This document shows positions 1 through 64,000 of a stretch of 64,000 bases of DNA, piece by piece. The stretch is from Acidobacteriota bacterium (GTDB lineage Bacteria; Acidobacteriota; UBA6911; RPQK01; JADFOI01). A program made the translations under genes and the position numbers. The notes beneath the pieces were generated by a model, which saw only the letters and a list, made by a program, of their open reading frames with translations, made no database searches and was not told the origin of the DNA. The stretch lies in assembly GCA_963663035.1 (NCBI GenBank), contig OY760074.1, positions 64,001 through 128,000 on the forward strand, written 5' to 3'. Numbering within the stretch: position 1 is the stretch's first letter; each line of letters starts with the position of its first letter.

Positions 1-81
1 TCGCAGACCGGCGGTGCGACCCAGATCAACGTCGTCCTCAACTGGTTTGAAGAACTCAAACGCCTGGTGCCTACCCCATGA
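1..81 (+). CDS. 3' end of Ser/Thr kinase-TolB-like propeller gene (runs in from left edge) or a remnant of one
   Basis: Translates ..[19 protein letters not shown], the same C-terminal motif as the kinase ending at 35183. Confidence 0.75.
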
Positions 82-221
82 TCGGCCAAACCATCTCCCA
101 CTACAAAATCATCGAGAAGATCGGCCAGGGCGGCATGGGAACCGTCTACCGTGCCGAGGACACCAACCTGAGCCGTGAAGTGGCATCAACGTTGGACACC
201 CACTTCGAAAAACCTGGCTGA
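78..221 (+). pseudogene. Kinase N-terminal stub
   Basis: [36 protein letters not shown], then unrelated sequence and a stop; ATGA overlap with upstream stop. Confidence 0.85.
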
Positions 222-859
222 CGATTAAACAACCGATGCAAGGAGTAGATAGTAATGTGTGAACTAATCCGAAAGCAATTGGAGGGCAAGTTCAATCATA
301 AGTTTGATGAAGAACTTAAGAAAGCCAACTTATCTCTTGTAGATATCCATACAGTACTAAATAGGATGGGCGCGCCAGAGGCAAATGGGACTGTAGGAAC
401 TACCGTGGGTCAAAGGTTGAGATGGCTGATTGCCCAAGAAGTCAATCGTGAGGAGGAGCGCCTTCAGCTTGGATGTAATTTTCACAAAGTCCCTCGATGG
501 AAGTTTCTTGCAGCAATCCCTTTAATTTACATTCCGATACTGGTAGGAGCCCTACCAGTGATTGTGAGTGCTCTTTTGGTTCGAACCCATCTTACGATGG
601 TGGGCGGCCGTGCGCTGAAGTCCTATTGGAATGATTTTGTTCCAAGCTGGGTGAGTCACCGTTACACTCGTGATACCCAAATTGTCACCGATAAGTTATT
701 GGACAAGTACGGGGCTCTAACTTACATAACCAAATCTAAGCTGTTTTGGATTTTCAATTGTAAGCTTTACTGCCCATTGGCGGTTGCGCTCCTTGCCTAC
801 ACGCTCTACCTGGTAAAAATTGTGGAGTAGTGGTGGTGTCCTTTCGGCCACGATAAAAA

Positions 860-2239
860 GAGGTTCCGTCAATAAGTGTGTAAATAGACATCAGGCGGCT
901 TTCTCCTGGGTGACTGGGTTGACTGGAACTCCATTGACATATTGGGCTCCTTGGTAGACATCCTTCATCAAGTGGGGAGCCTTCAAACGGCGAAATCTCT
1001 TCTCAGCGACCAGCAGCATCTTCCAGATGACAGCCCGTGCGTTGGCCACTTTCTTGAACCTTCGAGCAGCATCGGTTCGCAGTCGCAGAGCAGAGAAGGG
1101 AGACTCCACTGGGTTGGTAGTCCGCAGATGTTGCCACTGCTGTTTGGGATAGTTGTAAAACGTCACCATCCGCTCCCAGTCCTGGTCGATCAGATCAGCC
1201 GCTGCCTCCAGGCCTCTCTTGCTACACCAATGTTGGAATCGTCCTTTGACTCGCTCGGCTTCCTGCCGTGTTTCTGCATAAGGGATCTGCCGCAACATCA
1301 ACAAGGCCGCTTTGTGCCGACTCTTGGGGATCTTGGCCAGCAAGTTGACGATGCGATGATTCCAGCATCTCTGCTCGTCGGCTTCTGGGAACACGTTGCG
1401 CAACGCTCCCCAGATCCCCAGATGCCCGTCAGCGATCACCAGACGGGGTGGGTTCATCCCCCGCTCTTTGAGATCCCGCAGCACTTCGGACCAGCTCTGG
1501 GTCGATTCTCGATAACCACTACTGACGGACACCACCACTTTAGTGCCATCACTTAAAGCGGCGATCACTACCAGAATCACGGCCTTCTCCTTCTCCAGCC
1601 CTGCTTTGATGTACACGCCGTCCGCCCACAAATACACGACTTCCAGATCATCCAGCCGACGGCTCTGCCAGGCCTCCATTTCTCCCTGCCACTTCTGTTT
1701 CAACCGGGCTACGGTGCTGGGGGACAGCGGCGCTTCTTCCCCTAAAAGCCCTCTCAAGGCCAGATCGAAATCCCCCTCGGCCAGACCATGTAAATAGAGT
1801 TCTGGAATCAAGTCTCGTACCTCTCGCGTTCGCTTGGCAAACAGCGGCAAGACCCGGCTCTCAAAACGCTCTTCCAGATCCCGCACTCGGGGACGCCGCA
1901 GCTTGATCGTTCCGCAACTCATCGTCAGTCGCCGCTCCTTGCCGTAGCCGTTGCGATAGCCACCGGAGGCGTCCACTTCTCGGCGACGCTCATTCTTTCT
2001 TCGTCCCAGCAGCTGTGTCACTTCATCCTCCAGCAGTTCCTGTACGTAAAACTGGATCTGCTCTCGCACCCACTCTTCCAGCTGTTCAAAGCAGACTCTT
2101 GACTCCACACTGTGATCAATGTTCTTCTTGCTCATGGCGGTGTGACTCCTTCCTTTCGGGCTCTTCCGCCCGGGTTTTTATTTTCACCCGGAAGGATAAT
2201 CACCGCCTGTGCTATTTACACACCTTTTGAGGGTAGCTC
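860..2239 (-). mobile_element. IS256-family insertion sequence
   Basis: Imperfect terminal IRs (gaggttccgtcaataagtgtgtaaatag / gagctaccctcaaaaggtgtgtaaatag); 9-bp TSD CGATAAAAA at 851-859 and 2240-2248. Confidence 0.95.
891..2135 (-). CDS. IS256-family (mutator-type) transposase
   Basis: 414 aa; YRNGY, WADGVY, DG..G, QRCWNH, TTNPVES motifs. Confidence 0.95.
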   Translation of the reverse strand: MSKKNIDHSVESRVCFEQLEEWVREQIQFYVQELLEDEVTQLLGRRKNERRREVDASGGYRNGYGKERRLTMSCGTIKLRRPRVRDLEERFESRVLPLFAKRTREVRDLIPELYLHGLAEGDFDLALRGLLGEEAPLSPSTVARLKQKWQGEMEAWQSRRLDDLEVVYLWADGVYIKAGLEKEKAVILVVIAALSDGTKVVVSVSSGYRESTQSWSEVLRDLKERGMNPPRLVIADGHLGIWGALRNVFPEADEQRCWNHRIVNLLAKIPKSRHKAALLMLRQIPYAETRQEAERVKGRFQHWCSKRGLEAAADLIDQDWERMVTFYNYPKQQWQHLRTTNPVESPFSALRLRTDAARRFKKVANARAVIWKMLLVAEKRFRRLKAPHLMKDVYQGAQYVNGVPVNPVTQEKAA

Positions 2240-2446
2240 CGATAAAAAACATACATATGCTAATATACCAATCGATAAGTCATTCTGGCACGCTGTCGGC
2301 GACGAGGTTCTACTACATCCAGATGACAGAGAAAATCCAAGCTGGAACCAAGACGCACTTTGAACTGCCCGGTGGCCCCGGCCGCACACGGGTGCAACGT
2401 CACCGCGACGACCCTCGCTTCCACGACCTGCTTCCATGAGAAGGCC

Positions 2447-2760
2447 CTTTCTTGTCAAGACCGACTTGGCGGTCAAAAGTCCGGGACCGGGTGATTAAGC
2501 CAGCTGATGGGAGTTCGCTTAATCGATCCAGTGATGCTGATTTTGTTTGCCTTGCTTCCATCCGCACTCTTTTTCAGCCCTTGATTTGGACTGGGTGCAT
2601 GTAAGGGTTCGTCAAACTGGGCGCTGCAATCTGCGGCTCGTTCTCTTCCGAAGGAAGGAACAGCAGGTCGTTCGCAGTCACCCGAACTGGGCATTTGGAT
2701 CATTGAGGTTAACTCCATGGGCGGGTCACGTTCACCGGAATCCCTTCTGGGTTCAATCTC
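2447..2760 (-). ncRNA. Putative bridge/seek RNA region of IS1111 copy 1 (boundaries approximate)
   Basis: Non-coding 3' end containing cgacctgctg - hairpin - ccgcag, matching both halves of the insertion target. Confidence 0.75.
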
Positions 2761-3849
2761 TTAGGCAGCCCCTTCCAGGTACTCTTGATTGTTGTACAGC
2801 GGTTCATAGGTCTCTCCTGTGACCCACAGATGGTGCAGCAGGACCGAGAGTTTACGAGCCACCGCCACCACGGCTCGCTTCTTGGCGCTTTTTCCTCCTC
2901 TGGAAGCAATCCTCTCCCCATAGCGTCGCAAGTCACAATCCGAGCCAAAAGGTCCCAGGATGTACTGGGAACTACCGACCAGTAGTTTGCGAACGAATCG
3001 GTCGCCGGCTTTGGTAATCCTCAACTGAGGATCCCGATTCCCGGATTGGTCTTGTCTGGGAGTGAGCCCCAGATACGCTCCCACCTGGCGACTTCTTCCA
3101 AACCGATGGGCATCCTCGAGGGTCAAAACAAAGGCCAGAGCTGTGATCGGTCCTACTCCTCGAACTTGCTGAAGGTTCTCGGTGTCCGGATACTTCTGCT
3201 GGCACAGTTGCTGAATCTGCCGATCGTATTGGCGGATCTGTGCGGTGAGCTGTTGGATCATCTCCAGCAGGGGCTCCAAAGCCATCTTCAGGCAACCCGG
3301 AATGTGGAGTTTGACCCGATGGGGAAAAGCCTCTGTGGAACAACTGGGCAGACGCTCCCCGAAGGCTTTCACAGATCCTCGGATAGGATTGACCAGCCGG
3401 GTTCGGGCTCTCACCAGCTCATCTCTAGCTTTAACCACCGCCAGGTCCGCTTGAGCGGCTTCGCCCCGATGCTGAATCGGATACAACAGCTCGGGATCCA
3501 CTCTTCCTAAACGTCCCAGAAGCTCTCCATCCTTGCGGTCCGATTTCTTTCGGTTCTGGCTGATGAGTCGAACCTGTCGGGGATTGGCCACGATTTCTTC
3601 GTGTCCTTGCTCCTTGGCTATCGCTTGCACCCACCGAGAGTGGGTTCCCGTTTCCAACACCACCCGCATTTTTGGCTGAGACTTGAAGAACCTTTCCATG
3701 GCTCGTCGTTGAGTCTTCACCCTACCTTCTTCCACTTTCTGTCCTGACTTGTCGATGATGCAGTAGTAGGAAAATTTGTCTCCCAGGTCCAAACCCATCG
3801 TCAGTTCCGGAATCTGTGTGATCTCTTTGATAGAATCTTTCATGGCCAA
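2761..3849 (-). CDS. IS110-family DEDD recombinase/transposase
   Basis: GLDLG, LETG, KSDRKDG, GVGPITA, YLGLTPRQDQSG motifs. Confidence 0.95.
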   Translation of the reverse strand: MAMKDSIKEITQIPELTMGLDLGDKFSYYCIIDKSGQKVEEGRVKTQRRAMERFFKSQPKMRVVLETGTHSRWVQAIAKEQGHEEIVANPRQVRLISQNRKKSDRKDGELLGRLGRVDPELLYPIQHRGEAAQADLAVVKARDELVRARTRLVNPIRGSVKAFGERLPSCSTEAFPHRVKLHIPGCLKMALEPLLEMIQQLTAQIRQYDRQIQQLCQQKYPDTENLQQVRGVGPITALAFVLTLEDAHRFGRSRQVGAYLGLTPRQDQSGNRDPQLRITKAGDRFVRKLLVGSSQYILGPFGSDCDLRRYGERIASRGGKSAKKRAVVAVARKLSVLLHHLWVTGETYEPLYNNQEYLEGAA

Positions 3850-4045
3850 GCTCCTTTGCTAAAGAGTTAATATTTTGCAGCCCAAGCTTTGGGACTGCGT
3901 TCCTCTTACTGCAGCTCATTTTAGAGACTGCCTCTGAGGAGTTTGGCCTTCTCATCCTTATCTGCTGCGGATGAACCTGGCGCCGTAGATGAAGCTGATC
4001 TTTCAGGTCGCGTTTCAACTGATAGAATAGTGCCTGAGGTGTTTA

Positions 4046-4327
4046 ATGAGAGCCATTTGGAAGAACATCACTCTTGCTGAAAGTGATCGAACTATTGTCG
4101 TGGAAAGGAATCATTACTTTCCCCCTGATTCCATCAACAGAACCTATTTTGAAGACAGCGAAACTTACACCCACTGTTCCTGGAAGGGGCAGGCCAGTTA
4201 CTACGACATCGTGGTGGGCGGAGAACGGAATGGAGATGCCGCCTGGTACTATTCAGAACCCAAGGAAAAGGCGGCACAAATCAAGAATCATATCGCCTTT
4301 TGGAAGGGCGTTGAAGTCGTTCCATAA
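4046..4327 (+). CDS. DUF427 family protein
   Basis: NHYFPPDSI, THCSWKGQASYY, DAAWYY motifs; GAGG RBS. Confidence 0.9.
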   Translation: MRAIWKNITLAESDRTIVVERNHYFPPDSINRTYFEDSETYTHCSWKGQASYYDIVVGGERNGDAAWYYSEPKEKAAQIKNHIAFWKGVEVVP

Positions 4328-4338
4328 GGCCTCTTTTT

Positions 4339-4391
4339 GCGACGACCCTCGCTTCACTGACCTGCTGCTGCGGATGAATTTGGAGCCTTGA
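4339..4391 (+). repeat. Repeat A (DDPRFTDLLLRMNLEP*), intact and unoccupied by IS
   Basis: gcgacgaccctcgcttcactgacctgctgctgcggatgaatttggagccttga. Confidence 0.9.
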
Positions 4392-4603
4392 GCTTTCATC
4401 TGGCAGACCTAGCGATTCCACCCTCTATCATTGCTTCAGTAGCCGTAGCATCTGAACTGGTCCAGGCCTACACTGGCTGGTCATTGCTCATCTCAGTTGT
4501 CGTGGCAATAGTTCCTGGTGTGATCGTAGGCTTTTATCTGGGAGCTTTCTTGTCACTGGGTATTGGCGCAATTTTTTTCTATTTCAATGAGGATGACAAT
4601 TGA
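4388..4603 (+). CDS. Small hypothetical membrane protein
   Basis: 71 aa, hydrophobic; start uncertain. Confidence 0.4.
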   Translation: MSFHLADLAIPPSIIASVAVASELVQAYTGWSLLISVVVAIVPGVIVGFYLGAFLSLGIGAIFFYFNEDDN

Positions 4604-4746
4604 CCCGAACTGTTCGGGGGAGGGGGTGTCCCAATGTGTACGGGAGGGGTGGGTATAGTTTTAAAAAATTAAACCTATACCTGTCTATACCCCTGGGGCG
4701 AACAGATCGGGACAATCGGCAAGCCAGCAGCGCTTTTGAGAGCAGG

Positions 4747-5472
4747 TTATTCCGGCATGGGTAGAAGGGGTTCTCGATCGGAGGCCAGTTGCATGTTGAC
4801 AGCTTTCAACGTCAGGGACGTTCTCACGTAGTTTCCGATCAGGAATGTCAGAGTGACCAGTTGGTCCTCACCAAATTCTTTGACAGCCTGGCTGTAGGTC
4901 TCCGAGCTGAGTTCCGTTTCCCTCAACAGCTCGCGTGTGTAGCGGATCAGCACAGTGTCCTGTTCCTTGAGACCCTCGGGTTTTTTATTGTATTTCACCA
5001 CCTCAATGACCTCGGGCTCCAACCCCACTTCCAGTGCTGTGGGTTCATGGGAGGTCCATTGATATTGACCGTTCATCTCCCGGACGGTGAGCAAGATTGC
5101 CAATTCCCGGGTTCGAGCATCCAGGCCGCTCTCGAATCGCAAATATTCATTGGCCAGGGCTAGATGCCGGCCAGCCCTAGTACTGTAAAGATAGAAGCCT
5201 CTGGGACCCATCACACCTTCAGTTCGGGAGGCTGGGTTGACAAAGAAATCGTAAAGGTCCTGGCCATCCGCATCCAGATCCTCCCGGTGCTTCAGTGGAA
5301 GACGCGACCTGGACTCCGGATCGATGTCAGGTGGCATGCCTTGCTGGGAGGGAATCCTGAAGGTTGGGACCGGGCTTGAGGAAGCCTCTTCGGAGCCGGG
5401 GCTTGGACTGCATCCAAGGAAAATGGCACCGCTTAAAAGAACAATCAGCACTGAAAAGACTTTTTGCTTCAT
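4747..5472 (-). CDS. Carboxymuconolactone decarboxylase/AhpD-like lipoprotein
   Basis: Lipobox FLGC; LDARTRELAIL..YQWTSHE motif; start taken at MKQKVF. Confidence 0.8.
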   Translation of the reverse strand: MKQKVFSVLIVLLSGAIFLGCSPSPGSEEASSSPVPTFRIPSQQGMPPDIDPESRSRLPLKHREDLDADGQDLYDFFVNPASRTEGVMGPRGFYLYSTRAGRHLALANEYLRFESGLDARTRELAILLTVREMNGQYQWTSHEPTALEVGLEPEVIEVVKYNKKPEGLKEQDTVLIRYTRELLRETELSSETYSQAVKEFGEDQLVTLTFLIGNYVRTSLTLKAVNMQLASDREPLLPMPE

Positions 5473-5642
5473 TTCTGAGATCCTCCCCCCACTTTCTCCG
5501 CTTTTCCGATGTCCTTTCGCCACTGGCCCAAGCGTGAAAGAACACGGCAGCAGATGTTTGCCACTGTCTCTTTGGACTTTTTCAAGCTCCAGAAGAGCCT
5601 GACGCAAGTCTAACAAAGTTGACTTCCTTCGTTCTTCTCTTC

Positions 5643-5696
5643 CGCGACGACCCTCGCTTCCAGGACCTGATGCGGCGCATGAACTTAGAGCCGTGA
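5643..5696 (+). repeat. Repeat A (RDDPRFQDLMRRMNLEP*)
   Basis: Direct sequence match to the other copies. Confidence 0.9.
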
Positions 5697-5829
5697 TTGA
5701 TTCAACTGTAACCATTTTGTAACCGCGACAACCCAAAACCACCCCATTCCACACCACTCCAGCCAAGATAGACAACACGTAACTACTTGGTAAATCTAGT
5801 GGTTTCAGTTGGTTAGGATTTACCCGTTG

Positions 5830-5887
5830 AGGACTTAAAATCCTGTGAGGGTTTCCCTCGTGAGGGTTCGAGTCCCTCCCCGGGCAC
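5830..5887 (+). repeat. 3' half of tRNA-Leu(TAA), att-like duplication, copy 1
   Basis: Anticodon loop ggacTTAAAAtcc, long variable arm, T-arm gagggTTCGAGTccctc, acceptor strand cccgggca; no 5' half or D-arm. Confidence 0.88.
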
Positions 5888-5949
5888 GCTTCTGACGCGG
5901 GTTTCAGCCAAATTGAGTCTCCCCGACTCACCCTCCAAACCCCCAAATT

Positions 5950-6013
5950 GTGCCTGAAGTGTGCCCGCGCCAAACTCACTCCAACTCACTCCAGCCAAAA
6001 TAGAGGGGAATTT
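5950..6013 (+). repeat. Repeat E: gtgcctgaagtgtgcccg + (ccaactcact)n arm-like repeat
   Basis: Recurs at 9922-9985, 10104-10123, 29279-29317, 46676-46697, 49741-49770 and 63628-63646. Confidence 0.8.
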
Positions 6014-6167
6014 TGTGGTGGTTCGAGACCCGCTCGGGGAGCCAACTGTTCCTCTTCGTTACACTCAGAGGAAGGTGGCCGTCGAGAGCAGGCGAAAGCG
6101 CCGGCTTTCACACCTTGCAACGGATAGAGCGATGTCCTACCAGCGACACGGACCCGGCAGGACTTGT

Positions 6168-7160
6168 CTATGGGTTCGGATTGGGTGCCTGCATGGGACA
6201 CCCGCGGGACGCCGATGTAGGCTCCTCCTCGACATACTGGTCTTCGGTGGATCTGGCGCGCCCCATGCCGCAGCAGGGCATCATCATGTTTCCGCCCATC
6301 ATGCGGCAACCGTTCATCGGTCCCATGGGCGACGGGGCTACCGGATCGACTTCGAATGCCATGACATAGTCCGCCAGGGCCCAGATCTCGTCCTTTTTCA
6401 GAGAGTAAAGAAAGGAAGGCATGGGTGTCCCGTCGTTGCCAGTCGCGATCGTCAGTGCTACATTCTGGCGGGTCCTGCCTCGTTTGAACTCTCCTGCCTG
6501 GAGAAAATTACGAGGTCGGATGGGAAAGCCAAAGGAGTCCTCCATGTTCTCCGCGGACTGCCCGTCGCCGTATCCGTCGGGGCCGTGGCACGAGACACAT
6601 CCCGCCCGGACATAGAGTTCGCGACCACGTTCTGTCTGGACGTTCACGGCTGGCGTTTCGGCTCCCAGTTCAACAGGTGGGCCCGGGGGTTCCTCACTGA
6701 AGTAGTCGGAAATTGTCTTCAGGTCGTGCACCAGGGACCAGCGCTGGCTCTTCGAAAGGGTGTAGCGCCCAGTCGGCATGTCGCTACCCTGTACGCCGAC
6801 CGAAATGGTTCGGAAGAGGTCCGAATCTCGGGGCAAGCTCCCGCTCTGGGTGGTCTTGAACCGGAAGATGCCTCGGGTGAAGTCCCTCGGCTTGGGATAC
6901 AGGTGCCGTGACATCATGCCTCGGCCATCACCGTTCGGCCCGTGGCACCCTGAACAGTTCCTCCTGAAGATCTCCTTGCCCCGCGTAAGGTCATGGGAAC
7001 CCAAGGGGACCGGCTCGGGAGGGAGGAATTCGGTCCAGGAAAAAGGTCGGTCAGAGTCGGCCGGCCCACTCCGATGCCCGACCCCCTAGGCATGCGTGTT
7101 GTCGGCTGAAAACAGGAAGAGGAGTAGACACCACATGGCGAGGCGTTTCGCCAGCAGCAC
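6168..7160 (-). pseudogene. Di-haem cytochrome c with in-frame TAG just after the signal peptide
   Basis: CSGCH and CVSCH; PKPRDFTRGIFRF; GTG start at 7160 with GGAG RBS; TAG at 7086-7088 is in frame. Confidence 0.75.
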
Positions 7161-7438
7161 CGTTGATCTCCTTTGGACTTTACAAGATGTCACAAACATG
7201 GAATAGCCCCCTTTCATCCTGGCTGAAGCTCATAAAGTCAACAAGCACGCTGAGTGCCAGAAAAACCCGATAAGTAGATTTCCAGGAAGGACCGGTGGGC
7301 GATGGATCTCTCTCTGCTCTTCCATCTCAAGACGGCATGAGGGCACCGCCGTGTAGGGGGACTCATGAACTCGGGGATGGGCCAAATGGCACTCGCTTGA
7401 CGTCATTTAGCCCGGTACGGGCGAGCCTGCCTAACGCC

Positions 7439-7627
7439 TCAGAAGGTTGGTCGCGCCTCAATGCTCGGTTCGCCTTCATGATTGACGGAAACAGCAAGGG
7501 TTATAGGATTGCAACAAACGTGGCAGTCCTCCACGTATTCCTGGAACCCAATGGAACAGTCCACGACTACCTCAACGCGTTCACCGCAAAAGGGGCATAT
7601 GAATTGAACTGTTTCCAATAGGCTCAT
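7439..7627 (-). CDS. CPXCG-motif cysteine-rich protein
   Basis: CPFCGE..EYVEDCHVCCNPI. Confidence 0.9.
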   Translation of the reverse strand: MSLLETVQFICPFCGERVEVVVDCSIGFQEYVEDCHVCCNPITLAVSVNHEGEPSIEARPTF

Positions 7628-7793
7628 GGGTCCTCCATGAAACCTATTATGAGGTACAAAGATACATCTAGAAAGAAAACCCGCAGCGAGCTGAAAGCCT
7701 TGCCGATTCCACTTGGCCCGCATGATGCCGACCCTAGAGTGGGAATAAAAGGGGATACAACAAAGGGGCCGGAGCGCCTATAATGCGTGGGCT

Positions 7794-8954
7794 ATGTGTG
7801 CCTCTTTGTTACCACCTCCTATTATTGTCGCTGACGAAGACAGCCTCGGTCGGCTCGTCCGCGCTCTCGCCTCTTATCCGGTCGTAGCCATCGATACTGA
7901 ATCCAACAGCCTCCACGCCTATCGCGAGTGCGTGTGCCTCCTGCAGTTCTCCACCCCCGCCGCTGACTACATCGTCGATCCGATCAGGCTGCCTGGTCTG
8001 AATCCGCTCGCGCCCTTCTTCGCCAATCCGAGCCAGCAGAAGGTCTTCCACGCTGCCGAGTACGACCTCATCTGCCTCAGGCGCGACTACCACTTCGAGT
8101 TTGCGAATATCTTCGACACGATGAGCGCCGCGCGCACACTCGGCTGGCCGCAGGTCGGCCTCGCCGCCATTCTCGACTCCCACTTTGGCGTGAAGCTGAA
8201 CAAAAAGTATCAGCGTGCCGATTGGAAACGCCGTCCCCTGAAGCCGGAACAGTTGGAGTACGCACGGCTCGATACGCACTATCTCCTGGCATTGCGCGAC
8301 CGACAGCTCCAGGAGTTGAGTGAGTCCGGCTACTGGCCGGAGGCGCACGAGGACTTTGCACGCCTGGAGCGACAGCGTGTCGACTCCGACCACGCGGGCT
8401 CAGACCCGACGGCATTCTGGCTCGTCAAGGGCGCGCGCGACCTCACGCCGGCACAGGCCGCTGTCCTCCAATCCCTCTTCACGTACCGCGAAGAACAGGC
8501 CGCGCGCATGGACCGGCCCCCCTTTAAAGTCATGGGAGCGGCGACGCTGATGGAGCTCGTCCTCCGCGCCCCGACCCACACCGAAGAACTGCAGCGTCTG
8601 TCCGTGATGACGCCGAAGCAAATCCACCGCCACGCGCACGGCGTATTGCACGCTATCCAAGAGGGACTCCACGCCCCTCCCCAGCGGGCGCCTCAGGCCG
8701 ATCGCGAGTCTGACGACGTGTGCGATCGGTACGACCGCCTGCACACATGGCGCAAGAACAGGGCGATGGCGCGCGGCGTTGAGTCGGATGTCATCCTTCC
8801 GCGCAAGGCGCTCTGGGATCTTGCTCGCCGCCCCCCGCTCACCCACGGCGAAATGGCGCACATCACAGACTTCGGCCCCTGGCGGCGGGAAACGTACGGG
8901 GAAGAGATTCTGGCGCTGCTGTCTCGCGCCACGCCCTCGCCGGGTCGCATCTGA
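7794..8954 (+). CDS. rnd: Ribonuclease D (3'-5' exonuclease + HRDC domains)
   Basis: AIDTES, VFHAAEYD, FDT, DWKRRPL, YARLDTHYL. Confidence 0.9.
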   Translation: MCASLLPPPIIVADEDSLGRLVRALASYPVVAIDTESNSLHAYRECVCLLQFSTPAADYIVDPIRLPGLNPLAPFFANPSQQKVFHAAEYDLICLRRDYHFEFANIFDTMSAARTLGWPQVGLAAILDSHFGVKLNKKYQRADWKRRPLKPEQLEYARLDTHYLLALRDRQLQELSESGYWPEAHEDFARLERQRVDSDHAGSDPTAFWLVKGARDLTPAQAAVLQSLFTYREEQAARMDRPPFKVMGAATLMELVLRAPTHTEELQRLSVMTPKQIHRHAHGVLHAIQEGLHAPPQRAPQADRESDDVCDRYDRLHTWRKNRAMARGVESDVILPRKALWDLARRPPLTHGEMAHITDFGPWRRETYGEEILALLSRATPSPGRI

Positions 8955-9176
8955 CGCACATTTCGGAAATTGGCGCTGAGGAGCTTTTGGACGCTTCTTT
9001 GATAGGCGAAGGTTATGCTCGGTCGTTATCGATACTGGGAGGTGGTGGAGTGGCATTGGTTGCCCTTGGAACTGTTATATTTTCTATGGTGGTGCTATTG
9101 TCCGAGGCAAAGCGATCTAGCAAAGCGCAGCGGAACGGCGGTAACTGAACTGTGCAAACTAGACGTATATAACGCA

Positions 9177-9392
9177 ATGAACAGGGCAAATAGACTACGA
9201 GGTGTTGGCACAGCATTCGCTATTTGTTTTATTACTGCACCCATCGCAATTGTCGTAACAATCACCTTACTTCCGTTATGGTCTTGGGTCGCATTGATGT
9301 TCGAAATTGAGTCCATTGGTCACTCGGGCCCAGCTGAGTGGTGCTATTTGGCGAGCTATGTAATGATCTTGATCTGCGCTACTTTTCTTTGA
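9177..9392 (+). CDS. Small hypothetical membrane protein
   Basis: Two hydrophobic segments around HSGPAEWC; AT-richer than neighbours. Confidence 0.45.
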   Translation: MNRANRLRGVGTAFAICFITAPIAIVVTITLLPLWSWVALMFEIESIGHSGPAEWCYLASYVMILICATFL

Positions 9393-9488
9393 TTGGCTCT
9401 TCGGCGCCGGGCCCGTATATAAGCAGCGAAAGGAACGATAAGTCCTCTTATGGGACATTGAGCCCCTTGCGGCCGCTGGAAAACGCCC

Positions 9489-9752
9489 ATGGACATCACC
9501 AACAAGACTCGAAAACCTCTGAGCCTTCCTTTACCCGGCGGGAAAAGACTCTTTCTCGGACCGGGAAAGACCGGGCAGGTGTCGCCAAAAGCTCTCGAAC
9601 ACCCACCGCTGGTAAAACTTCTCGAAGCCGGCGACATCGAAACAGGCGCTGGGGGACCCAAACGTAAGGAAGGGGGCGGCGGCAATGCCGGAACGTCTCC
9701 TGGGTCCCGACAAAGCGGAACCAGTGCTAAGCGCCAATCCGGTGACCGTTGA
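9489..9752 (+). CDS. Hypothetical protein
   Basis: 87 aa, protein-like N-terminal half with a Gly-rich tail. Confidence 0.6.
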   Translation: MDITNKTRKPLSLPLPGGKRLFLGPGKTGQVSPKALEHPPLVKLLEAGDIETGAGGPKRKEGGGGNAGTSPGSRQSGTSAKRQSGDR

Positions 9753-10043
9753 AGGTCTCCTCCGATGCGCAAGGTCGCTCCAGTAGTACTAGGAGCCCTA
9801 GAGCAGTCGAGGAGACATTTCACGAAAGTATCTTCCTTGCCTCTCCTTGGCCTCGAAGACTTTCATGAGTATTCTGATAGGTATTCCATGAAGGAACAAA
9901 TGCGGAAGGCTTCGGGGGGTTGTACCTGAAGTGTGCCCGCGAGGATCCAACTCCAACTCACTCCAGCTCACTCCAACCAAGATAGCGATTTAAGAGCGAC
10001 GGGATTTCTCCCGATTTGAAAGGTACTTAGAAATCCCACTTCC

Positions 10044-10101
10044 AGGACTTAAAATCCTGTGAGGGTTTCCCTCGTGAGGGTTCGAGTCCCTCCCCGGGCA
10101 C
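10044..10101 (+). repeat. 3' half of tRNA-Leu(TAA), copy 2
   Basis: Identical to 5830-5887. Confidence 0.88.
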
Positions 10102-10155
10102 GCTTACTCCAGCTCACTCCAACTTTCTCAAACCAATTTAGAGGGCCAATTTTGA

Positions 10156-10185
10156 TTGCTTTCAGGACACCTCAAGACTTAGCAA
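10156..10185 (+). promoter_or_regulatory. Repeat D promoter copy (TTGCTT-18-TAGCAA)
   Basis: ttgctttcaggacacctcaagacttagca, as at 30767 and 46728. Confidence 0.6.
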
Positions 10186-10201
10186 ACGCCTCAATCAGTC
10201 A

Positions 10202-10462
10202 GTGTTGCGGTTGTCGATCAGTTTCCGGAAAGGGCGTTATCCGTCCAAGTGGGCAGAAAGCGGCGGCCAATGTTTGGTTTTTCCAGAGTGGCTAAGGACC
10301 TGTAGGAGCGCGGCGGGACTTTCGCAAAAGAGACTAGCCAAAGCGTTAGAGATGGATCAGAGTCCTGTCGCCCGCTGGGAGCAGGGAAGGCACAGGCCGA
10401 AGAAAGAGTCTCTGAGGAAGGTACAAGCCCTTTTTATAGAGGTGCCACCCGCCAGATTTTGA
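10202..10462 (+). CDS. XRE-family HTH protein or fragment
   Basis: RSAAGLSQKRLAKALEMDQSPVARWEQGRHRP. Confidence 0.6.
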   Translation: MLRLSISFRKGRYPSKWAESGGQCLVFPEWLRTCRSAAGLSQKRLAKALEMDQSPVARWEQGRHRPKKESLRKVQALFIEVPPARF

Positions 10463-10741
10463 GTCTTGGAAAGCACCAAGTGAAAAGTTACGAAAAGCTA
10501 ACAAAACCTTGGGGATTCGCGGGTTTTCACCAGACCAAATGAGTGATTCATTGAGTCATATTGAGTCAACTAGGTGGACGAAAAGTGGACGGAGATTTCT
10601 TAAGTTCGTGCAGGAAGAATGGATGGATCAAAATCTGGAGCCTCGGTTCTCGAAGCGGAAAGGACTCCTCACAGGGTTCTGGACCCTCTGAGAGGGTACG
10701 CCACAACTCGAAATCCAGGCTCGACACAGCCGATCGCAGCC

Positions 10742-10770
10742 TTGACAACAATTGAGCAGAAGTCGATAAT
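10742..10770 (+). promoter_or_regulatory. Sigma70-type promoter of the metal-uptake operon
   Basis: TTGACA-17 nt-GATAAT, 17 nt before the ATG at 10788. Confidence 0.65.
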
Positions 10771-10787
10771 TGAATCGTACTAGATCT

Positions 10788-11135
10788 ATGGATAGAGAAT
10801 ACCTGCGCCGCGGTGGAATTTTCTTACTTACCTCGGTGCTTTTCTTTTACCTGGCGGCGGCCCCTGAGTTTCAGTTCTTCCTGGATCTCTCGGAGACCAT
10901 CGAGCATCTTTTCACTGAAGCCCACGGTGAGTCTCACGATCTGACTCCCGTCACCGACCCCAACCACAATTGCCACAGCTGTCTCGCGTCTCACCCTAAT
11001 GCTTCCGTCAGCTCGCCGGTATGCAGTTTGCTGCCATTGGGTCTGGCACAAAGCAGCCGGGGTCACATCTTCAAGACGGTCTTTACCCTTTCAGAACCTC
11101 TGAAGGACACCAAGACCCGCGCACCTCCTGCCTGA
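10788..11135 (+). CDS. DUF2946-like His/CxxC leader protein ending in RAPP
   Basis: Signal/TM segment, HGESH, HNCHSC, C-terminal TRAPPA. Confidence 0.7.
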   Translation: MDREYLRRGGIFLLTSVLFFYLAAAPEFQFFLDLSETIEHLFTEAHGESHDLTPVTDPNHNCHSCLASHPNASVSSPVCSLLPLGLAQSSRGHIFKTVFTLSEPLKDTKTRAPPA

Positions 11136-11186
11136 GCCGAGCCCGCTCGATCATCCAACAGAAGTTTTTGTTGCCAGGAGGTGACT

Positions 11187-12422
11187 ATGTTGAGGCGTTT
11201 CGCCTTTCTTCCGTCTGTTTTTCTATGGGCTGCAGTTTCACTGGCAGCCCAAACACCACAGCCCACTGTCGAGGATTTAAGCCTGGCTCTTCAGGAACTT
11301 CAGGACCAGCTTGCCCAGCTGAAATCGGACCATGCAAGGAGACTGGCTGAGCTGGAACAGCGCATTCTGCAGCTCTCAGCTGCCACTCCACAGCTCATCT
11401 CCGAGGCAGCAGCTCCTCCCCAGGATGTCAGTTCCACAGGAGGTCAAAGAACGCTGCAGGCTTTGAATCCAGAGATCAGCGTGACCGGAGACGTGACAGC
11501 CCGTTTCAGTGACAACAAGCAGGACCCCGACTTCGATCGTTTGAACTTTGACGGTTTCGAAGTCGCTTTTCAGCACCCGCTGGACCCTTACAGCCTGGCC
11601 AAATTCTTTGTGGCTTTCGAGGAAGGAGAATTTGAGTTGGAGGAAGGGTACCTGACCTGGGAATCGCTGCCTGGAAATTTGGGTTTAAAAGTGGGTCGAT
11701 TCCATGCCAATTTTGGCAAACTGAATCGTTCCCACAAACACGCTCTTCCCTGGGCCAATCGCGATCTCCCCACCCAGACTCTTTTTGGCGATGAGGGACT
11801 CATTGGTGAGGGACTTTCCCTGAGTTGGCTGCCGCCCCGGCTTCCCTGGGCACAGACCAACGAACTCTCCTTTGAGGTGATGAACAATTCCAACGACCTG
11901 GCCTTTTCGGGAAGGGGTTTCGGGGATCCCCTCTTCACGGGACGACTTTTGAACTACTACGATGTTACCGACAACGCCTATCTGGAATGGGGTCTCTCGG
12001 CAGCCACTTCTCACTGGGACATCGACAAGCAGAATCGCTCAACTGTCGTGGGATTGGACTGGACCTACCGCTGGGAGCCCCTGCAGCGTGCTCTCTATCG
12101 CTCCCTGGAGCTGCGCAGCGAATTTTTTTACAACGCCCGTGACCACTGGCCGGGTGGTGACATTCTCGGAATGTACGCCTCCGGCGAGTACCAACTCAGC
12201 CGACGCTGGTATGGCGGACTCCGATATCAGTTCTCCCAGCTTCTTGAAAATCAGGACGACAGCGAGTGGGCGCTCTCCCCATTTTTGACCTTATGGCAAA
12301 GCGAATGGGTCAGGCTGCGGGCCCAATACGATTTTTTGAATCGAGACTTCGACGAAAATGAAAATCGATTCTTTGTTCAATTCACCTGGTCGCTGGGTCC
12401 CCATAAGCATCAGACCTACTAA
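11187..12422 (+). CDS. Outer-membrane beta-barrel, probable metal-uptake receptor/porin
   Basis: Signal peptide, coiled coil, LNPEISV, FGKLNRSHKH, C-terminal GPHKHQTY; AGGAGG RBS. Confidence 0.8.
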   Translation: MLRRFAFLPSVFLWAAVSLAAQTPQPTVEDLSLALQELQDQLAQLKSDHARRLAELEQRILQLSAATPQLISEAAAPPQDVSSTGGQRTLQALNPEISVTGDVTARFSDNKQDPDFDRLNFDGFEVAFQHPLDPYSLAKFFVAFEEGEFELEEGYLTWESLPGNLGLKVGRFHANFGKLNRSHKHALPWANRDLPTQTLFGDEGLIGEGLSLSWLPPRLPWAQTNELSFEVMNNSNDLAFSGRGFGDPLFTGRLLNYYDVTDNAYLEWGLSAATSHWDIDKQNRSTVVGLDWTYRWEPLQRALYRSLELRSEFFYNARDHWPGGDILGMYASGEYQLSRRWYGGLRYQFSQLLENQDDSEWALSPFLTLWQSEWVRLRAQYDFLNRDFDENENRFFVQFTWSLGPHKHQTY

Positions 12423-12787
12423 GAAGGAGAAAGAAATGACACGAAAGATTTGTAGATTCTTCTGGGTCTTGTCCTTCTTTGTGGTTCTCGATGAGACCAA
12501 CGGCCAGGTTAAGATCGTTTCCTCACTCCCCGATTATGCTTCGATCGCCGAATCTATTGGGGGAGAAAAAGTAGAAGTCACGAGCATCGCCAAGGGTTAT
12601 CAGGATGCACATTTTGTGAAGGCCAAACCCAGTTTTGCCCGCCAAATGTCCGAGGCAGACCTCTTTCTCACCACCGGGATGGACCTGGAGCTTTGGGTTC
12701 CCACCCTGATTGACAAATCTCGTAATCGCGACATACGTGAAGGGGAATCGGGTTATGTGAACGTCTCACAGGGAATGACTTTTCTAG

Positions 12788-14426
12788 CCGCAATTATTCA
12801 TAAGTTTGGGGTGAGTGTCGATTTTCTGCGGAAGTTCAGGGCTGAGAGTGTGTTCAGGTGCGATTACAAGGCGTCCAAGCTTGTTGAGCCGAATAGAGAT
12901 GAAGCGAGAGCCCCTTCCGGAAACAGCTCGGCCCGCAGGGGGCTGTATATCTGTGTTGGCGCAGGGAGTCAGGGGACCGTCAGGTGGGACACAGACGGTG
13001 CATCAGTAATGCGAAGAGCTTTTGTTCGGGATAAGACGATGCCAGGTGCACCCAGATGCGACGAGAAGTTTCCCGAACCCGGGCACCGATTTTGAACAGG
13101 CGGCGGCGGAGCGTCTCAATCTCCAGGTTGTGCCAGGGAGTCCCGCACAGGTAATCCCGCAGGCGCAGGATTAAGACATAGGCCAGGGCGTGGATGAAGA
13201 GTCGGAACTGGTTGGCCAGGAAACGGTGGCAGCTCAAGCGATCCATGGCCAGATCTTTTTTGAAAGCTTTCACGAAGTTCTCGCACTGGCCCCGTCCGAT
13301 GTAGTGGTCATACAGCTGCCCGGCCGTGAGATCCTGGCGGTTGGTGACCACAAAGCGACGGTTGAACCCGCGCTCGCTCACTTCCACCTTGGCCACCATG
13401 CGCCGCTCCCGGTCCCAACTGTCGGCCTGATAGACGAGCTCGGTGAACTGGCGTTGCTTTTCTCCTGAGTCGTCATAGTCTGCTTGCACCTGCTCAACCA
13501 AGGGCTCGACGGTGGCCGCCAGCCGGGAGTTGCGGGCAAAGCCCACCACATACTGCAGTTTTTCCTCCTCACAGAACTCGTACAGTGCCGGCGTCGCAAA
13601 GCCACTGTCGGCTCGCACTTCGATCGGAACATCGGATCCCAGAACCTGGCGCATCCGGGCCACCACCCGTTTGAGAACCGCCACCGCGTGGGCGGCCGCC
13701 CCCTGGTTGCCGGGCCGCAGTAGCGCACATACCAGATCGCCCGTCTCGCCATCGAATAGCAGCAGCGGATGATACATGTGCTCGCGATAATAGCCGTGGT
13801 AAAAGCTGAACTCCTGCTGCCCATGCGTGACGTCATCCGTGCTGTCGATGTCCAGGATGATCTTCTCGGGCCGGCTCTTCTTGCGGTGCTTCAAGTAGGT
13901 CTCCAGCAGCCACTGTCCCAGGCGAGTGAGATCCTTCGAGTCCACCGAGTTCTCCAGTCGCGACAGCGTGGGTTGAGAAGCCAGATCCGGATCGCTTTCC
14001 GGCAGCCGATCACACACGGTCTTGAAGATGGGATCCGAGCGCAAGCTGTCGGCATCGTTGCAGTCCTCATAGCCGGCCACGATCTGAAAGCTGCGCTGGG
14101 TGAGCAGTTCGCGAATCTGGTGGCGGACGTAGCGGCTATCTCGAGCGTCCTTCAGGCAGGAGGCAAAGCCAGCCGTCAGTCCGTGCTGTTGATCCAGGGC
14201 GTACAGACACAGCAGCCCGGCATCGGAGGAGAGCCGGCCTCCATCGAATCGAGCCACCACTTTTCTGTCAGGGTGAGATGGCAAGTTGATCTGGCAGACT
14301 GATGCATCGCTGGGCCGTACCTTTTTGGTTTGGAGTTGTTTCATAACCCCTTTTATATCAAAGAGGTACGGCATCTTTTTGTGCCCTCGATCAGACCCCT
14401 TCTTCAGAATTTATGAATAATCCGGG
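12788..14426 (-). mobile_element. IS1380-family element, copy 1
   Basis: IRs ccgcaattattcataagtt / cccggattattcataaatt; CTAG on both sides. Confidence 0.93.
12980..14374 (-). CDS. IS1380-family transposase
   Basis: FDGGRLSSDAG, LASQPTLSRLEN, LDIDST, VRADSGF, RGQCEN. Confidence 0.95.
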   Translation of the reverse strand: MPYLFDIKGVMKQLQTKKVRPSDASVCQINLPSHPDRKVVARFDGGRLSSDAGLLCLYALDQQHGLTAGFASCLKDARDSRYVRHQIRELLTQRSFQIVAGYEDCNDADSLRSDPIFKTVCDRLPESDPDLASQPTLSRLENSVDSKDLTRLGQWLLETYLKHRKKSRPEKIILDIDSTDDVTHGQQEFSFYHGYYREHMYHPLLLFDGETGDLVCALLRPGNQGAAAHAVAVLKRVVARMRQVLGSDVPIEVRADSGFATPALYEFCEEEKLQYVVGFARNSRLAATVEPLVEQVQADYDDSGEKQRQFTELVYQADSWDRERRMVAKVEVSERGFNRRFVVTNRQDLTAGQLYDHYIGRGQCENFVKAFKKDLAMDRLSCHRFLANQFRLFIHALAYVLILRLRDYLCGTPWHNLEIETLRRRLFKIGARVRETSRRIWVHLASSYPEQKLFALLMHRLCPT

Positions 14427-15131
14427 CTAGAGGTTCCCGCGAGTGCCAACAGAACCGCGGGGGACACCCACATTTATGGCAATCCGCATATCACCACCGA
14501 CCCTCTCCGAGGGATCCAAATCGCGGAAAATATCCTGGCCGGGCTCAAGAGGGTTGACCCTTCCAACAGCGCCTACTATGAAAAGAATTTCCAAGACTTC
14601 AGGTCGGAGATCTACCGGCGGCTTTACGGTGGGGAACTGGTCCAGCTGGTGGGTGGTGAGCAGTTGGCCCAGCTCACCCGAACCCAGCGACTCAATACCT
14701 TCCTGGATGCCAATCAGTTTGGAGGCAAGCCTTTGAAAGACTATTTGGAGGGCTGGTTCAAGACAGCCGAGTGTCTCCAGGGAAAACAGATCATCGCCTA
14801 TCACAAAAACTGGATCTACTTCACCGATCGCTTCGGGCTGGAGATTGTGGACTACGTGGAGCACAAGCCTGGAATTCCTCCCAGTGCACGTCACCAGGTT
14901 GAGTTGATTGAGAAGATTCAGAGTCTCGACATTCAAGCCGTTCTTACGGCCAACTATTTTGATGAGAAAGCGCCTCGAATGCTTGAAGAAAGAACCGGAG
15001 CCAAGGCACTGATCGTGCCCCTTTCCGTCGGCGGGACTCCCGAGGCACGAACTTATTTGGATCTCTTCGATATTTGGATTCAGGCACTGGTATCGGTGTT
15101 TCCCGATTGCCAGTAAGGTGAGCGACTAGTC

Positions 15132-16568
15132 ATGGAACAACTCATCCAGATCATGCTTCCTCCCCTGGCAGCCTGCCTCATCTTGACCGGGATCTATACC
15201 TACCTCGGGCTTCACGTCGTTTCCCGAGGCGTTATCTTCGTGGACCTGGCCCTGGCTCAGATTGCCGTACTGGGATCGACCTTTGCTTTTTTGCTGGGCT
15301 TCGAGCCTGATTCCTATAGCGGGTACTTCTATTCCCTCGGTTTTACCTTCTTAGGAGCCGCCATTTTTTCCATCAGTCGCCTCAAGGACCAGCGGGTTCC
15401 CCAAGAGGCTCTCATTGGAATCGTCTTTGCCGTCTCCTCTTCGGCGGCAATTTTGCTCGCTGATCTTTCTCCCCAAGGTGCCGAGCACGTTCAAGAGATG
15501 CTGACTGGTGCCATCCTCTGGGTGAGTTGGTCCACCATCTGGAAAACCCTACTCATCTGCCTGGCCGTCGGAGCCTTCCATTTCGCCTTTCGCCACAGAT
15601 TTCTATTGATTTCCATGGACCACGAGGAGGCTGAACGACAAGGCCTGGCAGTGCACTGGTGGGATTTCCTTTTTTATATTTCCTTCGGATTCGTCATTAC
15701 CTCCTCAGTGGCCATTGCTGGAGTGTTATTGGTGTTTTGTTTTCTCATCATCCCTTCTGTCATTGGGATGCTTTACTCCAAAGAAATCGGCACTCGATTG
15801 ATCATTGGCTGGATATCGGGAACCATCGTTAGCTGCGTGGGACTTCTGCTCTCCTATCAATTCGACTTCCCAAGCGGGCCTTCGATTGTCTGCAGCTTCG
15901 GGGTCTTTTTGATCCTCTCCGCTGTCATTCAATACGTGATCCGAGCTGACCGAAAGGACCTGGCTCTGGCTCGCGTCGGGGCGGGAACTCTCATCTTTGC
16001 CCTGGCAATGGGACTTGCCCTGAGCTTTCGACCCTCGCTGTCAGAGTTGGGGCATCTTGAGCAAACCGGAGTCGAAAGAGTGCTCCAGTCCTTGGAGGGA
16101 TTGAAGCTGGAGGAGGGGCCGGCAAGGAATGCTCTGATTCTTCTTGAGGAGGACCAGGAGATCCTGAAACAAGGCTTAAGGGAAGGGGCTATCGAAATCG
16201 ATCAGGAGGCGCTTCAGCGGTTGGGGGAACTGGGATTTTCTGAAGCCATCCCCCTCCTGAGACTCATTTGCGAGAACGTTGAAGATCCCTGGGTCCGTTA
16301 TTATGGCTCTTCTTCGTTACTCCGCCTAGGAGATAAGGAGGGGATTCATCGTTTGATTCAGATTTTGAAAGATCCGGGACCTCCTTTTCTCAAAGTCCAG
16401 GTGGAAGACTTGCTTGTCGAGGTTTCCGGTGAGGATTTCGGCTACGATCCCATGGGCCACGGCCAAGAGAATGAAAGGCCCATTGACCGCTGGGAGGTCT
16501 GGTGGCACGAAAGCGCTGAGCAGGTGGTCTGGGACACAGAACAGCGCCGGTTTCGTATCCAGGAGTAA
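15132..16568 (+). CDS. ZnuB/ABC-3 metal permease with HEAT-like C-terminal extension
   Basis: GLHVVSRGVIFVDLALAQ, GVLLVF..LIIP; about 170-aa soluble helical tail. Confidence 0.85.
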   Translation: MEQLIQIMLPPLAACLILTGIYTYLGLHVVSRGVIFVDLALAQIAVLGSTFAFLLGFEPDSYSGYFYSLGFTFLGAAIFSISRLKDQRVPQEALIGIVFAVSSSAAILLADLSPQGAEHVQEMLTGAILWVSWSTIWKTLLICLAVGAFHFAFRHRFLLISMDHEEAERQGLAVHWWDFLFYISFGFVITSSVAIAGVLLVFCFLIIPSVIGMLYSKEIGTRLIIGWISGTIVSCVGLLLSYQFDFPSGPSIVCSFGVFLILSAVIQYVIRADRKDLALARVGAGTLIFALAMGLALSFRPSLSELGHLEQTGVERVLQSLEGLKLEEGPARNALILLEEDQEILKQGLREGAIEIDQEALQRLGELGFSEAIPLLRLICENVEDPWVRYYGSSSLLRLGDKEGIHRLIQILKDPGPPFLKVQVEDLLVEVSGEDFGYDPMGHGQENERPIDRWEVWWHESAEQVVWDTEQRRFRIQE

Positions 16569-16774
16569 CTTCTTTGTCTCAATATAAAATGATGCACTAG
16601 ATCTCCTGTCTGGTGTGGATGGACATGGTTGTGAAGCCATGCCAGGCAAGCGAATCCCATCCAGCCTCCCCACCATAAATCTCAGTTACCTGCTGCATAA
16701 AAATAACTTCCGCTTCTCTTACCGGCCTGAATACTGTCACATGGACGTATAGTCGGCTTATCGGAAAGTCGTTG

Positions 16775-16817
16775 TCGCTTCACTGACCTGCTGCGGCGGA
16801 TGAATCTAGAGCCGTAG
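16775..16817 (+). repeat. Repeat A (RFTDLLRRMNLEP*)
   Basis: tcgcttcactgacctgctgcggcggatgaatctagagccgtag. Confidence 0.88.
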
Positions 16818-16895
16818 ACCAGCCAAGGAGATACATCACGAAGGTATTTCCCTTGCCTCTCCGGGGATGGTGGCCGCCAGGAATCTGGCGACGGG

Positions 16896-17615
16896 TCAGT
16901 GGGCCCGAATCGGAAAGGTTACGGCGGTCCGGTCCCAGCGAATTTGCAGATCCACGCCGCCCTCGGCCGGCAGGAACTCGATGACGAAGGCCAGCGCAGG
17001 CTCCTCCAGGACGGTTGGCATGCCATCCACGGCCACCACGTCGAGTTCCGGGTCATACTCGCTGGCCAGGTGTAGGCCGAGCGCTTCATTAATATGGAGT
17101 GTCCAGCGGTCGTGACGCGGGGTCGTGAAGAGACTGTACACGCCGGGGTCGAGGTGCTGCCCGGCGATCATCACGGGCACGGTCACCACCAGTTCCGTCG
17201 ACAGGTGGGCACCGGTGACCCAGACCTTGTCGTACTTGACCACCTCCCCGAAAATCTCCCGCGCCCGCTTATACGGCTTGCCGTAGACCACGTGCAGGTA
17301 GCCGCCTCCCGGGAGACTGGCCCCCGCGCGCCCCACGGCGCTGCCTCCCGGTGGAAACTCCGGATCGACGCGCAGGCCCTCGACCAGGAAGATCTCCGTT
17401 TCTCCTATCTGCTGGATCCCATGATCGTGCTGCTGCTCCCCGGACTCGGCCGATTCGTCCGCATGATCGGCAGCCTGCTCGTGGTCCTGGGTTCCGGTAG
17501 GCGCCGTTTGATTGCCTTCATGCTCGTGTTGTTGGGCGACCGCCACGGTGCCCGAAAACATCAGGACCATGGTGGGAAGAATCGCCCGCCAGGTACTCCA
17601 TTGTGTGAATCGCAT
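16896..17615 (-). CDS. DUF2911 family secreted protein
   Basis: VYGKPYKRAREIFG, VWVTGA, PGVYSLFTTP; His-rich N-terminus. Confidence 0.85.
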   Translation of the reverse strand: MRFTQWSTWRAILPTMVLMFSGTVAVAQQHEHEGNQTAPTGTQDHEQAADHADESAESGEQQHDHGIQQIGETEIFLVEGLRVDPEFPPGGSAVGRAGASLPGGGYLHVVYGKPYKRAREIFGEVVKYDKVWVTGAHLSTELVVTVPVMIAGQHLDPGVYSLFTTPRHDRWTLHINEALGLHLASEYDPELDVVAVDGMPTVLEEPALAFVIEFLPAEGGVDLQIRWDRTAVTFPIRAH

Positions 17616-17777
17616 GTCGAAGATCTCCTTTCGCCGCCGCGGCCCCTCACAGGATGCAGACAGCTCCTCGTAATCGCCAAAGTATATTAGCTCGCCGCAT
17701 TCGCAGTCTATACGGTAGAGGGTGGGAGGTAAATCGACAAGTATGAAAACCACACAGAAATTCCTTGTGTACCGCTA

Positions 17778-18448
17778 AACCCTAGAATCCTGCTGTGGAC
17801 TCCCGATGGTACCCGACTCGTTTTCCAGTCGGAGCAACCGCAGTACGACCTGCATTGGCGAGCCGCGAACGGCAGCGCTGCTGAAGAAGTTCTTTTCGCC
17901 AGTAGTTACGACAAAGATCCGAACTCGTTTTCGCCCGATGGCTCCCTACTGCTCTTTGAGGAAGTTTCACCTGAAACGCTGAGGGACCTTTGGATTCTTT
18001 CAGTTAACGATTCTCGGGCTGAGGTCTTTTTGCAGACAGAGTTCAGGGAGGCCGAAGGACGTGTGTCCCCCAATGGGACGTTGATCGCTTACGTGTCGAA
18101 CCACACGGGACAGAACGAGATCTATATACGAACTTTCCCCGAAGGAGACAGCCAACAGACGGTTTCCGAGCAGGGTGGCTCCCAGCCCCGTTGGTCTCGG
18201 GACGGAAAACTCTCTTCTATCGTTCGCCGGAGGAGAGGATGATGGCTGTGGACATTGGCCCCGGCCCACCAGCACGCATAGGCGAACTCAGACAGTTGTT
18301 CATTGACGAGTATGACCGCGGAGATTATGATGCCTCCCCGGATGGGCGGTTCCTTATGGTTAAGACGCCGCCAGAGTCAGTGCCTCGTCAAATCAACGTC
18401 GTCCTCAACTGGTTTGAAGAACTCAAACGCCTGGTGCCAACCAATTAG
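17778..18448 (+). pseudogene. C-terminal TolB-like propeller fragment of a kinase gene, frameshifted
   Basis: WTPDG, SPDG, SPNG, PRWSRDG repeats; ends [19 protein letters not shown]. Confidence 0.85.
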
Positions 18449-18456
18449 GAGGAAAC

Positions 18457-18825
18457 ATGAGTGCCAAAGATGATCTAGGCAGGTACGCCGATGGGTGGAC
18501 GAAAGGTGACCCAGAAATCATCCTCAGTTCGGTCAGCAGCGATTACGTACTCGACGACCCCAATGAAGGCCAAATCACTGAAGAGCAATTTCCCACCTAT
18601 TTGGGCCAGCTAAAGGAGATTGTCTCTTCACTCAGGGGTACGGACTCGGAGACTCAATTCATGGAGCTTTCCGAGGTCGTAACCCAGGAGGAGGGAGATG
18701 AGCTGACGGCCTGGTGCTGGTGGGAGATTCCTGGCACTGAAATTAAGGGCAGCGGTCTGATCAAGGTGGGTCCGGAAGGAGTGCGGTCTGAGCGCCTTAC
18801 CTATTACACCAAGTTAGGCAGCTGA
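18457..18825 (+). CDS. SnoaL/NTF2-like protein
   Basis: [16 protein letters not shown]; AGGAGG RBS. Confidence 0.7.
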
Positions 18826-18826
18826 A

Positions 18827-18921
18827 ATAATCGGCCAAACCATCTCCCACTATAAAATCACAGAGAAACTGGGCGGCGGTGGGATGGGTGTGGTGTACTT
18901 GGCCGAAGAGACAAAGCTCTC
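18827..18921 (+). pseudogene. Kinase N-terminal stub (ATG changed to ATA)
   Basis: [30 protein letters not shown]. Confidence 0.85.
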
Positions 18922-18958
18922 ATTAGAGACGAATCGGGAGTGGTCCCTCCGTTCTCTC

Positions 18959-19002
18959 CAAAAATAAAGAGGGCCCCAATCCGTTATGAGGACCGGGGCC
19001 CT
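18959..19002 (-). terminator. Intrinsic terminator
   Basis: Minus strand agggccccggtcc-loop-ggattggggccct followed by ctttattttt. Confidence 0.7.
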
Positions 19003-19073
19003 ATACGGTTTGCGTCAGGGGCGTTGGGTTTCCCCGCAACGGGGTCTCCCGGCGCATGAAGCACTGAGGGTCG

Positions 19074-19118
19074 CTACGAGAACGCCACCTCGGCATAACC
19101 TCTACTAGAATCTTCCAC
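19074..19118 (-). CDS. 14-codon small ORF (MEDSSRGYAEVAFS) in a structured transcript
   Basis: AAGGGAGGTGA Shine-Dalgarno just before GTG. Confidence 0.45.
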   Translation of the reverse strand: MEDSSRGYAEVAFS

Positions 19119-19316
19119 TAAATCACCTCCCTTTTTTCGGGCGTACCATCCACGGCGGGTCCCAACCCGCCCGGCTTCCGGGGCCGCCCCCAACCCCTTC
19201 GAAAGCCGCCGCGCCAAGCACGGAGCGTCTATGGGCATCCTTGGTCATTCGGTGGGTATTGTCAACTCTCCGGACTCTACCCCCTGGCAGGTTCGGCGAG
19301 GGCTATTGGGCGATTT

Positions 19317-20165
19317 TCAGTGCGTCAAGGCGTAGATGACGTAGTTGATGCCAAATTGATACGCCAACGCGCTCATCCCAATCGGATAGGGGCGATCGCC
19401 AGCATGTTCCCAGCCATCGCCCATGTCGATGTTGAAGTTGATGATGACCATCAGATTGCCGTGATCGTCGTAGATGCCCCGCAAACTCGGCGGACCTTGC
19501 ATCTGGGCCACCGTTTGTCCGTTGGAACCGCGTCGCAAGTGCCGCTGACCAGGAATCTGCGTGAACCTGTCGAGCAGGAAAAAGTCGTTCATCAGTGGAT
19601 CGTCCTCCGGAATATCAACAATCGGACGGTCTGGAAAAACGCGCCGCATACCGGATTCAAGAACACTCCAATCGTACTCACCGTGAAGATCGTCGACCAC
19701 CAGGAACCCGCCGCGCAGCAAATACTCCCGCATGCGTTCAGCCTCCTGAGCGGTGGGGTTCCAGTTCCCGTTCCCGGGCTGCTGCATGAACAGAAAAGGA
19801 TACTGAAAGATCCGGTCGTCCGTTATCTCCAGATGTCGGCTGTCATCCGCAACGTCAAGAGTGGTCGTCTCGCGGAGTGCCGGAAGGAAGTTTTTCTCAG
19901 CCAGGGGATAGTCAATCGCCCAATAGGGCCGACCCCAAAAAAGGAATCCGGCCCTTCCATAATCCCCGTGGACCAAGCGCACCATGTGGAACTCAGCCTC
20001 GGGAGCGTCGCCGCTCTCGTTTTGACTACTGGCGACTCCAGCCAGCAGCCAGCCCCCCATTGCTGCGAGGACCACGAAAGTCATCCGTGCCCAGCGTCGG
20101 CTTCGGCCAAAGGCACGGATCGGAGCCGCCAAACGGTTGGGTACTTGAAACCTTCCGAGACTCAT
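19317..20165 (-). CDS. DUF4159 family protein
   Basis: WAIDYP, YLLRGGFLVVDD, DMGDGWEH, GINYVIYALTH. Confidence 0.88.
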   Translation of the reverse strand: MSLGRFQVPNRLAAPIRAFGRSRRWARMTFVVLAAMGGWLLAGVASSQNESGDAPEAEFHMVRLVHGDYGRAGFLFWGRPYWAIDYPLAEKNFLPALRETTTLDVADDSRHLEITDDRIFQYPFLFMQQPGNGNWNPTAQEAERMREYLLRGGFLVVDDLHGEYDWSVLESGMRRVFPDRPIVDIPEDDPLMNDFFLLDRFTQIPGQRHLRRGSNGQTVAQMQGPPSLRGIYDDHGNLMVIINFNIDMGDGWEHAGDRPYPIGMSALAYQFGINYVIYALTH

Positions 20166-20525
20166 ACGATTCGGTCTCCATCCTAGCAGAAGGCGCCGGT
20201 CAGATTCTGGCCGGAGGAGAAAATCAGAGACTATAGATTCAGGATCAAGATGTCAAAAGCCCACGCGAAGGAGCGATGACCGGATCCATGTAAGGCTTCA
20301 GAGGAAAGGTCCCTTGCTTTTAGACGAGAAGGAGGGTACCGTTTCGGTAACGGAGATCCAAGTTGGAGACTCCGAAGAGTGTCATTTCACAACAGTGAGG
20401 ACTTTTGTGGCACCGCTCGGCCAGTAATCCACAAGCCCTATTGGATCATCCAGTACGGGTATCGGTTCTGGGTAACGGATCGGAACTCAGAGAGTATTTA
20501 TCATTTCAGACTAAGGAGAAAGATC

Positions 20526-22531
20526 ATGTTGGATTATTTAAAGGGCTTGAACTTCGTGACGGCTAGCCTGGCAACAGCGATCCTGCTTGTTTCCGTGGGC
20601 ACTGTCCAGCCGCAGGATCTGCAGGATCTGCAGGAGCTGGTCAAAAGACAAGGCTATGCCGACGCCATCTTTGTCAACGGCAAGATCGTGAGCATGGACG
20701 ACACGTCCATCTCCTCTGAGCCCGGAAGCGTTTACCAGGCCCTTGCGGTCAAGGGTGACTCCATCATGAAGCTGGGCACCAACGCGGAGGTCAGGTCCCT
20801 GGCCACTGACTTCACCATCGTCTACGACTTGAACGGTCGAACCATAATCCCGGGTATCGTTGAAACTCACTCGCACATCTACGGTGGGGTGCTCAGGTAC
20901 CTGGATCGCTTCGGTATCGAGTATCCTCCCAATGAGGTCATCATCACTCCCCAGGCGGCGAACAACCTGGAGGAAACGCAGGGGGTACTGAGAGACTCCA
21001 TCCAGGAGGCGGTGAAGACCATGGCCCCGGGGGTGTGGTTGAGGGTCAACATGCGCCCCCACCCCGATGATCGTCTGCAGCTGGATGTGTGGGGGGACAC
21101 TCGGCGACTGACCACCCGGAGAACGATCGACCAGTGGGCTCCCAACAATCCGGTCGTGGTGCGTCCGGGAAACCGGGGTACCATCAACTCCGCAGCTCTC
21201 GATGTCCTGAACGAGTTCCTGCCCGGCTATTCGGACTCCATTCGAGATTCCATGCACATGGATGAGATCGGAGTGGACCCCGCCGAGATCGGCTGGGTGG
21301 GTAGTGTGGAGATGGGCGTCATCGGGTGGGAACTCCAAGCGGAACAAGTACCTCTCAATATCCTGGCTCAGACCCTGAAGCTTCGATCCGAGGCCTTTGC
21401 CGCCTCTCGCGCCGTCACCACTTTTTCCAGCCGCATTGAGAGTTTCCCAAAATTATGAGCGGGTACGCCGCTCTGGCCGAGCTGGGCCAGATGCCCATCC
21501 GTTTCTCCGTTCACTACGAGGTTCACCGAAGGCCCTCCAATCCCATCGAGACCCGCCAGCTCTACCGCAAGACCGGGGTGCTCCAGGGCATCGGGGACGA
21601 CTATTTGTGGTTCGACGGCGTGGGTTCCGAGCGCTGGGATTCGCATATCCCGGAAGCCTGTCTGGGGGATGACATCAAGGCGCCGTCCCACATCAAGGTG
21701 CGGGAGACCTGCCCCAAGTTGGGTGATCTCCACTGGGATACCCTGAAAAACGCTCTCAGGGCCGGTTGGCGGCTCAAGGGCGTCCATTCCGTAGGCGTCG
21801 AAAGCACGCGACGCTTCACCCAGATGATCGACGAAGCTATAGAGGGCACTGACATTACGATGACGGATATCCGAAACGGTATGTTCACGATCGAACACTG
21901 TGATCAGATCGGCAAGGGATCGGACATCCTCGAATTGATCAAGGAATACAACATCATGATCAGCTGCGACCCCAATTACATGTCGACCTTCGAAGCCCTG
22001 GTCCGGGATTACGGGGAGTACAACGAACCCGAGCATCTTCGGAAGTTCATGCTGCCTTTCAAGACGTGGATCGAGTCGGGTCTCAACGTGGTGGGCCAGA
22101 ACACCGGTGGACCTGCTCCCTTCCATTCGGAATGGCTGATGATGACAAGAGCGTATCGAGGGTACATCTGGGCTCCTGAGGAAAGCATCGATCGCGTTCG
22201 GGCACTCAAGTTGTACACTTCATGGGCGGGCCGCTACGTGACGAAGGCCGACCAACTGGGAACCCTGGAGGAAGGGAAGTGGGCGGATCTGGTGATTTTG
22301 AACAACGACTACTTCACCGTCCCGGTAAACGATATTCTCAAGATCCAGTCCCTTATGACCATGGTGGGAGGTCGGGTGATCTCCCTCAACGATCGCCTGG
22401 CCGAAGAGTGGAACATTCCACCAGTGGGCGAGCAATTCAACATCAACATGGAACGGGTGGAGGCTACCATCGCAGCGGCGGAGCAGGCCGTGCCCTGGGT
22501 CAGCGGGCCTGTTGGTGGGGGAGGAAATTAA
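20526..22531 (+). pseudogene. Amidohydrolase-3 (YtcJ-like) gene frameshifted near 21440
   Basis: PGIVETHSH in the first frame; EH and GTLEEGKWADLVIL in the second; removing one GA from attgagagttt restores ..RIEFPKIMSGY. Confidence 0.8.
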
Positions 22532-22572
22532 GCCAATCCCGGAAATACAGAGTCGAAGTCCCCGTTGGCGTG

Positions 22573-22606
22573 GACATTCTGTGGCGGATGAATCTTGGAA
22601 CCGTGA
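22573..22606 (+). repeat. Degenerate repeat A
   Basis: gacattctgtggcggatgaatcttggaaccgtga. Confidence 0.6.
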
Positions 22607-22630
22607 GACCAAAGGCCTTGAACTGTAATT

Positions 22631-23782
22631 TCACACAGATGTAAGGAATCTATTGCGTGAAGGGTCGGCGGGTTTGCGAAGCGAACTGACTAGATGGAGA
22701 AGGAAAAAGACGATACTCATTGCGTTCAGTAGGCCGCCCCATTCTTGCCCTTGTAGCCAACCTCCCGAAATGCTTTCTCCCAAGTGTCGCTCAGCCCACC
22801 AACCTCCTATGTCGCATCCTACTCGCAGAAGCAGGGAGAGGTGAAAAAGTATAAACGGCAAATACACCGTCTGATGGAGGGCCATGGGGCGTTGTCATAA
22901 TACTGGAAACACTATCGGTGCATGTCCGAAGATCATAGCGAACGCAAAGCCCAAAAAAGCAGTGTGTAGAACAGCATCATAGCGAGGTCCGGTTGCGACT
23001 CCGCCAGAAAGAACCCATAGAAGTCCACTTATCCCAAGCCAGACAAAACCCACGAGTAGACAAACAGAAGTGAAGCGACTCTTGCCGTGCTGACGAATCC
23101 CGTGGCGTGCTAAGTCGTGGCGTAAGAGCCAAAGAGAGACAATGACCATACCAACTCCAATCAGATGGAACCCCGCCTCCATGTGGAGTGTAGACAGAAT
23201 CAGTCCTAAGATTAGGCATCCAAGTCCTGCCCAGAAGCTCCAACGTCTGGCCCCCGGAGGGAAAGTAAATCGGCTCAGTTCCAATCGCTCGCCTAAAACA
23301 GTGAGAACAACAAAGCCCAACCACAACGCAACGAGACAATGGATAGGCCATCCCAAAAGCCATAGGCTGTTTCCAGCGAGCCAGGCTAAAGCTCCTAATC
23401 CAATGAGGACCACGGGCCAATTCCGTTGAAGACGAAGGACCATCAAGGATGTGATTACCAGCCCAACACTCCCCAAGGTCATTAATAGGGGACCCGCTCG
23501 ATCTGGTATGCCCGCTACAAAGCTCACTGTCCCAATCCCTGTCAGAAGTGGTCCTACAAATGCCCAACCCCAACCCAGCGCTATAGCTCGCTCAAGACTG
23601 ATGAGTATCCCCAGGAAGCCTGAAATCATTAGAGGGCCATGCTGAAGAGGTAATGCTGAAGTCACAGGAAGCTCCCAGCCAATTCGTGCTAGTCCTCCCC
23701 AAAGAGCCAACACTAAGGTGAGAACGCCCACCGCAAGCACAGGAAACCGGAGGAGGGTTCGTATTTGAAGCTTTTCCTTCAT
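22631..23782 (-). pseudogene. Multi-pass membrane protein (NnrS-like), frame broken near 22890
   Basis: HGPLMISGFLG..ISLERA, GERLELSR, HTAFLGF..MIFGHAP; last TM segments in another frame. Confidence 0.65.
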
Positions 23783-23858
23783 GAAACGAGGGCCCACATC
23801 CCAACTATACACACTAAAGCCGCACAAGCTTCCCTCAACCTGCTTCTATGAGAAGGCC

Positions 23859-24172
23859 CTTTCTTGTCAAGACCGACTTGGCGGTCAAAAGTCCGGGACC
23901 GGGTGATTAAGCCAGCTGATGGGAGTTCGCTTAATCGATCCAGTGATGCTGATTTTGTTTGCCTTGCTTCCATCCGCACTCTTTTTCAGCCCTTGATTTG
24001 GACTGGGTGCATGTAAGGGTTCGTCAAACTGGGCGCTGCAATCTGCGGCTCGTTCTCTTCCGAAGGAAGGAACAGCAGGTCGTTCGCAGTCACCCGAACT
24101 GGGCATTTGGATCATTGAGGTTAACTCCATGGGCGGGTCACGTTCACCGGAATCCCTTCTGGGTTCAATCTC
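23859..24172 (-). ncRNA. Putative bridge/seek RNA region, copy 2
   Basis: Same sequence as copy 1. Confidence 0.75.
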
Positions 24173-25261
24173 TTAGGCAGCCCCTTCCAGGTACTCTTGA
24201 TTGTTGTACAGCGGTTCATAGGTCTCTCCTGTGACCCACAGATGGTGCAGCAGGACCGAGAGTTTACGAGCCACCGCCACCACGGCTCGCTTCTTGGCGC
24301 TTTTTCCTCCTCTGGAAGCAATCCTCTCCCCATAGCGTCGCAAGTCACAATCCGAGCCAAAAGGTCCCAGGATGTACTGGGAACTACCGACCAGTAGTTT
24401 GCGAACGAATCGGTCGCCGGCTTTGGTAATCCTCAACTGAGGATCCCGATTCCCGGATTGGTCTTGTCTGGGAGTGAGCCCCAGATACGCTCCCACCTGG
24501 CGACTTCTTCCAAACCGATGGGCATCCTCGAGGGTCAAAACAAAGGCCAGAGCTGTGATCGGTCCTACTCCTCGAACTTGCTGAAGGTTCTCGGTGTCCG
24601 GATACTTCTGCTGGCACAGTTGCTGAATCTGCCGATCGTATTGGCGGATCTGTGCGGTGAGCTGTTGGATCATCTCCAGCAGGGGCTCCAAAGCCATCTT
24701 CAGGCAACCCGGAATGTGGAGTTTGACCCGATGGGGAAAAGCCTCTGTGGAACAACTGGGCAGACGCTCCCCGAAGGCTTTCACAGATCCTCGGATAGGA
24801 TTGACCAGCCGGGTTCGGGCTCTCACCAGCTCATCTCTAGCTTTAACCACCGCCAGGTCCGCTTGAGCGGCTTCGCCCCGATGCTGAATCGGATACAACA
24901 GCTCGGGATCCACTCTTCCTAAACGTCCCAGAAGCTCTCCATCCTTGCGGTCCGATTTCTTTCGGTTCTGGCTGATGAGTCGAACCTGTCGGGGATTGGC
25001 CACGATTTCTTCGTGTCCTTGCTCCTTGGCTATCGCTTGCACCCACCGAGAGTGGGTTCCCGTTTCCAACACCACCCGCATTTTTGGCTGAGACTTGAAG
25101 AACCTTTCCATGGCTCGTCGTTGAGTCTTCACCCTACCTTCTTCCACTTTCTGTCCTGACTTGTCGATGATGCAGTAGTAGGAAAATTTGTCTCCCAGGT
25201 CCAAACCCATCGTCAGTTCCGGAATCTGTGTGATCTCTTTGATAGAATCTTTCATGGCCAA
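24173..25261 (-). CDS. IS110-family transposase
   Basis: Protein identical to 2761-3849. Confidence 0.95.
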   Translation of the reverse strand: MAMKDSIKEITQIPELTMGLDLGDKFSYYCIIDKSGQKVEEGRVKTQRRAMERFFKSQPKMRVVLETGTHSRWVQAIAKEQGHEEIVANPRQVRLISQNRKKSDRKDGELLGRLGRVDPELLYPIQHRGEAAQADLAVVKARDELVRARTRLVNPIRGSVKAFGERLPSCSTEAFPHRVKLHIPGCLKMALEPLLEMIQQLTAQIRQYDRQIQQLCQQKYPDTENLQQVRGVGPITALAFVLTLEDAHRFGRSRQVGAYLGLTPRQDQSGNRDPQLRITKAGDRFVRKLLVGSSQYILGPFGSDCDLRRYGERIASRGGKSAKKRAVVAVARKLSVLLHHLWVTGETYEPLYNNQEYLEGAA

Positions 25262-25483
25262 GCTCCTTTGCTAAAGAGTTAATATTTTGCAGCCCAAGCT
25301 TTGGGACTGCGTTCCTCTTACTGCAGCTCATTTTAGAGACTGCCTCTGAGGAGTTTGGCCTTCTCATCCTTATCTGCTGCGGAGGTGGTTTAGGTATTGG
25401 TGTGTTCTAAGCGTAATTCCATTCTTAACCTGACAGAGGTGTCCGATAGCATTTCTCACCGAATCGTGCAGGGAGATTCTGAG

Positions 25484-26572
25484 ATGAGAAAGACCGATGC
25501 ACTGACGGGAGAGTTGCGGAGTATTTGGAACAGGAAGCTCTATCTTTGGTGGCGGAATTATAACGAGGAATATCTACTCGGAGCGCCCAAGTTGCCCCTG
25601 ATTCGAGTAGGAGATGGAAAGCACCTGCTCGGGTACTGGGATGGTGCAAGGCGGACGCTCACCATTTCCGAGGCCCATATCATACAGGATCCCTGGCTTT
25701 CAGTGATGGACACTTTGTGCCATGAGATGGCCCACCAGTATGTGGAGGAAATCCTAGAAGTGGTGGATGAAAGCCCCCACGGACCGGCCTTTAAACAGGC
25801 GTGTAAGCGACTGCGGTGTATCCCTCGGGCAAAGATCAGAGGGGACGAGTTGAGGAGTACTCAGGGGGGTGTAGCGAGAGACGAGAAGATCTTACGACGG
25901 CTGCAGAAGATACTCTCACTTTCCACCAGCCCCAATGAGCACGAGGCTCAAGTTGCTGTTCAGAAGGCGCGGTATTTGCTGCTCAAGTACAGTATCGATC
26001 TTAAGGAGTTAGACGAGGAGCGCCAGTTTGATAAGCGTAGTCTCGAAAAAGTCAAGGGAAGGCGGATGCCCTACGAGCTCTGGTTGGGGTCGATTTTGAA
26101 CGAGTTTTTCTTTGTGGAGGTGCTCTGGGTACAGAGTTATGACGCTTTGCGGGATCGGAAGGGATCGGTACTACAGATATTTGGGACGTCTGCCAACCTG
26201 GACATGGCCGAATACGCCTACCACTACCTCCAGCAGCTACTCGGGTGTTTGTGGGGCAAGTACAAAGCAGCCATCGGGATACGCGCCAATAGGGAGCGGC
26301 AGCGATATTTCGCGGGTGTGTTGGAGGGGTTTTACCAGAAGCTTGATGAGCAGGAGAGCACACTCCAGGAGTCGTATGCACTGGTGTGGAAGGGGGATCC
26401 CAAGTTGCAGGCGTTTTACCGGTATCTGAATCCCAGTGTGCGGACTCGATACTGGGGTGGGGTTTGCCAAACGCAGGTCTATCGCGACGGGCTCAGGGAG
26501 GGAAGACGGGTGACTATCCATCAACCGATTGCCGAGCCCACAACCAACTTCGGGGTTTATCTGACGGAGTGA
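25484..26572 (+). CDS. SprT-like metalloprotease + DUF2786 protein
   Basis: TLCHEMAHQ, HGPAF; KILSLSTSPNEHEA. Confidence 0.85.
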   Translation: MRKTDALTGELRSIWNRKLYLWWRNYNEEYLLGAPKLPLIRVGDGKHLLGYWDGARRTLTISEAHIIQDPWLSVMDTLCHEMAHQYVEEILEVVDESPHGPAFKQACKRLRCIPRAKIRGDELRSTQGGVARDEKILRRLQKILSLSTSPNEHEAQVAVQKARYLLLKYSIDLKELDEERQFDKRSLEKVKGRRMPYELWLGSILNEFFFVEVLWVQSYDALRDRKGSVLQIFGTSANLDMAEYAYHYLQQLLGCLWGKYKAAIGIRANRERQRYFAGVLEGFYQKLDEQESTLQESYALVWKGDPKLQAFYRYLNPSVRTRYWGGVCQTQVYRDGLREGRRVTIHQPIAEPTTNFGVYLTE

Positions 26573-26702
26573 GAAAAGTCCCCTTCGTGGCATTGCCTCT
26601 GAGTCAATACCCTAACTGATCAATTCAAGAGGGCTGCCTGAAGTCCGTGCGCGTACAGGGGCCTCGTGGGGGCAGGTCAGTTGGGAGCGTCAGGAGTATC
26701 AC

Positions 26703-27965
26703 ATGATCAGGACAATAAAAAAGAAGAATCTGCTGTCGATCATCGGCCCGGGAATCCTGGTCGCTGCCACAGGAATCGGGGCAGGTGATCTGGCCACAGC
26801 CGCCTTTTCTGGGACAAACTTAGGCGTAGCGATTCTGTGGGCAGTAGTTTTGGGAGCATTTTTTAAATTTGTGCTGAATGAAGGACTGACCCGTTGGCAA
26901 TTGGCGACCGGGGACACCTTACTTGAAGGAGCCATGAGCCACCTGGGGCGTCCAGCCCAATACAGTTTTCTAGCCTATTTTCTGGTCTGGAGCTTTATGG
27001 TCGCGGCAGCGCTGATGAGTGCCTGTGGTGTTGCTGTCCAGGCGATATTTCCCATCCACCCTGATCCATCGACCGGGAAGATCATCTACGGGATTGCTCT
27101 GAGTTTATTGGGTCTGGTATTGGTTCGTTTGGGCGGGTATCGGTTGTTTGAAAAAGTAATGAGTGTCTGTATTGCTGTCATGTTTGTCACCGTTGTCGTC
27201 ACTGCTGTTCTCTTGATGGAGAGTTGGGGAGAAGTCTTGGCCGGGCTCCTGTTGCCAACCATTCCGCAATTTCATGGGGAGGGATTGACCTGGACAATCG
27301 CGCTCATGGGCGGTGTAGGCGGCACGGTAACGGTCCTGTGTTACGGGTACTGGATTCGCGAGGAAGGACGATGCAGCATGGATGATTTACGAGATTGTCG
27401 TATTGATCTGGCGGTCGCCTATGGAATGACAGCTCTGTTCGGTTTGGCGATGGTTGTGATCGGCAGCACGATTCAGGTTGAAGGTGGAGGAGCGACCCTG
27501 GTAATCCAACTGGCTGAGAGGTTGGTGGAAGAACTGGGACTGATTGGCAAGTGGGCGTTCTTGCTGGGAGCGTGGGGTGCCGTCTTCAGCAGCCTGCTGG
27601 GGGTGTGGCAGAGTGCTCCTTACCTCTTTGCGGATCTCTGGGACATGATGGGGGGTGGTCAACCATCGGGAGAACGCTCCATTGACACACAGACAACCGC
27701 TTATCGTTGGTATCTATACGGCATTGCGACAGTTCCGATGATTGGATTGTGGATTGGATTCGCCAACATGCAGAAGTTTTACGCTGTTGTGGGAGCCCTC
27801 TTCATTCCCATGTTGGCGTTGGTGCTCTTGCTGCTGAATGGCCGAGCGAAGTGGGTCGGCGAAGCGAACCGAAATCGTCCGCTCACGTCGGCCATTCTAA
27901 TGGTTATCGTGCTTTTCTTCCTGATGGCAGGCTGGCTGACGATTCGTAACGCACTCGGGTCGTAA
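26703..27965 (+). CDS. Nramp-family divalent metal transporter
   Basis: GPGILVAATGIGAGD; about 11 TM segments. Confidence 0.85.
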   Translation: MIRTIKKKNLLSIIGPGILVAATGIGAGDLATAAFSGTNLGVAILWAVVLGAFFKFVLNEGLTRWQLATGDTLLEGAMSHLGRPAQYSFLAYFLVWSFMVAAALMSACGVAVQAIFPIHPDPSTGKIIYGIALSLLGLVLVRLGGYRLFEKVMSVCIAVMFVTVVVTAVLLMESWGEVLAGLLLPTIPQFHGEGLTWTIALMGGVGGTVTVLCYGYWIREEGRCSMDDLRDCRIDLAVAYGMTALFGLAMVVIGSTIQVEGGGATLVIQLAERLVEELGLIGKWAFLLGAWGAVFSSLLGVWQSAPYLFADLWDMMGGGQPSGERSIDTQTTAYRWYLYGIATVPMIGLWIGFANMQKFYAVVGALFIPMLALVLLLLNGRAKWVGEANRNRPLTSAILMVIVLFFLMAGWLTIRNALGS

Positions 27966-28022
27966 GGCAAATCTCAATATCCTGTAGCCTACCCGGGAAT
28001 TCCTAAGCCACCGTCCCCAATT

Positions 28023-28280
28023 CACCCCAACATTGCCTCCATCTATGGCTTTGAGAAATCCAGTGGCGTGCACGCCTTGGTTATGGAGTTGGTTGAAGGA
28101 CCAACCTCCCACTACAAGATCACAGAGAAGCTGGGCGGCGGTGGGATGGGTGTGGTGTACAAGCCTGAGGAGACCCGCCTGGGTGGTAATGTGGCCCTGA
28201 AGTTCCTGCCTGAGAAGTTGGTCCAGAATCGCCAGGCACCGGAGCGATTCCAGCGGGAGGCCAGAGCAGCATCGGCACCA
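28023..28280 (+). pseudogene. Chimeric kinase stub
   Basis: [28 protein letters not shown] fused to [30 protein letters not shown]. Confidence 0.85.
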
Positions 28281-28531
28281 ACAAATTGCAGCTACTTCTC
28301 GTCCTGGTCCTGTTTTGGCCCGTCCAGTTGCACACCAGCTTCAGGCGCATTCCCGGATAGGGCACACTGCGCTAGATATCCGTAATCAGTACACCAGAAT
28401 TCAAGCACGCCTGGCTTCACCCTTGGTCCGGCTATATTTTTATGACCGCAATCGGAAACGATCTGGGCCCATTATTGCTCTTCCTTTTTCTCTCGCATCA
28501 TCCTTCCTCTTGACTCACATTCCGCGCCATC

Positions 28532-29257
28532 TCACCGCGCTTCGGCAGCGAAACAATAGAACAGACCATTACCGCCGGTCGATATCAGGTTTTCCTGCGA
28601 ACAGCCTCGGCTTGGGTGCACCGAGTTCCATGAAATGCTTGTGCTGCTTGAGTTGCGGTCGAAGTGTCCCACCTGTGCGCTGCCGTCCGGCTGGCTGCTC
28701 GTCCAATTACTGCAGGTGTGATCGAGTCTGTCGGTGTAGGCCCGTCCATCGGTCTGTGACCCGGTCAGGACATCGTGATAGTTGGGTCTCTCGCCTTCGC
28801 CCGGCAGCAATTCACCTTTCTCGGAGAGAGCGGACGACTTGCTGATCAGGTTTCCCTTGCGTGCCAACTCCACCGTGTCGCCGTGCAAGTCGGCGAGATT
28901 CGCGGCGATTCGAGATCCTTTGGTACTGAACCATGGCCCGTTGCCGATGCGGTCGCGCGCATTGATGGCCGGTGTTCCATTGGCGGCCTGCGTGCTCAGA
29001 TAGGCGCGCCACGTATGCGCACCCATGCCTGCGGCTGTGGCAAGGTCTTGGCAATGCTGGTCAGCGCCGTCCAGTCCGCCGAGATCCGCACCCTTGCCGA
29101 GTCCGACGCTGGTGAGGAAAAAGGTTGGCGTTCCCCTCGGTGCCGTGACGATCGGCGGAACTTCGGGGGATGGCTGAGTCTGGGCGAGCGCCGGAAGGCT
29201 GCTCAGAAAAATGCAAATAGCGACAGACAGGGCGGTTTTCATAGTTGCGTTCCTCAT
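28532..29257 (-). CDS. Secreted lectin/endostatin-like protein
   Basis: DLGGLDGADQHCQ, WRAYLS, HDVLTGS, GLFYCFA. Confidence 0.8.
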   Translation of the reverse strand: MRNATMKTALSVAICIFLSSLPALAQTQPSPEVPPIVTAPRGTPTFFLTSVGLGKGADLGGLDGADQHCQDLATAAGMGAHTWRAYLSTQAANGTPAINARDRIGNGPWFSTKGSRIAANLADLHGDTVELARKGNLISKSSALSEKGELLPGEGERPNYHDVLTGSQTDGRAYTDRLDHTCSNWTSSQPDGSAQVGHFDRNSSSTSISWNSVHPSRGCSQENLISTGGNGLFYCFAAEAR

Positions 29258-29329
29258 ATTGCCATCTCGTGGCCGAGATGTGCCCGCGGCGAACTCACTC
29301 CAACTCACTCCAGCCAATCTGCAGTCAGT

Positions 29330-30556
29330 CTAGTCCTGGATTTTCACCAAGCCCACGCGGTTGGAGCTGGTCTGGTGAATCAGCAAATTGCCATCCTTGG
29401 TCACCCAGAAATTCCGGACGATGCCGACGCCGGAGGGAATGACCCAGCTCTGGAACTGTTCCGTCTTCGGGTCGAAGCGCACGAGTGCGTCTGGCCTCAT
29501 GCCCGACTCGTTGTACCAGATCACGTCATCCACGACGGCGAAGGCATAGGGATGAGCATCTGGCCCACTGGGTGAAGGCCACTCCCGGATCTCACCCGTC
29601 TCCGGGTTGAGCCTTCCGATGCGGCCTTGAGTGGAGTTCCCGTACCAGACCATGCCGTCGCTGGTGAGCCCAAGCCGGCGAATGCGTGATTCTTCGTTCG
29701 GCACTTCGTAGTAGCGGACGTTCATTGTTTTGGAATCCAGGGCCCCGATCTTGTTGGTGCCGTTGTAGGCGACCCAGATCGTACCGTCGGGGGCCACCTG
29801 GATGCCGTACGGCCTCGGCTCCGTCTGAACCTCAGTGAGTTCACCGGTCCTGGGGCTCAGGCGCCCGAGCATACCGGCCTGCTGGGCGGTAAAGTAGAGA
29901 TTGCCGTTTGGATGGAAGACCGCCGAGTGAGGGTCGCGGGCATCGGTCGGGTATTCGGTGATGATGCCAGTCCTGGGATCAAGCTTGCCAATAGTGGAAT
30001 TGCCGTTTCCGGTGTACCAAATGTTTCCGTTCGTGTCGGGAATCATGCTGTGGGGCCGCGCGGTGGGCGGCAGGTGAAATTCCTCCATCTGGCCCGTCTC
30101 GGGATCGAGCCGTCCTGCGAGACTGGCCCACATCCCCGTCCACCAGATCGAGCCGTCCGGTGCCTCGATCGGGTCGCGCGATCGCTGGCCGAGGGTTGGG
30201 ACCAGCCACTCAGTGATCTCGATTGCTTTGTCACCCGGAACCAGAGTGGGACGCCGCCCCGGCCGCTCGGGGAAATGCTCGGTCAGGTAGGTGGAAATGG
30301 TGTTGGCCTGGGCATCCGCTAGCGACATCATCGTGTCTATCAGCGCACGCCAGCCGGGCCGGTCGTAACCCGGCGAGCGAACGATCTGGTTGAGACCGTG
30401 GCACTGGGTGCACAGGTTCTGGACCAAGTGCTGGCCCGCTCCCGCCGGCAACTGGATCTCCTGGCCACCTTGCCTTCGCTGTGCTTTGGCCGGCGCAGCT
30501 ACAGCCAGACACACTAGCCCGGTGACGGTCAGGATAGAAAGCGCTCTGCTTTGCAT
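29330..30556 (-). CDS. Cytochrome c + Vgb (virginiamycin B lyase)-like beta-propeller
   Basis: CTQCH; repeated DGxIWxT..GRLDP blades. Confidence 0.85.
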   Translation of the reverse strand: MQSRALSILTVTGLVCLAVAAPAKAQRRQGGQEIQLPAGAGQHLVQNLCTQCHGLNQIVRSPGYDRPGWRALIDTMMSLADAQANTISTYLTEHFPERPGRRPTLVPGDKAIEITEWLVPTLGQRSRDPIEAPDGSIWWTGMWASLAGRLDPETGQMEEFHLPPTARPHSMIPDTNGNIWYTGNGNSTIGKLDPRTGIITEYPTDARDPHSAVFHPNGNLYFTAQQAGMLGRLSPRTGELTEVQTEPRPYGIQVAPDGTIWVAYNGTNKIGALDSKTMNVRYYEVPNEESRIRRLGLTSDGMVWYGNSTQGRIGRLNPETGEIREWPSPSGPDAHPYAFAVVDDVIWYNESGMRPDALVRFDPKTEQFQSWVIPSGVGIVRNFWVTKDGNLLIHQTSSNRVGLVKIQD

Positions 30557-30766
30557 AGGTTATTCAAGCGTTGAATGCTTTGCGTTGGGTGCGCATGCTT
30601 GTGTCTTTGCGGCTATTCCCCAGAACACACACGAAACAACGGGCACCAGCAGTACAGGCCGATAGACCTGGAATTACCGACTCGGATTTCGTGACGAACA
30701 GAGTACTCCCCATCCCGCCTTGGGAGCAAGAAGAATTCTCCTGTGTGATATAGATCGCTATTTTCA

Positions 30767-30796
30767 TTGCTTTCAGGACACCTCAAGACTTAGCAT
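30767..30796 (+). promoter_or_regulatory. Repeat D promoter (TTGCTT-18-TAGCAT) upstream of kinase
   Basis: Hexamers and spacing conserved across 7 copies. Confidence 0.65.
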
Positions 30797-30831
30797 TGGA
30801 GGGCAACTGCATTGCAGTGAGGGGGAGTTTC

Positions 30832-33800
30832 GTGCTCGGCAAGACCATCAGCCATTACAAAGTCACTGAGAAAATAGGCCAAGGGGGTATGGGTGAGGTC
30901 TACCGGGCCACCGACACCAAGCTGAACCGCGACGTGGCGCTGAAGATCCTGCCGGAGCAGTTTGCCTCCGATTCCCAGAGGATGGGCCGATTCCAGCGGG
31001 AAGCAGAGGTCCTGGCCTCCCTGGATCATCCCAACATTGGGCAGATTTACGGCATCGAAGACGCAGGCCAGACCAAGGCCCTGGTGCTTCAGCTCATCGA
31101 AGGTCCCACCCTGGCGGAAAGAATTGCCCAGGGACCGATCCCGGTGGAAGAGGCCCTCAAGATCGCCCTGCAGATGGCGGAGGGTCTGGAAGCTGCCCAC
31201 GAGAAGGGTGTAATCCACAGAGACCTCAAGCCTGCCAACATCAAGATTACGCCGGAGGGCCAGGTCAAGATCCTGGACTTTGGTTTGGCGAAGGCTCTGG
31301 AAGGGGAGACTCCAGCCTCAAGCCTCTCCCAATCCCCGACGCTGACCAATGCGGCAACACAGGCGGGGGTCATCCTGGGAACGGCTGCCTATATGTCCCC
31401 GGAGCAAGCCCGAGGCGAGAACGCCGACCAGAGAGCAGATGTATGGGCTTTCGGCGTTGTGCTGTTTGAAATGCTCACTGGGCGCAGAAGCTTTGAAGGG
31501 CGCACAGTTTCGGATGTTCTAGCTGCCGTCCTTGCAAAAGAGCCGCAATGGAACAGCCTCCCGGACAACCTCCATCCGAGACTCCGACAACTCCTCGAAC
31601 GTTGTTTGGCGAAAGAGTTAAGAGACCGATACACAGGCGTTGGGGATGCACGAGTGGATATTCAGACTGTCCTGGCCGATCCGGGTGGTGTGCTTGTGCA
31701 GCCCGTTGCTGAGGTCATTCAGGCAGCATCGCGATCGAAGCTACCGTGGGTCGTGGCCGTACTCGGAATCATGATCGCTGGAGTGGCTGGCTGGGTTCTT
31801 CGAGTACCGGACCCTGGGCTAGTCAGCCGTTTTAATTTCATCCTGCCCGAGGGCCAGGGCTTTACGAGCCTCGGCGAACATGTTGTTGCGGTTTCTCCCG
31901 ATGGGTCAGCATTTTTGTACGTCGCAGATCGACAAATATACATAAGACGGATGGACTCGCTCGGATCAACTCCGATACCGGGAACAGCAGTCAATGCTAG
32001 CCGCAATTATTCATAAGTTTGGGGTGAGTGTCGATTTTCTGCGGAAGTTCAGGGCTGAGAGTGTGTTCAGGTGCGATTACAAGGCGTCCAAGCTTGTTGA
32101 GCCGAATAGAGATGAAGCGAGAGCCCCTTCCGGAAACAGCTCGGCCCGCAGGGGGCTGTATATCTGTGTTGGCGCAGGGAGTCAGGGGACCGTCAGGTGG
32201 GACACAGACGGTGCATCAGTAATGCGAAGAGCTTTTGTTCGGGATAAGACGATGCCAGGTGCACCCAGATGCGACGAGAAGTTTCCCGAACCCGGGCACC
32301 GATTTTGAACAGGCGGCGGCGGAGCGTCTCAATCTCCAGGTTGTGCCAGGGAGTCCCGCACAGGTAATCCCGCAGGCGCAGGATTAAGACATAGGCCAGG
32401 GCGTGGATGAAGAGTCGGAACTGGTTGGCCAGGAAACGGTGGCAGCTCAAGCGATCCATGGCCAGATCTTTTTTGAAAGCTTTCACGAAGTTCTCGCACT
32501 GGCCCCGTCCGATGTAGTGGTCATACAGCTGCCCGGCCGTGAGATCCTGGCGGTTGGTGACCACAAAGCGACGGTTGAACCCGCGCTCGCTCACTTCCAC
32601 CTTGGCCACCATGCGCCGCTCCCGGTCCCAACTGTCGGCCTGATAGACGAGCTCGGTGAACTGGCGTTGCTTTTCTCCTGAGTCGTCATAGTCTGCTTGC
32701 ACCTGCTCAACCAAGGGCTCGACGGTGGCCGCCAGCCGGGAGTTGCGGGCAAAGCCCACCACATACTGCAGTTTTTCCTCCTCACAGAACTCGTACAGTG
32801 CCGGCGTCGCAAAGCCACTGTCGGCTCGCACTTCGATCGGAACATCGGATCCCAGAACCTGGCGCATCCGGGCCACCACCCGTTTGAGAACCGCCACCGC
32901 GTGGGCGGCCGCCCCCTGGTTGCCGGGCCGCAGTAGCGCACATACCAGATCGCCCGTCTCGCCATCGAATAGCAGCAGCGGATGATACATGTGCTCGCGA
33001 TAATAGCCGTGGTAAAAGCTGAACTCCTGCTGCCCATGCGTGACGTCATCCGTGCTGTCGATGTCCAGGATGATCTTCTCGGGCCGGCTCTTCTTGCGGT
33101 GCTTCAAGTAGGTCTCCAGCAGCCACTGTCCCAGGCGAGTGAGATCCTTCGAGTCCACCGAGTTCTCCAGTCGCGACAGCGTGGGTTGAGAAGCCAGATC
33201 CGGATCGCTTTCCGGCAGCCGATCACACACGGTCTTGAAGATGGGATCCGAGCGCAAGCTGTCGGCATCGTTGCAGTCCTCATAGCCGGCCACGATCTGA
33301 AAGCTGCGCTGGGTGAGCAGTTCGCGAATCTGGTGGCGGACGTAGCGGCTATCTCGAGCGTCCTTCAGGCAGGAGGCAAAGCCAGCCGTCAGTCCGTGCT
33401 GTTGATCCAGGGCGTACAGACACAGCAGCCCGGCATCGGAGGAGAGCCGGCCTCCATCGAATCGAGCCACCACTTTTCTGTCAGGGTGAGATGGCAAGTT
33501 GATCTGGCAGACTGATGCATCGCTGGGCCGTACCTTTTTGGTTTGGAGTTGTTTCATAACCCCTTTTATATCAAAGAGGTACGGCATCTTTTTGTGCCCT
33601 CGATCAGACCCCTTCTTCAGAATTTATGAATAATCCGGGCTAGAGCGCCGTTTTTCTCGTTCGATGGACAGTGGGTTGGATTCAACAACCGTACGGATGG
33701 AGACCTCAAGAAGATATCTGTGAGTGGCGGTGCACCTGTGTCGTTAACTGAAATGGAGAGGCCCTGGGGTGTAAGTTGGGGTGCAGACGACATGATCGTC

Positions 33801-35183
33801 TATGGCCAACCAAACGGGATTTTTCGAGTTTCAGCAAACGGTGGGATCCCAGAACTGATAGTCGAATCCGAGGCTGGCGAACAGGTCCATGGACCGCAAG
33901 TCCTGCCCGGTGGGGACTGGGTGTTGTTCACAACCACTCGGGCCACCGGAGACACACGCTGGGACGAGGCACAGATTGTCGTGCAATCCCTCGAATCAAG
34001 TGAACGAAAGATTCTGTGGGAGGGGGGCAGCGATGCCCGTTACGTTCCTACCGGGCATCTCGTCTATGCGTTTGAGGACGTACTGTTTGCGCTTCCCTTT
34101 GACTTAGCCAACCTGGAGGTTTCTGGGGGACCTGTTCCCGTAGTTGAGGGAGTTCGGCGGGCTATTGATCCTCAAAGTAATACGGCCACCGCAAACTTTG
34201 GATTCTCAGACCGGGGGACACTGATTTATTTACCAGGCACGGCAGCAATGGCTCAGATGCGTGTTCTTGCCCTGGTGGACCGGGATGGCCTGGTGGAACG
34301 CCTCAACGCGCCGCCCAAACAATATCTGAGTCCGCGCCTATCGCCGGACGGACAGACCCTGGTCGTTCAGAGTGTCGAAGAGAACGGTGACGTCATTTGG
34401 ACATACGACCTATCTGAAAACAGGGCGATCCAGCAACTGACCTTTGAGGGCAACAACCAGCGTCCCGTCTGGACTCCGGACGGCCAACGCATCGCCTTCT
34501 CATCGGACCGGGATGGGACGATGAGTCTCTACTGGATGCCAGCCGATGGCAGCGGTGTCGCCGAGCGTCTGACGACAGCCGAAGAAGGAACAAGCCATTG
34601 GACGGGGTCCTGGTCGCCGGACGGCGAACTCCTGGTGTTCAATGTAATAAGGGACCTCGCGGCCGTTAGGGAAATCTGGACGCTGTCGGTGGATGATGGA
34701 GAGACTCAAAGCCTGTATGACGCGCCTGGAACCGTGTATATCAGTGCAGAGCTCTCTCCCAATGGTGAGTGGTTGGCTTACGGAGCGGGTCCGACTCCTG
34801 GTGATGCCGACATCTACGTCGAGCCGTTCCCGCCGACAGGAGCCAGGCGCAGGATCTCACAAACCTTGGGTTATTCTCCTTTGTGGTCACCTGAAGGGAG
34901 CGAGCTCTTCTACCGACCCGTTGTCGGCACCGCAGGAATAACACTGCGGTCAGTCGATATTGTCACTGAACCGGCCTTTGCCTTCAGCAACGAACAGACG
35001 CTTCCAGTCGAAGGGTTCAACGTGGTTCTCGGCTACCGGGACTACGATATGAGTCCCGACGGCGAACGACTGCTCATGGTGTTCCCAGCGGACCGGCCCG
35101 ATTCCGGCGAACCCGCCCGTCTCCAGATCAATATCGTCCAAAACTGGTTCGAGGAACTGAAGGAACGGGTGCCGGTGCCATGA
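30832..35183 (+). pseudogene. Ser/Thr protein kinase-TM-TolB-like propeller, interrupted by IS1380
   Basis: GQGGMG, VALK, HRDLKPAN, DFG, MSPE; flanks rejoin as AVNARAPFFSFDGQW; ends NWFEELKERVPVP. Confidence 0.93.
32001..33639 (-). mobile_element. IS1380 copy 2 (transposase 32193-33587)
   Basis: Identical transposase and ends; CTAG TSD. Confidence 0.93.
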
Positions 35184-35743
35184 TTGGCAAAACACTCTCC
35201 CACTGGGTCGCGATTCTGGCGGCTGGGTTTTTGTTCGGATGCGTATTCAATATAGCCAACGAGACCGCCGCACTCAGTCATCTCAAAAAATATCAGGTGG
35301 CGAGCAGCTTGTATCAGGTCGAAGAAGGGCAAGGCAGATACGGAACCATGAGCGAGCTCTACGAGGCCGGGCAGGGGATCATCGACCAGGTGATGTACGA
35401 CGCATGGGACGGCAACCCGGATCCCAGGCCGCTGGGCGGATACCTCTTCTCAGAAATCGTTCGCGACAGCAACGGCGGACCGCTGGATCTTGGCGAGCGT
35501 GCCGGGCTTTGTGCCTATCCGGCTGGATCTGGCGATTTGGTCGATAACATTCTGTGTGTGTTTGCGGACTCCCGGAAGTTCAATCCTGAGCCCATTTCCG
35601 AGGACGGTTTCGTCTCCCACGGCGAGGAGTGGACCTTCTACCGGGCCAGTTCTGGTGACTTTGGAGGACCACTGCGGCAGTTCCCCAGCGACTCTGAGCT
35701 TCAAAGCAAGTTTGACCCACTCGAACAGCGTACCCTTGAGTAG
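35180..35743 (+). CDS. Hypothetical lipoprotein/pilin-like protein whose first 8 codons are kinase-derived
   Basis: MIGKTLSH then hydrophobic stretch and LFGC; ANETAAL..GRYGT resembles pilin-like proteins. Confidence 0.6.
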   Translation: MIGKTLSHWVAILAAGFLFGCVFNIANETAALSHLKKYQVASSLYQVEEGQGRYGTMSELYEAGQGIIDQVMYDAWDGNPDPRPLGGYLFSEIVRDSNGGPLDLGERAGLCAYPAGSGDLVDNILCVFADSRKFNPEPISEDGFVSHGEEWTFYRASSGDFGGPLRQFPSDSELQSKFDPLEQRTLE

Positions 35744-35785
35744 CTTGGGGTCACGAATACACCAACGGGCGGACTAGATTTCTAG

Positions 35786-37424
35786 CCGCAATTATTCATA
35801 AGTTTGGGGTGAGTGTCGATTTTCTGCGGAAGTTCAGGGCTGAGAGTGTGTTCAGGTGCGATTACAAGGCGTCCAAGCTTGTTGAGCCGAATAGAGATGA
35901 AGCGAGAGCCCCTTCCGGAAACAGCTCGGCCCGCAGGGGGCTGTATATCTGTGTTGGCGCAGGGAGTCAGGGGACCGTCAGGTGGGACACAGACGGTGCA
36001 TCAGTAATGCGAAGAGCTTTTGTTCGGGATAAGACGATGCCAGGTGCACCCAGATGCGACGAGAAGTTTCCCGAACCCGGGCACCGATTTTGAACAGGCG
36101 GCGGCGGAGCGTCTCAATCTCCAGGTTGTGCCAGGGAGTCCCGCACAGGTAATCCCGCAGGCGCAGGATTAAGACATAGGCCAGGGCGTGGATGAAGAGT
36201 CGGAACTGGTTGGCCAGGAAACGGTGGCAGCTCAAGCGATCCATGGCCAGATCTTTTTTGAAAGCTTTCACGAAGTTCTCGCACTGGCCCCGTCCGATGT
36301 AGTGGTCATACAGCTGCCCGGCCGTGAGATCCTGGCGGTTGGTGACCACAAAGCGACGGTTGAACCCGCGCTCGCTCACTTCCACCTTGGCCACCATGCG
36401 CCGCTCCCGGTCCCAACTGTCGGCCTGATAGACGAGCTCGGTGAACTGGCGTTGCTTTTCTCCTGAGTCGTCATAGTCTGCTTGCACCTGCTCAACCAAG
36501 GGCTCGACGGTGGCCGCCAGCCGGGAGTTGCGGGCAAAGCCCACCACATACTGCAGTTTTTCCTCCTCACAGAACTCGTACAGTGCCGGCGTCGCAAAGC
36601 CACTGTCGGCTCGCACTTCGATCGGAACATCGGATCCCAGAACCTGGCGCATCCGGGCCACCACCCGTTTGAGAACCGCCACCGCGTGGGCGGCCGCCCC
36701 CTGGTTGCCGGGCCGCAGTAGCGCACATACCAGATCGCCCGTCTCGCCATCGAATAGCAGCAGCGGATGATACATGTGCTCGCGATAATAGCCGTGGTAA
36801 AAGCTGAACTCCTGCTGCCCATGCGTGACGTCATCCGTGCTGTCGATGTCCAGGATGATCTTCTCGGGCCGGCTCTTCTTGCGGTGCTTCAAGTAGGTCT
36901 CCAGCAGCCACTGTCCCAGGCGAGTGAGATCCTTCGAGTCCACCGAGTTCTCCAGTCGCGACAGCGTGGGTTGAGAAGCCAGATCCGGATCGCTTTCCGG
37001 CAGCCGATCACACACGGTCTTGAAGATGGGATCCGAGCGCAAGCTGTCGGCATCGTTGCAGTCCTCATAGCCGGCCACGATCTGAAAGCTGCGCTGGGTG
37101 AGCAGTTCGCGAATCTGGTGGCGGACGTAGCGGCTATCTCGAGCGTCCTTCAGGCAGGAGGCAAAGCCAGCCGTCAGTCCGTGCTGTTGATCCAGGGCGT
37201 ACAGACACAGCAGCCCGGCATCGGAGGAGAGCCGGCCTCCATCGAATCGAGCCACCACTTTTCTGTCAGGGTGAGATGGCAAGTTGATCTGGCAGACTGA
37301 TGCATCGCTGGGCCGTACCTTTTTGGTTTGGAGTTGTTTCATAACCCCTTTTATATCAAAGAGGTACGGCATCTTTTTGTGCCCTCGATCAGACCCCTTC
37401 TTCAGAATTTATGAATAATCCGGG
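35786..37424 (-). mobile_element. IS1380 copy 3 (transposase 35978-37372)
   Basis: Identical transposase and ends; CTAG TSD; intergenic. Confidence 0.93.
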
Positions 37425-37437
37425 CTAGGGCTTCTGG

Positions 37438-39726
37438 TTAATCTGGAAGGGCCCCAAAGTCCGCTGGTGGTTTGCGGTGTTTCGTTGCTGCTTCATAGGC
37501 CGAAGCTATCTTGATCAGAGTTGCGTCCTCACCTGGACCCGTCCAAAACATCATACTGATCGGCATCGGGTGAGGTAGCAACGATTGCCTGGCGCCGGTG
37601 ACCTGACGGTATCTGGTCTTGTCCTCACCGAGGACAAACTGAGGCTCGTAAACGATTCTTGTATAGCCTGCAGGAACATCAATCTCGGGCCCTCCTATCA
37701 GGGCTGTGAAGGCTCCACAGCAACTCTGCGCCCCTCGACTATTGACCGAAGGCTCACTGGGGCCGCCAATTTTCCGTGGCGGGAGTGTAATTTCCGGATT
37801 GACGAATGCATCGATTCCGTTTTCATACATCACTTTGTTGATCACAAGCCTCATCACGGTCTGCATCTTTAGATAGCTCATTGGGGCCTGGGGCCCCTGT
37901 CTTCCCCTGAGATCATGACTGAGCAGATCTTGCACATTCATCGCATTTTGAGATCCCGCTCCTACTTGATCAGTTCTAAATTTTGCGTTGGGAACCCAAC
38001 TCGCCCAATCCTTTACCCTTTCATCGCCTCTCTCAGCCAGATACCTGTTCACAGTGAATGGACTTTTGGGGTTATCTAATCCGCCGGCCATTTGACGGAG
38101 ATTTAGATTTTCCGATAACGGTGCTTTGCCCAGGGCTAACGCTACCGCATAATCCACTGTCGTGACATCCCACCCGGGAACGGCATAGAGCAGCTCGCCA
38201 CCAGCCCGTGTTTTGTGAAAATACTCCGGCACATTGTGTGCCAGGATCTCTGCGAAAGCATCCTGGAACGTATAACCCATGTTGGGCACATTAGGATCGT
38301 CTGGATAGAGCGGATCGAAGGACTCAACCAGTTCAGCTCCCAGCTGATCGCGGAGAACTCTCTTGATCTCGTCATCGATCTGGTCACTGATGGCCTCATC
38401 GTTTGGGGTATGCTTCACCATCCATTCGCGAACAACTCCGATGCGCATTCCCTCGAGAGGCTTTCGCTGGCCTGTGGGATCTATTTCATCAATAACAAAA
38501 CTGGCGTACGGCTTTTCCGGGATCAAGGCTTTGGGAATGGCACTGTACATATCCTCTGACTGGAAACCTTTCACTGCGTCAAGCACACGAGCTGCATCTC
38601 CGACCGTGCGGGCATGAATACCTGCACGGTCACCAAGACGCTGGCTATTGTGCCCGCCGTCCATCATGATTCCTTTGGTGGTCAGCAAGTTCACCACATT
38701 ATTCTTGGATGCGGGGCCTTTACAGGAAGCGGAGCCCTGTTCACAAATGGAGAACACGACTAAATTCGCGGCCACAGCTACACCCGAGCCGGAGCTCGTC
38801 CCTCTGGGCTCGCGCTCTGTATCATAGGGATTGCAGGATTGGCCTGACCAGCCGCTGATGGCGTGAGCGCCACTTGGAAAAACCGTGGTTGCTCTAGCCG
38901 GGCCAGAAGCCGTCAGACTCGTTTCCTGTGCACTGGCGACGGCGTAAACGATACCCCCTTTTGCCCTCAGCTCACCGATATCGGGTGAGTCATACAAAGG
39001 GACATCCATGGCAAAGTTCACGTCGTTGCCCCCGGTTGCGCGCATATCCTTGGCGTCATACCAATTCTTAAAGGAGAAGGGAAGGCAGTACATGGGCAAC
39101 GCCTCCAGTGGAGGGTTCGTGCCATATCGCGCATCCAGTTCAGCTGCTTGCTCCAACGCATCGGGCTGTTGTCGAAATTTTTCACAGACCGACGGCGCTC
39201 CCGCTGGAAGAGGTCCTGTTGATGGATGTGCATCAAAGGCGCCTTTGCAGGTCACAGAACGCTCGCCGCGAATGTTTATGGTCTCCAGTGCATTGAGTTG
39301 GCCGGCGTCAGGGATACCGACTCTCATGCCGTACTGTTGCCATACGCTTTCATCGGATGCTGTCGGTTCCATTCGGCCAAAATCGAATGGTGGTCCCTTA
39401 TACTGATCAAAATCCGGGAAAATCCTCGAGACGGGCACCGTTTCAGTTGGAAAGTCCAGTGGGGAACCCGCGCGAACTGCACCCTTAGCAGCAGAAATGG
39501 GCGCTCCGTCTTGGGTGACAAGCTGAGTGCAAACACCGTTATAGGCCCGTGCTCGATCGAAGTAGGCTTGCACTAGCTCCGTGCAGGTAATCTGGCTGGT
39601 CTGGATGGCTCCATGGATATCAGCGATTTTCGCTTCTTCTAACTGGAACTCATTCTGTGCCGAAACCAGGTTGATCGAAGTGAGGCAAACTGCATAAACA
39701 CAGACAAACCACCATGCTCTGCTCAT
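37438..39726 (-). CDS. Secreted amidase-signature family protein
   Basis: NPYDTEREPRGTSSGSGVAVAAN, ASAYEAATKHRKPP. Confidence 0.88.
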   Translation of the reverse strand: MSRAWWFVCVYAVCLTSINLVSAQNEFQLEEAKIADIHGAIQTSQITCTELVQAYFDRARAYNGVCTQLVTQDGAPISAAKGAVRAGSPLDFPTETVPVSRIFPDFDQYKGPPFDFGRMEPTASDESVWQQYGMRVGIPDAGQLNALETINIRGERSVTCKGAFDAHPSTGPLPAGAPSVCEKFRQQPDALEQAAELDARYGTNPPLEALPMYCLPFSFKNWYDAKDMRATGGNDVNFAMDVPLYDSPDIGELRAKGGIVYAVASAQETSLTASGPARATTVFPSGAHAISGWSGQSCNPYDTEREPRGTSSGSGVAVAANLVVFSICEQGSASCKGPASKNNVVNLLTTKGIMMDGGHNSQRLGDRAGIHARTVGDAARVLDAVKGFQSEDMYSAIPKALIPEKPYASFVIDEIDPTGQRKPLEGMRIGVVREWMVKHTPNDEAISDQIDDEIKRVLRDQLGAELVESFDPLYPDDPNVPNMGYTFQDAFAEILAHNVPEYFHKTRAGGELLYAVPGWDVTTVDYAVALALGKAPLSENLNLRQMAGGLDNPKSPFTVNRYLAERGDERVKDWASWVPNAKFRTDQVGAGSQNAMNVQDLLSHDLRGRQGPQAPMSYLKMQTVMRLVINKVMYENGIDAFVNPEITLPPRKIGGPSEPSVNSRGAQSCCGAFTALIGGPEIDVPAGYTRIVYEPQFVLGEDKTRYRQVTGARQSLLPHPMPISMMFWTGPGEDATLIKIASAYEAATKHRKPPADFGALPD

Positions 39727-39844
39727 AAGGCACCTTCCTTTTCACGGTTTCCTCCTCAGGTCGAGAATCGGAGGGTTTAACTACAACCTGCGGGGCATTG
39801 TAAAGTTCAGGACCGCCGATCTCAAGTCCCAAGTTGGCAGGTCG

Positions 39845-40723
39845 TTATCTTAAGGCCGATTTTTCGGACAGGACTTTGAGATATTTTCCGAAAAAGCTGG
39901 CCAGTCCTTTTGTATATGTTGCTCCGGAAATCCTGAATCCGTCGTTGTGGCCGCCACGAAGTTCCAGAAATTCCTTCGGCTCCGTTGATGCGTCAAAGAG
40001 AGCCTGGCCGTGTGAGTAGGGGATGAGTTCGTCCCCGGAGCTATGGATATGTAGGATCGGCTCTTGGACATGGGCGACCTTTGAGCCACTATCAAATCGA
40101 TGACGGACTAAAAGGGATGAGGGAAAGACGGGGTAGAGCTCTTGAGCCATACGGGGAATGGAGAAGAATGTGCTCTCAAGGACAACGGCGGCGGCATCGA
40201 CCTCGGTAGCGAGCTGGGCGGTGACGCCACCGCCCAGTGATCGACCGAATAGCACGATGGCCGAGGCCGCGATTCTTCGCTCTTCCCTCAGGTAACTCCA
40301 GACGGCTCGTGCGTCGGCGTAGCATCGCTGTTCAGATACGCTACCTGTGCTCTTTCCGTAACCGCCATAATCGTAGATGGCGACGTTGAAATCGAGTTCG
40401 TGAAAGATTCGGATTGTTTCGAGGCGATCCCCAATATTGCCAGCGTTGCCATGGGAAAAGAGGACAGTTTGGCTGGTTTCCGTTTGGGCAGGGATAAACC
40501 AACCGAAAGTCTCGAAGCCGTCAATGGAGAGAATAGACTCCTGGTAGTCCCAATCGTTTGAAGCGGGCGTCGCTCTGATTTCGGTTGTGGGAAAGAAGAG
40601 AAGCCTTTTCTGAAACACAAACAAAATCAGCGCGAGGATGAGGTAGATCGAAATGCTAATTTTAAAAAGCGAAGAAAGGACTTTTCGAGGGGAAGAGTTC
40701 TTTCCGAACTGTTTCTTGTTCAC
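39845..40723 (-). CDS. Alpha/beta hydrolase (BEM46/ABHD13-like)
   Basis: HGNAGN, DYGGYGKS, GRSLGG, GGHND. Confidence 0.9.
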   Translation of the reverse strand: MNKKQFGKNSSPRKVLSSLFKISISIYLILALILFVFQKRLLFFPTTEIRATPASNDWDYQESILSIDGFETFGWFIPAQTETSQTVLFSHGNAGNIGDRLETIRIFHELDFNVAIYDYGGYGKSTGSVSEQRCYADARAVWSYLREERRIAASAIVLFGRSLGGGVTAQLATEVDAAAVVLESTFFSIPRMAQELYPVFPSSLLVRHRFDSGSKVAHVQEPILHIHSSGDELIPYSHGQALFDASTEPKEFLELRGGHNDGFRISGATYTKGLASFFGKYLKVLSEKSALR

Positions 40724-40958
40724 GGCGCTTTCCCTGCCTTGTAGTCGCTTGCCATAGTCCGCGATTGCGTTCGTTGAATTTACGTAATGGATCGTCTAAG
40801 GTCCAGCAAAGATGAGATTCATCAAAACTAGAGAGGATTGGGTGGCGATTCGAGTCCCGGTCGGAGAGCCAATACCTTTGGGTTCCTCAGCCAAAATTCC
40901 CAGCCCACCCCGTTGCCATGGTTTCGGACTTGCCCGTATGATATCGTTCCCTGATCCC

Positions 40959-43172
40959 ATGAATCAAAAGACTCATCTACATCGTCGGCGTATGGCCTGG
41001 GGCTGGTCCCAAGCGGGACTTCTTGCGTTTGTGCTGGTGTGGCCGGCGGCAGCAGTCCCGGTCGTCGCTCAGACGGAAGAAAAGACCATCACCGCCCGCA
41101 GAGCCAACCAGCCCGTCCAGCTCGACGGGGAGCTGGACGAAGCCGACTGGGCCCTGGCCGTTCCGGTGTCCGATTTCGTTCAGTCCAACCCGGACGAGGG
41201 GACGCCCGCCTCGGAGCGGACGGAGGTCCGCGTCCTCTTTGACGACGACAACCTCTACTTCGGCGTCTACTGCTACGACTCGGAACCCGACCGGATCATC
41301 GTCAACGAGCTGAAGCGCGACTTCGCCAGCCGGGAAGGCGATGTCTTCGGCGTCGCCCTCGATCCCTTCCACGACCATCGCAACGGGTTCACCTTCTTTA
41401 CCAACGCCGCCGCCGCCAAGAACGACAGCCAGGGTTTTGACGACGGGCGGGTCGCCGATTTGCAGTGGGACGGCATCTGGTACTCGGCCGCACGGATGCA
41501 GCAGGACGGCTGGAGTGTGGAGATTGCCATTCCCTTCAAGACGCTTGGATTCCGCTCGCGGAGCGATTTCGTCATGGGGGTCAACTTCAAGCGCCGCATC
41601 CGGCGCAAGAGTGAGGACCTTTACTGGAGCCTGGTGCCGCGCCGTTTCAACGCGCTTCACGTCTCCCTGGCGGGAGTTTTGGAGGGCCTCGAGGAGGTCA
41701 GCGGGGGGCACAACCTGCGGGTCAAGCCCTTCGTGACCACCGGCTTCAACCAGCAGCGGGCCGGCTCGACCAGCGAGGATGACTTCGACGCCGAGGCCGG
41801 GCTGGACTTGAAGTACCGGGTCACACAGGGCATCACGGCAGACCTGACCTACAATACCGACTTCTCCCAGGTAGAGGTGGATACCCAGCAGATCAACCTC
41901 ACGCGCTTCAGCCTCTTCTTTCCCGAGAAGCGGGACTTCTTCCTCGAGAACGCCGGGATGTTCCGGCTGGGCGACGTGGGTACAGAACGAGGGGCAAGGC
42001 GGGGCGAGGACACCCAGCTCTTTTACAGCCGGCGCATCGGCCTGTCGAGGCAGGGGCGGGTGCTCCCGCTCCTGGGAGGAGCCCGCCTTTCGGGTCGGGC
42101 CGGGCGCTTTGTCCTGGGATTTCTGAACATCCAGCAGGAGGAGTTCGAGGGAACCCCCTCCAACAACTTCACGGTGGCCCGCGTCCGCCGCGACATCCTG
42201 GAGAACTCGGATTTTGGGGCCATCGTCCTCAACCGTGATGGAGGGACGGCCGGAGACTCTAACCGGGCCTACGGTGTGGATCTGAACCTCCAGTTCCTGC
42301 AGAAGTTCTCGGTGACCTCCTTCCTCGCCCGCACCCAGACTCCCGGGTTCGACGGCGACGACCATCACGCCAAGGTCGCCACCAAATGGGACAATGGGCT
42401 CTGGTCCACCCAGCTCCTCTTCGCCGATACCGGCGAGAACTTCCGGCCTGAAATGGGCTTTGTCCCGCGCACCGACGTCCGTAATTTCCAGATCAACTCC
42501 GACCTCCGCCTGCGCCCGGGCGGGAACAGTTTCATCCGCGAGTTCGGCCCTAACGGGAACATCAAGTACTGGTCTCACCACGACGACGGTCTCACCACCC
42601 GGGACTCCCAGGTCGAGCCCGTCAACATCCTGTTCCGGGACGGAGGAACGTTCAGCTTCAGCTACAATCCCCAGTTCGAGCGCCTGGTGGAGCCCTTCGA
42701 GATCCGGTCCGGCATCACCATTCCACCCGGGGACTATCACTTCTACGAAAACCGTATCTCCTACAACTCTGACCGGAGCCAGATGCTCTCGGGCTCGGGT
42801 CGGTATGTGTGGGGGCCCTTCTACGACGGGGACAAGAGCACCACCAGGTTCTCGGCCAGGCTCTCGCTTCAACCGCATCTGTCCGCCTCGTTCAGCTACA
42901 ATCGCAACCGGATCGATCTCACGGGTGGCAACTTTCAAGCGGACCTCTACACGCTGCAGGCTGAGTACTCCTTCAACCCCGCCATGTTCGCGGCCGCCTT
43001 TATCCAGTACAACACCGACTCCGGAAAGATCCTGACCAACCTGCGCTTCAACCTGATTCACCGGCCGCTCAGCGACCTCAGTGTGGTCTTCACCGAGGAC
43101 CGCGCCTCCGGGTTGAGCCCGGATGTGGCACGGGCGTTTATCTTAAAGTACACCCACCTCGTCCAGTTTTAG
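40959..43172 (+). CDS. CBM9-like + DUF5916 outer-membrane protein
   Basis: LDGELDE, NTDFSQVEVD, FFPEKRDFFLEN, C-terminal Phe. Confidence 0.88.
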   Translation: MNQKTHLHRRRMAWGWSQAGLLAFVLVWPAAAVPVVAQTEEKTITARRANQPVQLDGELDEADWALAVPVSDFVQSNPDEGTPASERTEVRVLFDDDNLYFGVYCYDSEPDRIIVNELKRDFASREGDVFGVALDPFHDHRNGFTFFTNAAAAKNDSQGFDDGRVADLQWDGIWYSAARMQQDGWSVEIAIPFKTLGFRSRSDFVMGVNFKRRIRRKSEDLYWSLVPRRFNALHVSLAGVLEGLEEVSGGHNLRVKPFVTTGFNQQRAGSTSEDDFDAEAGLDLKYRVTQGITADLTYNTDFSQVEVDTQQINLTRFSLFFPEKRDFFLENAGMFRLGDVGTERGARRGEDTQLFYSRRIGLSRQGRVLPLLGGARLSGRAGRFVLGFLNIQQEEFEGTPSNNFTVARVRRDILENSDFGAIVLNRDGGTAGDSNRAYGVDLNLQFLQKFSVTSFLARTQTPGFDGDDHHAKVATKWDNGLWSTQLLFADTGENFRPEMGFVPRTDVRNFQINSDLRLRPGGNSFIREFGPNGNIKYWSHHDDGLTTRDSQVEPVNILFRDGGTFSFSYNPQFERLVEPFEIRSGITIPPGDYHFYENRISYNSDRSQMLSGSGRYVWGPFYDGDKSTTRFSARLSLQPHLSASFSYNRNRIDLTGGNFQADLYTLQAEYSFNPAMFAAAFIQYNTDSGKILTNLRFNLIHRPLSDLSVVFTEDRASGLSPDVARAFILKYTHLVQF

Positions 43173-43210
43173 CCGGGATTATGCATAGTCCGGACTAGAA
43201 TGGAGAATGG

Positions 43211-43660
43211 ATGAAGACCTGTAGCATATGTGGCAATGAGATACCGGGCGATGAGTGGAAATGTCGGTACTGCGACAGCTACCAACAGCCTGGGCGATCG
43301 TCACGGAGAAGCGGTGGGGAGAAGATCAAGACGGTCAACCTTAAGAAAGGGATGCCGTTTGTCGATGAAGCCTTAGGCACCTTGTCTCTTGAGCTGCATT
43401 TAGCACGATCGCAGGGTGTGAAGGTCCTCCGGGTCATTCACGGGTATGGCTCCTCTGGCACGGGAGGCAAGATCAAGCAGGCGGTCATCCAGGAACTGGC
43501 ATCCCTGTCTCGTGGCGGGAGAGTGCAGGCTTATGTTGTAGGGGACCGGTACTCAGAAGACACCAACCAGGGACGAGACCTGCTGAGCCAATTCCCAAGT
43601 CTCAGGTCTACATTAGTGTCCGATCGTCACAATCCAGGAATCACATTCGTGCAGCTGTAG
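43211..43660 (+). CDS. Zinc-ribbon + Smr domain protein
   Basis: CSICG..CRYC; VIHGYGSSG; NPGIT. Confidence 0.85.
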   Translation: MKTCSICGNEIPGDEWKCRYCDSYQQPGRSSRRSGGEKIKTVNLKKGMPFVDEALGTLSLELHLARSQGVKVLRVIHGYGSSGTGGKIKQAVIQELASLSRGGRVQAYVVGDRYSEDTNQGRDLLSQFPSLRSTLVSDRHNPGITFVQL

Positions 43661-43664
43661 CGGA

Positions 43665-43943
43665 TTAAGACCGGATGGGATGCTTTCCCCCCTGACGAGG
43701 GTTGGCCGCAATGACGGTGAGGGGTATTCCGTTCAGGGTGTGCCCGTTCAACTTGCTGGTGGCCGTTTCGGCCTCGCTCTGTGACCCCATTTCGACAAGA
43801 GCGAATCCTCGAGAACTCCCCGTTTGGTTGTCGGTAGCCACATGGAGCGCTTCGATCGTGCCGTGCTGGGAGAAGAGCTTCTCCAGCTCTTTCGCCGTCG
43901 TGGAAAGTGGAAACCTACCGACTAAAAGTGTCTTGTTACTCAT
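43665..43943 (-). CDS. RRM RNA-binding protein
   Basis: TGSSRGFALVEM RNP1-like motif. Confidence 0.88.
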   Translation of the reverse strand: MSNKTLLVGRFPLSTTAKELEKLFSQHGTIEALHVATDNQTGSSRGFALVEMGSQSEAETATSKLNGHTLNGIPLTVIAANPRQGGKHPIRS

Positions 43944-44110
43944 ATATTCCTTGCTTTACAAAAAGGCTTTGATGAACCTGAAGGGGAGATCACACGGGCT
44001 TCATGTTGCGAAATTTGCCAGCTCAGGAAGCCCTCCTCTGAAGTGGTAATTTCACTATAACATGGGAGCCTCCTTCTCTGTGCGGGAGTGCTCAGGAGCC
44101 ATGACTCGCC

Positions 44111-44177
44111 TCTGCGACGACCCCATGAGGGTGATTTTCATTGCTTTCAGGACACCTCAAGACCTAGCATTGGAGGT
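44111..44177 (+). promoter_or_regulatory. Repeat A start fused to repeat D promoter
   Basis: gcgacgaccc then TTGCTT(44141)-18-TAGCAT(44165). Confidence 0.65.
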
Positions 44178-44195
44178 AACTGCATTGAGGTGTGC

Positions 44196-44765
44196 ATGAT
44201 GATTGGTAGTGCCAGATTTTGGATCATGATGGCGGTGTTCCAAGTCGTCTTCGGATTGGCGATCTTTACCATCACGCGTCAATACTACATTCAGAACTCC
44301 GATAACGTCAGCGCCGAGCCAACTATCCTAGGAGATCCCTCGATCGCAGGGCCGGACCGCATCACGGACACCAATCTAGAAGGCGCAGCTCTGATATCAC
44401 GTCAGGCTGATGAGGCGTTCACCAACGAGCAATTCGACCGGGCGGCGGAGTTGTATGAGCAGCTCCTGGCACTCAGCCCGAACAACGTGACTGCCTATAA
44501 CAATTTGGGCATAACGCTGCACAATCTCGGCAGATCAGATGAAGCGCTTGGCAAGCTCAATGAAGGTGTGGCCGTGGATCCGACGTATCAAAGAATTTGG
44601 CTAACCTTGGGGTTCGTGAGTATTCAACTCGGTGACACCGAGCAAGCACGTACTGCCCTGACATCCGCTGTCCAGATGGGCGCTGACAACGAGGTCGGAC
44701 AAGCCGCATCAGAAATGCTCGAAAACCTGACGGTGAACCCGCTCCCACTGGTCAATTCGCATTAA
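44196..44765 (+). CDS. Membrane-anchored TPR protein
   Basis: TM segment, AYNNLGITL and related TPR repeats. Confidence 0.8.
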   Translation: MMIGSARFWIMMAVFQVVFGLAIFTITRQYYIQNSDNVSAEPTILGDPSIAGPDRITDTNLEGAALISRQADEAFTNEQFDRAAELYEQLLALSPNNVTAYNNLGITLHNLGRSDEALGKLNEGVAVDPTYQRIWLTLGFVSIQLGDTEQARTALTSAVQMGADNEVGQAASEMLENLTVNPLPLVNSH

Positions 44766-44790
44766 CGACTTCTGCCACGGGCTGATACGG

Positions 44791-46470
44791 TCACCGTCCC
44801 ATAGCTCTACAGGTAAAGTTACTCTCCACCCAGTTGGCCGGGTCGTTTTGGCCTCCCTCCGGGCCCGTGTATACAGCCTTTAGGGGATAGGCGCAGACCT
44901 TCCGCTCGTTGTCCACCCGATCGTCCTCCGCCCTGTGGACCGCGACGACGTGATTGGGAGCCTTCCCCTGCTCGACCCACTCGACGAGCGGCGGGAGCTT
45001 GTCCCATTCATTCGGACCGGGGCCCCCTCCGCAGTGCCCCATGCCGGGCATCATGAAGAGCTGGAAGCTCTCCCGGGCCTTTTCGACGTCCCCGTCAAAG
45101 GTGGTCTGGACCACTTCCTTGTAGTAATCGACGGTCGGCTCCGGATGAGGCCCCGTGTCGTTCCAGCCGTGATAGAGAATCAGCTTTCCCTGGTTGGTCT
45201 TCAGAAACCGCTCCAGATCAGGATCCGTGGCGTCCAGGATGGACATCATGGTCTCTCCGCGTCCTGCCGTGACGTCGTCCATGCTGAACTCCCACCATCC
45301 GTACTCCGGCTGCCCCCCGCTCTTGTCGAGCGAGTACGAGACATCCCCAGCGTCCGGTGGGATAATCCCGGGATCCTCATCGTAGAAGATGTAATTGAAC
45401 TGGTCGCTCGACATGCTAAGCCGCGAAGGATGCATGTCGTTCCCGGCCCATGGGAGCACGGCGGTAGCCCAGCCGTACTCCGAGCCCTTGGAATATCCCT
45501 TGTAGATGGTCCTCCCGCTGCTGTCATAGGGCCCCCGGTAGATGTCGCTGATCACCTTCATCTGGAGCTCGGTAAAGCAGGCGTCCCCGTTCTGATCGCC
45601 TCGGCAGTGCATCCCCGGAAGATCCCGCTGCGGCACGAAATCGCAGGCTGTGGGGTCGTCAATGACCCCGTCCTGGATTCCGTCGGCGGCATCACACTTG
45701 TTGATAACGGCCTGGTGCAGCATGTTCATCTTGGTGAGGCTCTCGGGCACCCCGTCCCCGTCGGCATCGAAGGCAAGGTTCCCGGCGAAGTTGTTCTCAA
45801 AGGTCTTTTGCAACATCCAGATATGCGCGACGTTGACCAGGGTGTAGTAGTTGACCGGAGCTCCTCCAACGATGCCGTCGTAATCGTAGGGAAAACGCTG
45901 AGCCTCCATCAGGGCCTGCTTACCGCCGGTCGAGCATCCTTCGAAGTAGGAGTACTCCGCATCCTTTCCGTAGTAAGCCCGGACCACCGACTTGCCGGCG
46001 TTGGTCATCACGTGGACGGCACGGTAGCCGAAGTCGATCTCAGCCTGCCGGTTGTTGAACCCGAAGGAAGCTGCGGGCTCCGAACCGTTGTCGTGTCCCG
46101 TATTGCTGTTGGCCACCGCATACCCTTCCGCTACACGGTGGTCGGCGAAGTCGAGGTCGCCGTCCTTGCCACCGTCGCCCCATCCGAGAAACCGGCCGTT
46201 CCAATCCGATGGCAGCGGGAGCTGGACGTGGTAGTGGATAGCGGGGTTGATGAGCCCGCGGACGTAGCATTGGCGGGGGGCGGTCTCCGTCGCTGAGCGG
46301 AGCTCAGCCGAGAGCAGGGTCAGATTCCGAGTATTCAAAAGCGCCTGACAAGCGGCCTCCTCGGACGAGCCTGCGATCTGTGCGGCCACTGTGGTGCCCC
46401 CCGCCAGAAAGGAAACGACCAAGCTGGACAAGACCAGCCAATTAGTAAGGGGAGAGAGTAGAGACTTCAT
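44791..46470 (-). CDS. Tannase/feruloyl esterase family hydrolase
   Basis: GCSTGG, YHGWND, PGMGHCGGG. Confidence 0.92.
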   Translation of the reverse strand: MKSLLSPLTNWLVLSSLVVSFLAGGTTVAAQIAGSSEEAACQALLNTRNLTLLSAELRSATETAPRQCYVRGLINPAIHYHVQLPLPSDWNGRFLGWGDGGKDGDLDFADHRVAEGYAVANSNTGHDNGSEPAASFGFNNRQAEIDFGYRAVHVMTNAGKSVVRAYYGKDAEYSYFEGCSTGGKQALMEAQRFPYDYDGIVGGAPVNYYTLVNVAHIWMLQKTFENNFAGNLAFDADGDGVPESLTKMNMLHQAVINKCDAADGIQDGVIDDPTACDFVPQRDLPGMHCRGDQNGDACFTELQMKVISDIYRGPYDSSGRTIYKGYSKGSEYGWATAVLPWAGNDMHPSRLSMSSDQFNYIFYDEDPGIIPPDAGDVSYSLDKSGGQPEYGWWEFSMDDVTAGRGETMMSILDATDPDLERFLKTNQGKLILYHGWNDTGPHPEPTVDYYKEVVQTTFDGDVEKARESFQLFMMPGMGHCGGGPGPNEWDKLPPLVEWVEQGKAPNHVVAVHRAEDDRVDNERKVCAYPLKAVYTGPEGGQNDPANWVESNFTCRAMGR

Positions 46471-46605
46471 GTCGACCTCCTTAGTCATGAACAGTTCCTT
46501 GGCCAATGGTCAGGACCTTATTGAATCGGGCCAGAGGGGTATTACATCGTTGTTCAATTCTTAGCAGTGATCGGACCCTATGTCAATACCCCCACCCCGG
46601 CCGTG

Positions 46606-46772
46606 CCCCTCCGTGACGACCCTCGCTCCCAGGACTTAAAATCCTGTGAAGGTTCGAGTCCCTCCCCGGGCACACTTACTCCAGCTCACTCCAGCCAGCT
46701 CGAAGCAATTTAGACGGCCAAGTTTGCTTGCTTTCAGGACACCTCAAGACTTAGCATTGGATGCAACTGCAT
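46606..46772 (+). repeat. Composite spacer: repeat A + tRNA-Leu 3' fragment (46631-46673, variable arm deleted) + repeat E + promoter D
   Basis: ctccgtgacgaccctcgctcccAGGACttaaaatcctgtgaaggttcgagtccctccccgggcac..actccagctcactcc..TTGCTT-18-TAGCAT. Confidence 0.88.
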
Positions 46773-46880
46773 CACGAAAGAGGGAGCATTTGGGAAAATC
46801 CATGGGCGGGACAACTATCAGCCACCACAACTCCCTGGAAGGAGTATTGGCCAGGGGTGAATAAAGAGATCTGCAGAGCC

Positions 46881-47756
46881 ATGTCACGGCGGAGAAAACA
46901 TACGAGAATACTTTTCTCGGAGGCACTGTTGATACTCTTGTTGGGTGCCGTGGCATCATATGGGGCCACAGTAGCGTACTCACTCCAGTTGCCACCTGAC
47001 ATTCCAGTGCCGGACAGGCCGAGCCGGCTCTTAACGGATATAGAGGGGCGTCCACTCCCCCTAGAGAGCGATGAGGAGATCGTACGTTTCCTGCACACAG
47101 CTCGGGTTGTCTCTTCCGAAGAGATCGGAGAGGGTGTGAGCGGGGCGCGTAAGGTTTTGTTGGAGAAGGACGGTCTTCGTGTTCATTCCATCTTTCGGGA
47201 TGTGCGCGTCAACGAGTCCAGGAGATTGCCCTCGGGGACGTGTGCAGCCTATGAGTTGAGCCGATTGCTGGGACTCGACAATGTTCCTCCAGCCGTGGAA
47301 CGGGAGATCGAGGGTAAGAAAGGATCGTTGCAGCTGTGGATCGAGGGGGCAGTAACCGAGAAGGTCCGAAGAGATCAGGGCCTCTCCCTTTTGGATGAAG
47401 AACGCTTGAGTCAGCACTGGCAAGTGATGTTGGTCTTCGATAACTTGATCTTCAACGATGATCGCAATCGAGGGAATTATCTCTATGACCGCAACGGCAA
47501 ACTTTGGATGATCGATCATACGCGATCCTTTCGAACAGATGATGAGTTACCCTACCCAACAGGTATCCTTCACTCTGAACGCCAGTTGTGGGAGGGATTG
47601 CAAAAGCTTGAGTCGGCTGTCGTGAAAACACATCTCCAGCAATACTTGGATCCTGCCGCACTGGAATCACTGATCAGACGCAAGGAAAAACTGGTGGAAC
47701 ACATCCAGGAAATGATTGCTGAGCGCGGCGAGCAGGATGTGCTTTTTAGCTTCTGA
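46881..47756 (+). CDS. Secreted atypical kinase-fold protein (PI3/4-kinase-like)
   Basis: AAYELSRLLGLDNVPP, GSLQLW, DNLIFNDDRNRGN, WMIDH. Confidence 0.7.
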   Translation: MSRRRKHTRILFSEALLILLLGAVASYGATVAYSLQLPPDIPVPDRPSRLLTDIEGRPLPLESDEEIVRFLHTARVVSSEEIGEGVSGARKVLLEKDGLRVHSIFRDVRVNESRRLPSGTCAAYELSRLLGLDNVPPAVEREIEGKKGSLQLWIEGAVTEKVRRDQGLSLLDEERLSQHWQVMLVFDNLIFNDDRNRGNYLYDRNGKLWMIDHTRSFRTDDELPYPTGILHSERQLWEGLQKLESAVVKTHLQQYLDPAALESLIRRKEKLVEHIQEMIAERGEQDVLFSF

Positions 47757-47819
47757 CGTCCCCGCACGTGGGACGGCCAGCCTTCAGTATGTGGCGACCA
47801 CTTTTGTCACAAGCTCGTC

Positions 47820-48199
47820 GAGCGGCTGGAGAAGTGTACGTGAGGCCGTTTCCCGATGTGAACGCCGGCCGCTGGCAGGTATCGAGCGGCGGCGGGGGAT
47901 GGCCGCTCTGGAGTCCGGACGGCCGGGAGCTCTTCTATGCGGGCCCAGAAGGCATGATGGTAGTACCTATTGAGACTGAGCCGACCTTCACCCAGGGTAC
48001 GGTGGATCTATTGTTTGACTTGGGCTCATACTTGAAGCCACCCGACCTGCCGTACCGAAGGGTCGCTATTTCCCCGGAGGGAGACCGCTTCCTGCTGCTC
48101 AACGCAGGCGGCGGATCGGATGAGACTGCCCAGACGACCAGCATCCACGTCGTCCTCAACTGGTTTGAAGAACTGAAGGAACGGGTCCCCCTGCCCTGA
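47820..48199 (+). pseudogene. Kinase-propeller C-terminal fragment followed by degenerate start stub (to about 48222)
   Basis: [35 protein letters not shown]; tgattggcaagccactttcccact. Confidence 0.85.
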
Positions 48200-48285
48200 T
48201 TGGCAAGCCACTTTCCCACTGCTAAGTCCTCCTTGAACTAAGGTCTCTGGGTCCGGACAACTTACCGCTCTCCTCGGGCCCCGAA

Positions 48286-49647
48286 CTACTGGAGATTCTT
48301 CTCCAGTAAGTCCTGAGGATCCAAGACGATGCCGTCCTTGATGACCCTGTAGATCTTCTGGGTGTTACGGATGTCCTCCAGCGGGTCGTCGTCCAGGATG
48401 ACCAGATCGGCATACTTCTCGGCCTGGACGGTGCCCAGCTCCTGATCCATGTGCAAGACCTTGGCGTTGTTCAAGGTCGCGGCCTGCAGGGCCTCCATCG
48501 GAGAAATTCCGGCTTCCACGAACAGCTCCATTTCCCAGTGCAGGCTCCACCCCGGCAGGATGGCAGCAGTGGCCGAATCGGTGCCGGCAATGAGAAGACC
48601 TCCTGCCTGTTGAAAGCGGCGCGTGACCTCCTTCATGCGGACCATGGTACTACTCCATTCGCGGCGCTCTTCTTCTCCATAGCTGGCCAGTGTATCGGGT
48701 TCACCTTCAGGAATGTATCGCAGCAACGGATTGGCCTCCAGGTCTGCAAGGGTACGCGCGTTTCGATTGAAGTTCACCAGAGTGGGAGCAAAATAAACAT
48801 TGCTTTGAACCATCAACTGAATCAAAGTCTCCGCTTTGTCGATGTCAAAGTTTCTATGCATGCGGCCGTACCAGAAACGAAACAAGTGGTCCCGAATGGA
48901 GGGGTCAAAATCAGAGGGCACATCCACTGCTTGCCCCATGGAATCTTCCAGAATCGAATAGGCGTGTTCGACACCATCCAGCCCAGCCTCAATGGCCAAA
49001 AATGCGCCGGGACCACGGCCGTCGACCATGGGCCCGGTGTGTCCGTAGACAAGCAATCCGTTAGCATGGGCGACTTCTACAATCTCCTCGAGGTCACGGA
49101 TCGTGTAGCCCTTGATCTTAATTCCATCGACTCCCGCCTCGACCAGCTTCCGGGCCATTTCCTGAGCACTACCCACCCCCATGGCTTTCACCGATCTGGG
49201 ATTGATGTCCACCCCTGAGACGACCATCCGAGGTCCCAAAATATTGCCGACCGTCAGTTCCTCTCTCAGCGTGAGGACTCTTTCAACCTGTCCTCCCATG
49301 TCTCGGACCGTGGTCACCCCATTTGCCAAATAAAGCCGATGCAGCCAGGGATAACGGTAGTGCACGTGAGAATCGATGAGGCCGGGAATAATGTACTTCC
49401 CGCTCGCCGAGATGACACGGGCCCCCGTGGGTGGACTGAGTTCCCCCTGCCGGTCGATCTCTCGAATGCGATTGCCCTCAATGAGAATCGTCGCACCGGA
49501 GAAGGGAGAACTCCCGGTTCCGTCAATAAGGGTTCCCCCTTCAATGACGATCACGGAACTCTCCGTGGACTGTCCCCAAGCGGGGGAGACCAACAACAGT
49601 GCCAACCAGAGGCAGACAGACTTTGTGTGTTTTATTGCGAGCGGCAT
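48286..49647 (-). CDS. Amidohydrolase family protein
   Basis: PGLIDSHVH, GVEH, AGTDS, ADLVILDDDPL. Confidence 0.9.
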   Translation of the reverse strand: MPLAIKHTKSVCLWLALLLVSPAWGQSTESSVIVIEGGTLIDGTGSSPFSGATILIEGNRIREIDRQGELSPPTGARVISASGKYIIPGLIDSHVHYRYPWLHRLYLANGVTTVRDMGGQVERVLTLREELTVGNILGPRMVVSGVDINPRSVKAMGVGSAQEMARKLVEAGVDGIKIKGYTIRDLEEIVEVAHANGLLVYGHTGPMVDGRGPGAFLAIEAGLDGVEHAYSILEDSMGQAVDVPSDFDPSIRDHLFRFWYGRMHRNFDIDKAETLIQLMVQSNVYFAPTLVNFNRNARTLADLEANPLLRYIPEGEPDTLASYGEEERREWSSTMVRMKEVTRRFQQAGGLLIAGTDSATAAILPGWSLHWEMELFVEAGISPMEALQAATLNNAKVLHMDQELGTVQAEKYADLVILDDDPLEDIRNTQKIYRVIKDGIVLDPQDLLEKNLQ

Positions 49648-49740
49648 TTTGGATCTACTCCTTTAAAATTGTGGGTCCGGCTTTTTCTCAAATATTAGGG
49701 CGTCAAGAGAGGAATGGCAATGGGAAACGTCAAGCTAAAG

Positions 49741-49827
49741 CCAACTCCACGCCACTCCACCCAAGATAGAGGGTGATTTTGATTGCCTTTTCACCCCCTG
49801 GAGATTTAGCATTGACCACAACTGCAT
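49741..49827 (+). promoter_or_regulatory. Repeat E + promoter D (TTGCCT-18-TAGCAT)
   Basis: Hexamers at 49783 and 49807. Confidence 0.65.
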
Positions 49828-49870
49828 TATCACTTTTACAACCCTATTACTAAGGGGGGGAGGATCCATC

Positions 49871-51511
49871 ATGAACCGAATAGTCTACTCAGCATCGCTG
49901 TTGTGTGCGATTTCTGTATTGGTTACGTTCGGCTGCAGCGGATTGGGAGGAGATGAAGTCCTGTCGGAAGCGCAAGCCGCTTGTCAGGCCTTGACGGGGA
50001 CACGGAACTTAACCATTACCTCGGCCCGCTTGGTGGAGGCCACGGATTCGACTCCCCAGTATTGCTACGTCAAAGGAGTCATCTCACCTGCCATCGTCTA
50101 TCATGTGCAACTGCCCTTGCCTGAGAACTGGAATGGGCGATTTCTGAAGTGGGGAGATGGCGGCAAGGACGGGGACCTGGATTTTGCCGATCACCGGCTG
50201 GCCGAAGGTTACGCGGTGGCCAACAGCAATACCGGTCATGACAATGGAGCGGAACCGGGATCTACCTTCGGTTTCAACAACCGCCAGGCGGAAATTGATT
50301 TTGGCTACCGGGCGGTGCATCTCACCAGCAACGCAGCCAAGACTGTCATTGACGCCTATTACGATCAGGCTCCTGAATACTCCTACTTCGAGGGTTGCTC
50401 AACGGGTGGAATGCAGGGCCTGACAGAAGCGCAACGATTCCCCTATGACTTTGACGGGATCGTAGCGGGCGCACCGGTGCATAACTACCAGGCCTTGAAT
50501 ATCAGCCATGTCTGGAAGTACCAAAGGCTGTATCAGAATGACTTCGCGGGCAACTTGGCTTTCGACAGCAACGGTGATGGTTCCCTGGACAGCCTCACCA
50601 AGCATGAGATCCTGACGGAAGCGGTTATGGCCAAATGCGATGCCAATGACGGGATCACCGACGGCGTCATTGATAATCCACTCAGCTGCGATTTTAAGCC
50701 CGAGGTGGATCTGGCTGAGATGATGTGCGCCGGGAATGTGAACGCCGACGACTGCTTTACCACTGCGCAGGTACAGACCATTCAGGATATCTATTCCGGT
50801 GCCTACGACTCCAAGGGGGTTTCTGTTTTAAAGGGATTAGCTCTGGGTTCGGAAGCCGGGTGGTCAGGTTCCCTCATTCCCCATGCGGGTAATGGCATGA
50901 GATCTCCCAGTGATCACATCAACTTTCTCTTCTATGAAAACGACCCCGGTGTCCGAACGCCCAAGCCCAATGATCTCTCCCTCATCCCCGATCGAACAAG
51001 CGTGCCGCCCGAGTGGTCCTGGTTTCAGTTCGATATTGACCAGTACACGGCAGGTCAGGGCGATTTGATGAAAGCGATCACCGACGCCACCGACCCGGAT
51101 CTAGAGCGATTTCTCGTCAAGAACAACGGCAAGCTCATCCTGTACCACGGCTGGAGTGATCCGGCCAGTCACTCCGAGCCTACGGTTGATTACTACAAGG
51201 ATGTTGTGAGCACCACCTTCGGGGGAGAAATCGAGACCGCCAGGGATCACTCCAGGCTGTTCATGGCGCCAGGGATGACCCACTGCGGGGGTGGGACTGG
51301 TCCCAACAACTGGGATAAGTTAGCCTCGCTGGTGGATTGGGTGGAAAATGGCAATGCCCCCGACTTTGTCATCGCCACCCACAGCACCGATGGGGTGGTC
51401 GATAACGAGCGGAGAATCTGCGCCTATCCGGAGTTGGCCGTTTACAGCGGTCCTGCCGGTGGGGCAAACGATTCCGCCAACTGGGTGGAGAGCAACTTTA
51501 CCTGTCAGTGA
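49871..51511 (+). CDS. Tannase/feruloyl esterase family lipoprotein
   Basis: GCSTGG, YHGWSD, PGMTHCGGG; close paralog of 44791-46470. Confidence 0.92.
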   Translation: MNRIVYSASLLCAISVLVTFGCSGLGGDEVLSEAQAACQALTGTRNLTITSARLVEATDSTPQYCYVKGVISPAIVYHVQLPLPENWNGRFLKWGDGGKDGDLDFADHRLAEGYAVANSNTGHDNGAEPGSTFGFNNRQAEIDFGYRAVHLTSNAAKTVIDAYYDQAPEYSYFEGCSTGGMQGLTEAQRFPYDFDGIVAGAPVHNYQALNISHVWKYQRLYQNDFAGNLAFDSNGDGSLDSLTKHEILTEAVMAKCDANDGITDGVIDNPLSCDFKPEVDLAEMMCAGNVNADDCFTTAQVQTIQDIYSGAYDSKGVSVLKGLALGSEAGWSGSLIPHAGNGMRSPSDHINFLFYENDPGVRTPKPNDLSLIPDRTSVPPEWSWFQFDIDQYTAGQGDLMKAITDATDPDLERFLVKNNGKLILYHGWSDPASHSEPTVDYYKDVVSTTFGGEIETARDHSRLFMAPGMTHCGGGTGPNNWDKLASLVDWVENGNAPDFVIATHSTDGVVDNERRICAYPELAVYSGPAGGANDSANWVESNFTCQ

Positions 51512-51535
51512 GTGAAAGGCTTGAGATGGTCACCG

Positions 51536-51567
51536 AACCATCCCAACTTCTGCGTCATTCATAACAT
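51536..51567 (+). repeat. Internal kinase fragment ([10 protein letters not shown] codons)
   Basis: aaccatcccaacttctgcgtcattcataacat versus aaccatcccaacatctgcgtcattcatgacat at 63918; 2 mismatches. Confidence 0.75.
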
Positions 51568-51576
51568 AGGCGGACC

Positions 51577-51834
51577 ATGAAAGTTATCATTCCACTAATT
51601 GGAGCTTTACTCATGGTCATCGGTCTCATTCGGGACGGGATGACCCTATTCAATACTCTTGCTGCTGTGGGTCTCCTTCTGTTCTGTTTGGGAGGGGCCA
51701 GTTATTTTCTTGCCTGGCCCCTCTCTCGAAATGAGGAGCAAAAGTGGCGCTTCAACCCGGACTTTGCCTGGTTGTCCATTTATCTAGTGGTTTTGGCCAC
51801 CAGTGCATTCTGGCTCCGGCTCCTGCTTCGATAA
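51577..51834 (+). CDS. Small membrane protein
   Basis: Three hydrophobic segments. Confidence 0.55.
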   Translation: MKVIIPLIGALLMVIGLIRDGMTLFNTLAAVGLLLFCLGGASYFLAWPLSRNEEQKWRFNPDFAWLSIYLVVLATSAFWLRLLLR

Positions 51835-51860
51835 GTCAGTTTCCTCATGGAGAAGAAGTC

Positions 51861-52076
51861 ATGATCAAGAATTTGTTCAAGGGGGCAGCGGTTGTGCTTG
51901 CAGTCTCGGAGATCATCGTGCTCTGGTTCCTCCTCACCTTGTCCGAACCCAATGGTCGTCTTCCTGGCGGGCGCCTCAGCGGGGAAGAAGTCACGGGACG
52001 TGTGACGGACTGGAGCTTCACCCGTGAGAATCGCCCACTGACCCTGGAGGTACGACCCTCCAATCCCTATTCCGTC
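51861..52076 (+). pseudogene. 5' part of a gene truncated by IS3
   Basis: PGGRLSGEEV..DWSF..LEVRPSNPYSV ends at the IS edge; GGAG RBS. Confidence 0.65.
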
Positions 52077-53343
52077 TGACCTTGCCCCCTAAAACGAGTC
52101 CAGTTTGAATGTTAGGATTTCCGGTTTAGGAAGGAGGCAAGGATGGCAGGGAAGCGGTTTAGGGCAGAACAGATCATCATGAAGCTGCGTGAGGCAGAGG
52201 TGGGTCTGGCCCAAGGACAGAGGGTGGGACAGGTGTCGAAGCAGATGGGGGTGAGCGAGCAGACCTACTACCGGTGGCGCAAAGAGTACGGAGGGCTCCG
52301 GTTGGACCAGGCCAAGAGGTTGAAGGTGTTGGAGAAGGAGAATACCCGGTTGAAGAAGCTGGTGGCGGATCTGTCTTTGGACAAGCAGATCCTGAAGGAA
52401 GTGTCCTCGGGAAACTTCTAGGCCCGGCGAACAGGAGACGAGCGGTGATGTGGGTACGAGAGCGATTAGGAGCAGAGCAAGTCTCCGAACGTCGGGCCTG
52501 CCAAGTGCTGGGACAGGTTCGATCGACCCAGCGAAGGGAAAGGCAAATTCCCGATGATGAGGCCCGATTGGTGGCCCGGATGGTGGAGTTGGCTACGCAA
52601 TACGGGCGTTATGGCTACCGGCGGGTCACGGCGATACTTCATGGGGAAGGGTGGAAGGTGAATCCTAAGCGGGTGGAGAGGCTGTGGAGACAAGAAGGGC
52701 TGAAAGTCCCGTCCAGACAGCCGAAACGAAGGAGGCTGTGGCTTAATGACGGTTCCTGTGTTCGGTTACGAGCGGCTCGCAAGAACCACGTCTGGAGCTA
52801 TGATTTCGTGCATGAACGGACCCATGATGGGCGAGCCTTTCGGCTATTGACGATCCTGGATGAGTACACCAGAGAGTGCCTCGCCATTGATGTGAAACGG
52901 CAGATGAATCACCAAGACGTGTTGGACCGGCTGGCGGAGTTATTCGTTGATCGGGGAGTGCCTGAGTTTATCCGGTCCGATAACGGATCGGAGTTTACGG
53001 CACAGGCGGTCCGGGACTGGCTGCAGGCTGTTGGGGTAAGGACCTTGTACATCGAGCCGGGCAGCCCCTGGGAGAATGGGTACATTGAGAGTTTCAACGG
53101 GAAACTACGGGATGAGCTGCTGAACATGGAGATCTTCGACACGCTGGGGGAAGCCAAGGTGTTGGTAGAACGCTGGCGGAGGGATTACAATCAGATCCGG
53201 CCTCACAGCGCCTTGGCCTATCGGCCGCCGGCGCCAGAGGCCAAACTACCTAGGTCGCAGGCACTGGATCCAATCCCTTGGAGTGGACTTCAAATGGTCC
53301 CGGGTCTAGCATAGAGGGTGGACTCGTTCGTGGGGGCAGGTCA
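52077..53343 (+). mobile_element. IS3-family element
   Basis: TG..CA ends, IRs tgaccttgccccctaaaacgagtcca / tgacctgcccccacgaacgagtcca; no TSD visible. Confidence 0.93.
52143..53314 (+). CDS. IS3 transposase OrfAB by -1 frameshift
   Basis: OrfA 52143-52421; slippery GGGAAAC near 52410; [21 protein letters not shown]. Confidence 0.92.
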
Positions 53344-54757
53344 TTCTGCAGTTCCACCCTCCGCAACCTCTCCAGAACAAGGTTCTGAGACGACCCAGCT
53401 CACTGTCCCTGATCTGCAGTCCAGCCTTCGAGCTTTCCTGGAGAATGAAATCTCGCCGCTAAACCTTCGAATCACTTATGAAGAGCTCCACCCCACCCAG
53501 GATGGACCCAGATTTGTGGTACACGGGACGGGGGAAATAGAACGGGAAGGAGAGGGAGCAGACGCCGGTGGGTACAACAAGTTAAGCGTCTTGAGCTTGG
53601 CTGAGATCGAGAACCTGGTCCGACTTCTCATTGACATTGAAGCTTGGGAGCAAAGGGTCCCTTGGCGTGAAACTGCCTCCGATGAGAGCCGAGCTTACCT
53701 CCGCGTGCAGGTGGGAGGAGCATCCTCCGAGATTTGGGAATGGTATGACGAGTTGGACAGTAACCTCCGGATTGTCAAGCTTCTTGATCAGTTGAAGAAA
53801 TTTGCCTTTCTGCAAGAGGACCCAGCTGTGGCGGTCAGAACGGCCAAAGCTCAGGTGAGAGAAGCGCCCCAGAGCAGGCCCTCCTCCACCTCCCGAGCTG
53901 ATGCCCCATCAGCGGCACCCAAAACGACAAGAAGCAGCCCAGACCAATCAGATAGGGTCGTATCCCAGCCTAGCGGGGAGGGGACTCAGCCTCAAGTGGC
54001 GGCTGGCCGCTCGACAGAAAGCCCGGATGACCCCACAAATGCTACGGTTGTCCTGGAAGGCGGGGAGAGAATTCCTGGCCTGGTGTCTGATCAGGAGATG
54101 AGCTCCGAGTTAATCGCCCTGGCCCAGAACGGTCAAAGCGAGGACCTTCAGGTCCTGCTCAATGCCGGTGCTGACCCCGATACCAGGGGCGAAGATGACG
54201 TCACCATTTTGATGGAGGCAGCCCGCCGAGGCCACACTGAAGCGGTGCGAGTCTTGCTGGATGTTGGTGCGGACGTGAATGCCAGGGATCGGATGGACCG
54301 TACTGCCTTGATGGAAGCTGCGGCTGAGGGCCACACCGACACGGTGGTGGTCTTGCTCGATCAAGGTGCGGAGGTGGACGCTGGTCAGGACCAGGGCTTT
54401 CCCCGTTCACTATTTCGAGCAGTGGGAACTGGACTGCGCTTCCTCGGTGGAATCGAGAGACCCAACTCCCAGGGCAGCTCAACTCCCCTTATGTTCGCGG
54501 CATCGAACGGTCACATTGACACCGTACAGCTTCTGCTCAGTCAAGGGGCCGATGTGCGTGCCAAGGACAATCAGGGTCGAACCAGCCTGATGATGGGGGC
54601 CAGCGCGGGCCACCTTGAAACGGTCCTGCTCTTGATCGAGGCCCGTGCCGAATTGAACGAGAAGGACAAACAGAATCATACTGCCCTCATGGAGGCAAGC
54701 CAGAACGGTCACTCTCAGATCGCACAATTTCTCAGGCGGGCTGGAGCTAAGGAATAG
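53344..54757 (+). pseudogene. Ankyrin-repeat protein, 5' end removed at IS3
   Basis: About 6 T(A/P)LMxAAxxGH..V..LL..GA repeats; ORF is open from inside the IS end. Confidence 0.75.
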
Positions 54758-54845
54758 CCCTCTCCTTGCCAGCTGTGCTTCGATTCGATACCCTCCGCTG
54801 TAACATTAGAGTTCAGAAACAATACCGAAGTGAGAAGGAGGATTT

Positions 54846-55253
54846 ATGAGTCAGGGAAAGGTTCGACTAGTCCTGTTAGTGCTGTTGGGCATCACGATCT
54901 TTGTGGCGGGATGGCTCACGGGACAACAGCGGGCAACGGCTGAGAAGACCACCGTTCACGCTGTTGCCTGGACCGCCGCTGAAGGGGCAACGGAACAGGG
55001 CCTGGCAGATTTCAAGAGAGCTACCGAAGAGATGATCACCGCGATGCCAGGATTAAAAAGAGCATGGGTAGGGGAACTTCGTCGACCCTTAGTTGTGGGA
55101 GACATCACCCGCACCCACGGCGTGATTTTGGAATTCGATGATCTGCAAAGCAGGGAGGACTATTCGAGCCATCCCAGCCGGGTCCCCTGGGCTGAAGCTT
55201 GGAATCAGGTGCGGGTGCCTCGCTCGACCAACTTTGACGTCAGCGGAGAATAG
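54846..55253 (+). CDS. Dabb-like stress-responsive alpha/beta barrel protein
   Basis: MPGLKRAWVG, HGVILEFDD..YSSHP; AAGGAGG RBS. Confidence 0.75.
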   Translation: MSQGKVRLVLLVLLGITIFVAGWLTGQQRATAEKTTVHAVAWTAAEGATEQGLADFKRATEEMITAMPGLKRAWVGELRRPLVVGDITRTHGVILEFDDLQSREDYSSHPSRVPWAEAWNQVRVPRSTNFDVSGE

Positions 55254-55290
55254 CCGCGGCTCTGTTTGAGCCTCGTCAGCTCCGTCAGAG

Positions 55291-55309
55291 CCGCAGGCTT
55301 CAGCCTGCG
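55291..55309. repeat. REP-like palindrome
   Basis: ccgcaggct-tc-agcctgcgg perfect hairpin after a stop codon. Confidence 0.5.
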
Positions 55310-55387
55310 GGCCGTTCCCACATTTCCATTGCCTTCTAACCTCCTGAAGGTCTACTATCTACAGACAGTCTCGTTATGCAGTCTTGA

Positions 55388-55467
55388 AGGGGGAGTTTCG
55401 TGCTCGGCAAGACCATCTCGCATTACAAGGTTCTTGAGAAAATTGGCCAGAAGGGTATCGGGAGGTG
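55388..55467 (+). pseudogene. Kinase RBS + N-terminal stub
   Basis: gggggagtttcgtgctcggcaagaccatc as at 30821; VLGKTISHYKVLEKIGQKG. Confidence 0.85.
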
Positions 55468-55470
55468 AAG

Positions 55471-57195
55471 ATGACAAGAAATGTGCCTGCGCTGTTTTTG
55501 TTGTTTCTTTTGGGGCTCTTCTCCCCTCCGGGATATTCCCAGGCAAGCCAATCGGTAACGTCTCTGCAGGATTTGCCCGCGGAAGTGCTGGCCTATCCTG
55601 AAATCGTTCTCTTCAATGGCAAGATCTTGACCGTGGATGAGGAGTTTTCAACGGTCGAAGCTCTGGCCATTCGAGGGGAGAGAATCTTGGCCGTTGGTGA
55701 TGATGCCAGGATCCTGAAGATGTTAGGGCCCCAGACACGGAGAATCGATCTTGAAGGTAAAACAGTACTTCCCGGCTTGATCGACACACACTATCACCTC
55801 AATGAGTACCCGGCCCGCCACATGCTGCTCACTGAAAAAGGGATCCAGTGGGAGGGGAATGTCGAGCTGCTGAGCGTGCTTTGGAAAGATGCCGCCCAGG
55901 CATTGCGCGACATCAAGCAAGCGGTGGATGCCGCAGGCCCGGGTGAACTGGTCCGAATCCCCAGCCGCAATCCCGATGTCGTCCAGGATGTGACCATGGA
56001 ACAGCTGGACTCAATCGCTCCGGACAATCCTGTGGTGATCGCTGCGGCAGTCCAGTTGCGCCCGGCGGCACTGAATTCAAAGGCCATACAATGGGCCGAG
56101 ATCCCTCCGGGTACACCCGGTTTACCCAGCGATGGTGCTGTCATGCTAACCGGCCCTGCTTCCGCCCTGGTGGCCCAGTATGTCAAGAGGGCCATGCCAG
56201 CCGAGAAGGTCATTTTCTGGCACAAGGAAACGATGGCCTTGGTCAATAGCTGGGGGTTGACCATGACGGTGACCCGAGTCACCCCTGATGACTTTAATTC
56301 TCTCCGCGAGATATGGCTCCAGGACCAGCTGACCGTCAGGTGGCGGATCGCCTTTCCCGGGCCTCTGGATATTCCCAACACGGGCAACGTCAGTGACATT
56401 GGGGACGATTGGCTGCGGATTTCAGGGGCGGGCGGGGGAGCTGTTCCGGGTTCAAGAGCTGCCTTTGGTCAATGGACGACCCAGGTGCCGATCACGGCTG
56501 AGGAGGTCGCCGGTTGGCCGCAAAGACGCCGCGACTTAGTGGAAGCTCTGCGTTATGGGTGGAGCGTCCCCAATAGTCACATCGTAGGCAATATTGCAGT
56601 TCGGGCGGTTCTGGACGCCATGGAGGAAGCACTGCAAGATCCCATTGTGAGGAGCTCCAACCAAAGATTAACCATGGACCACATGGTCGACCTGTTCTAT
56701 GAGGACTTCGCCAGAATCAAGGCCTTGGATGTGATCGCCAGCGTCAGGGTGAGGGATCTTTTCAGTGATGACCACTCCCTCGGCTCTTCCAGCCAGCAGG
56801 CGGTATTTGGTGCCGACTTTGTCAACAAAATGGCGCCTCTTCAGACCTACCTGGACAGCGGAATTCGCACCACGGTGGAAGGCGATATGGGCGACGAAAT
56901 GCTGGGCAGACCGCTCTGGACCATTGGGAAAGCGGTGTGTCGCTGCGTCGATGGGTCCACCCGGATTTGGAATGAAGGTCAAAAGGTTTCCCGCCAGGAT
57001 GCTCTTCGCATGAAGACAACCTGGGCGGCTGAGTACGTGGGAGATGAGAAGAAACTGGGGAGTCTGGAAGCGGGGAAACTGGCCGACCTGGTGGTTGTGG
57101 ATGGGGATTATATGACTGTGCCGGAGGATCAGATCTCTGAACTGGAGGTTGTTTTGACCATCGTGGGAGGTAAGGTCGTTCATTCCAGTAACTAA
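55471..57195 (+). CDS. Amidohydrolase-3 (YtcJ-like) secreted protein
   Basis: PGLIDTHYH, HIVGN, MDH, GSLEAGKLADLVV. Confidence 0.88.
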   Translation: MTRNVPALFLLFLLGLFSPPGYSQASQSVTSLQDLPAEVLAYPEIVLFNGKILTVDEEFSTVEALAIRGERILAVGDDARILKMLGPQTRRIDLEGKTVLPGLIDTHYHLNEYPARHMLLTEKGIQWEGNVELLSVLWKDAAQALRDIKQAVDAAGPGELVRIPSRNPDVVQDVTMEQLDSIAPDNPVVIAAAVQLRPAALNSKAIQWAEIPPGTPGLPSDGAVMLTGPASALVAQYVKRAMPAEKVIFWHKETMALVNSWGLTMTVTRVTPDDFNSLREIWLQDQLTVRWRIAFPGPLDIPNTGNVSDIGDDWLRISGAGGGAVPGSRAAFGQWTTQVPITAEEVAGWPQRRRDLVEALRYGWSVPNSHIVGNIAVRAVLDAMEEALQDPIVRSSNQRLTMDHMVDLFYEDFARIKALDVIASVRVRDLFSDDHSLGSSSQQAVFGADFVNKMAPLQTYLDSGIRTTVEGDMGDEMLGRPLWTIGKAVCRCVDGSTRIWNEGQKVSRQDALRMKTTWAAEYVGDEKKLGSLEAGKLADLVVVDGDYMTVPEDQISELEVVLTIVGGKVVHSSN

Positions 57196-57204
57196 GCCCG
57201 GACA

Positions 57205-59385
57205 ATGAAGCGAAGCCCCAGTGGCGGCGGATGGCCAGCCGTGCGATATGCCTGGCAGAAGAGCCAGCAAGTCGGTGGCCTTTTGCCAATGTGGAAGGCC
57301 TTGCGCACCAAGAATGCCTGCAAGACCTGTGCGCTGGGCATGGGTGGGCAAAAAGGGGGGATGGTCAACGAGATCGGTGGCTTTCCCGAAGTCTGCAAGA
57401 AATCCCTGCAGGCCATGGCCGCAGACATGCAGGGTGCAATCAAACCGGAGTTCTGGAGTACCTACTCCATTGAGGAACTCAGGAATCTCTCACCTCGCCA
57501 ACTCGAGTCGTGTGGTCGGCTGGTTCAGCCGGTGCTCTATAGGCGCGGCCAGAAATATTACCGCCCCATAGAGTGGCCCCAGGCCATGGAACTGATCGTC
57601 GCCAAACTCAAGAGTCTCCCCGCCCGGCAAACCTTTTGGTACTTCAGCGGACGCAGTTCCAATGAGGCGGGGTTTCTGCTGCAGCTCTTCGCCCGACTGT
57701 ATGGGACCAACAATGTGAACAACTGCAGCTACTACTGCCACCAGGCCAGCGGGGTGGGACTGACCCGTTCTTTGGGCAGCGGTACCGCCACCATTTTGTT
57801 GGAGGACCTGGAATGCGCCGATCTGGTTTTTGTCATCGGCGGCAATCCGGCCAGCAACCATCCGCGCCTGATGACCAGCCTGATGCGTGTGCGACGGCGC
57901 GGTGGCGAGGTGATCGTGGTCAACCCGGTGGTGGAAGCCGGGCTGGTGGAGTTTCGGGTACCCAGCAACCTGCGCAGCCTGTTGTTTGGGACCCAGATCG
58001 CCACCCTCTATATTCAACCCCATGTGGGGGGAGACCTGGCGCTGCTCAGCGGGATCGCCAAGCGGATTGATGAGATGGGGGCACAGGACGAAGCGTTTCT
58101 CCGCACCCATTGTGAGAATTATGACGAGTGGATCGGGCACCTGCGGAAAATCCCCTGGAGCGAAATCTGCACCAAGTCGGGCGTACGACAATCCGAGATC
58201 GACCAGATCGCCGAGAAGTACGCAGCGGCCAGGAAGGTTGTTTTCAGTTGGACTATGGGGATTACCCATCATGCCCATGGCGTCCAGAATGTGCAGGCGA
58301 TTGCCAATCTGGCCTTGATGCGAGCCATGGTGGGACGCCCTCACGCCGGTTTGTTGCCTATTCGCGGCCATTCCAATGTACAGGGCATTGGCAGTGTGGG
58401 AGTGACGCCAAAGCTCAAGCGTCAGATCTTTGAACGTTTGCAGAACCACTTTGACGTGGAACTGCCGGTTGATGAGGGTCTGGACACACTGGGATGTATC
58501 GAGGCTTCCTATGCTGGCCGGTTGAAAATGGGATTCTGTCTGGGGGGGAACTTGTACGGCTCCAACCCGGATGCCCGCTATACTGGCGAGGCCCTCTCTC
58601 GGCTCGACATGCAGGTTTACCTGAGCACCACACTTAACACCGGACATGCTCACGGACTGGCTGAAGAGACACTGATTCTTCCCGTACGGGCACGTGACGA
58701 GGAAGCGCAGCCGACAACCCAGGAATCGATGTTTAACTTTGTTCGGCTGAGCGACGGTGGTCCGCCACGCCACCTCGGTCCGCGCGGAGAAGTTGAAATC
58801 ATTGCTGAGATTGCAGAGGGCGTACTGAGCAGCGGCGGACCCATCGACTGGCAGTCCATGGGCAACACCGGCCGTATCCGTGAAGCCATTGCCAAAGTGA
58901 TTCCCGGCTTTGAAAAGATGGGCAGGATCGACAAGACCAAAGAGGAGTTCCAGATCGAGGGCCGCACCTTCCACACCCCTCGCTTTCCCACCGATTCCGG
59001 CCGCGCGGTATTGAGCCCCCATGACCTGCCTGAACTGCAAGGCCGTGCTGGAGAGCTGCGGCTCATGACCGTACGGAGTGAGGGACAGTTCAACACGGTG
59101 GTCTACGAAGAGGAAGACCTGTACCGTGGTCAGGACCGCCGCGATGTCATCCTGGTCAATCCTCAAGACATCAAACGGTTGGGTCTCACCGAGAATGAAC
59201 GCGTGACGGTCCACAGCGAGATCGGATCGATGTCCGGCATTCTGGTGCGGCCCTTTCCTCAGATCAAGGCTGGCAATGCGCTGATGTACTACCCGGAGGC
59301 CAATCAGTTGGTGGCGCGCCACACCGACAAGTTGTCGCGGACGCCCGCCTTCAAGGGTGGTGTGGTCACCCTTGACAGAGATTAG
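57205..59385 (+). CDS. FdhF/YdeP-family molybdopterin oxidoreductase
   Basis: SGRSSNEA, NNCSYYCHQAS, RGHSNVQG, TVRSEGQFNT. Confidence 0.92.
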   Translation: MKRSPSGGGWPAVRYAWQKSQQVGGLLPMWKALRTKNACKTCALGMGGQKGGMVNEIGGFPEVCKKSLQAMAADMQGAIKPEFWSTYSIEELRNLSPRQLESCGRLVQPVLYRRGQKYYRPIEWPQAMELIVAKLKSLPARQTFWYFSGRSSNEAGFLLQLFARLYGTNNVNNCSYYCHQASGVGLTRSLGSGTATILLEDLECADLVFVIGGNPASNHPRLMTSLMRVRRRGGEVIVVNPVVEAGLVEFRVPSNLRSLLFGTQIATLYIQPHVGGDLALLSGIAKRIDEMGAQDEAFLRTHCENYDEWIGHLRKIPWSEICTKSGVRQSEIDQIAEKYAAARKVVFSWTMGITHHAHGVQNVQAIANLALMRAMVGRPHAGLLPIRGHSNVQGIGSVGVTPKLKRQIFERLQNHFDVELPVDEGLDTLGCIEASYAGRLKMGFCLGGNLYGSNPDARYTGEALSRLDMQVYLSTTLNTGHAHGLAEETLILPVRARDEEAQPTTQESMFNFVRLSDGGPPRHLGPRGEVEIIAEIAEGVLSSGGPIDWQSMGNTGRIREAIAKVIPGFEKMGRIDKTKEEFQIEGRTFHTPRFPTDSGRAVLSPHDLPELQGRAGELRLMTVRSEGQFNTVVYEEEDLYRGQDRRDVILVNPQDIKRLGLTENERVTVHSEIGSMSGILVRPFPQIKAGNALMYYPEANQLVARHTDKLSRTPAFKGGVVTLDRD

Positions 59386-59398
59386 AGAGCAATTTTGA

Positions 59399-59428
59399 TT
59401 GCTTTTACGCCACCTCAAGATTTAGCAT
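59399..59428 (+). promoter_or_regulatory. Promoter D copy
   Basis: TTGCTT-18-TAGCAT. Confidence 0.65.
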
Positions 59429-59462
59429 TGGGACCACTTGGTCAGGAAGTGGACGAGAGAAT

Positions 59463-60896
59463 ATGCACAAGGCAAGACAGATATCCTGGATTCTCTTGGG
59501 AGCGGTAACAGTTGCCCCATACCTTATACCAGCCTTCGCCCAGACAACCAACGATCCTTTTTCCACACCGATCGTCGCGGAGGAAGGCGTCATCAAGGTC
59601 GATTTCGTCGAGTTTGCCTCCATCCCCGACATAGACGGCGAGGCGGCGCGCGTGATGCTGCTGGTCGATGAGCCGGGCACGCGCCGCATGTTTGTCAATG
59701 ACATGCGCGGTCCGGTGTACAGCGTCAGCTACGACGGCCAGAGTGTTAAGCCGTATGTCGATGTCAACGCCGACAACTGGGGCGTCAGAGTCCAGTCGTC
59801 CGGCCGGGAGCGGGGCATGCAGAGCTTTGCCTTCCATCCACAGTTCGCTCAGGCCGGCACCCCGGGGTTCGGCAAGTTCTACATCTGGACCGACACCAGC
59901 AACACGGATCCGACGCCCGACTTCGTCCCTGGCGGAGGCGACAACACGCACGACACGGTCCTGTTGGAATGGACCGCCCGCACTCCCGGCGCCGCAACCT
60001 ATGATGGAGGCGCTCCGCGCGAAGTGCTCCGCTTCGAGCAACCCTTCCGCAACCACAACGGCGGTCAGATCGGGTTCAACCCGCTGGCTTCGCCCGCTGA
60101 TGCGGAGTTCGGCCTGCTCTACATCGGCGTCGCCGACGGTGGCAGCGGCGGTGATCCGCTCAACCTGGCGCAGAACCTCAACGCGGGTTTCGGGAAGATC
60201 ATGCGTATCGACCCGCTCGGGTCCAACAGCGCCAACGGCGAGTACGGGATCCCAGCTGACAATCCGTTCGCCAACGACGGCGACGACACCACTCTGGCTG
60301 AGATCTACGCCTATGGCACTCGTAATCCCCAGCACTTTGCCTGGGATTCCGCCAACGGCAATATGTTCTTCACGGAGATCGGCCAGAGCATCGTCGAGGA
60401 GGTCAGCCTGGTCACCGCGGGCGCCAACTTTGGCTGGAACGACTGGGAGGGCAGCTTCGAATTCATCAGCCGTTCCGAAGTGCGTCTCACCAACCAGCGC
60501 GGTGATCCCAGTGTCACCTATCCCCTGGCCGAGTACGACCACCGCGACCCGCTCCTGCAGGGAAGGTCCGCGGCCACCGGTGTTCACGTGTACCGCGGAA
60601 GCGCCATCCCACAGCTGGCCAACCGCGTGTTGTGGGGCGACTTGCCCAGCGGAGAGATCTTTTATTTCGACGCCGACAATTTGCCCAGTGGTGGACAGGC
60701 GGCCGTCCGCCGCGTTTTGCTCCTCCGCGATGGCGTAGGAAAGACGCTGCTCCAGCTCATCCAGGAGAAGAATCGCCAACAGGGCAAGGAAGCGGCTGCG
60801 CGTGTGGACCTGCGCATCGGTGCGGGACCGGATGGACAAGTGTTCATTATGAATAAGCACGACGGCACCATCCGTCTGCTGGTTCCCGGGAAGTAG
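59463..60896 (+). CDS. Glucose/sorbosone (PQQ-dependent) dehydrogenase-like protein
   Basis: NHNGGQIGF, DGGSGGDP, YGTRNP, GANFGW. Confidence 0.88.
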   Translation: MHKARQISWILLGAVTVAPYLIPAFAQTTNDPFSTPIVAEEGVIKVDFVEFASIPDIDGEAARVMLLVDEPGTRRMFVNDMRGPVYSVSYDGQSVKPYVDVNADNWGVRVQSSGRERGMQSFAFHPQFAQAGTPGFGKFYIWTDTSNTDPTPDFVPGGGDNTHDTVLLEWTARTPGAATYDGGAPREVLRFEQPFRNHNGGQIGFNPLASPADAEFGLLYIGVADGGSGGDPLNLAQNLNAGFGKIMRIDPLGSNSANGEYGIPADNPFANDGDDTTLAEIYAYGTRNPQHFAWDSANGNMFFTEIGQSIVEEVSLVTAGANFGWNDWEGSFEFISRSEVRLTNQRGDPSVTYPLAEYDHRDPLLQGRSAATGVHVYRGSAIPQLANRVLWGDLPSGEIFYFDADNLPSGGQAAVRRVLLLRDGVGKTLLQLIQEKNRQQGKEAAARVDLRIGAGPDGQVFIMNKHDGTIRLLVPGK

Positions 60897-60917
60897 CGAC
60901 TTGGCGGAGAAGAGTAC

Positions 60918-62351
60918 TCAGATCTCTTTCGCCGAGATGTCCAGCAGGCTCCGAGCGAACTGAGCGAAGTTGTAGACATCCGCAAAATTGCTGGCCAGCC
61001 CCAGGGAAACCCGGACGGCGCCGGCGCTCTGCCCGTCCTTCTGCTCGAGAACGCTCAGAAACTGATCCAGCGTCATACGCTCGTCGTCCTTGAAGGCTTC
61101 GGCCATCTGTTCCTTGCTGAGGCCATGGGCGATCTCGCTCGCTCCCGGGTTGCAGAAGCAGCCGGTTCGCAGGCAGATTCTGGACTGGTTGGCACGAATC
61201 TCGACACGCCGGTGGTCGACGAGTTTTCCGTCGGGGTCGTAGAAGTTCAAGGCCAGATTGCCGCCTCGCATGTGCATCTCCGTGGGACCGTAAATCCGAA
61301 CCAGCGGTACTCCAGTGGCATGGCGGAGGACCCTCAGTTCACCCAGCAGCCAGCTCATCAAGCAGCTTACGCGCCTGTGTATGGTTTCCATTCCGATGGA
61401 GGCCATGTGTCTCAGGCCGAACTCCACCGCAGGCAGGGAGAGATAATTGATTGTGCCCTCTTCGAATGCCGCCTCGCCCTCTGCCAGGTGATAATCGTCC
61501 GCCTGCACGGAGGCAATCGTGATGGTGCCCCCGGCGAACCACGGTCTGGAGAGCTTGGCCAGCGCCGACTTGCGAGCGAGCAGGCACCCCACGCCGGTGG
61601 GGTAGCCGAAGAGCTTGTAAAATGACATCACCACGAAATCAGGATGCCAGCGGCCCAGGTCGAGGCCATTAGTGGGGGCAAAGGCAGCGCAGTCCAGCAG
61701 CACATCCCAGCCCCTGGACTGGGCCTCCGCGATCCATTCCAGCGAGAATTGAACGCCCGATAAGTTGGACTGTGCCGGGTAGGCAAAGAGGTTCCTGCCA
61801 CCGGACATGTCCAGCTGTTTTCGCAAGCTGCGCTCGTCGACACGCAACTCAGGCGGAATGACCGGCACGTAGGCGACGGCAGCACCCTTTGAGCGGGCAA
61901 ACTCCCTGATGCCATTCACCGAGTTATGGTTATCAAAGGTCAACAGGTAGCGGTCGCCCGGACCGAACGGATAGGACTCACCGACCAGCTTGATGGCGGC
62001 CGTAGCGTTGGAGGTAAATATGGCGACGTACTCATCCGGCGAGGCATTGAAGAATTCGAGCACGTAGGCGCGTACCCTATCGACCCACAGCGTGGCGGCC
62101 TCCGAAGCGGAGTTGATCGAATGGGGGTTTCCGAAAACGTCGCCCCTCAGCAACTCCATGTGCTGGCGTATCTGTGAGTCGGAGTACAGCCCAGCCCCCG
62201 TGTAGTCGAGGTAGACGACGCCTTTTAGATCGAGGCGCGCGTACTCAGCTGCACGCATTTCATCCAGCGCTTGAGTGGACTCGTAGTCGGGATAGGCTTT
62301 TTTGAAGCGGGAGTATGCGGCAGTCAGACCGGTGGCGAGCGAATGGGCCAT
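60918..62351 (-). CDS. PLP class-V enzyme, molybdenum-cofactor-sulfurase-like
   Basis: YLDYTGAGLY, NHNSVNGIRE, SFYKLFGYPTG, RTGCFCNPG. Confidence 0.88.
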   Translation of the reverse strand: MAHSLATGLTAAYSRFKKAYPDYESTQALDEMRAAEYARLDLKGVVYLDYTGAGLYSDSQIRQHMELLRGDVFGNPHSINSASEAATLWVDRVRAYVLEFFNASPDEYVAIFTSNATAAIKLVGESYPFGPGDRYLLTFDNHNSVNGIREFARSKGAAVAYVPVIPPELRVDERSLRKQLDMSGGRNLFAYPAQSNLSGVQFSLEWIAEAQSRGWDVLLDCAAFAPTNGLDLGRWHPDFVVMSFYKLFGYPTGVGCLLARKSALAKLSRPWFAGGTITIASVQADDYHLAEGEAAFEEGTINYLSLPAVEFGLRHMASIGMETIHRRVSCLMSWLLGELRVLRHATGVPLVRIYGPTEMHMRGGNLALNFYDPDGKLVDHRRVEIRANQSRICLRTGCFCNPGASEIAHGLSKEQMAEAFKDDERMTLDQFLSVLEQKDGQSAGAVRVSLGLASNFADVYNFAQFARSLLDISAKEI

Positions 62352-62541
62352 AACCGAGTCTACCAACTCTCGATGGAGAAAATGAACAATAAATGGATTC
62401 TTTCCGCGACGATCGTCGACTCTTTACGAAACTTTACATACTTTTCCCGCCCTTTGTACATCCTTAGAGTATTAGTGTGAAGGTCAATTGAATTTCTTAA
62501 CGCCTACACCAAAACGGGCTAACAAAGGGAGGGTTACTAAT

Positions 62542-63279
62542 TTGAAAAAGACAATCATGACGACGACGGCAGTGTGGCTGGGAATGGTCTGTGTCGGAGT
62601 TTCAGCCCCACAGTATCAAGGATCTCCAGAGATCAGCGAACCTCTTTCAACAGAGGACCAGCTTCGTTCCACCCTGGACGATGTGGTCATCCCGAGAAAG
62701 ACGGAGCTTTTCATCACTTTACAGCAAACCCTGAGTACAAAAGCTGCTGGAGGAGGACACAAATTCTTCGGGAAGCTGGTCGTGCCGGTGACAGCAAACG
62801 ACAGGATCATTATCCCAGTCCAGAGCTATGTCATTGGACATGTCCTAGCCTCCAGCGAACCCGGATATCTCCAGGGTGGTGCTGAACTGCTCTTGGCATT
62901 CGACAGCATTATTTTGCCGGATGGTACGACCCGGCAGATCGAGGCAGTCGTCCAATCGGCGGAAGGGGTGAGTACCAATCAGACCGATGAACAGGGGACA
63001 CTCCAAGCTCCTGGGAACCAGGGAGAAGAAACCGTGTCCGGTGCGACCAAAGGGGCCGTACTGGGAGGAGTCATTGGGGTTGCCAGTGGTAGAAATCTGA
63101 AGGGATTGGGAGTTGGTGCCGCAATCGGATCAGCGGCAGGCGCACTGATCGGGTTGTTCAAAAAGGGGGATGACGTAGAGCTGAGGAAGGGAACCACTGT
63201 GACCATCCAACTCAAGAGCGAAATCCGTTTTGTCAGCTTACCTCCCAGGAATGCATCCAGGGTTCCCATGTCACGATAG
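62542..63279 (+). CDS. Secreted VirB10-like/glycine-zipper protein
   Basis: Signal peptide, LAFDSIILPDG, GAxxGxxxG zipper, DVELRKGT. Confidence 0.7.
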   Translation: MKKTIMTTTAVWLGMVCVGVSAPQYQGSPEISEPLSTEDQLRSTLDDVVIPRKTELFITLQQTLSTKAAGGGHKFFGKLVVPVTANDRIIIPVQSYVIGHVLASSEPGYLQGGAELLLAFDSIILPDGTTRQIEAVVQSAEGVSTNQTDEQGTLQAPGNQGEETVSGATKGAVLGGVIGVASGRNLKGLGVGAAIGSAAGALIGLFKKGDDVELRKGTTVTIQLKSEIRFVSLPPRNASRVPMSR

Positions 63280-63331
63280 GCTGCGGCGGCGGATGCGGAC
63301 AACCAGGATATAATGCTGATCAGTATAAACA

Positions 63332-63619
63332 TTGTCCGCCAACATGCTGTTCAGAAAAGACTACATCAAGAAATTGACCGCCGAGCTGCCAATGAGCAAG
63401 GGCGAACTGCTCGGGAAAATCCTGGAATTGCACCCGGAGAAGAGCTTTAAAGATCTCTTTGTGGTTGCCGACGAAGAGGATCGCTACGTGGCCATAGCAA
63501 CTTACCAAGTCGATGACACCTACCGGGGACATCCGCCATCCCTCGCTTACGCAATCTACAAACTCGATTCAAGGGTCGAAGCGATCGATCACGCAGGCTA
63601 CGGCCTGGGAATCAAGTGA
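63332..63619 (+). CDS. Hypothetical protein
   Basis: Protein-like 95-aa ORF; start uncertain. Confidence 0.45.
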
Positions 63620-63627
63620 GGTTCGCA

Positions 63628-63693
63628 GACTCACTCCAGACCAGATAAGCGGCAGAATTGATTGCCTTTTTACCCCCTACAGACTTAGCATTG
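63628..63693 (+). promoter_or_regulatory. Repeat E remnant + promoter D (TTGCCT-18-TAGCAT)
   Basis: Hexamers at 63662 and 63686. Confidence 0.65.
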
Positions 63694-63725
63694 AGGAGAA
63701 TGACGCCAGAGATGAGCGGGACTCT

Positions 63726-64000
63726 ATGATCGGGAAAACTGTTTCGCATTACAAGATTCTGGAGAAACTGGGTGGTGGAGGAATGGGTGTGGTTTACAGA
63801 GCCGAGGACACCCGCCTGGGCCGCAATGTCGCCCTGAAATTCCTGCCTGAGGAGTTTGCCCAGAACCGTCAGGCCCTGGAGCGGTTCCAGAGAGAAGCCA
63901 GAGCGGCCTCGGCACTCAACCATCCCAACATCTGCGTCATTCATGACATCGGGGAGCATGAAAGTCAGCCCTTCATTGTGATGGAGTTTCTGGAAGGGAA
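63726..64000 (+). CDS. Ser/Thr protein kinase, runs off right edge
   Basis: [53 protein letters not shown]. Confidence 0.9.

Follow-up and report, generated by a model that had tools for sequence, protein, structure and literature searches.

The 64,000-nt stretch of DNA analysed here (the window), from the genome of an Acidobacteriota bacterium (G000), contains unrelated genes separated by repeated pieces of one composite junction, which raises the question of how such an array arises. The names of homologues point to a Vicinamibacterales-like member of that phylum. A preliminary description took it for an unfamiliar, integron-like system in which genes are captured at the conserved termini of a kinase family. 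The reading that we favour, with slightly more confidence than doubt, is that the window makes up the proximal part of a zone of high plasticity, composed of integrase-less islands and anchored at the genome's only canonical tRNA-Leu(TAA) gene. Such a zone resembles known pile-ups of genomic islands, not a new gene-capture machine.

Parts, order and polarity of the junctions

The whole closed genome (one contig) was scanned for junction parts with HMMs and patterns, and 137 parts were found, namely kinase 5' ends (57), kinase end A (26), kinase end B (19), promoter D (18), arm E (9) and tRNA-Leu anticodon stem-loops (8). Both strands are used genome-wide (92 parts on +, 45 on -), but the parts are co-oriented within each cluster. 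The window, 1.8% of the genome, contains 30 of the 137 parts, and all 30 are on the + strand, as first described. Wherever parts co-occur, the described order of kinase end, arm or tRNA piece, arm E, promoter D and kinase start is always kept. Approximately 14 junctions were counted in the window, and a tRNA piece is retained in three of them.

The kinase parts derive from two types of Ser/Thr kinase genes, kinase-propeller genes ending in end B and kinase-TPR genes ending in end A, whose paralogues share 33-73% amino-acid identity. In tandem arrays of these genes, the stop of one overlaps the start of the next, and promoter D and its variants precede many intact kinases elsewhere in the genome.

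The seven promoter D copies and the three tRNA-Leu pieces (5830, 10043 and 46629) reported earlier were all recovered, together with most of the kinase ends and starts: end B at 11-81, 18381-18442, 35112-35183 and 48139-48198, solid end A copies at 4336, 5639, 16775 and 46606, kinase starts at 72-184, 18827-18919, 28106-28279, 30821, 55389-55459 and 63719, and HPNI-type internal kinase pieces at 28011-28105 and 51529-51592. The kinase starts at 35175 (E 0.023) and 48197 (about 30 nt) are weak, and the end A copies at 22573 (22572..22604, 33 nt, E 0.82) and 44111 (12 nt) are marginal. The two end A copies read at 2404 and 3962 proved to be a single motif (2402..3988) split by an IS110-type element (body 2433-3961, transposase on -), and the end A read at 23828/25374 is the insertion site of a second copy of that element (23845..25373, -), whose flanks retain only the motif core of about 18 nt. 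Where seven or eight arm E copies were claimed, three are strong (5944, 9918 and 29263); shorter versions start at 10106 and 46674, each behind a tRNA piece, and one more is found within 5740-5775.

Repeats of 0.06-1.6 kb are abundant in the region, and the short contigs end at each of them and give no confirmation of the joins; both points speak for an assembly artefact, with kinase, IS or junction repeats wrongly joined. Such an artefact is nevertheless scarcely credible: the genome is one closed contig, matching 4-bp target duplications flank the IS copies, the halves of split genes fit together, and the unique parts are identical in contigs of four runs from three studies. Moreover, the same architecture is present on single contigs of independent assemblies of relatives (G005:C1, G003:C63, G006:C212 and G001:C167). 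The polarised array with variable cargo between copies of one conserved composite junction is real; the same co-oriented junction was found in genomes of the same genus, of the same family and of one other family, with different cargo. In G005:C1:1-160000, 42 of the 44 parts are on the + strand, and the two - parts belong to one separate kinase gene.

tRNA-Leu(TAA) pieces, arm repeats and integrases

The tRNA pieces span the anticodon stem to the 3' end of tRNA-Leu(TAA). The first piece in the window (5830..5891, +) is identical to the gene; it is preceded by an end A remnant with the last ~50 codons of a kinase-TPR gene (5550..5696, +) and by arm U (5697..5829, +), which contains an arm E-like repeat, and is followed by a spacer and a long arm E (5892..5998, +), as behind the intact tRNA gene. 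The 5'-side arm (9792..10042, +) of the second piece (10043..10105, +) consists of post-end-A sequence and an arm E (9918-9969); behind the piece are a short arm E and promoter D (10106..10210, +) and then a small + strand ORF (10202-10462). The third piece (within 46606..46787, +) has a 15-nt internal deletion and is joined to the end A piece before it at a CAGGAC microhomology; behind it come a short arm E, promoter D and 20 codons left of a kinase start. One arm E copy (29263..29317, +) is without a tRNA piece.

Compared pairwise, the five long tRNA-piece copies have a 58-nt core with 100% identity in 10 of 10 pairs, and the 115 nt after it have a mean identity of 87% (minimum 81%). Arm E repeats were found on both sides of the internal cores and only on the downstream side at the intact tRNA gene. 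The 5' boundary of the pieces falls into three classes, at what we take to be the recombination point of anticodon-loop-class integrases. G000 has eight tRNA-piece copies, six same-genus drafts 0-6, other genera of the family 1-3, and other families 0-3, mostly one. These pieces look like classical att-type repeats, and a description of the array as lacking att sites is not supported.

The canonical tRNA-Leu(TAA) gene is single-copy in the genome (3548899-3548984) and matches its G005 counterpart at every one of its 86 nt. A copy of the insertion sequence IS-C is inserted in the -10 of the promoter D just behind it. The left junction of this copy and the right junction of the IS-C that abuts kinase 58681 have a common TTAG, and joining these two junctions rebuilds one promoter D. 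The canonical gene was once directly upstream of the array, and the two were parted by IS insertion and later rearrangement; the old order is retained in G005, where tRNA-Leu is followed by kinases and these by the module array, which extends from 54.8 kb to about 112 kb.

The array in the window contains no integrase, as previously stated, and none was found in the G005 array. In G029, a genome of a different family, a 327-aa tyrosine integrase is present beside the intact tRNA-Leu(TAA), on the opposite strand; 12.5 kb further, arm U and a tRNA piece are followed by arm E, promoter D and a kinase start, and arm U together with the core shares 83% identity with window positions 5705-5887. The same arm and tRNA piece as in the window end an integrase-bearing island there. 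In G000 an orthologue of the G029 integrase is absent, and the best match (39% identity) is beside tRNA-Arg. G000 has an intact integrase (1255783-1256796) between two tRNA pieces; only fragments of this integrase were detected in relatives. In G026 a 38-aa integrase remnant adjoins a tRNA piece.

These observations bear on a rival reading in which site-specific recombination never took place. According to it, a founding tandem duplication that had one of its ends within the tRNA produced a unit consisting of a tRNA piece followed by arm E, promoter D, a kinase and end A, which was amplified with the kinase family by unequal crossing-over; decay, IS activity and ordinary horizontal transfer then added genes, and gene conversion from the live tRNA kept the pieces identical. 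The overlapping stops and starts of the tandem kinases, promoter D ahead of intact kinases elsewhere, the arrays without integrase, the many junctions that lack a tRNA piece and the plentiful deletion derivatives are all in accordance with it, as a constant 5' boundary of the tRNA piece would be, this being expected from one founding duplication. However, the boundary has three classes, not one, and lies at the presumed integrase recombination point; the core has arm repeats to its left and right; cores are 100% and arms 81-96% alike, against the 33-73% amino-acid identity of the kinase paralogues; and the same upstream arm and core close the integrase-bearing island of the other family. We regard this duplication history as rather unlikely.

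Kinase remnants, insertion sequences and cargo

The kinase fragments, all on the + strand, are the remains of a tandem kinase array that has been shortened by microhomology deletions and IS copies. At the left edge, end B (1..81; end B HMM) closes a kinase-propeller gene that begins upstream of the window and is intact (blastx, 100% to ORF 61244-64081 of the genome), and its stop is overlapped by the start of the next tandem kinase, a 5' remnant of ~100 codons (72..374). Promoter D precedes a full kinase-propeller gene (30748..35183) with an IS-C inside (32001-33639); the next tandem start (35175..35785) runs after 8 codons into an unrelated ORF, which is cut by another IS-C (35786-37424). The right edge (63643..64000) has promoter D and the first part of an intact kinase-TPR gene, whose end A is beyond the window. 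Other remnants are kinase-propeller 3' parts with end B (~220 codons, frameshifted, 17796..18442; ~120 codons, followed by ~10 codons of the next start, 47831..48231), 5' fragments (32 codons, 18827..18919; ~24 codons behind a variant kinase promoter, 55389..55459), an internal piece followed by a 77-codon 5' fragment (28011..28301) and an HPNI-type internal piece (51529..51592). End A also stands alone, as the last ~17 codons of a kinase-TPR gene (4336..4391) or as 42 nt followed by post-end-A sequence (16775..16817). The genome is IS-rich (102 copies of four families), and the window further contains an IS256/Mutator-type IS (854..2243, -; Pfam Transposase_mut; 21 genome copies >1 kb), an IS-C with a DDE_Tnp_1_4 transposase and a CTAG target duplication (12788..14426, -; 30 genome copies) and an IS3-type IS (52070..53354, +; Pfam rve; 47 genome copies).

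The cargo, assigned mostly with Pfam, is diverse. A small ORF (4046..4327, +; no assignment) has its stop 14 nt ahead of the next end A piece, and is followed by a CMD-like protein (4749..5592, -; weak match; 91% nucleotide match in G009), cytochrome c (6168..7004, -) and RNase D (7762..8981, +). The RNase D gene is 92-93% identical at the nucleotide level to other families, was not found in six same-genus genomes, and was probably acquired from another family. The block at 10734..16573 (+; a 413-aa ORF, a znuA-like gene split by an IS, and an ABC-3 permease with HEAT repeats) is syntenic in G003 and G006. It is followed by a DUF2911 protein (16896..17753, -), a weak SnoaL-like small ORF below the Pfam cut-off (18457..18825, +), the sharp-ended DUF4159 unit (19286..20277, -) and an amidohydrolase in two overlapping frames owing to a frameshift (20288..22580, +), whose right end is the same in four same-genus genomes. 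Further along are a SprT-like/DUF2786/DUF7168 protein with an Nramp transporter (25397..27965, +), a Vgb-lyase-like beta-propeller (29330..30556, -) that is on another contig in G005, and an amidase (-), alpha/beta hydrolase (-), DUF5916/CBM9 protein (+) and Smr (+) at 37438..43660. The remaining cargo comprises a TPR protein (+) and a tannase/feruloyl esterase (-) at 44188..46506, a 331-aa ORF (46761..47756, +; weak matches only) that is behind promoter D in G005 as well, an amidohydrolase (-) followed by promoter D (49764-49859) driving a tannase (+) at 48286..51511, an ankyrin-repeat and a Dabb-domain protein (53318..55253, +), an amidohydrolase and a molybdopterin oxidoreductase (55465..59385, +), promoter D driving a glucose/sorbosone dehydrogenase gene (59381..60896, +), a pairing also found in G005, and a class-V aminotransferase (-) and a glycine-zipper protein (+) at 60918..63279. 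G005 61.6-80.1 kb is the counterpart of G000 61.8-130 kb, and the same cargo genes recur elsewhere with other junction parts around them or on separate contigs.

A further reading takes up the landing pads of the preliminary description; in it, kinase termini are the substrates of homology-driven or otherwise unfamiliar recombination, genes are swapped into kinase shells, and promoter D expresses what is captured. Cargo does lie repeatedly with a kinase start on one side and a kinase end on the other; in G006:C212 the alpha/beta hydrolase stands alone between a kinase start and end A, and its context in G000 is different. A + strand ORF follows all seven promoter D copies in the window, five of these ORFs being non-kinase, and several stand-alone end A pieces start within about 10 nt of each other, right after the stop of an unrelated gene. 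Eight of 25 short 5' fragments end inside one 12-nt stretch, at GxGG codons; however, this break is in a G-rich stretch, where microhomology deletion would be favoured, and the other 17 ends are scattered, with 5' fragments of 44-239 nt and 3' fragments of ~30-650 nt. Start-end fusions without cargo are plain internal deletions, and there are also end A-tRNA fusions and direct end A-promoter fusions, such as the 12-nt end A remnant joined to promoter D at 44111..44193 (+). Junctions differ between genomes at short microhomologies or gene ends: the DUF4159 unit lies between junction parts in G003, G006, G001 and G014, and four different parts adjoin it in as many genomes, the joints showing microhomology. 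A large share of the cargo lies on the opposite strand, where promoter D cannot drive its expression. The detection of remnants is also biased toward termini, because recognising a short remnant requires nucleotide-level conservation of the family at that point. The one demonstrated use of a kinase end as a landing pad is that of the IS110-type element, which targets the end A motif; as a general mechanism of capture, this reading is improbable.

Proposed formation of a tRNA-anchored plasticity zone

Under the favoured reading of tRNA-anchored islands, the start state is one that the sequences show: the tRNA gene, then its downstream flank (spacer, arm E and promoter D), then a tandem array of the two kinase types. 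Elements with a tyrosine integrase may have integrated at the tRNA core from the anticodon stem to the 3' end, each event leaving one co-oriented copy of the core. Excision between any two cores would yield a circle with the joint kinase end, arm, core, arm E, promoter and kinase start, and re-integration, or homologous recombination between repeats of 0.3-0.7 kb, could spread and reshuffle the units. Since the integrase is gone from the array, the units are now integrase-less islands of the 'cis-mobilizable element' kind. Kinase bodies and junctions were trimmed by microhomology deletions and IS insertions, and what is still recognisable is mostly the conserved termini. Promoter D is now directly before several non-kinase genes, and the IS110-type element has a core within end A as its target.

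Several points count against this reading. Integrases are absent from the arrays of the window and of G005, G000 is without an orthologue of the G029 enzyme, and the intact G000 enzyme has only fragments as counterparts in relatives. Junctions without a tRNA piece have to be explained by deletion or as ordinary tandem kinase junctions. Simple integration would duplicate the tRNA core alone; that several cores are followed by further copies of arm E, promoter D and the kinase start requires an extra assumption, either excision between non-adjacent cores or duplication. Gene conversion, instead of site-specific recombination, could be the source of core identity. No excision product or circular form was seen in the short contigs of the runs, which break at every repeat.

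The zone has a described analogue, although the preliminary description recognised none. In Dehalococcoides, tandem islands, some without an integration module, lie behind ssrA (PMC3146451).

Kinase-derived parts and the anatomy of the junctions

The genome that holds the window (G000) is closed, 3.59 Mb in one contig, and the window spans bases 64001-128000 of that contig. Matches to Pkinase over the curated cut-off number 28 in this genome and fall into two architectures: kinase-propeller proteins of ~890-914 aa with the C-terminus NWFEELK..VP (end B), and kinase-TPR proteins of ~790-800 aa with the C-terminus DDPRFxDLLRRMNLEP (end A). Two genes of the window, one at 30832-35183 and another starting at 63726, encode Hanks-type Ser/Thr kinases recognised by Pkinase. 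The kinase genes often stand in tandem, so closely that the stop codon of a gene overlaps the start codon of its downstream neighbour, which explains the order in which end B is followed by a kinase start. A blastx map of the window revealed one full kinase (30832-35183), split by IS-C, an insertion sequence with a DDE_Tnp_1_4 transposase, together with longer 3' kinase remnants at 5550-5696, 17796-18442 and 47831-48196 and short 5' remnants.

The junction parts were counted with HMMs that were built from intact copies and run over the whole genome. They are clustered and polarised: 137 parts were detected genome-wide, 92 on the + strand and 45 on the - strand, and the 30 in the window are all on +. 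End A was matched 33 times (seven times in the window); nine of these matches close an open frame of at least 500 aa, and the other 24 stand alone. Among the 46 kinase-start matches, 21 continue as a gene, and the remaining 25 are fragments 44-239 nt long. With corrections, these scans and the blastx map bear out the list of repeated parts in the preliminary description. Two reduced kinase genes were also observed elsewhere in the genome. At genome 1279554-1279662, within a tandem kinase array, an in-frame ORF of 37 codons consists of the first 16 and last 21 codons of a kinase-propeller gene; at genome 11789-13323, a kinase-TPR gene lacks exactly the kinase domain through an in-frame deletion at the GxGG codons, and the remaining 570-aa frame keeps end A.

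Alignments and relatives together give the order of the full junction: end A, ~45 nt of conserved post-stop sequence, an arm with arm E, ~57 nt, a piece of tRNA-Leu(TAA), a short or long arm E, promoter D and a kinase start. Arm E, which consists of direct repeats of a 10-nt unit, occurs in this order both before and after the tRNA piece and is therefore found on both sides of internal pieces. Promoter D was predicted by eye as a sigma-70-like TTGCTT-N18-TAGCAT, followed ~35 nt further on by a strong ribosome-binding site. All seven copies in the window precede an ORF on the + strand (two kinases and five other genes), and promoter D may drive the expression of cargo. The junction was also considered as a MITE-like mobile unit with fixed inverted ends, but this reading was dropped because comparison by eye of the commonest left end (the start of end A) and right end (the GxGG codons) revealed no consistent terminal inverted repeat or target duplication.

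An assembly artefact is extremely improbable as the source of this mosaic. Parts of the window that are unique were recovered identically in contigs of four sequencing runs from three studies, and the junction parts were 30-50 times deeper than the unique parts, which reflects many copies and relatives. These data are short Logan contigs, a kind that cannot show excision. Some of them do contain joints such as 5996>10147 and 5686>9792; each side of these joints is short (20-46 nt) and agrees with the canonical junction as it occurs at other sites, and the joints are evidence of neither excision nor misassembly. Runs with small shares of the sequence are labelled sponge, sediment or marine metagenomes, labels from which no habitat is drawn.

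tRNA-Leu(TAA) pieces, their displaced gene and candidate integrases

ARAGORN detected no tRNA gene in the window and made four tRNA-Leu(taa) calls in the whole genome, of which only the one at genome 3548899-3548984 has a canonical 5' half; this gene equals that of G005, a relative of the same genus, over 86 nt. The anticodon stem-loop is present in eight copies in the genome, three of them in the window, and all eight continue to the 3' end of the tRNA. They begin at the anticodon stem, where three classes of 5' limit differ slightly from one another. The core of the pieces is 100% identical to the gene, and the pieces are co-oriented direct repeats of its 3' part, as expected of att-like sites. 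In the five long copies, 58 nt are 100% identical in all ten pairs, and the next 115 nt average 87% identity with a minimum of 81%. Since perfectly conserved cores lie beside diverged arms, the mobility of islands that have no integrase could be tested directly here. G000 has eight pieces and six drafts of the same genus have 0-6; other genera of the family have 1-3, and other families 0-3, mostly one.

The intact tRNA-Leu gene is followed by a spacer, arm E and promoter D, and then by an IS-C copy that interrupts the -10 box. On its left side this IS-C copy (genome 3549138) has TTAG at the junction, as does, on its right side, the IS-C copy next to the kinase at 58681 (genome 58650), and the two flanks, when joined, form a complete promoter D. 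The shared TTAG and the rebuilt promoter indicate that the tRNA gene once stood directly before two kinases that lead into the window, and that recombination between IS-C copies moved it ~110 kb from the array. The three IS-C copies of the window (12788-14426, 32001-33639 and 35786-37424) are all flanked by a duplicated CTAG rather than the TTAG of the tRNA-side copy, from which a palindromic 4-bp target preference of IS-C is deduced. The old order is kept in G005 (10 contigs), in which tRNA-Leu (54824-54909) is followed by kinases and by junction parts to ~112 kb; within the 160 kb analysed, 44 parts were counted, and 42 of them are on +.

No Phage_integrase match lies in the window, the eight matches of the genome all being elsewhere. 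One intact integrase ORF of 338 aa (genome 1255783-1256796), in which Pfam recognises the catalytic domain only, is located between two tRNA pieces that are 12 kb apart. It is a candidate enzyme for the cores, of which relatives carry just fragments or broken or partial copies. In G029, a genome of another family, a 327-aa tyrosine integrase lies on the opposite strand directly beside an intact tRNA-Leu(TAA) gene, and the island closes 12.5 kb further on with arm U, the arm on the upstream side of a tRNA piece, and the tRNA piece itself. This arm U and core are 83% identical to window 5705-5887, and the closing piece is followed by arm E, a group II intron, promoter D and a kinase start of 20 codons. 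The reverse transcriptase of the group II intron is encoded at 10180-11838 of a G029 locus (L023, contig C4), between the tRNA-Leu piece and promoter D. The G029 integrase has no orthologue in G000, where its best match (39%) is beside tRNA-Arg; an integrase remnant of 38 aa lies beside a tRNA piece in G026, and no integrase was found in the G005 array. Integrases may have created the tRNA-piece copies in this genus.

Variable cargo, deletion and insertion sequences

The larger ORFs of the window encode ordinary accessory functions according to Pfam scans, including cytochrome c, RNase D, a znu-type uptake operon, four amidohydrolases, one amidase, two tannases, Nramp, a Vgb-lyase-like propeller, a molybdopterin oxidoreductase, a sugar dehydrogenase, an aminotransferase and a 480-aa ankyrin-repeat protein (53318-54757) that adjoins an IS3-type element. 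Several genes are broken: IS-C interrupts both a znuA-like gene and one kinase, and the coding sequence of one amidohydrolase is spread over two frames. At 35180-35743, the first eight kinase codons are joined in frame to an unrelated ORF, which IS-C interrupts and whose N-terminal part includes a hydrophobic stretch, a possible case of start-codon capture by a cargo gene. Rfam, at gathering thresholds, matched no known RNA family in the window. A short GC-rich, hairpin-forming repeat at 55254-55360, with a 26-nt core and 87 matches on both strands of the genome, looks REP-like or terminator-like.

The content between the repeats is variable, and the genes of the window are spread over many different contigs in same-genus genomes. 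The counterpart of G000 61.8-130 kb is G005 61.6-80.1 kb, so the zone differs in both size and content; G017, an unpublished genome on which none of the conclusions depends, yielded just IS-like and distant tRNA matches. The ends of the DUF4159 gene (19286-20277) are constant within 30 nt, and in four relatives (G003, G006, G001 and G014) the gene is abutted by four different junction parts, at joints with microhomologies of 8-10 nt. In G006 (contig C212), the hydrolase at 39876-40810 is the only gene between a kinase start and an end A. In G001, an extra unit of 415 nt (end A, the post-stop sequence and a small reverse ORF), bounded by an 8-nt repeat, splits segments that are contiguous in G000. 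In the window, end A is fused directly to promoter D at 44111 and, at CAGGAC, to a tRNA piece at 46606. Kinase starts are also fused to kinase ends with no cargo between them, one example being the 37-codon ORF at genome 1279554-1279662. The microhomology joints and both kinds of fusion identify deletion as a main shaping force. Duplication and decay alone are a doubtful explanation for the array.

RNase D (7762-8981) was considered as proof of cassette transfer and rejected in that role, its 90% protein identity across families being partly due to high conservation throughout the order. Transfer of the gene is indicated instead by DNA that is 92-93% identical to genomes of other families, and by the lack of a match in six same-genus genomes of 88-96% completeness. 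The names under which close homologues of this RNase D are recorded point to Acidobacteriota, Vicinamibacterales. In G013 (contig C147), inverted copies of a ~100-nt sequence flank RNase D, and the same sequence in G000 adjoins a transposase ORF that was assigned to IS6 by a motif judged by eye; the context is therefore that of a transposon and not of a tRNA core.

Four IS families are present in the window, and their copies longer than 1 kb in the whole genome number 47 (IS3-type), 30 (IS-C), 21 (IS256/Mutator-type) and four (IS110-type). A host-associated lifestyle is hinted at solely by this IS load and the ankyrin protein. The IS110-type element, which has DEDD_Tnp_IS110 and Transposase_20 domains (Pfam), occupies window 2433-3961 and 23845-25373 and genome 842160-843688 and 1204095-1206895. 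All four copies, and one examined copy in G005, interrupt the end A core at one identical position and are bordered by CT on either side, and two further G005 copies match with their flanks included. None of the four G000 hosts is an intact kinase gene, and the site at 23845 keeps the end A core only. Insertion in the IS110 family is reported to be sequence-specific and guided by a bridge RNA into repeated targets (Durrant et al., 2024, PMC11208160). The element resembles that family in its DEDD and Transposase_20 transposase and in its use of a single position in a single repeated sequence, and insertion into end A fits the sequence-specific mode of the family (PMC11208160). It differs in its target: rather than an intergenic REP, it uses the 3' coding end shared by a family of proteins, together with remnants of that end, and is a clear example in nature of an IS110-type element with such a repeated target.

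The observations as a whole are explained most simply, and on balance probably, by a plasticity zone anchored at tRNA-Leu. Integrative elements would have stacked at the tRNA gene, inside or beside a tandem kinase array. The units between cores may have moved as circles, with a circular joint that would read kinase end, arm, core, arm, promoter and kinase start, and they would have been copied or reshuffled by site-specific or homologous recombination. Integrases would later have been lost from the array, and deletion and IS activity would then have reduced the kinases to recognisable termini. The preliminary description had instead proposed that the kinase termini themselves serve as landing pads for captured genes. 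The termini do recur at the junctions, and end A is a genuine target of the IS110-type element; the proposal is very unlikely all the same. The illusion of a terminus-specific mechanism is stronger because short remnants are recognisable only at conserved termini, and caution is advised in genome scanning, where the stacking of tRNA-anchored islands followed by deletion can yield arrays of conserved gene termini.

The plasticity zone anchored at tRNA-Leu keeps a compact set of exchangeable accessory genes (hydrolases, esterases, transporters and the ankyrin protein) at one tRNA gene, in the reduced, IS-rich genome of an uncultured Acidobacteriota lineage. It is rather unlikely that the array is a still-working platform for gene exchange. 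On that reading, a tyrosine integrase supplied in trans would recombine the perfectly conserved tRNA-Leu cores and move units of 1-5 genes within and between cells of this possibly host-associated lineage, and every junction would supply a promoter D of its own to express the cargo behind it; the candidate integrases would be that at genome 1255783-1256796 or one on incoming elements. If true, such a platform would be an integron-like system made from a tRNA att site and the regulatory ends of kinase genes.

Comparison with described systems

Integrons and CALINs are polarised arrays of small cargo units with a repeated site between them, and such an array is possible without a local integrase. 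Their cassettes are mostly co-oriented and promoterless, each followed by an attC site (an imperfect palindrome), and the intI integrase of an integron lies with attI next to the array. The present array resembles them in its polarised small cargo units, its repeated separating site and its absent local integrase. It is not an integron, to which it had first been likened, because no intI lies beside the array (Phage_integrase search of the window), the cargo occupies either strand and promoters are repeated along the array. The repeat here is visibly derived from a tRNA and has arm repeats; the cargo often has its own promoter, and seven copies of promoter D lie inside the array, in contrast to the single Pc of integrons.

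A second point of comparison is the concept of cis-mobilizable elements (CIMEs) and of the accretion-mobilization of ICEs/IMEs. The units are CIME-like by sequence, and their mobility is putative; apart from a single candidate integrase at a distance of 1.2 Mb, G000 yielded no helper element whose integrase would match. The literature searched yielded no account of this array or of a junction between kinase ends and tRNA-Leu, though such an account may exist.

The closest described case is that of the tandem islands behind ssrA in Dehalococcoides (McMurdie et al., 2011, PMC3146451). The high-plasticity region described there contains co-oriented direct repeats, more than a dozen of them in the ~100 kb downstream of the intact gene, with strain-specific cargo between the repeats and extra conserved sequence around each of them. 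Fifteen islands have no integration module, and the authors interpreted these either as fixed remains or as elements that may be cis-mobilizable and have been moved by accretion (PMC3146451). Co-oriented 3'-end repeats downstream of an intact small RNA gene, extra conserved sequence around the repeats, variable cargo and islands that lack a module are shared by the two systems. The anchor here is tRNA-Leu(TAA), with a core of 58-62 nt from the anticodon stem, whereas 20 bp of ssrA are repeated there; the candidate enzyme is a tyrosine integrase here and a serine enzyme there, and no unit of the present array keeps an integration module. The array described here is further distinguished by units that often hold only 1-5 genes and by junctions that add a promoter and two kinase-gene ends. 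Insertion sequences have also damaged it heavily, and an IS-mediated rearrangement has separated it from its tRNA.

Follow-up and report, generated by a model that had tools for sequence, protein, structure and literature searches.

The closest described relatives of the element studied here are the RNA-guided insertion sequences of the IS110 family, the mechanism of which was published in 2024. According to the passages of Siddiquee et al. (2024, PMC11187229) that deal with the IS1111 group, its definition includes a GL-P----S(t)G motif in the C-terminal domain of the transposase, and its seekRNAs are located in the 3' non-coding region; the corresponding passages of Durrant et al. (2024, PMC11208160) give subterminal inverted repeats of 7–17 bp for IS1111 elements and state that bridge RNAs were predicted in 93% of them. 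The element that we found in a window of 64 kb, the whole stretch of DNA that was analyzed, is an ordinary and well-supported addition to these known RNA-guided IS110/IS1111 elements and not a new system. It is, with high probability, an RNA-guided IS1111 element having both a target and a donor loop and being aimed at the tails of kinase genes. It adds a clade from uncultured Acidobacteriota to the RNA-guided IS1111 elements, with at least 50 genome and metagenome loci sharing one bridge RNA of about 150 nt in which both loops are readable, and it is an example of an RNA-guided IS1111 element directed at codons that are conserved in a family of host genes. With dozens of guides retargeted in nature, the clade could be used for comparative work on guide rules, these being the core requirement, the mismatch tolerance and the role of handshake bases.

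Compared with the IS1111 elements ISEc11, ISPa11, ISKpn4 and ISPst6, as presented in those same passages of PMC11187229, the locus has the same type of DEDD transposase with a GL-P----SG motif, subterminal inverted repeats, a long non-coding stretch downstream of the gene, two short putative guides on opposite target strands that overlap at the insertion point, repeated-sequence targets and natural retargeting between relatives. The order of the guides also agrees with that of the published IS1111 seekRNAs, the top-strand match coming first (5') and the bottom-strand match second. It differs from the four elements, as there described, in that the target is the coding 3' end of paralogous kinase genes and orphan fragments, rather than a REP sequence, attC site or inverted repeat of a transposon, and in that a second, putatively donor-matching loop is evident. 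With the IS621 bridge RNA, as set out in the relevant parts of Durrant et al. (2024, PMC11208160) and Hiraizumi et al. (2024, PMC11208158), it shares a pair of pseudo-symmetric, stem-closed loops: one for the target, whose left and right guides read opposite strands and have the CT core in common, and a putative donor loop that would read the circle junction. It also shares two bases after the right target guide that match the donor in the manner of a handshake guide. In contrast, IS621 belongs to the IS110 group and, in the same accounts, has its RNA upstream of the gene, encoded on the CT strand. The likeness between the proteins is weak (E 4.6e-7, residues 198–346 only).

Positions 2433–3961 (1529 bp) comprise an intact IS110-family insertion sequence, of the IS1111 group, which has its transposase on the minus strand. 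The transposase gene (2761–3843, minus strand) encodes 360 aa with a DEDD/RuvC-like N-terminal domain and an IS110-type C-terminal domain, matching PF01548 (4.5e-17) and PF02371 (7.6e-19) in Pfam as well as the NCBIfam model NF033542, 'IS110 family RNA-guided transposase', at 224 bits with a cut-off of 140, and the GL-P----SG motif reads YLGLTPRQDQSGN in its translation. The nearest plasmid-borne IS110-family proteins were about 29–35% identical and were labelled only 'IS110 family transposase'. An 11 nt subterminal inverted repeat, 100% complementary, has one arm on the transposase-3' side (2436–2446, ATGAGAAGGCC) and the other on the transposase-5' side (3945–3955, GGCCTTCTCAT), located 3 and 6 nt from the element ends, respectively. 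Non-coding DNA amounts to 328 nt downstream of the gene (2433–2760) versus 118 nt upstream (3844–3961). On the plus strand the element is bordered by the core dinucleotide CT at 2431–2432 and again at 3962–3963, which is AG on the transposase strand and was set by end homology in relatives. All four copies in the genome were flanked by CT on each side, with a single CT in the empty sites, and in none of the four did insertion add any target duplication beyond this shared core. The empty-site form was also seen in RNA-library contigs joining 2430 to 3962, omitting exactly 1531 nt.

The downstream non-coding end holds a predicted RNA of 147 nt as modelled (2543–2689, minus strand), consisting of two modules as given by RNAalifold together with a covariance model (CM R1), which scored 116.9 bits on this segment (E 1.9e-27). 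The 147 nt RNA had a fold z-score of -2.67; a fold of the whole 353 nt end including flank was no better than that of shuffled sequences (z -0.90). Full-length matches to the model were found behind the transposase gene at 32 of 39 genome loci and at 20 of 25 metagenome loci; in every case they were on the strand of the transposase gene. The first module is closed by stem P1, formed by GGGUG-A-CUGC (2674–2683) and GCAG-CGCCC (2619–2627), both on the minus strand, and in eight of the nine pairs of this helix 1 both sides were seen to change, with compensatory changes in relatives. Over the RNA alignment, 96.6% of cells were paired and 12 of 16 pairs had changes on both sides, which was equalled by 0 of 500 shuffles, with the pair counts leaning towards structure since alignments A2 and A3 were made to the model. 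The relative from an unpublished genome (L021, genome G152) was excluded from every alignment and count; the tally of 26 out of 401 genomes includes G152. Scanning 2300–4100 against Rfam 15 gave no match at E up to 10, and Rfam may hold no such family. The covariance model also gave no match in the IS110-family elements of an E. coli plasmid (L047) and of Phenylobacterium (L048), and with enterobacterial and Phenylobacterium elements thus missed, no sequence-level homology to experimentally studied seekRNAs was demonstrated.

We propose that the 328 nt end would encode this RNA of about 147 nt, with two stem-closed internal loops of which the first would bind the target and the second the donor. 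The putative, LTG-like 5' target guide, ACGACCUG-CU (2662–2671, minus strand), has the sense of the plus-strand left target half plus core and would thus pair with the opposite strand. After a hairpin between the two guides (helix 2, 2640–2661, minus strand) follows the putative, RTG-like 3' target guide, GCCGC-AG (2629–2637, minus strand), complementary to the core and the right target half, and then an AU equal to the element's first two bases, which could act in a handshake-like manner. A preliminary description of this DNA had reported guide strings on the minus strand at 2661–2670 (cgacctgctg) and 2631–2636 (ccgcag) around a hairpin at 2640–2659 (tccttccttcggaagagaac), in a loop closed by a CUGC/GCAG stem. 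The strings and the hairpin are present at those positions, and the stem bears the compensatory changes described above. Its second string lies in the same stretch as the 3' guide, but its register had been off by 3 nt relative to the core, the family alignment giving GCCGC-AG(-AU) as the correct register. From the comparative sequence evidence and from published relatives we infer that the RNA is produced, is bound by the transposase and directs recombination of the circular form into sites resembling ACGACCTG-CT-GCGGC. Sites of this kind occur in the last codons (FxDLL|xRMNL) of a family of Ser/Thr-kinase-TPR genes of about 790 aa and in their orphan 3' fragments. In that sense the element may be called RNA-programmed, as the preliminary description had it.

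Comparison of the guide strings with the DNA next to each insertion supported that the target guides co-vary with their cognate flanks in relatives with other targets. For the 5' guide and the right flank (n = 23), the summed match was 163, with a mean of 88.3 under permutation (SD 6.2, maximum 125), and for the 3' guide and the left flank (n = 21) it was 116, with a permuted mean of 50.0 (SD 5.5, maximum 77). The held-out metagenome set gave 109 versus 68.5 for the 5' guide (n = 16) and 98 versus 57.1 for the 3' guide (n = 15), and in each of these four tests 0 of 20 000 permutations reached the observed value. Among close copies, the single variable guide base (ACGACC or AAGACC) was identical to the flank base in 8 of 10 insertions. 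The cognate match of the 5' guide was shorter than 8 nt in 11 of 23 relatives, being 4 nt in, for example, L029, L028, L035 and L023.

At the copy studied here, the left target half (2403–2430, plus strand), termed 'repeat A', is made up of the codons (P)RDDPRFHDL, belonging to the kinase tail of an orphan gene fragment, and the right half (3964–3988, plus strand) the codons (L)LRMNLAP followed by the stop codon. Of 12 distinct insertions in the lineage, 11 were in the ...DDPRFxDLL|xRMNL tail of Ser/Thr-kinase-TPR genes. Together with the RNA structure and the covariation, this supports the earlier proposal of a bipartite guide loop, encoded in the non-coding DNA 3' of the gene, by which the element would be directed to the kinase-tail repeat. 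The exception was copy 2 in the same window (23845–25373, minus strand; RNA at 23955–24101, cores at 23843–23844 and 25374–25375), which lies in an intergenic look-alike, TCAACCTG-CT-GCTGCGGAGG. Both copies rejoin to ACCTG-CT-GCTGCGGA, as had been noted, but the placing of this junction inside repeat A was correct for copy 1 only, a repeat A profile search finding nothing at the flanks of copy 2. As to whether other copies lie at unrelated sequences, a question raised with the original proposal, copy 2 does so, but its site shares 15 bases, only those covered by the guides. As for the proposed specialization on 'DLLLR' codons, the 3' guide fits DLLRR better: it matches CT-GCGGC (DLLRRM) perfectly and has one mismatch to the DLLLRM sites of this genome.

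When CT-core sites of this genome were graded by their fit to the 15 nt site defined by the guides, two of three were occupied at one mismatch or fewer, 1 of 13 at two mismatches and 1 of 122 at three; a site with a CG core, matching all 13 guide positions, was empty. Each of the four occupied sites had one mismatch to the 3' guide, with better-fitting CT-GCGGC tails being empty, and the nine intact kinase-TPR genes of this genome were also empty and had a poorer guide fit. The occupied kinase tails, where readable, were all orphan 3' gene fragments (8/8) with an open frame of 12–90 codons. One may speculate, with considerable doubt, that the lineage survives solely in copies of a protein-coding gene tail that have decayed, the orphan tails either being safe-harbour landing pads or having been generated or spread with the element, and that the guide variants ACGACC and AAGACC, tracking FHDLL and FQDLL codons, are natural retargeting in progress. 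Integrases had been suspected beside the orphan tails; what Pfam identified there was a transposase of the IS256/Mutator type, together with unrelated genes. A search of positions 1–32000 with ARAGORN gave no tRNA.

The second loop contains a candidate 5' donor guide, CCUUA (2601–2605, minus strand), whose complement TAAGG is found in the left end of the element. Its candidate 3' donor guide, AUGGA-AG (2555–2561, minus strand), reads in the same sense as CATGGA-AG, the element's right end with the core. Since this loop matches both element ends, it would read the circle junction of the excised element. It could instead be that a single loop works as in a short seekRNA, with module 1 reading the target as well as the DNA that flanks the resident copy and module 2 being a protein-binding scaffold whose likeness to the ends is inherited. 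That would be in line with results for ISEc11 as given in the portions of PMC11187229 concerned, where an 82 nt seekRNA having just the two target matches was enough for the element to move, and where a change of the guides had to be accompanied by one of the donor flanks. The 5' donor match is, moreover, short (4–6 nt), and 157 of 20 000 permutations reached it, giving modest support. In the 3' donor guide, the G/A base of AU(G/A)GAAG equalled the right-end base in 20 of 20 relatives and in 17 of 17 held-out relatives, but this involved few independent changes, two to three on the first tree, a point in favour of a single loop, and a sign test had only one to two independent pairs, which is too few. 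In copy 2 the donor base disagrees, with A at the element end and G in the RNA. Against a single loop, however, stand the co-changes of this base inside two otherwise uniform clades, including a 97%-identical relative (L049) and also L061, and a relative (L025) with an AA core in RNA and DNA alike. The left-end variants TAAGG, TGGT, TGGA and TGAG are furthermore mirrored by CCUUA, ACCA, UCCA and CUCA in the RNA, and the second loop has the same arrangement as the first, which is also true of IS621. We thus regard the single-loop alternative as rather unlikely, though worth keeping in mind.

Much less probable still, in our judgement, is that the protein picks its target by the sequence or shape of the repeat, the guide-like strings being by-products such as target DNA captured into the element end. 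The evidence for the RNA is comparative, and the element inserts into a repeat, as do those with REP and attC targets, for which structure was formerly the explanation. Both strings are, however, located within an internal loop whose stem shows compensatory changes, they change along with the flanks in more than 35 relatives having unrelated targets, and copy 2 sits in a non-repeat site that has nothing but the guide-covered bases in common with the others. Chance resemblance between the non-coding end and the flanks can be considered next to negligible. The second string is only 6–7 nt and the target is a low-complexity CTG run, but the 11-mer ACGACCTGCTG, with 0.03 occurrences expected in the window, was found solely in the two guide loops, and no permutation in any of the four tests reached the matches observed. 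A target-binding and a donor-binding loop in one guide RNA is our preferred reading.

Four RNA-library runs (X15–X18) gave assembled contigs spanning the whole element, with X18 giving one contig; these libraries possibly contain DNA, and the contigs give neither the ends nor the strand of a small RNA. A joint corresponding to the circle junction was not listed among the assembled contigs. A promoter scan found no sigma-70-like promoter inside the element. On the transposase strand, TTGACA is located at 2453–2458, being 22 nt from the right end of the element, and could possibly constitute the -35 box of a promoter that would become complete at the circle junction. Among the held-out relatives with the end found, 16 of 17 had TTGAC at 22–23 nt from that end.

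The element, designated c1 (1529 bp, window 2433-3961, minus strand), lies in a genome of 3.59 Mb assembled as a single contig. Its transposase ORF (2761-3843, minus strand) encodes 360 aa with DEDD_Tnp_IS110 and Transposase_20 domains, scored 224 bits against the NCBIfam 'IS110 family RNA-guided transposase' model (cut-off 140) and contains the motif YLGLTPRQDQSGN, in agreement with the GL-P----S(t)G signature of IS1111 transposases as given by Siddiquee et al. (PMC11187229). A perfect 11-bp subterminal inverted repeat is present at both element ends (2436-2446 and 3945-3955), and the non-coding stretch is 328 nt long 3' of the transposase gene versus 118 nt on its 5' side; subterminal inverted repeats and a longer non-coding end 3' of the gene are published marks of the IS1111 group (PMC11187229, PMC11208160). 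By all of the features tested (transposase domains and motif, subterminal inverted repeats, side of the longer non-coding end, and insertion without duplication beyond the core dinucleotide), the element is a member of the IS110 family, IS1111 group.

BLAST of window 2301-4100 against the genome gave four copies, namely c1, c2 (genome 842,130-843,715), c3 (window 23845-25373) and c4 (locus L044, genome C1 near 1,204,068-1,206,925), differing at a handful of positions only and each adjoined by CT. The c4 copy is split by an IS3-family element (about 1,205,100-1,206,370), whose ORF encodes rve, rve_3 and HTH_21 domains, and a TGA is also found within its transposase frame. Because the ends of relatives about 50% identical to the element are conserved up to an AG at either end (transposase-strand sequences ...CAT(G/A)GA-AG and AG-AT(G/A)...), the position of the core is fixed, giving ...CCACGACCTG-CT-GCTGCGGATGAAC... 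as the target of c1 once rejoined. Empty look-alike sites are present in the genome, for example at 381,389, and contigs from two RNA libraries connect 2430 directly to 3962, with exactly 1531 nt skipped.

With a hyphen marking the insertion point, c1, c2 and c4 break ...PRDDPRF(H/Q)DLL-LRMNL(A/..)P*, the tail of Ser/Thr-kinase-TPR genes (repeat A), and insertion swaps the last residues of this kinase tail for ...DLLP*. A repeat profile search of the genome found 30 pieces, 9 of which end long ORFs of 487-822 codons (the one protein scanned, of 794 aa, has a kinase domain and TPR repeats), with at least 13 orphan fragments among the repeat copies. The target of c1 as rejoined in the preliminary description was hereby borne out, while its placing of both window copies in repeat A held for c1 only: the flanks of c3 read ...CTCAACCTG-CT-GCTGCGGAGGTGG..., the repeat profile search did not find the kinase-tail repeat there, and that site and the repeat have only the 15-mer ACCTGCTGCTGCGGA in common.

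Read on the transposase strand, the element's 3' end is GGGUG-A-CUGC G AACGACCUGCU [hairpin] GA GCCGCAGAU U GCAG-CGCCC, within a modelled RNA of about 147 nt (window 2543-2689, minus strand), for which a two-module consensus was obtained from 15 aligned relatives. The covariance model (R1) had full-length matches in 32 of 39 genome loci and 20 of 25 metagenome loci, every match being on the transposase strand, and scored 116.9 bits for each window copy; among the 39 genome loci, no match was found in L001, where the contig ends, or in L006, L010-L012, L036 and L038. In the alignment of 28 distinct rows, which was fitted to R1 and is biased toward the modelled structure, 96.6% of cells were paired and 12 of the 16 pairs had changes on both sides, as reached by 0 of 500 shuffles, and shifting the partners brought pairing down to 25-51%. 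Three relatives have the CUGC/GCAG stem swapped for CGAC/GUCG, GCAC/GUGC and UCUC/GAGA, respectively, and the U-G pairs seen (6 rows at one pair) are compatible with the transposase strand but not with the opposite strand. The fold of the 147-nt RNA also beat 197 of 200 shuffles (z -2.67). No Rfam family was matched by the element's RNA, and R1 found no RNA in two distant IS110-family elements.

Some relatives differed in the size of the non-coding end. L006, a relative on a delta-proteobacterial MAG contig, is 51% identical and has ends of the same type and a non-coding end of only ~120 nt; there was no R1 match in these ~120 nt 3' of the transposase gene, the sole remnant being a GAAUGGAAGCA-like string, and this element may be RNA-less or served by an RNA encoded elsewhere. 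The 3' non-coding ends of L005 and L027 are instead 550-575 nt; an additional 250-300 nt, which in L005 include a terminator-like hairpin, separate the RNA from the right inverted repeat.

Because the relatives occupy quite different sequences, guides could be compared with cognate versus non-cognate flanks. In the genome set, the 5' loop strand, compared by longest common run with the reverse-complemented core and right flank (n=23), scored 163 versus a permuted mean of 88.3 (sd 6.2, max 125), and the 3' loop strand against the left flank (identity run ending at the core, n=21) scored 116 versus 50.0 (sd 5.5, max 77). In a held-out set of metagenome contigs, fetched once R1 had already been built, the corresponding values were 109 versus 68.5 (n=16) and 98 versus 57.1 (n=15). 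With the observed value reached by 0 of 20,000 permutations in each of the four tests, guides co-vary with flanks, and the earlier proposal that a guide loop in the 3' non-coding end targets repeat A was essentially right, the underlying observation being real. In the genome set, at least 8 nt were common to the 5' guide and its site in 12 of 23 cognate pairs, and the 3' guide had a run of 6 or more in 11 of 21 cognate pairs versus 10 of 420 non-cognate ones. The 5'-guide match was shorter than 8 nt in the other 11 elements, and 4 nt only in four; these poor fits are single copies, which may have inserted off-target or had their ends miscalled.

The element's own 5' guide, ACGACCUG-CU, repeats 8 nt of the left target half of c1 and c2 together with the core. 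Its 3' guide in the family register is GCCGC-AG, which suits CT-GCGGC (DLLRRM) as found in L002, L004 and L069, and has one mismatch to CT-GCTGC of all four genome copies and one to L003. Among close relatives, the guide variant ACGACC is mostly found beside CACGACC and AAGACC beside CAAGACC, the base agreeing in 8 of 10 insertions, with c4 and L004 as exceptions. The AU following the 3' guide equals the element's first two bases and looks like the handshake guide located after the right target guide in IS621, and the order on the CT-core strand (left guide, hairpin, right guide) is likewise IS621-like (PMC11208160, PMC11208158). Relative to the transposase gene this order is reversed, as Siddiquee et al. 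report for IS1111 versus IS110 (PMC11187229).

The RNA continues downstream of the target loop with a hairpin-bearing GCAC/GUGC stem, which has ...ACCCUUACAU and ...GGAUGGAAGC at its sides, and from its likeness to the element ends we read this second loop as donor-binding; that it should serve as a scaffold only seems unlikely. Its AU(G/A)GA-AG is the sense of right end plus core, CAT(G/A)GA-AG, with the G/A base being the same in RNA and right end for 20 of 20 relatives, a count that overstates the evidence because 2-3 changes suffice for this base in the first tree. The agreement was also found in 17 of 17 held-out relatives, where the base co-changes within two otherwise uniform groups, L049 (97% identical to the element) and L061, and L025 has an AA core in RNA and DNA alike. 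The 5' strand of the loop is complementary to the left end (CCUUA/TAAGG in the element; ACCA/TGGT, UCCA/TGGA and CUCA/TGAG in relatives), a match reached by 157 of 20,000 permutations and giving modest support. The right end of c3 (window 23845-23852) has CATAGA while its RNA retains AUGGAAG, with L049 having A at both; should the bottom strand be the one paired with the RNA, the c3 combination would amount to a G-T wobble.

Counting CT-core sites that differ at no more than three positions from the 15-nt site defined by the guides, and setting aside the four hits produced by the copies' own guide loops, we found 2 of 3 sites with one or fewer mismatches to be occupied (c1, c2), 1 of 13 with two (c4) and 1 of 122 with three (c3). 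An orphan tail at genome C1 1,676,997-1,677,060 (L046), CCACGACCTG-CG-GCGGCGGATG, agrees at all 13 guide positions with a core of CG instead of CT and is unoccupied, which fits a core requirement, as judged from this single site.

Transposases at least 87% identical to that of the element were found in other Acidobacteriota assemblies and metagenomes. Twelve distinct insertions of this lineage, including those of this genome, could be read on one flank or both (L071 and L073 counted as one site), and 11 of the 12 were in the kinase tail, with the variants DLL-LRM, DLL-RRM, DLL-WRM and DLL-RGM, c3 being the exception. The open frame upstream was only 12-90 codons in 8 of 8 insertions with a readable gene side, all of them in orphan tails instead of intact kinase genes. 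None of the genome's nine intact kinase genes is occupied, and each has at least 2 mismatches to the guides; selection, guide fit and the origin of the orphans are candidate explanations for the orphan-only occupancy.

With regards to expression, a promoter scan found no sigma-70-type promoter inside the element. Both this element and 16 of the 17 held-out relatives with the end found carry TTGAC(A) at a distance of 22-23 nt from the right end, a possible -35 box for a junction promoter of the type described for the IS110/IS1111 family (PMC11187229, PMC11208160, PMC11208158). Contigs of four RNA libraries (90-99% alike) span the element including 2438-2753, giving neither ends nor strand and possibly including DNA.

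The RNA-guided mechanism is established for ISEc11, ISPa11, ISKpn4 and ISPst6 (PMC11187229) and for IS621 (PMC11208160, PMC11208158), with bridge RNAs predicted in 93% of IS1111 entries (PMC11208160), and the element, with its predicted guide RNA, is a new member of this already known kind. A literature search combining Acidobacteria with IS110, bridge RNA or seekRNA gave no paper naming Acidobacteria among the matches listed.

The surroundings of c1 hold further repeats. An IS256/Mutator-family transposase gene (window 891-2135, minus strand; PF00872, 1e-59) sits between a kinase N-terminus-like repeat (78-169, recurring at 18827 and 28089) and the orphan tail entered by c1, where the host kinase gene appears broken up. 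Three further orphan kinase tails (DDPRFxDL..RMNLEP*) at 4337-4391, directly 3' of a DUF427 gene, 5642-5696 and 16765-16817 are all empty, within 15 kb. A 79-nt repeat, 90% alike at 5813-5891 and 10027-10105, resembles a tRNA 3' half (GGTTCGAGTCCC...), and ARAGORN found no tRNA gene in window 1-32000. A second repeat with ACTCACTCCAACTCACTCCAGCCAA, at 5943-5998, 9915-9970 and 29262-29317, adjoins the tRNA-3'-half-like repeat.

Follow-up and report, generated by a model that had tools for sequence, protein, structure and literature searches.

In the 64,000-nt stretch of Acidobacteriota DNA analysed here (the window), the end of a Ser/Thr kinase gene is joined to the 3' part of a tRNA-Leu(UAA) gene at a CAGGAC that the two pieces share (Table 1). 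This site is a decaying genomic scar rather than a working recombination site, and it probably formed by deletion between repeats of 6-10 nt, leaving an inert product. The evidence shows an ordinary island scar, in decay and attached to the relic of a gene, rather than a protein-coding repeat at which tRNA-island integrases land secondarily.

The identity of both pieces and the point at which they meet can be observed directly. On the + strand, CCCCTCCGTGACGACCCTCGCTCC (46606-46629) runs into CAGGAC (46630-46635) and from there into TTAAAATCCTGTGAAGGTTCGAGTCCCTCCCCGGGCAC, which ends at 46673. A BLAST search of 46560-46780 against the genome aligned 46606-46635 with the end of a full-length kinase gene at 381396-381425 (28/30 identical, E 3.9e-5), and the 21-mer GACGACCCTCGCTTCCAGGAC of the kinase end (KE) matches 46615-46635 with one mismatch. 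At up to three mismatches this 21-mer has four matches in the window, against 0.01 expected from shuffles. The tRNA fragment corresponds to positions 28-86 of the tRNA-Leu(taa) gene at 3548899-3548984, minus a 15-nt gap in the variable arm and with substitutions added. The string AGGACTTAAAATCCTG occurs three times in the window (5830, 10044 and 46631; 0.04 expected), and a 23-mer of the T-arm and acceptor occurs eight times in the genome, with the three copies in the window ending at 5887, 10101 and 46673. The switch from kinase repeat to tRNA anticodon stem at AGGAC, which a preliminary description of this DNA had reported, is therefore real.

Table 1. Coordinates of the features in the window
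Feature	Position	Strand	Remarks
KE relic	46606..46635	+	30 nt, reads P-L-R-D-D-P-R-S-Q-D; no kinase body upstream; last 6 nt (CAGGAC) shared with the fragment
tRNA-Leu(UAA) 3' fragment, decayed	46630..46673	+	from the first anticodon-stem base to the acceptor end
Short form of the conserved post-tRNA flank (ACTCCA repeats)	46674..46715	+	90% identical to the flank 10102-10184
Conserved kinase leader (upstream) module TTGCTTTCAGGACACCTCAAGACTTAGCA, then decayed kinase start	46716..46834	+	ATG 46802, MGGTTISHHN..., then stop
Downstream gene MSRRRKHTRILF..., membrane-anchored, no Pfam family	46884..47756	+	orthologue in G005
attP-like block: M1' repeat region, P-a arm, tRNA-Leu fragment (5830-5887), long flank with hairpin, M1	5706..6010	+	
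attP-like block: M1, P-b arm (ends CACTTCC), tRNA-Leu fragment (10043-10101), short flank, leader module	9920..10184	+	
Complete orphan kinase end, RDDPRFQDLMRRMNLEP-stop	5643..5696	+	9 nt upstream of an attP-like block
IS110-family element, in an orphan kinase end between GACCTG-CT and CT-GCTGCGGATG	2433..3961	-	DEDD_Tnp_IS110 and Transposase_20

The fragment shows clear signs of decay. It alone among the eight tRNA-Leu copies of this genome has substitutions within its tRNA part, including a G-to-A change, which implies that the sequence is no longer maintained. The 15-nt deletion in its variable arm falls between two copies of GTGAGGGTT, a 9-nt direct repeat, and the flank behind it lacks about 76 nt that are found in the flank of the true tRNA gene. 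Further downstream, the leader and the decayed kinase start now precede an unrelated membrane protein gene, and a simple sigma-70 scan called no promoter in the leader module (46716-46834). Two other readings of the fragment were rejected. For a functional tRNA or other RNA gene at 46631-46673, ARAGORN gave 0 genes in the window and an Rfam gathering search matched the true tRNA alone; a group I intron or a split tRNA-Leu(UAA) does not fit a break at the 5' edge of the anticodon stem, rather than inside the anticodon, in eight copies with differing left flanks. The sister species G005 keeps the leader module, the kinase-start relic and the downstream gene, and has neither tRNA fragment nor KE at that place; its orthologue of the downstream gene lies on the same contig and strand as its tRNA-Leu gene, 50 kb off. 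Orthologues of this gene are carried by five genus members, but synteny stops at the leader module, and a precursor could be read at the orthologous locus in none of them.

Judging by their sequences, the displaced tRNA-Leu 3' fragments appear to be remnants of island attachment sites. The genome holds eight copies of the tRNA-Leu(UAA) 3' part (ARAGORN makes four tRNA-Leu(taa) calls over the whole genome), and only 3548899-3548984 is a complete gene: it alone reaches the Rfam threshold among the loci searched, and its 5' half is conserved in relatives. The copies are alike only over about -68 to +170 relative to the tRNA end; seven of the eight have a 100% identical tRNA part, with flanks at 85-97%, and the left limits fall into three classes, (C)AGGAC, CGCACAGGAC and GCAGACGCACAGGAC. 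A 340-nt block around 5830 is conserved in two genomes of the same family (G008 and G011), in unrelated surroundings. We also note that two complete attP-like blocks, each made of M1, a left arm, the tRNA-Leu core and a right arm, sit within the chromosome (Table 1). The M1 repeats may be an arm-type binding cluster or plain sequence from upstream of kinase genes.

Copies in relatives and metagenomes show the same picture on a larger scale. Across 14 relatives and the genome itself we read 30 loci, 8 of them full genes and 22 partial copies (4 from this genome, 18 from the relatives); tRNA identity ends within 5 nt of GGAC in 14 of the partial copies, at 7-9 nt in five and at 12 nt in three. 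A metagenome scan with the exact 50-nt tRNA part gave 43 loci (9 full genes, 34 partial copies), and 19 of these partial copies start at the anticodon stem. The sequences upstream are recurring arm families, P-a to P-f, that are common to several genera and recur in the metagenomes (9 P-b, 5 P-c and others). Around an identical core, at least six left-arm families combine freely with three right-arm types (metagenome loci L091-L133), a hallmark of site-specific exchange at this core. The comparison genomes are mostly fragmented MAGs, 65-99% complete, in which absence is weak evidence; one of them, G017, supports no claim made here. As to whether breakpoints pile up at AGGAC, the check proposed in the preliminary description, starts of tRNA fragments do cluster, behind arm families, and the breakpoints of KE relics are scattered. 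The pile-up arises because tRNA-fragment starts cluster at the anticodon stem whatever adjoins them upstream, and it is a property of the tRNA core, not of the kinase.

These fragments resemble the tDNA islands of the Islander collection (Islander/Williams; PMC4383910) in several features: a 3' tRNA fragment that is displaced but keeps the gene's orientation, with identity that begins at the anticodon stem, and more than one fragment per genome. The fragment here matches the 3' part of a tRNA gene on the same replicon, apart from the 15-nt gap and the substitutions, and its identity starts at the first anticodon-stem base, which puts the crossover at the anticodon loop (class A), the sublocation of the commonest attP class there, with 2083 of 3919 islands (PMC4383910). 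An example that still carries its integrase is found in the same order. In this 12.6-kb island (L056, G029:C4:392800-406400), a tRNA-Leu(taa) at 528-614 is followed 50 nt downstream by an integrase ORF on the opposite strand (664-1527), and a 67-nt direct repeat that begins ACAGGAC bounds the island (554-620 and 13124-13190, 91% identical, 12.57 kb apart). In the analysed genome a tyrosine recombinase/integrase gene (1255801-1256799) sits in the interval bounded by the copies at 1248 and 1260 kb. These two integrases share 24% identity over 230 residues, a level at which a shared lineage cannot be claimed. An integrase between tRNA gene and fragment, as in Islander islands (PMC4383910), is thus present in the G029 island and for the 1248-1261 kb pair but lacking at the locus studied here: PF00589 (tyrosine integrase) matches 0 of the 58 ORFs in the window, and none of its eight matches genome-wide falls within the window or within 3549-3595 kb. 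The fragments also do not seem to adjoin the tRNA gene, unlike those of Islander islands (PMC4383910). The fragment and the gene are on the same strand (+), about 156 kb apart if the contig is circular, with the housekeeping genes pyk, acs and purB between them. Furthermore, this copy is mutated, and a kinase-gene relic has taken the place of its left arm.

A second likeness is to the ssrA islands of Dehalococcoides (PMC3146451), many of which have accreted at one small-RNA gene and are bounded by direct repeats of its 3' end, in tandem stacks that are partly integrase-less and combine conserved integration modules with varying cargo. The target here is tRNA-Leu(UAA) instead, at least six left-arm and three right-arm types re-assort, and the stack is scattered, most likely by IS activity. 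Identical DDE_Tnp_1_4 insertion sequences were observed at many sites, among them 12980-14374, 32193-33587 and 35978-37372 of the window and 3549333-3550637 of the genome, with one of them 154 nt past the true tRNA-Leu gene and exactly behind a kinase leader module; rearrangement mediated by insertion sequences probably scattered the island stack. Together, these data mark tRNA-Leu(UAA) as an unusually busy and diverse integration hot spot in this uncultured Acidobacteriota family. It is not the only tRNA gene with such traces. At least eight other tRNA genes in the genome have displaced 3' fragments (their last 30 nt recur as extra exact copies, 2-4 copies per gene), including Ala(tgc) 2373011, Asp(gtc) 2845583, Arg(acg) 1212965, Pro(tgg) 763305, Asn(gtt) 1466770, Gly(ccc) 1677922 and Leu(caa) 3322104, so that island scars are common throughout the genome. 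The identity blocks of tRNA-Leu(CAA) measure 89, 61 and 44 nt. No kinase end is adjacent to the displaced Gly, Pro, Arg, Ala, Asp, Asn or Leu-CAA fragments.

The fusion of kinase end and tRNA fragment is rare, limited to one genus and decayed in both cases in which it occurs, yet it is not unique. In the analysed genome one of the eight tRNA-Leu copies carries it. The second case, at the same CAGGAC, lies in the sister species (G005:C7, about 542.6 kb), where GACCCCCTCCGCG-GACCCTCGCTTC is followed across the junction by CAGGACTTAAA-TCCTGTGAGGG...; it has a 3-nt gap in the KE, a 1-nt gap in the anticodon loop and a right arm of the long-flank type, and the gene that ends 27 nt upstream codes for a hydrolase, a kinase body being absent. 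A 29-nt fusion pattern at up to two mismatches found one site in one of 76 genomes of the order, the G005 copy being missed owing to its indels. A shorter junction pattern gave 11 hits in 137 genomes of the class against 11 in a reversed control, and only the sites in these two genomes are real. The fusion was absent among the 18 partial copies of relatives and the 34 of metagenomes, no KE motif lay within 250 nt of the 43 metagenome copies, and the exact junction pattern CCNCGNTNNCAGGACTTAAAATCCTG had 0 hits in metagenome_contigs and 0 in genome_contigs. A one-off event had been named beforehand as evidence against an attachment site in the kinase repeat; with two fusions in 137 genomes, the event is not strictly one-off.

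We favour a deletion between short direct repeats as the origin of the junction. Deletions of this kind, by replication slippage or microhomology-mediated joining, keep one copy of a 6-10-nt repeat at the junction and leave no reciprocal product. In the course of events that we propose, the tyrosine integrases of islands, crossing over at the anticodon loop, would have left the displaced fragment 46630-46673. The fragment has retained its right-hand arm (46674-46772), and the 30-nt KE relic stands in place of its normal left arm. The joining itself was probably a RecA-independent deletion (replication slippage or microhomology-mediated joining) between the CTTCCAGGAC of the KE and the same 10 nt where a P-b-type arm meets the tRNA core, with the 6-nt CAGGAC as the minimum homology. 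A hypothetical precursor would have resembled the arrangement at 5643-5887, with kinase end, arm and fragment in this order, and the product is functionless and decaying.

Slippage-type deletion between such repeats would yield exactly the observed junction and no reciprocal product. In line with this, 46606-46673 keeps one copy of the repeat, and copy 10043 reads CACTTCCAGGAC where the kinase end reads CGCTTCCAGGAC. Copies 46631 and 10043 have a short right flank in common (90% over 111 nt), both without the ~76 nt of the true flank. The layout at 5643-5887 is indeed a complete orphan kinase end, a 133-nt spacer and a tRNA fragment, as the preliminary description had it when offering a microhomology deletion of such an arrangement as its alternative reading, which is the one we now prefer. 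The same locus bears a second repeat-bounded loss, that of the 15 nt between 9-nt direct repeats, besides the ~76 nt missing from its flank. Finally, a reciprocal product was not found: the P-b arm is single-copy in the genome, and the junction of P-b with the remainder of the kinase end (P-b plus CAGGACCTG) gave 0 matches at 0-1 mismatch in the 15 family genomes. The sites that came closest to such a junction, in G005, turned out to be decayed tRNA fragments.

Several points weigh against a deletion. The CAGGAC fusion recurs in G005:C7 in another gene context and with a long right arm, and random deletions are not expected to recur; moreover, both relics start at the same KE position (CCCCTCCG, within 3 nt). 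The mechanism is one that we infer, unlike in established short-repeat deletions, and the precursor it postulates (kinase end, M1, a P-b arm with the tip CTTCC, core) turned up in no genome; the sole precursor-like layout observed, at 5643-5887, has a P-a arm that shares just AGGAC (5 nt). The relic reads CTCCCAGGAC and not CTTCCAGGAC, so that one later substitution has to be assumed. A replicative and an enzyme-mediated origin look alike in the sequence.

The kinase repeat itself offers little that resembles an attachment site. The KE is the nucleotide-conserved 3' end of a Ser/Thr kinase family, with the codons P-L-R-D-D-P-R-F-x-D-L-L-x-R-M-N-L-E-P-stop. The 18-mer CGCGACGACCCTCGCTTC is identical in 10 of 15 kinase ends compared (e.g. 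13271, 381402, 1066288, 1378408), and the proteins diverge just upstream; conservation at the nucleotide level suggests gene conversion or a constraint on the DNA. The preliminary description had suggested that the conserved FQDL codons may imitate the crossover region of the tRNA and serve as a secondary att site, and this idea failed most tests. CAGGAC is present in just 3 of the ~22 KE copies and relics of the genome (69643, 381402 and 46606-46635), the variable codon being more often ACT or CAC. Beyond CAGGA, the KE continues CCTGCTG CGGAT and the tRNA core CTTAAAA TCCTG, which agree at 2 of the 7 bases of the anticodon loop and at 0 of the 5 bases of the right stem. The limits of KE relics vary on both sides: on the left they are scattered (CCCCTC, CCTCCG, CGCGAC, GCGAC, TCGCTTC), and on the right they include the stop codon, the IS110 site, GACGACCC (~44109-44123, joined to a leader module) and CAGGAC. 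About 14 of the 22 KE copies genome-wide are orphan or truncated, with no long ORF attached and with scattered 5' and 3' limits. In the window, kinase ends without a kinase body are seen at 2404-2440/3962-4008, 4338-4391, 5643-5696, ~16775-16817, ~44109-44123 and 46606-46635, and three of these orphans lie within 3.3 kb, each behind a small unrelated ORF.

The copy at 10034-10049 had been taken as a second instance of the kinase string at the tRNA core. It does read CACTTCCAGGACTTAAAA, but it is not kinase-derived: its upstream 70 nt are the P-b arm, which has homologues in G003, G009 and G014 and at nine metagenome loci, and we rejected it as a second kinase fusion. The tips of these homologues are CTTAC in G009, CCCAC and CCGAC in G003, and CCCAC, CTCTC, CGGAC and CTTAC in the metagenomes, where CTTCC is met once again (L106).

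An integrase might nevertheless have acted on the kinase end. According to this explanation, which we consider unlikely, a tRNA-Leu island with a P-b-type attP (left core CTTCCAGGA) recombined with a KE that carried the same 9-10 nt. In this scenario strand exchange would have taken place at the left margin of the anticodon-loop overlap, producing kinase end...CAGGA joined to CTTAAAA...tRNA 3' part. The junction does lie exactly where an anticodon-centred top-strand exchange would fall, going by the Islander crossover classes (PMC4383910). The same junction is seen twice, in this genome and in G005, with flanks that differ on both sides. The left half of the core is alike as well: the CAGGA(C) match extends to CTTCCAGGAC when compared with the copy at 10034, so that the KE matches the left core of copy 10034-10043 over 10 nt, better than the tRNA gene does. 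The overlap and the right half are not alike (2/7 and 0/5 bases), and tyrosine recombinases normally require overlap homology. Reciprocal junctions were found neither in the genome nor in the 15 family genomes, neither locus has a kinase body upstream, and the window has no tyrosine integrase. The scarcity of CAGGAC among kinase ends (3/~22), the 0 hits of the exact pattern in metagenome_contigs and genome_contigs and the decay of both fusions point the same way.

A broader variant, in which the KE is a hot spot for two unrelated site-specific systems, an IS110-type element, whose insertion at one fixed KE position is shown (8 of 9 insertions in four species), and the tRNA-Leu island integrases with left core CTTCCAGGA, strikes us as doubtful. 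It would have the tRNA-Leu core joined to the KE twice, in two species, by half-site (left-core only) exchange. If it were true, kinase ends with the FQD codons would be natural pseudo-attB sites, and some of the orphan kinase ends would be their products.

It is also conceivable, if quite improbable, that the fusion arose only once and spread with a mobile island end, the KE relic acting as a short left arm, and that the two genomes obtained it by inheritance or horizontal transfer. Both copies have the same junction and the same relic 5' limit within 3 nt, and arms and cores of tRNA-Leu elements do move among the genomes of the family. However, the two copies share no derived substitutions and differ in upstream sequence and right arm; a KE "arm", in contrast to the six arm families that recur, is lacking in the 34 partial copies of the metagenomes and in the two large collections; and conservation upstream of the core spans 30 nt, against 60-190 nt for real arms. 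That the fragments are instead segmental duplicates, i.e. decayed copies of a tRNA-Leu/kinase intergenic region, with their adjacency to the kinase end going back to an old tandem kinase array, is very improbable: the post-tRNA flank does run into the module found upstream of many kinase genes, and 46606-46834 has the order kinase end, fragment, kinase-start relic, but tRNA parts that are 100% identical beside flanks of 85-97%, 5' limits that form three narrow classes at the anticodon stem or close to it, re-assorting left and right arms and the textbook integrase island of G029 speak against it.

The recombinase that is truly tied to the kinase-end repeat is an IS110-family element, not a tRNA-island integrase. 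The preliminary description was thus right to connect the kinase repeat with a recombinase, but the connection runs through this element, which inserts 6 nt downstream of AGGAC. The AGGAC junction lies 6 nt upstream of the insertion point, and the element is not its cause. The copy at 2433-3961 matches PF01548 (4.5e-17) and PF02371 (7.6e-19). The genome has four copies (23828-25383 of the window and 842130-843718 and 1204078-1206925 of the genome being the others); three of the four interrupt a KE at one and the same position, and the fourth lies in a site that resembles it, AACCTGCT...CTGCTGCGGAGG. Searching with the exact left junction, we found nine insertions in four species of the genus g1 (four in this genome, one each in G003 and G004, three in G005), eight of them in a KE. 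After each insertion the kinase C-terminus reads ...DLLP-stop.

Bridge-RNA recombinases of the IS110 family, IS621 among them, insert into repetitive elements in a sequence-specific manner, around a CT core (PMC11208160). The element at 2433-3961 resembles IS621/IS110 as described there (PMC11208160) in its DEDD and Transposase_20 domains, in showing no terminal inverted repeats, in the CT at both junctions and in its fixed target position (8/9 insertions). Its 330-nt non-coding end (2433-2762) carries two stretches complementary to the target, CAGCAGGTC and CATCCGCA (9 and 8 nt), as well as CTTCCAT, which matches the donor junction; Rfam gave no match in the window. Unlike IS621, as presented in that source (PMC11208160), it targets the coding 3' end of a paralogous kinase family and not an extragenic REP. 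This is a natural case of an IS110-family element homing to coding sequence, with each kinase that is hit shortened by a few residues.

Two further observations concern kinase relics elsewhere. A ~7 kb duplication (genome 1-8725 versus 3569221-3576506, 98-99% identity) contains a second tRNA-Ser(tga), along with a kinase-end relic that has lost 7 nt internally. The duplication may be real or an effect of MAG assembly. At 79-185 of the window, a kinase N-terminus is broken off after ~36 codons and is followed by an ORF of no assigned kind and by an IS256-type transposase gene on the - strand (891-2135).
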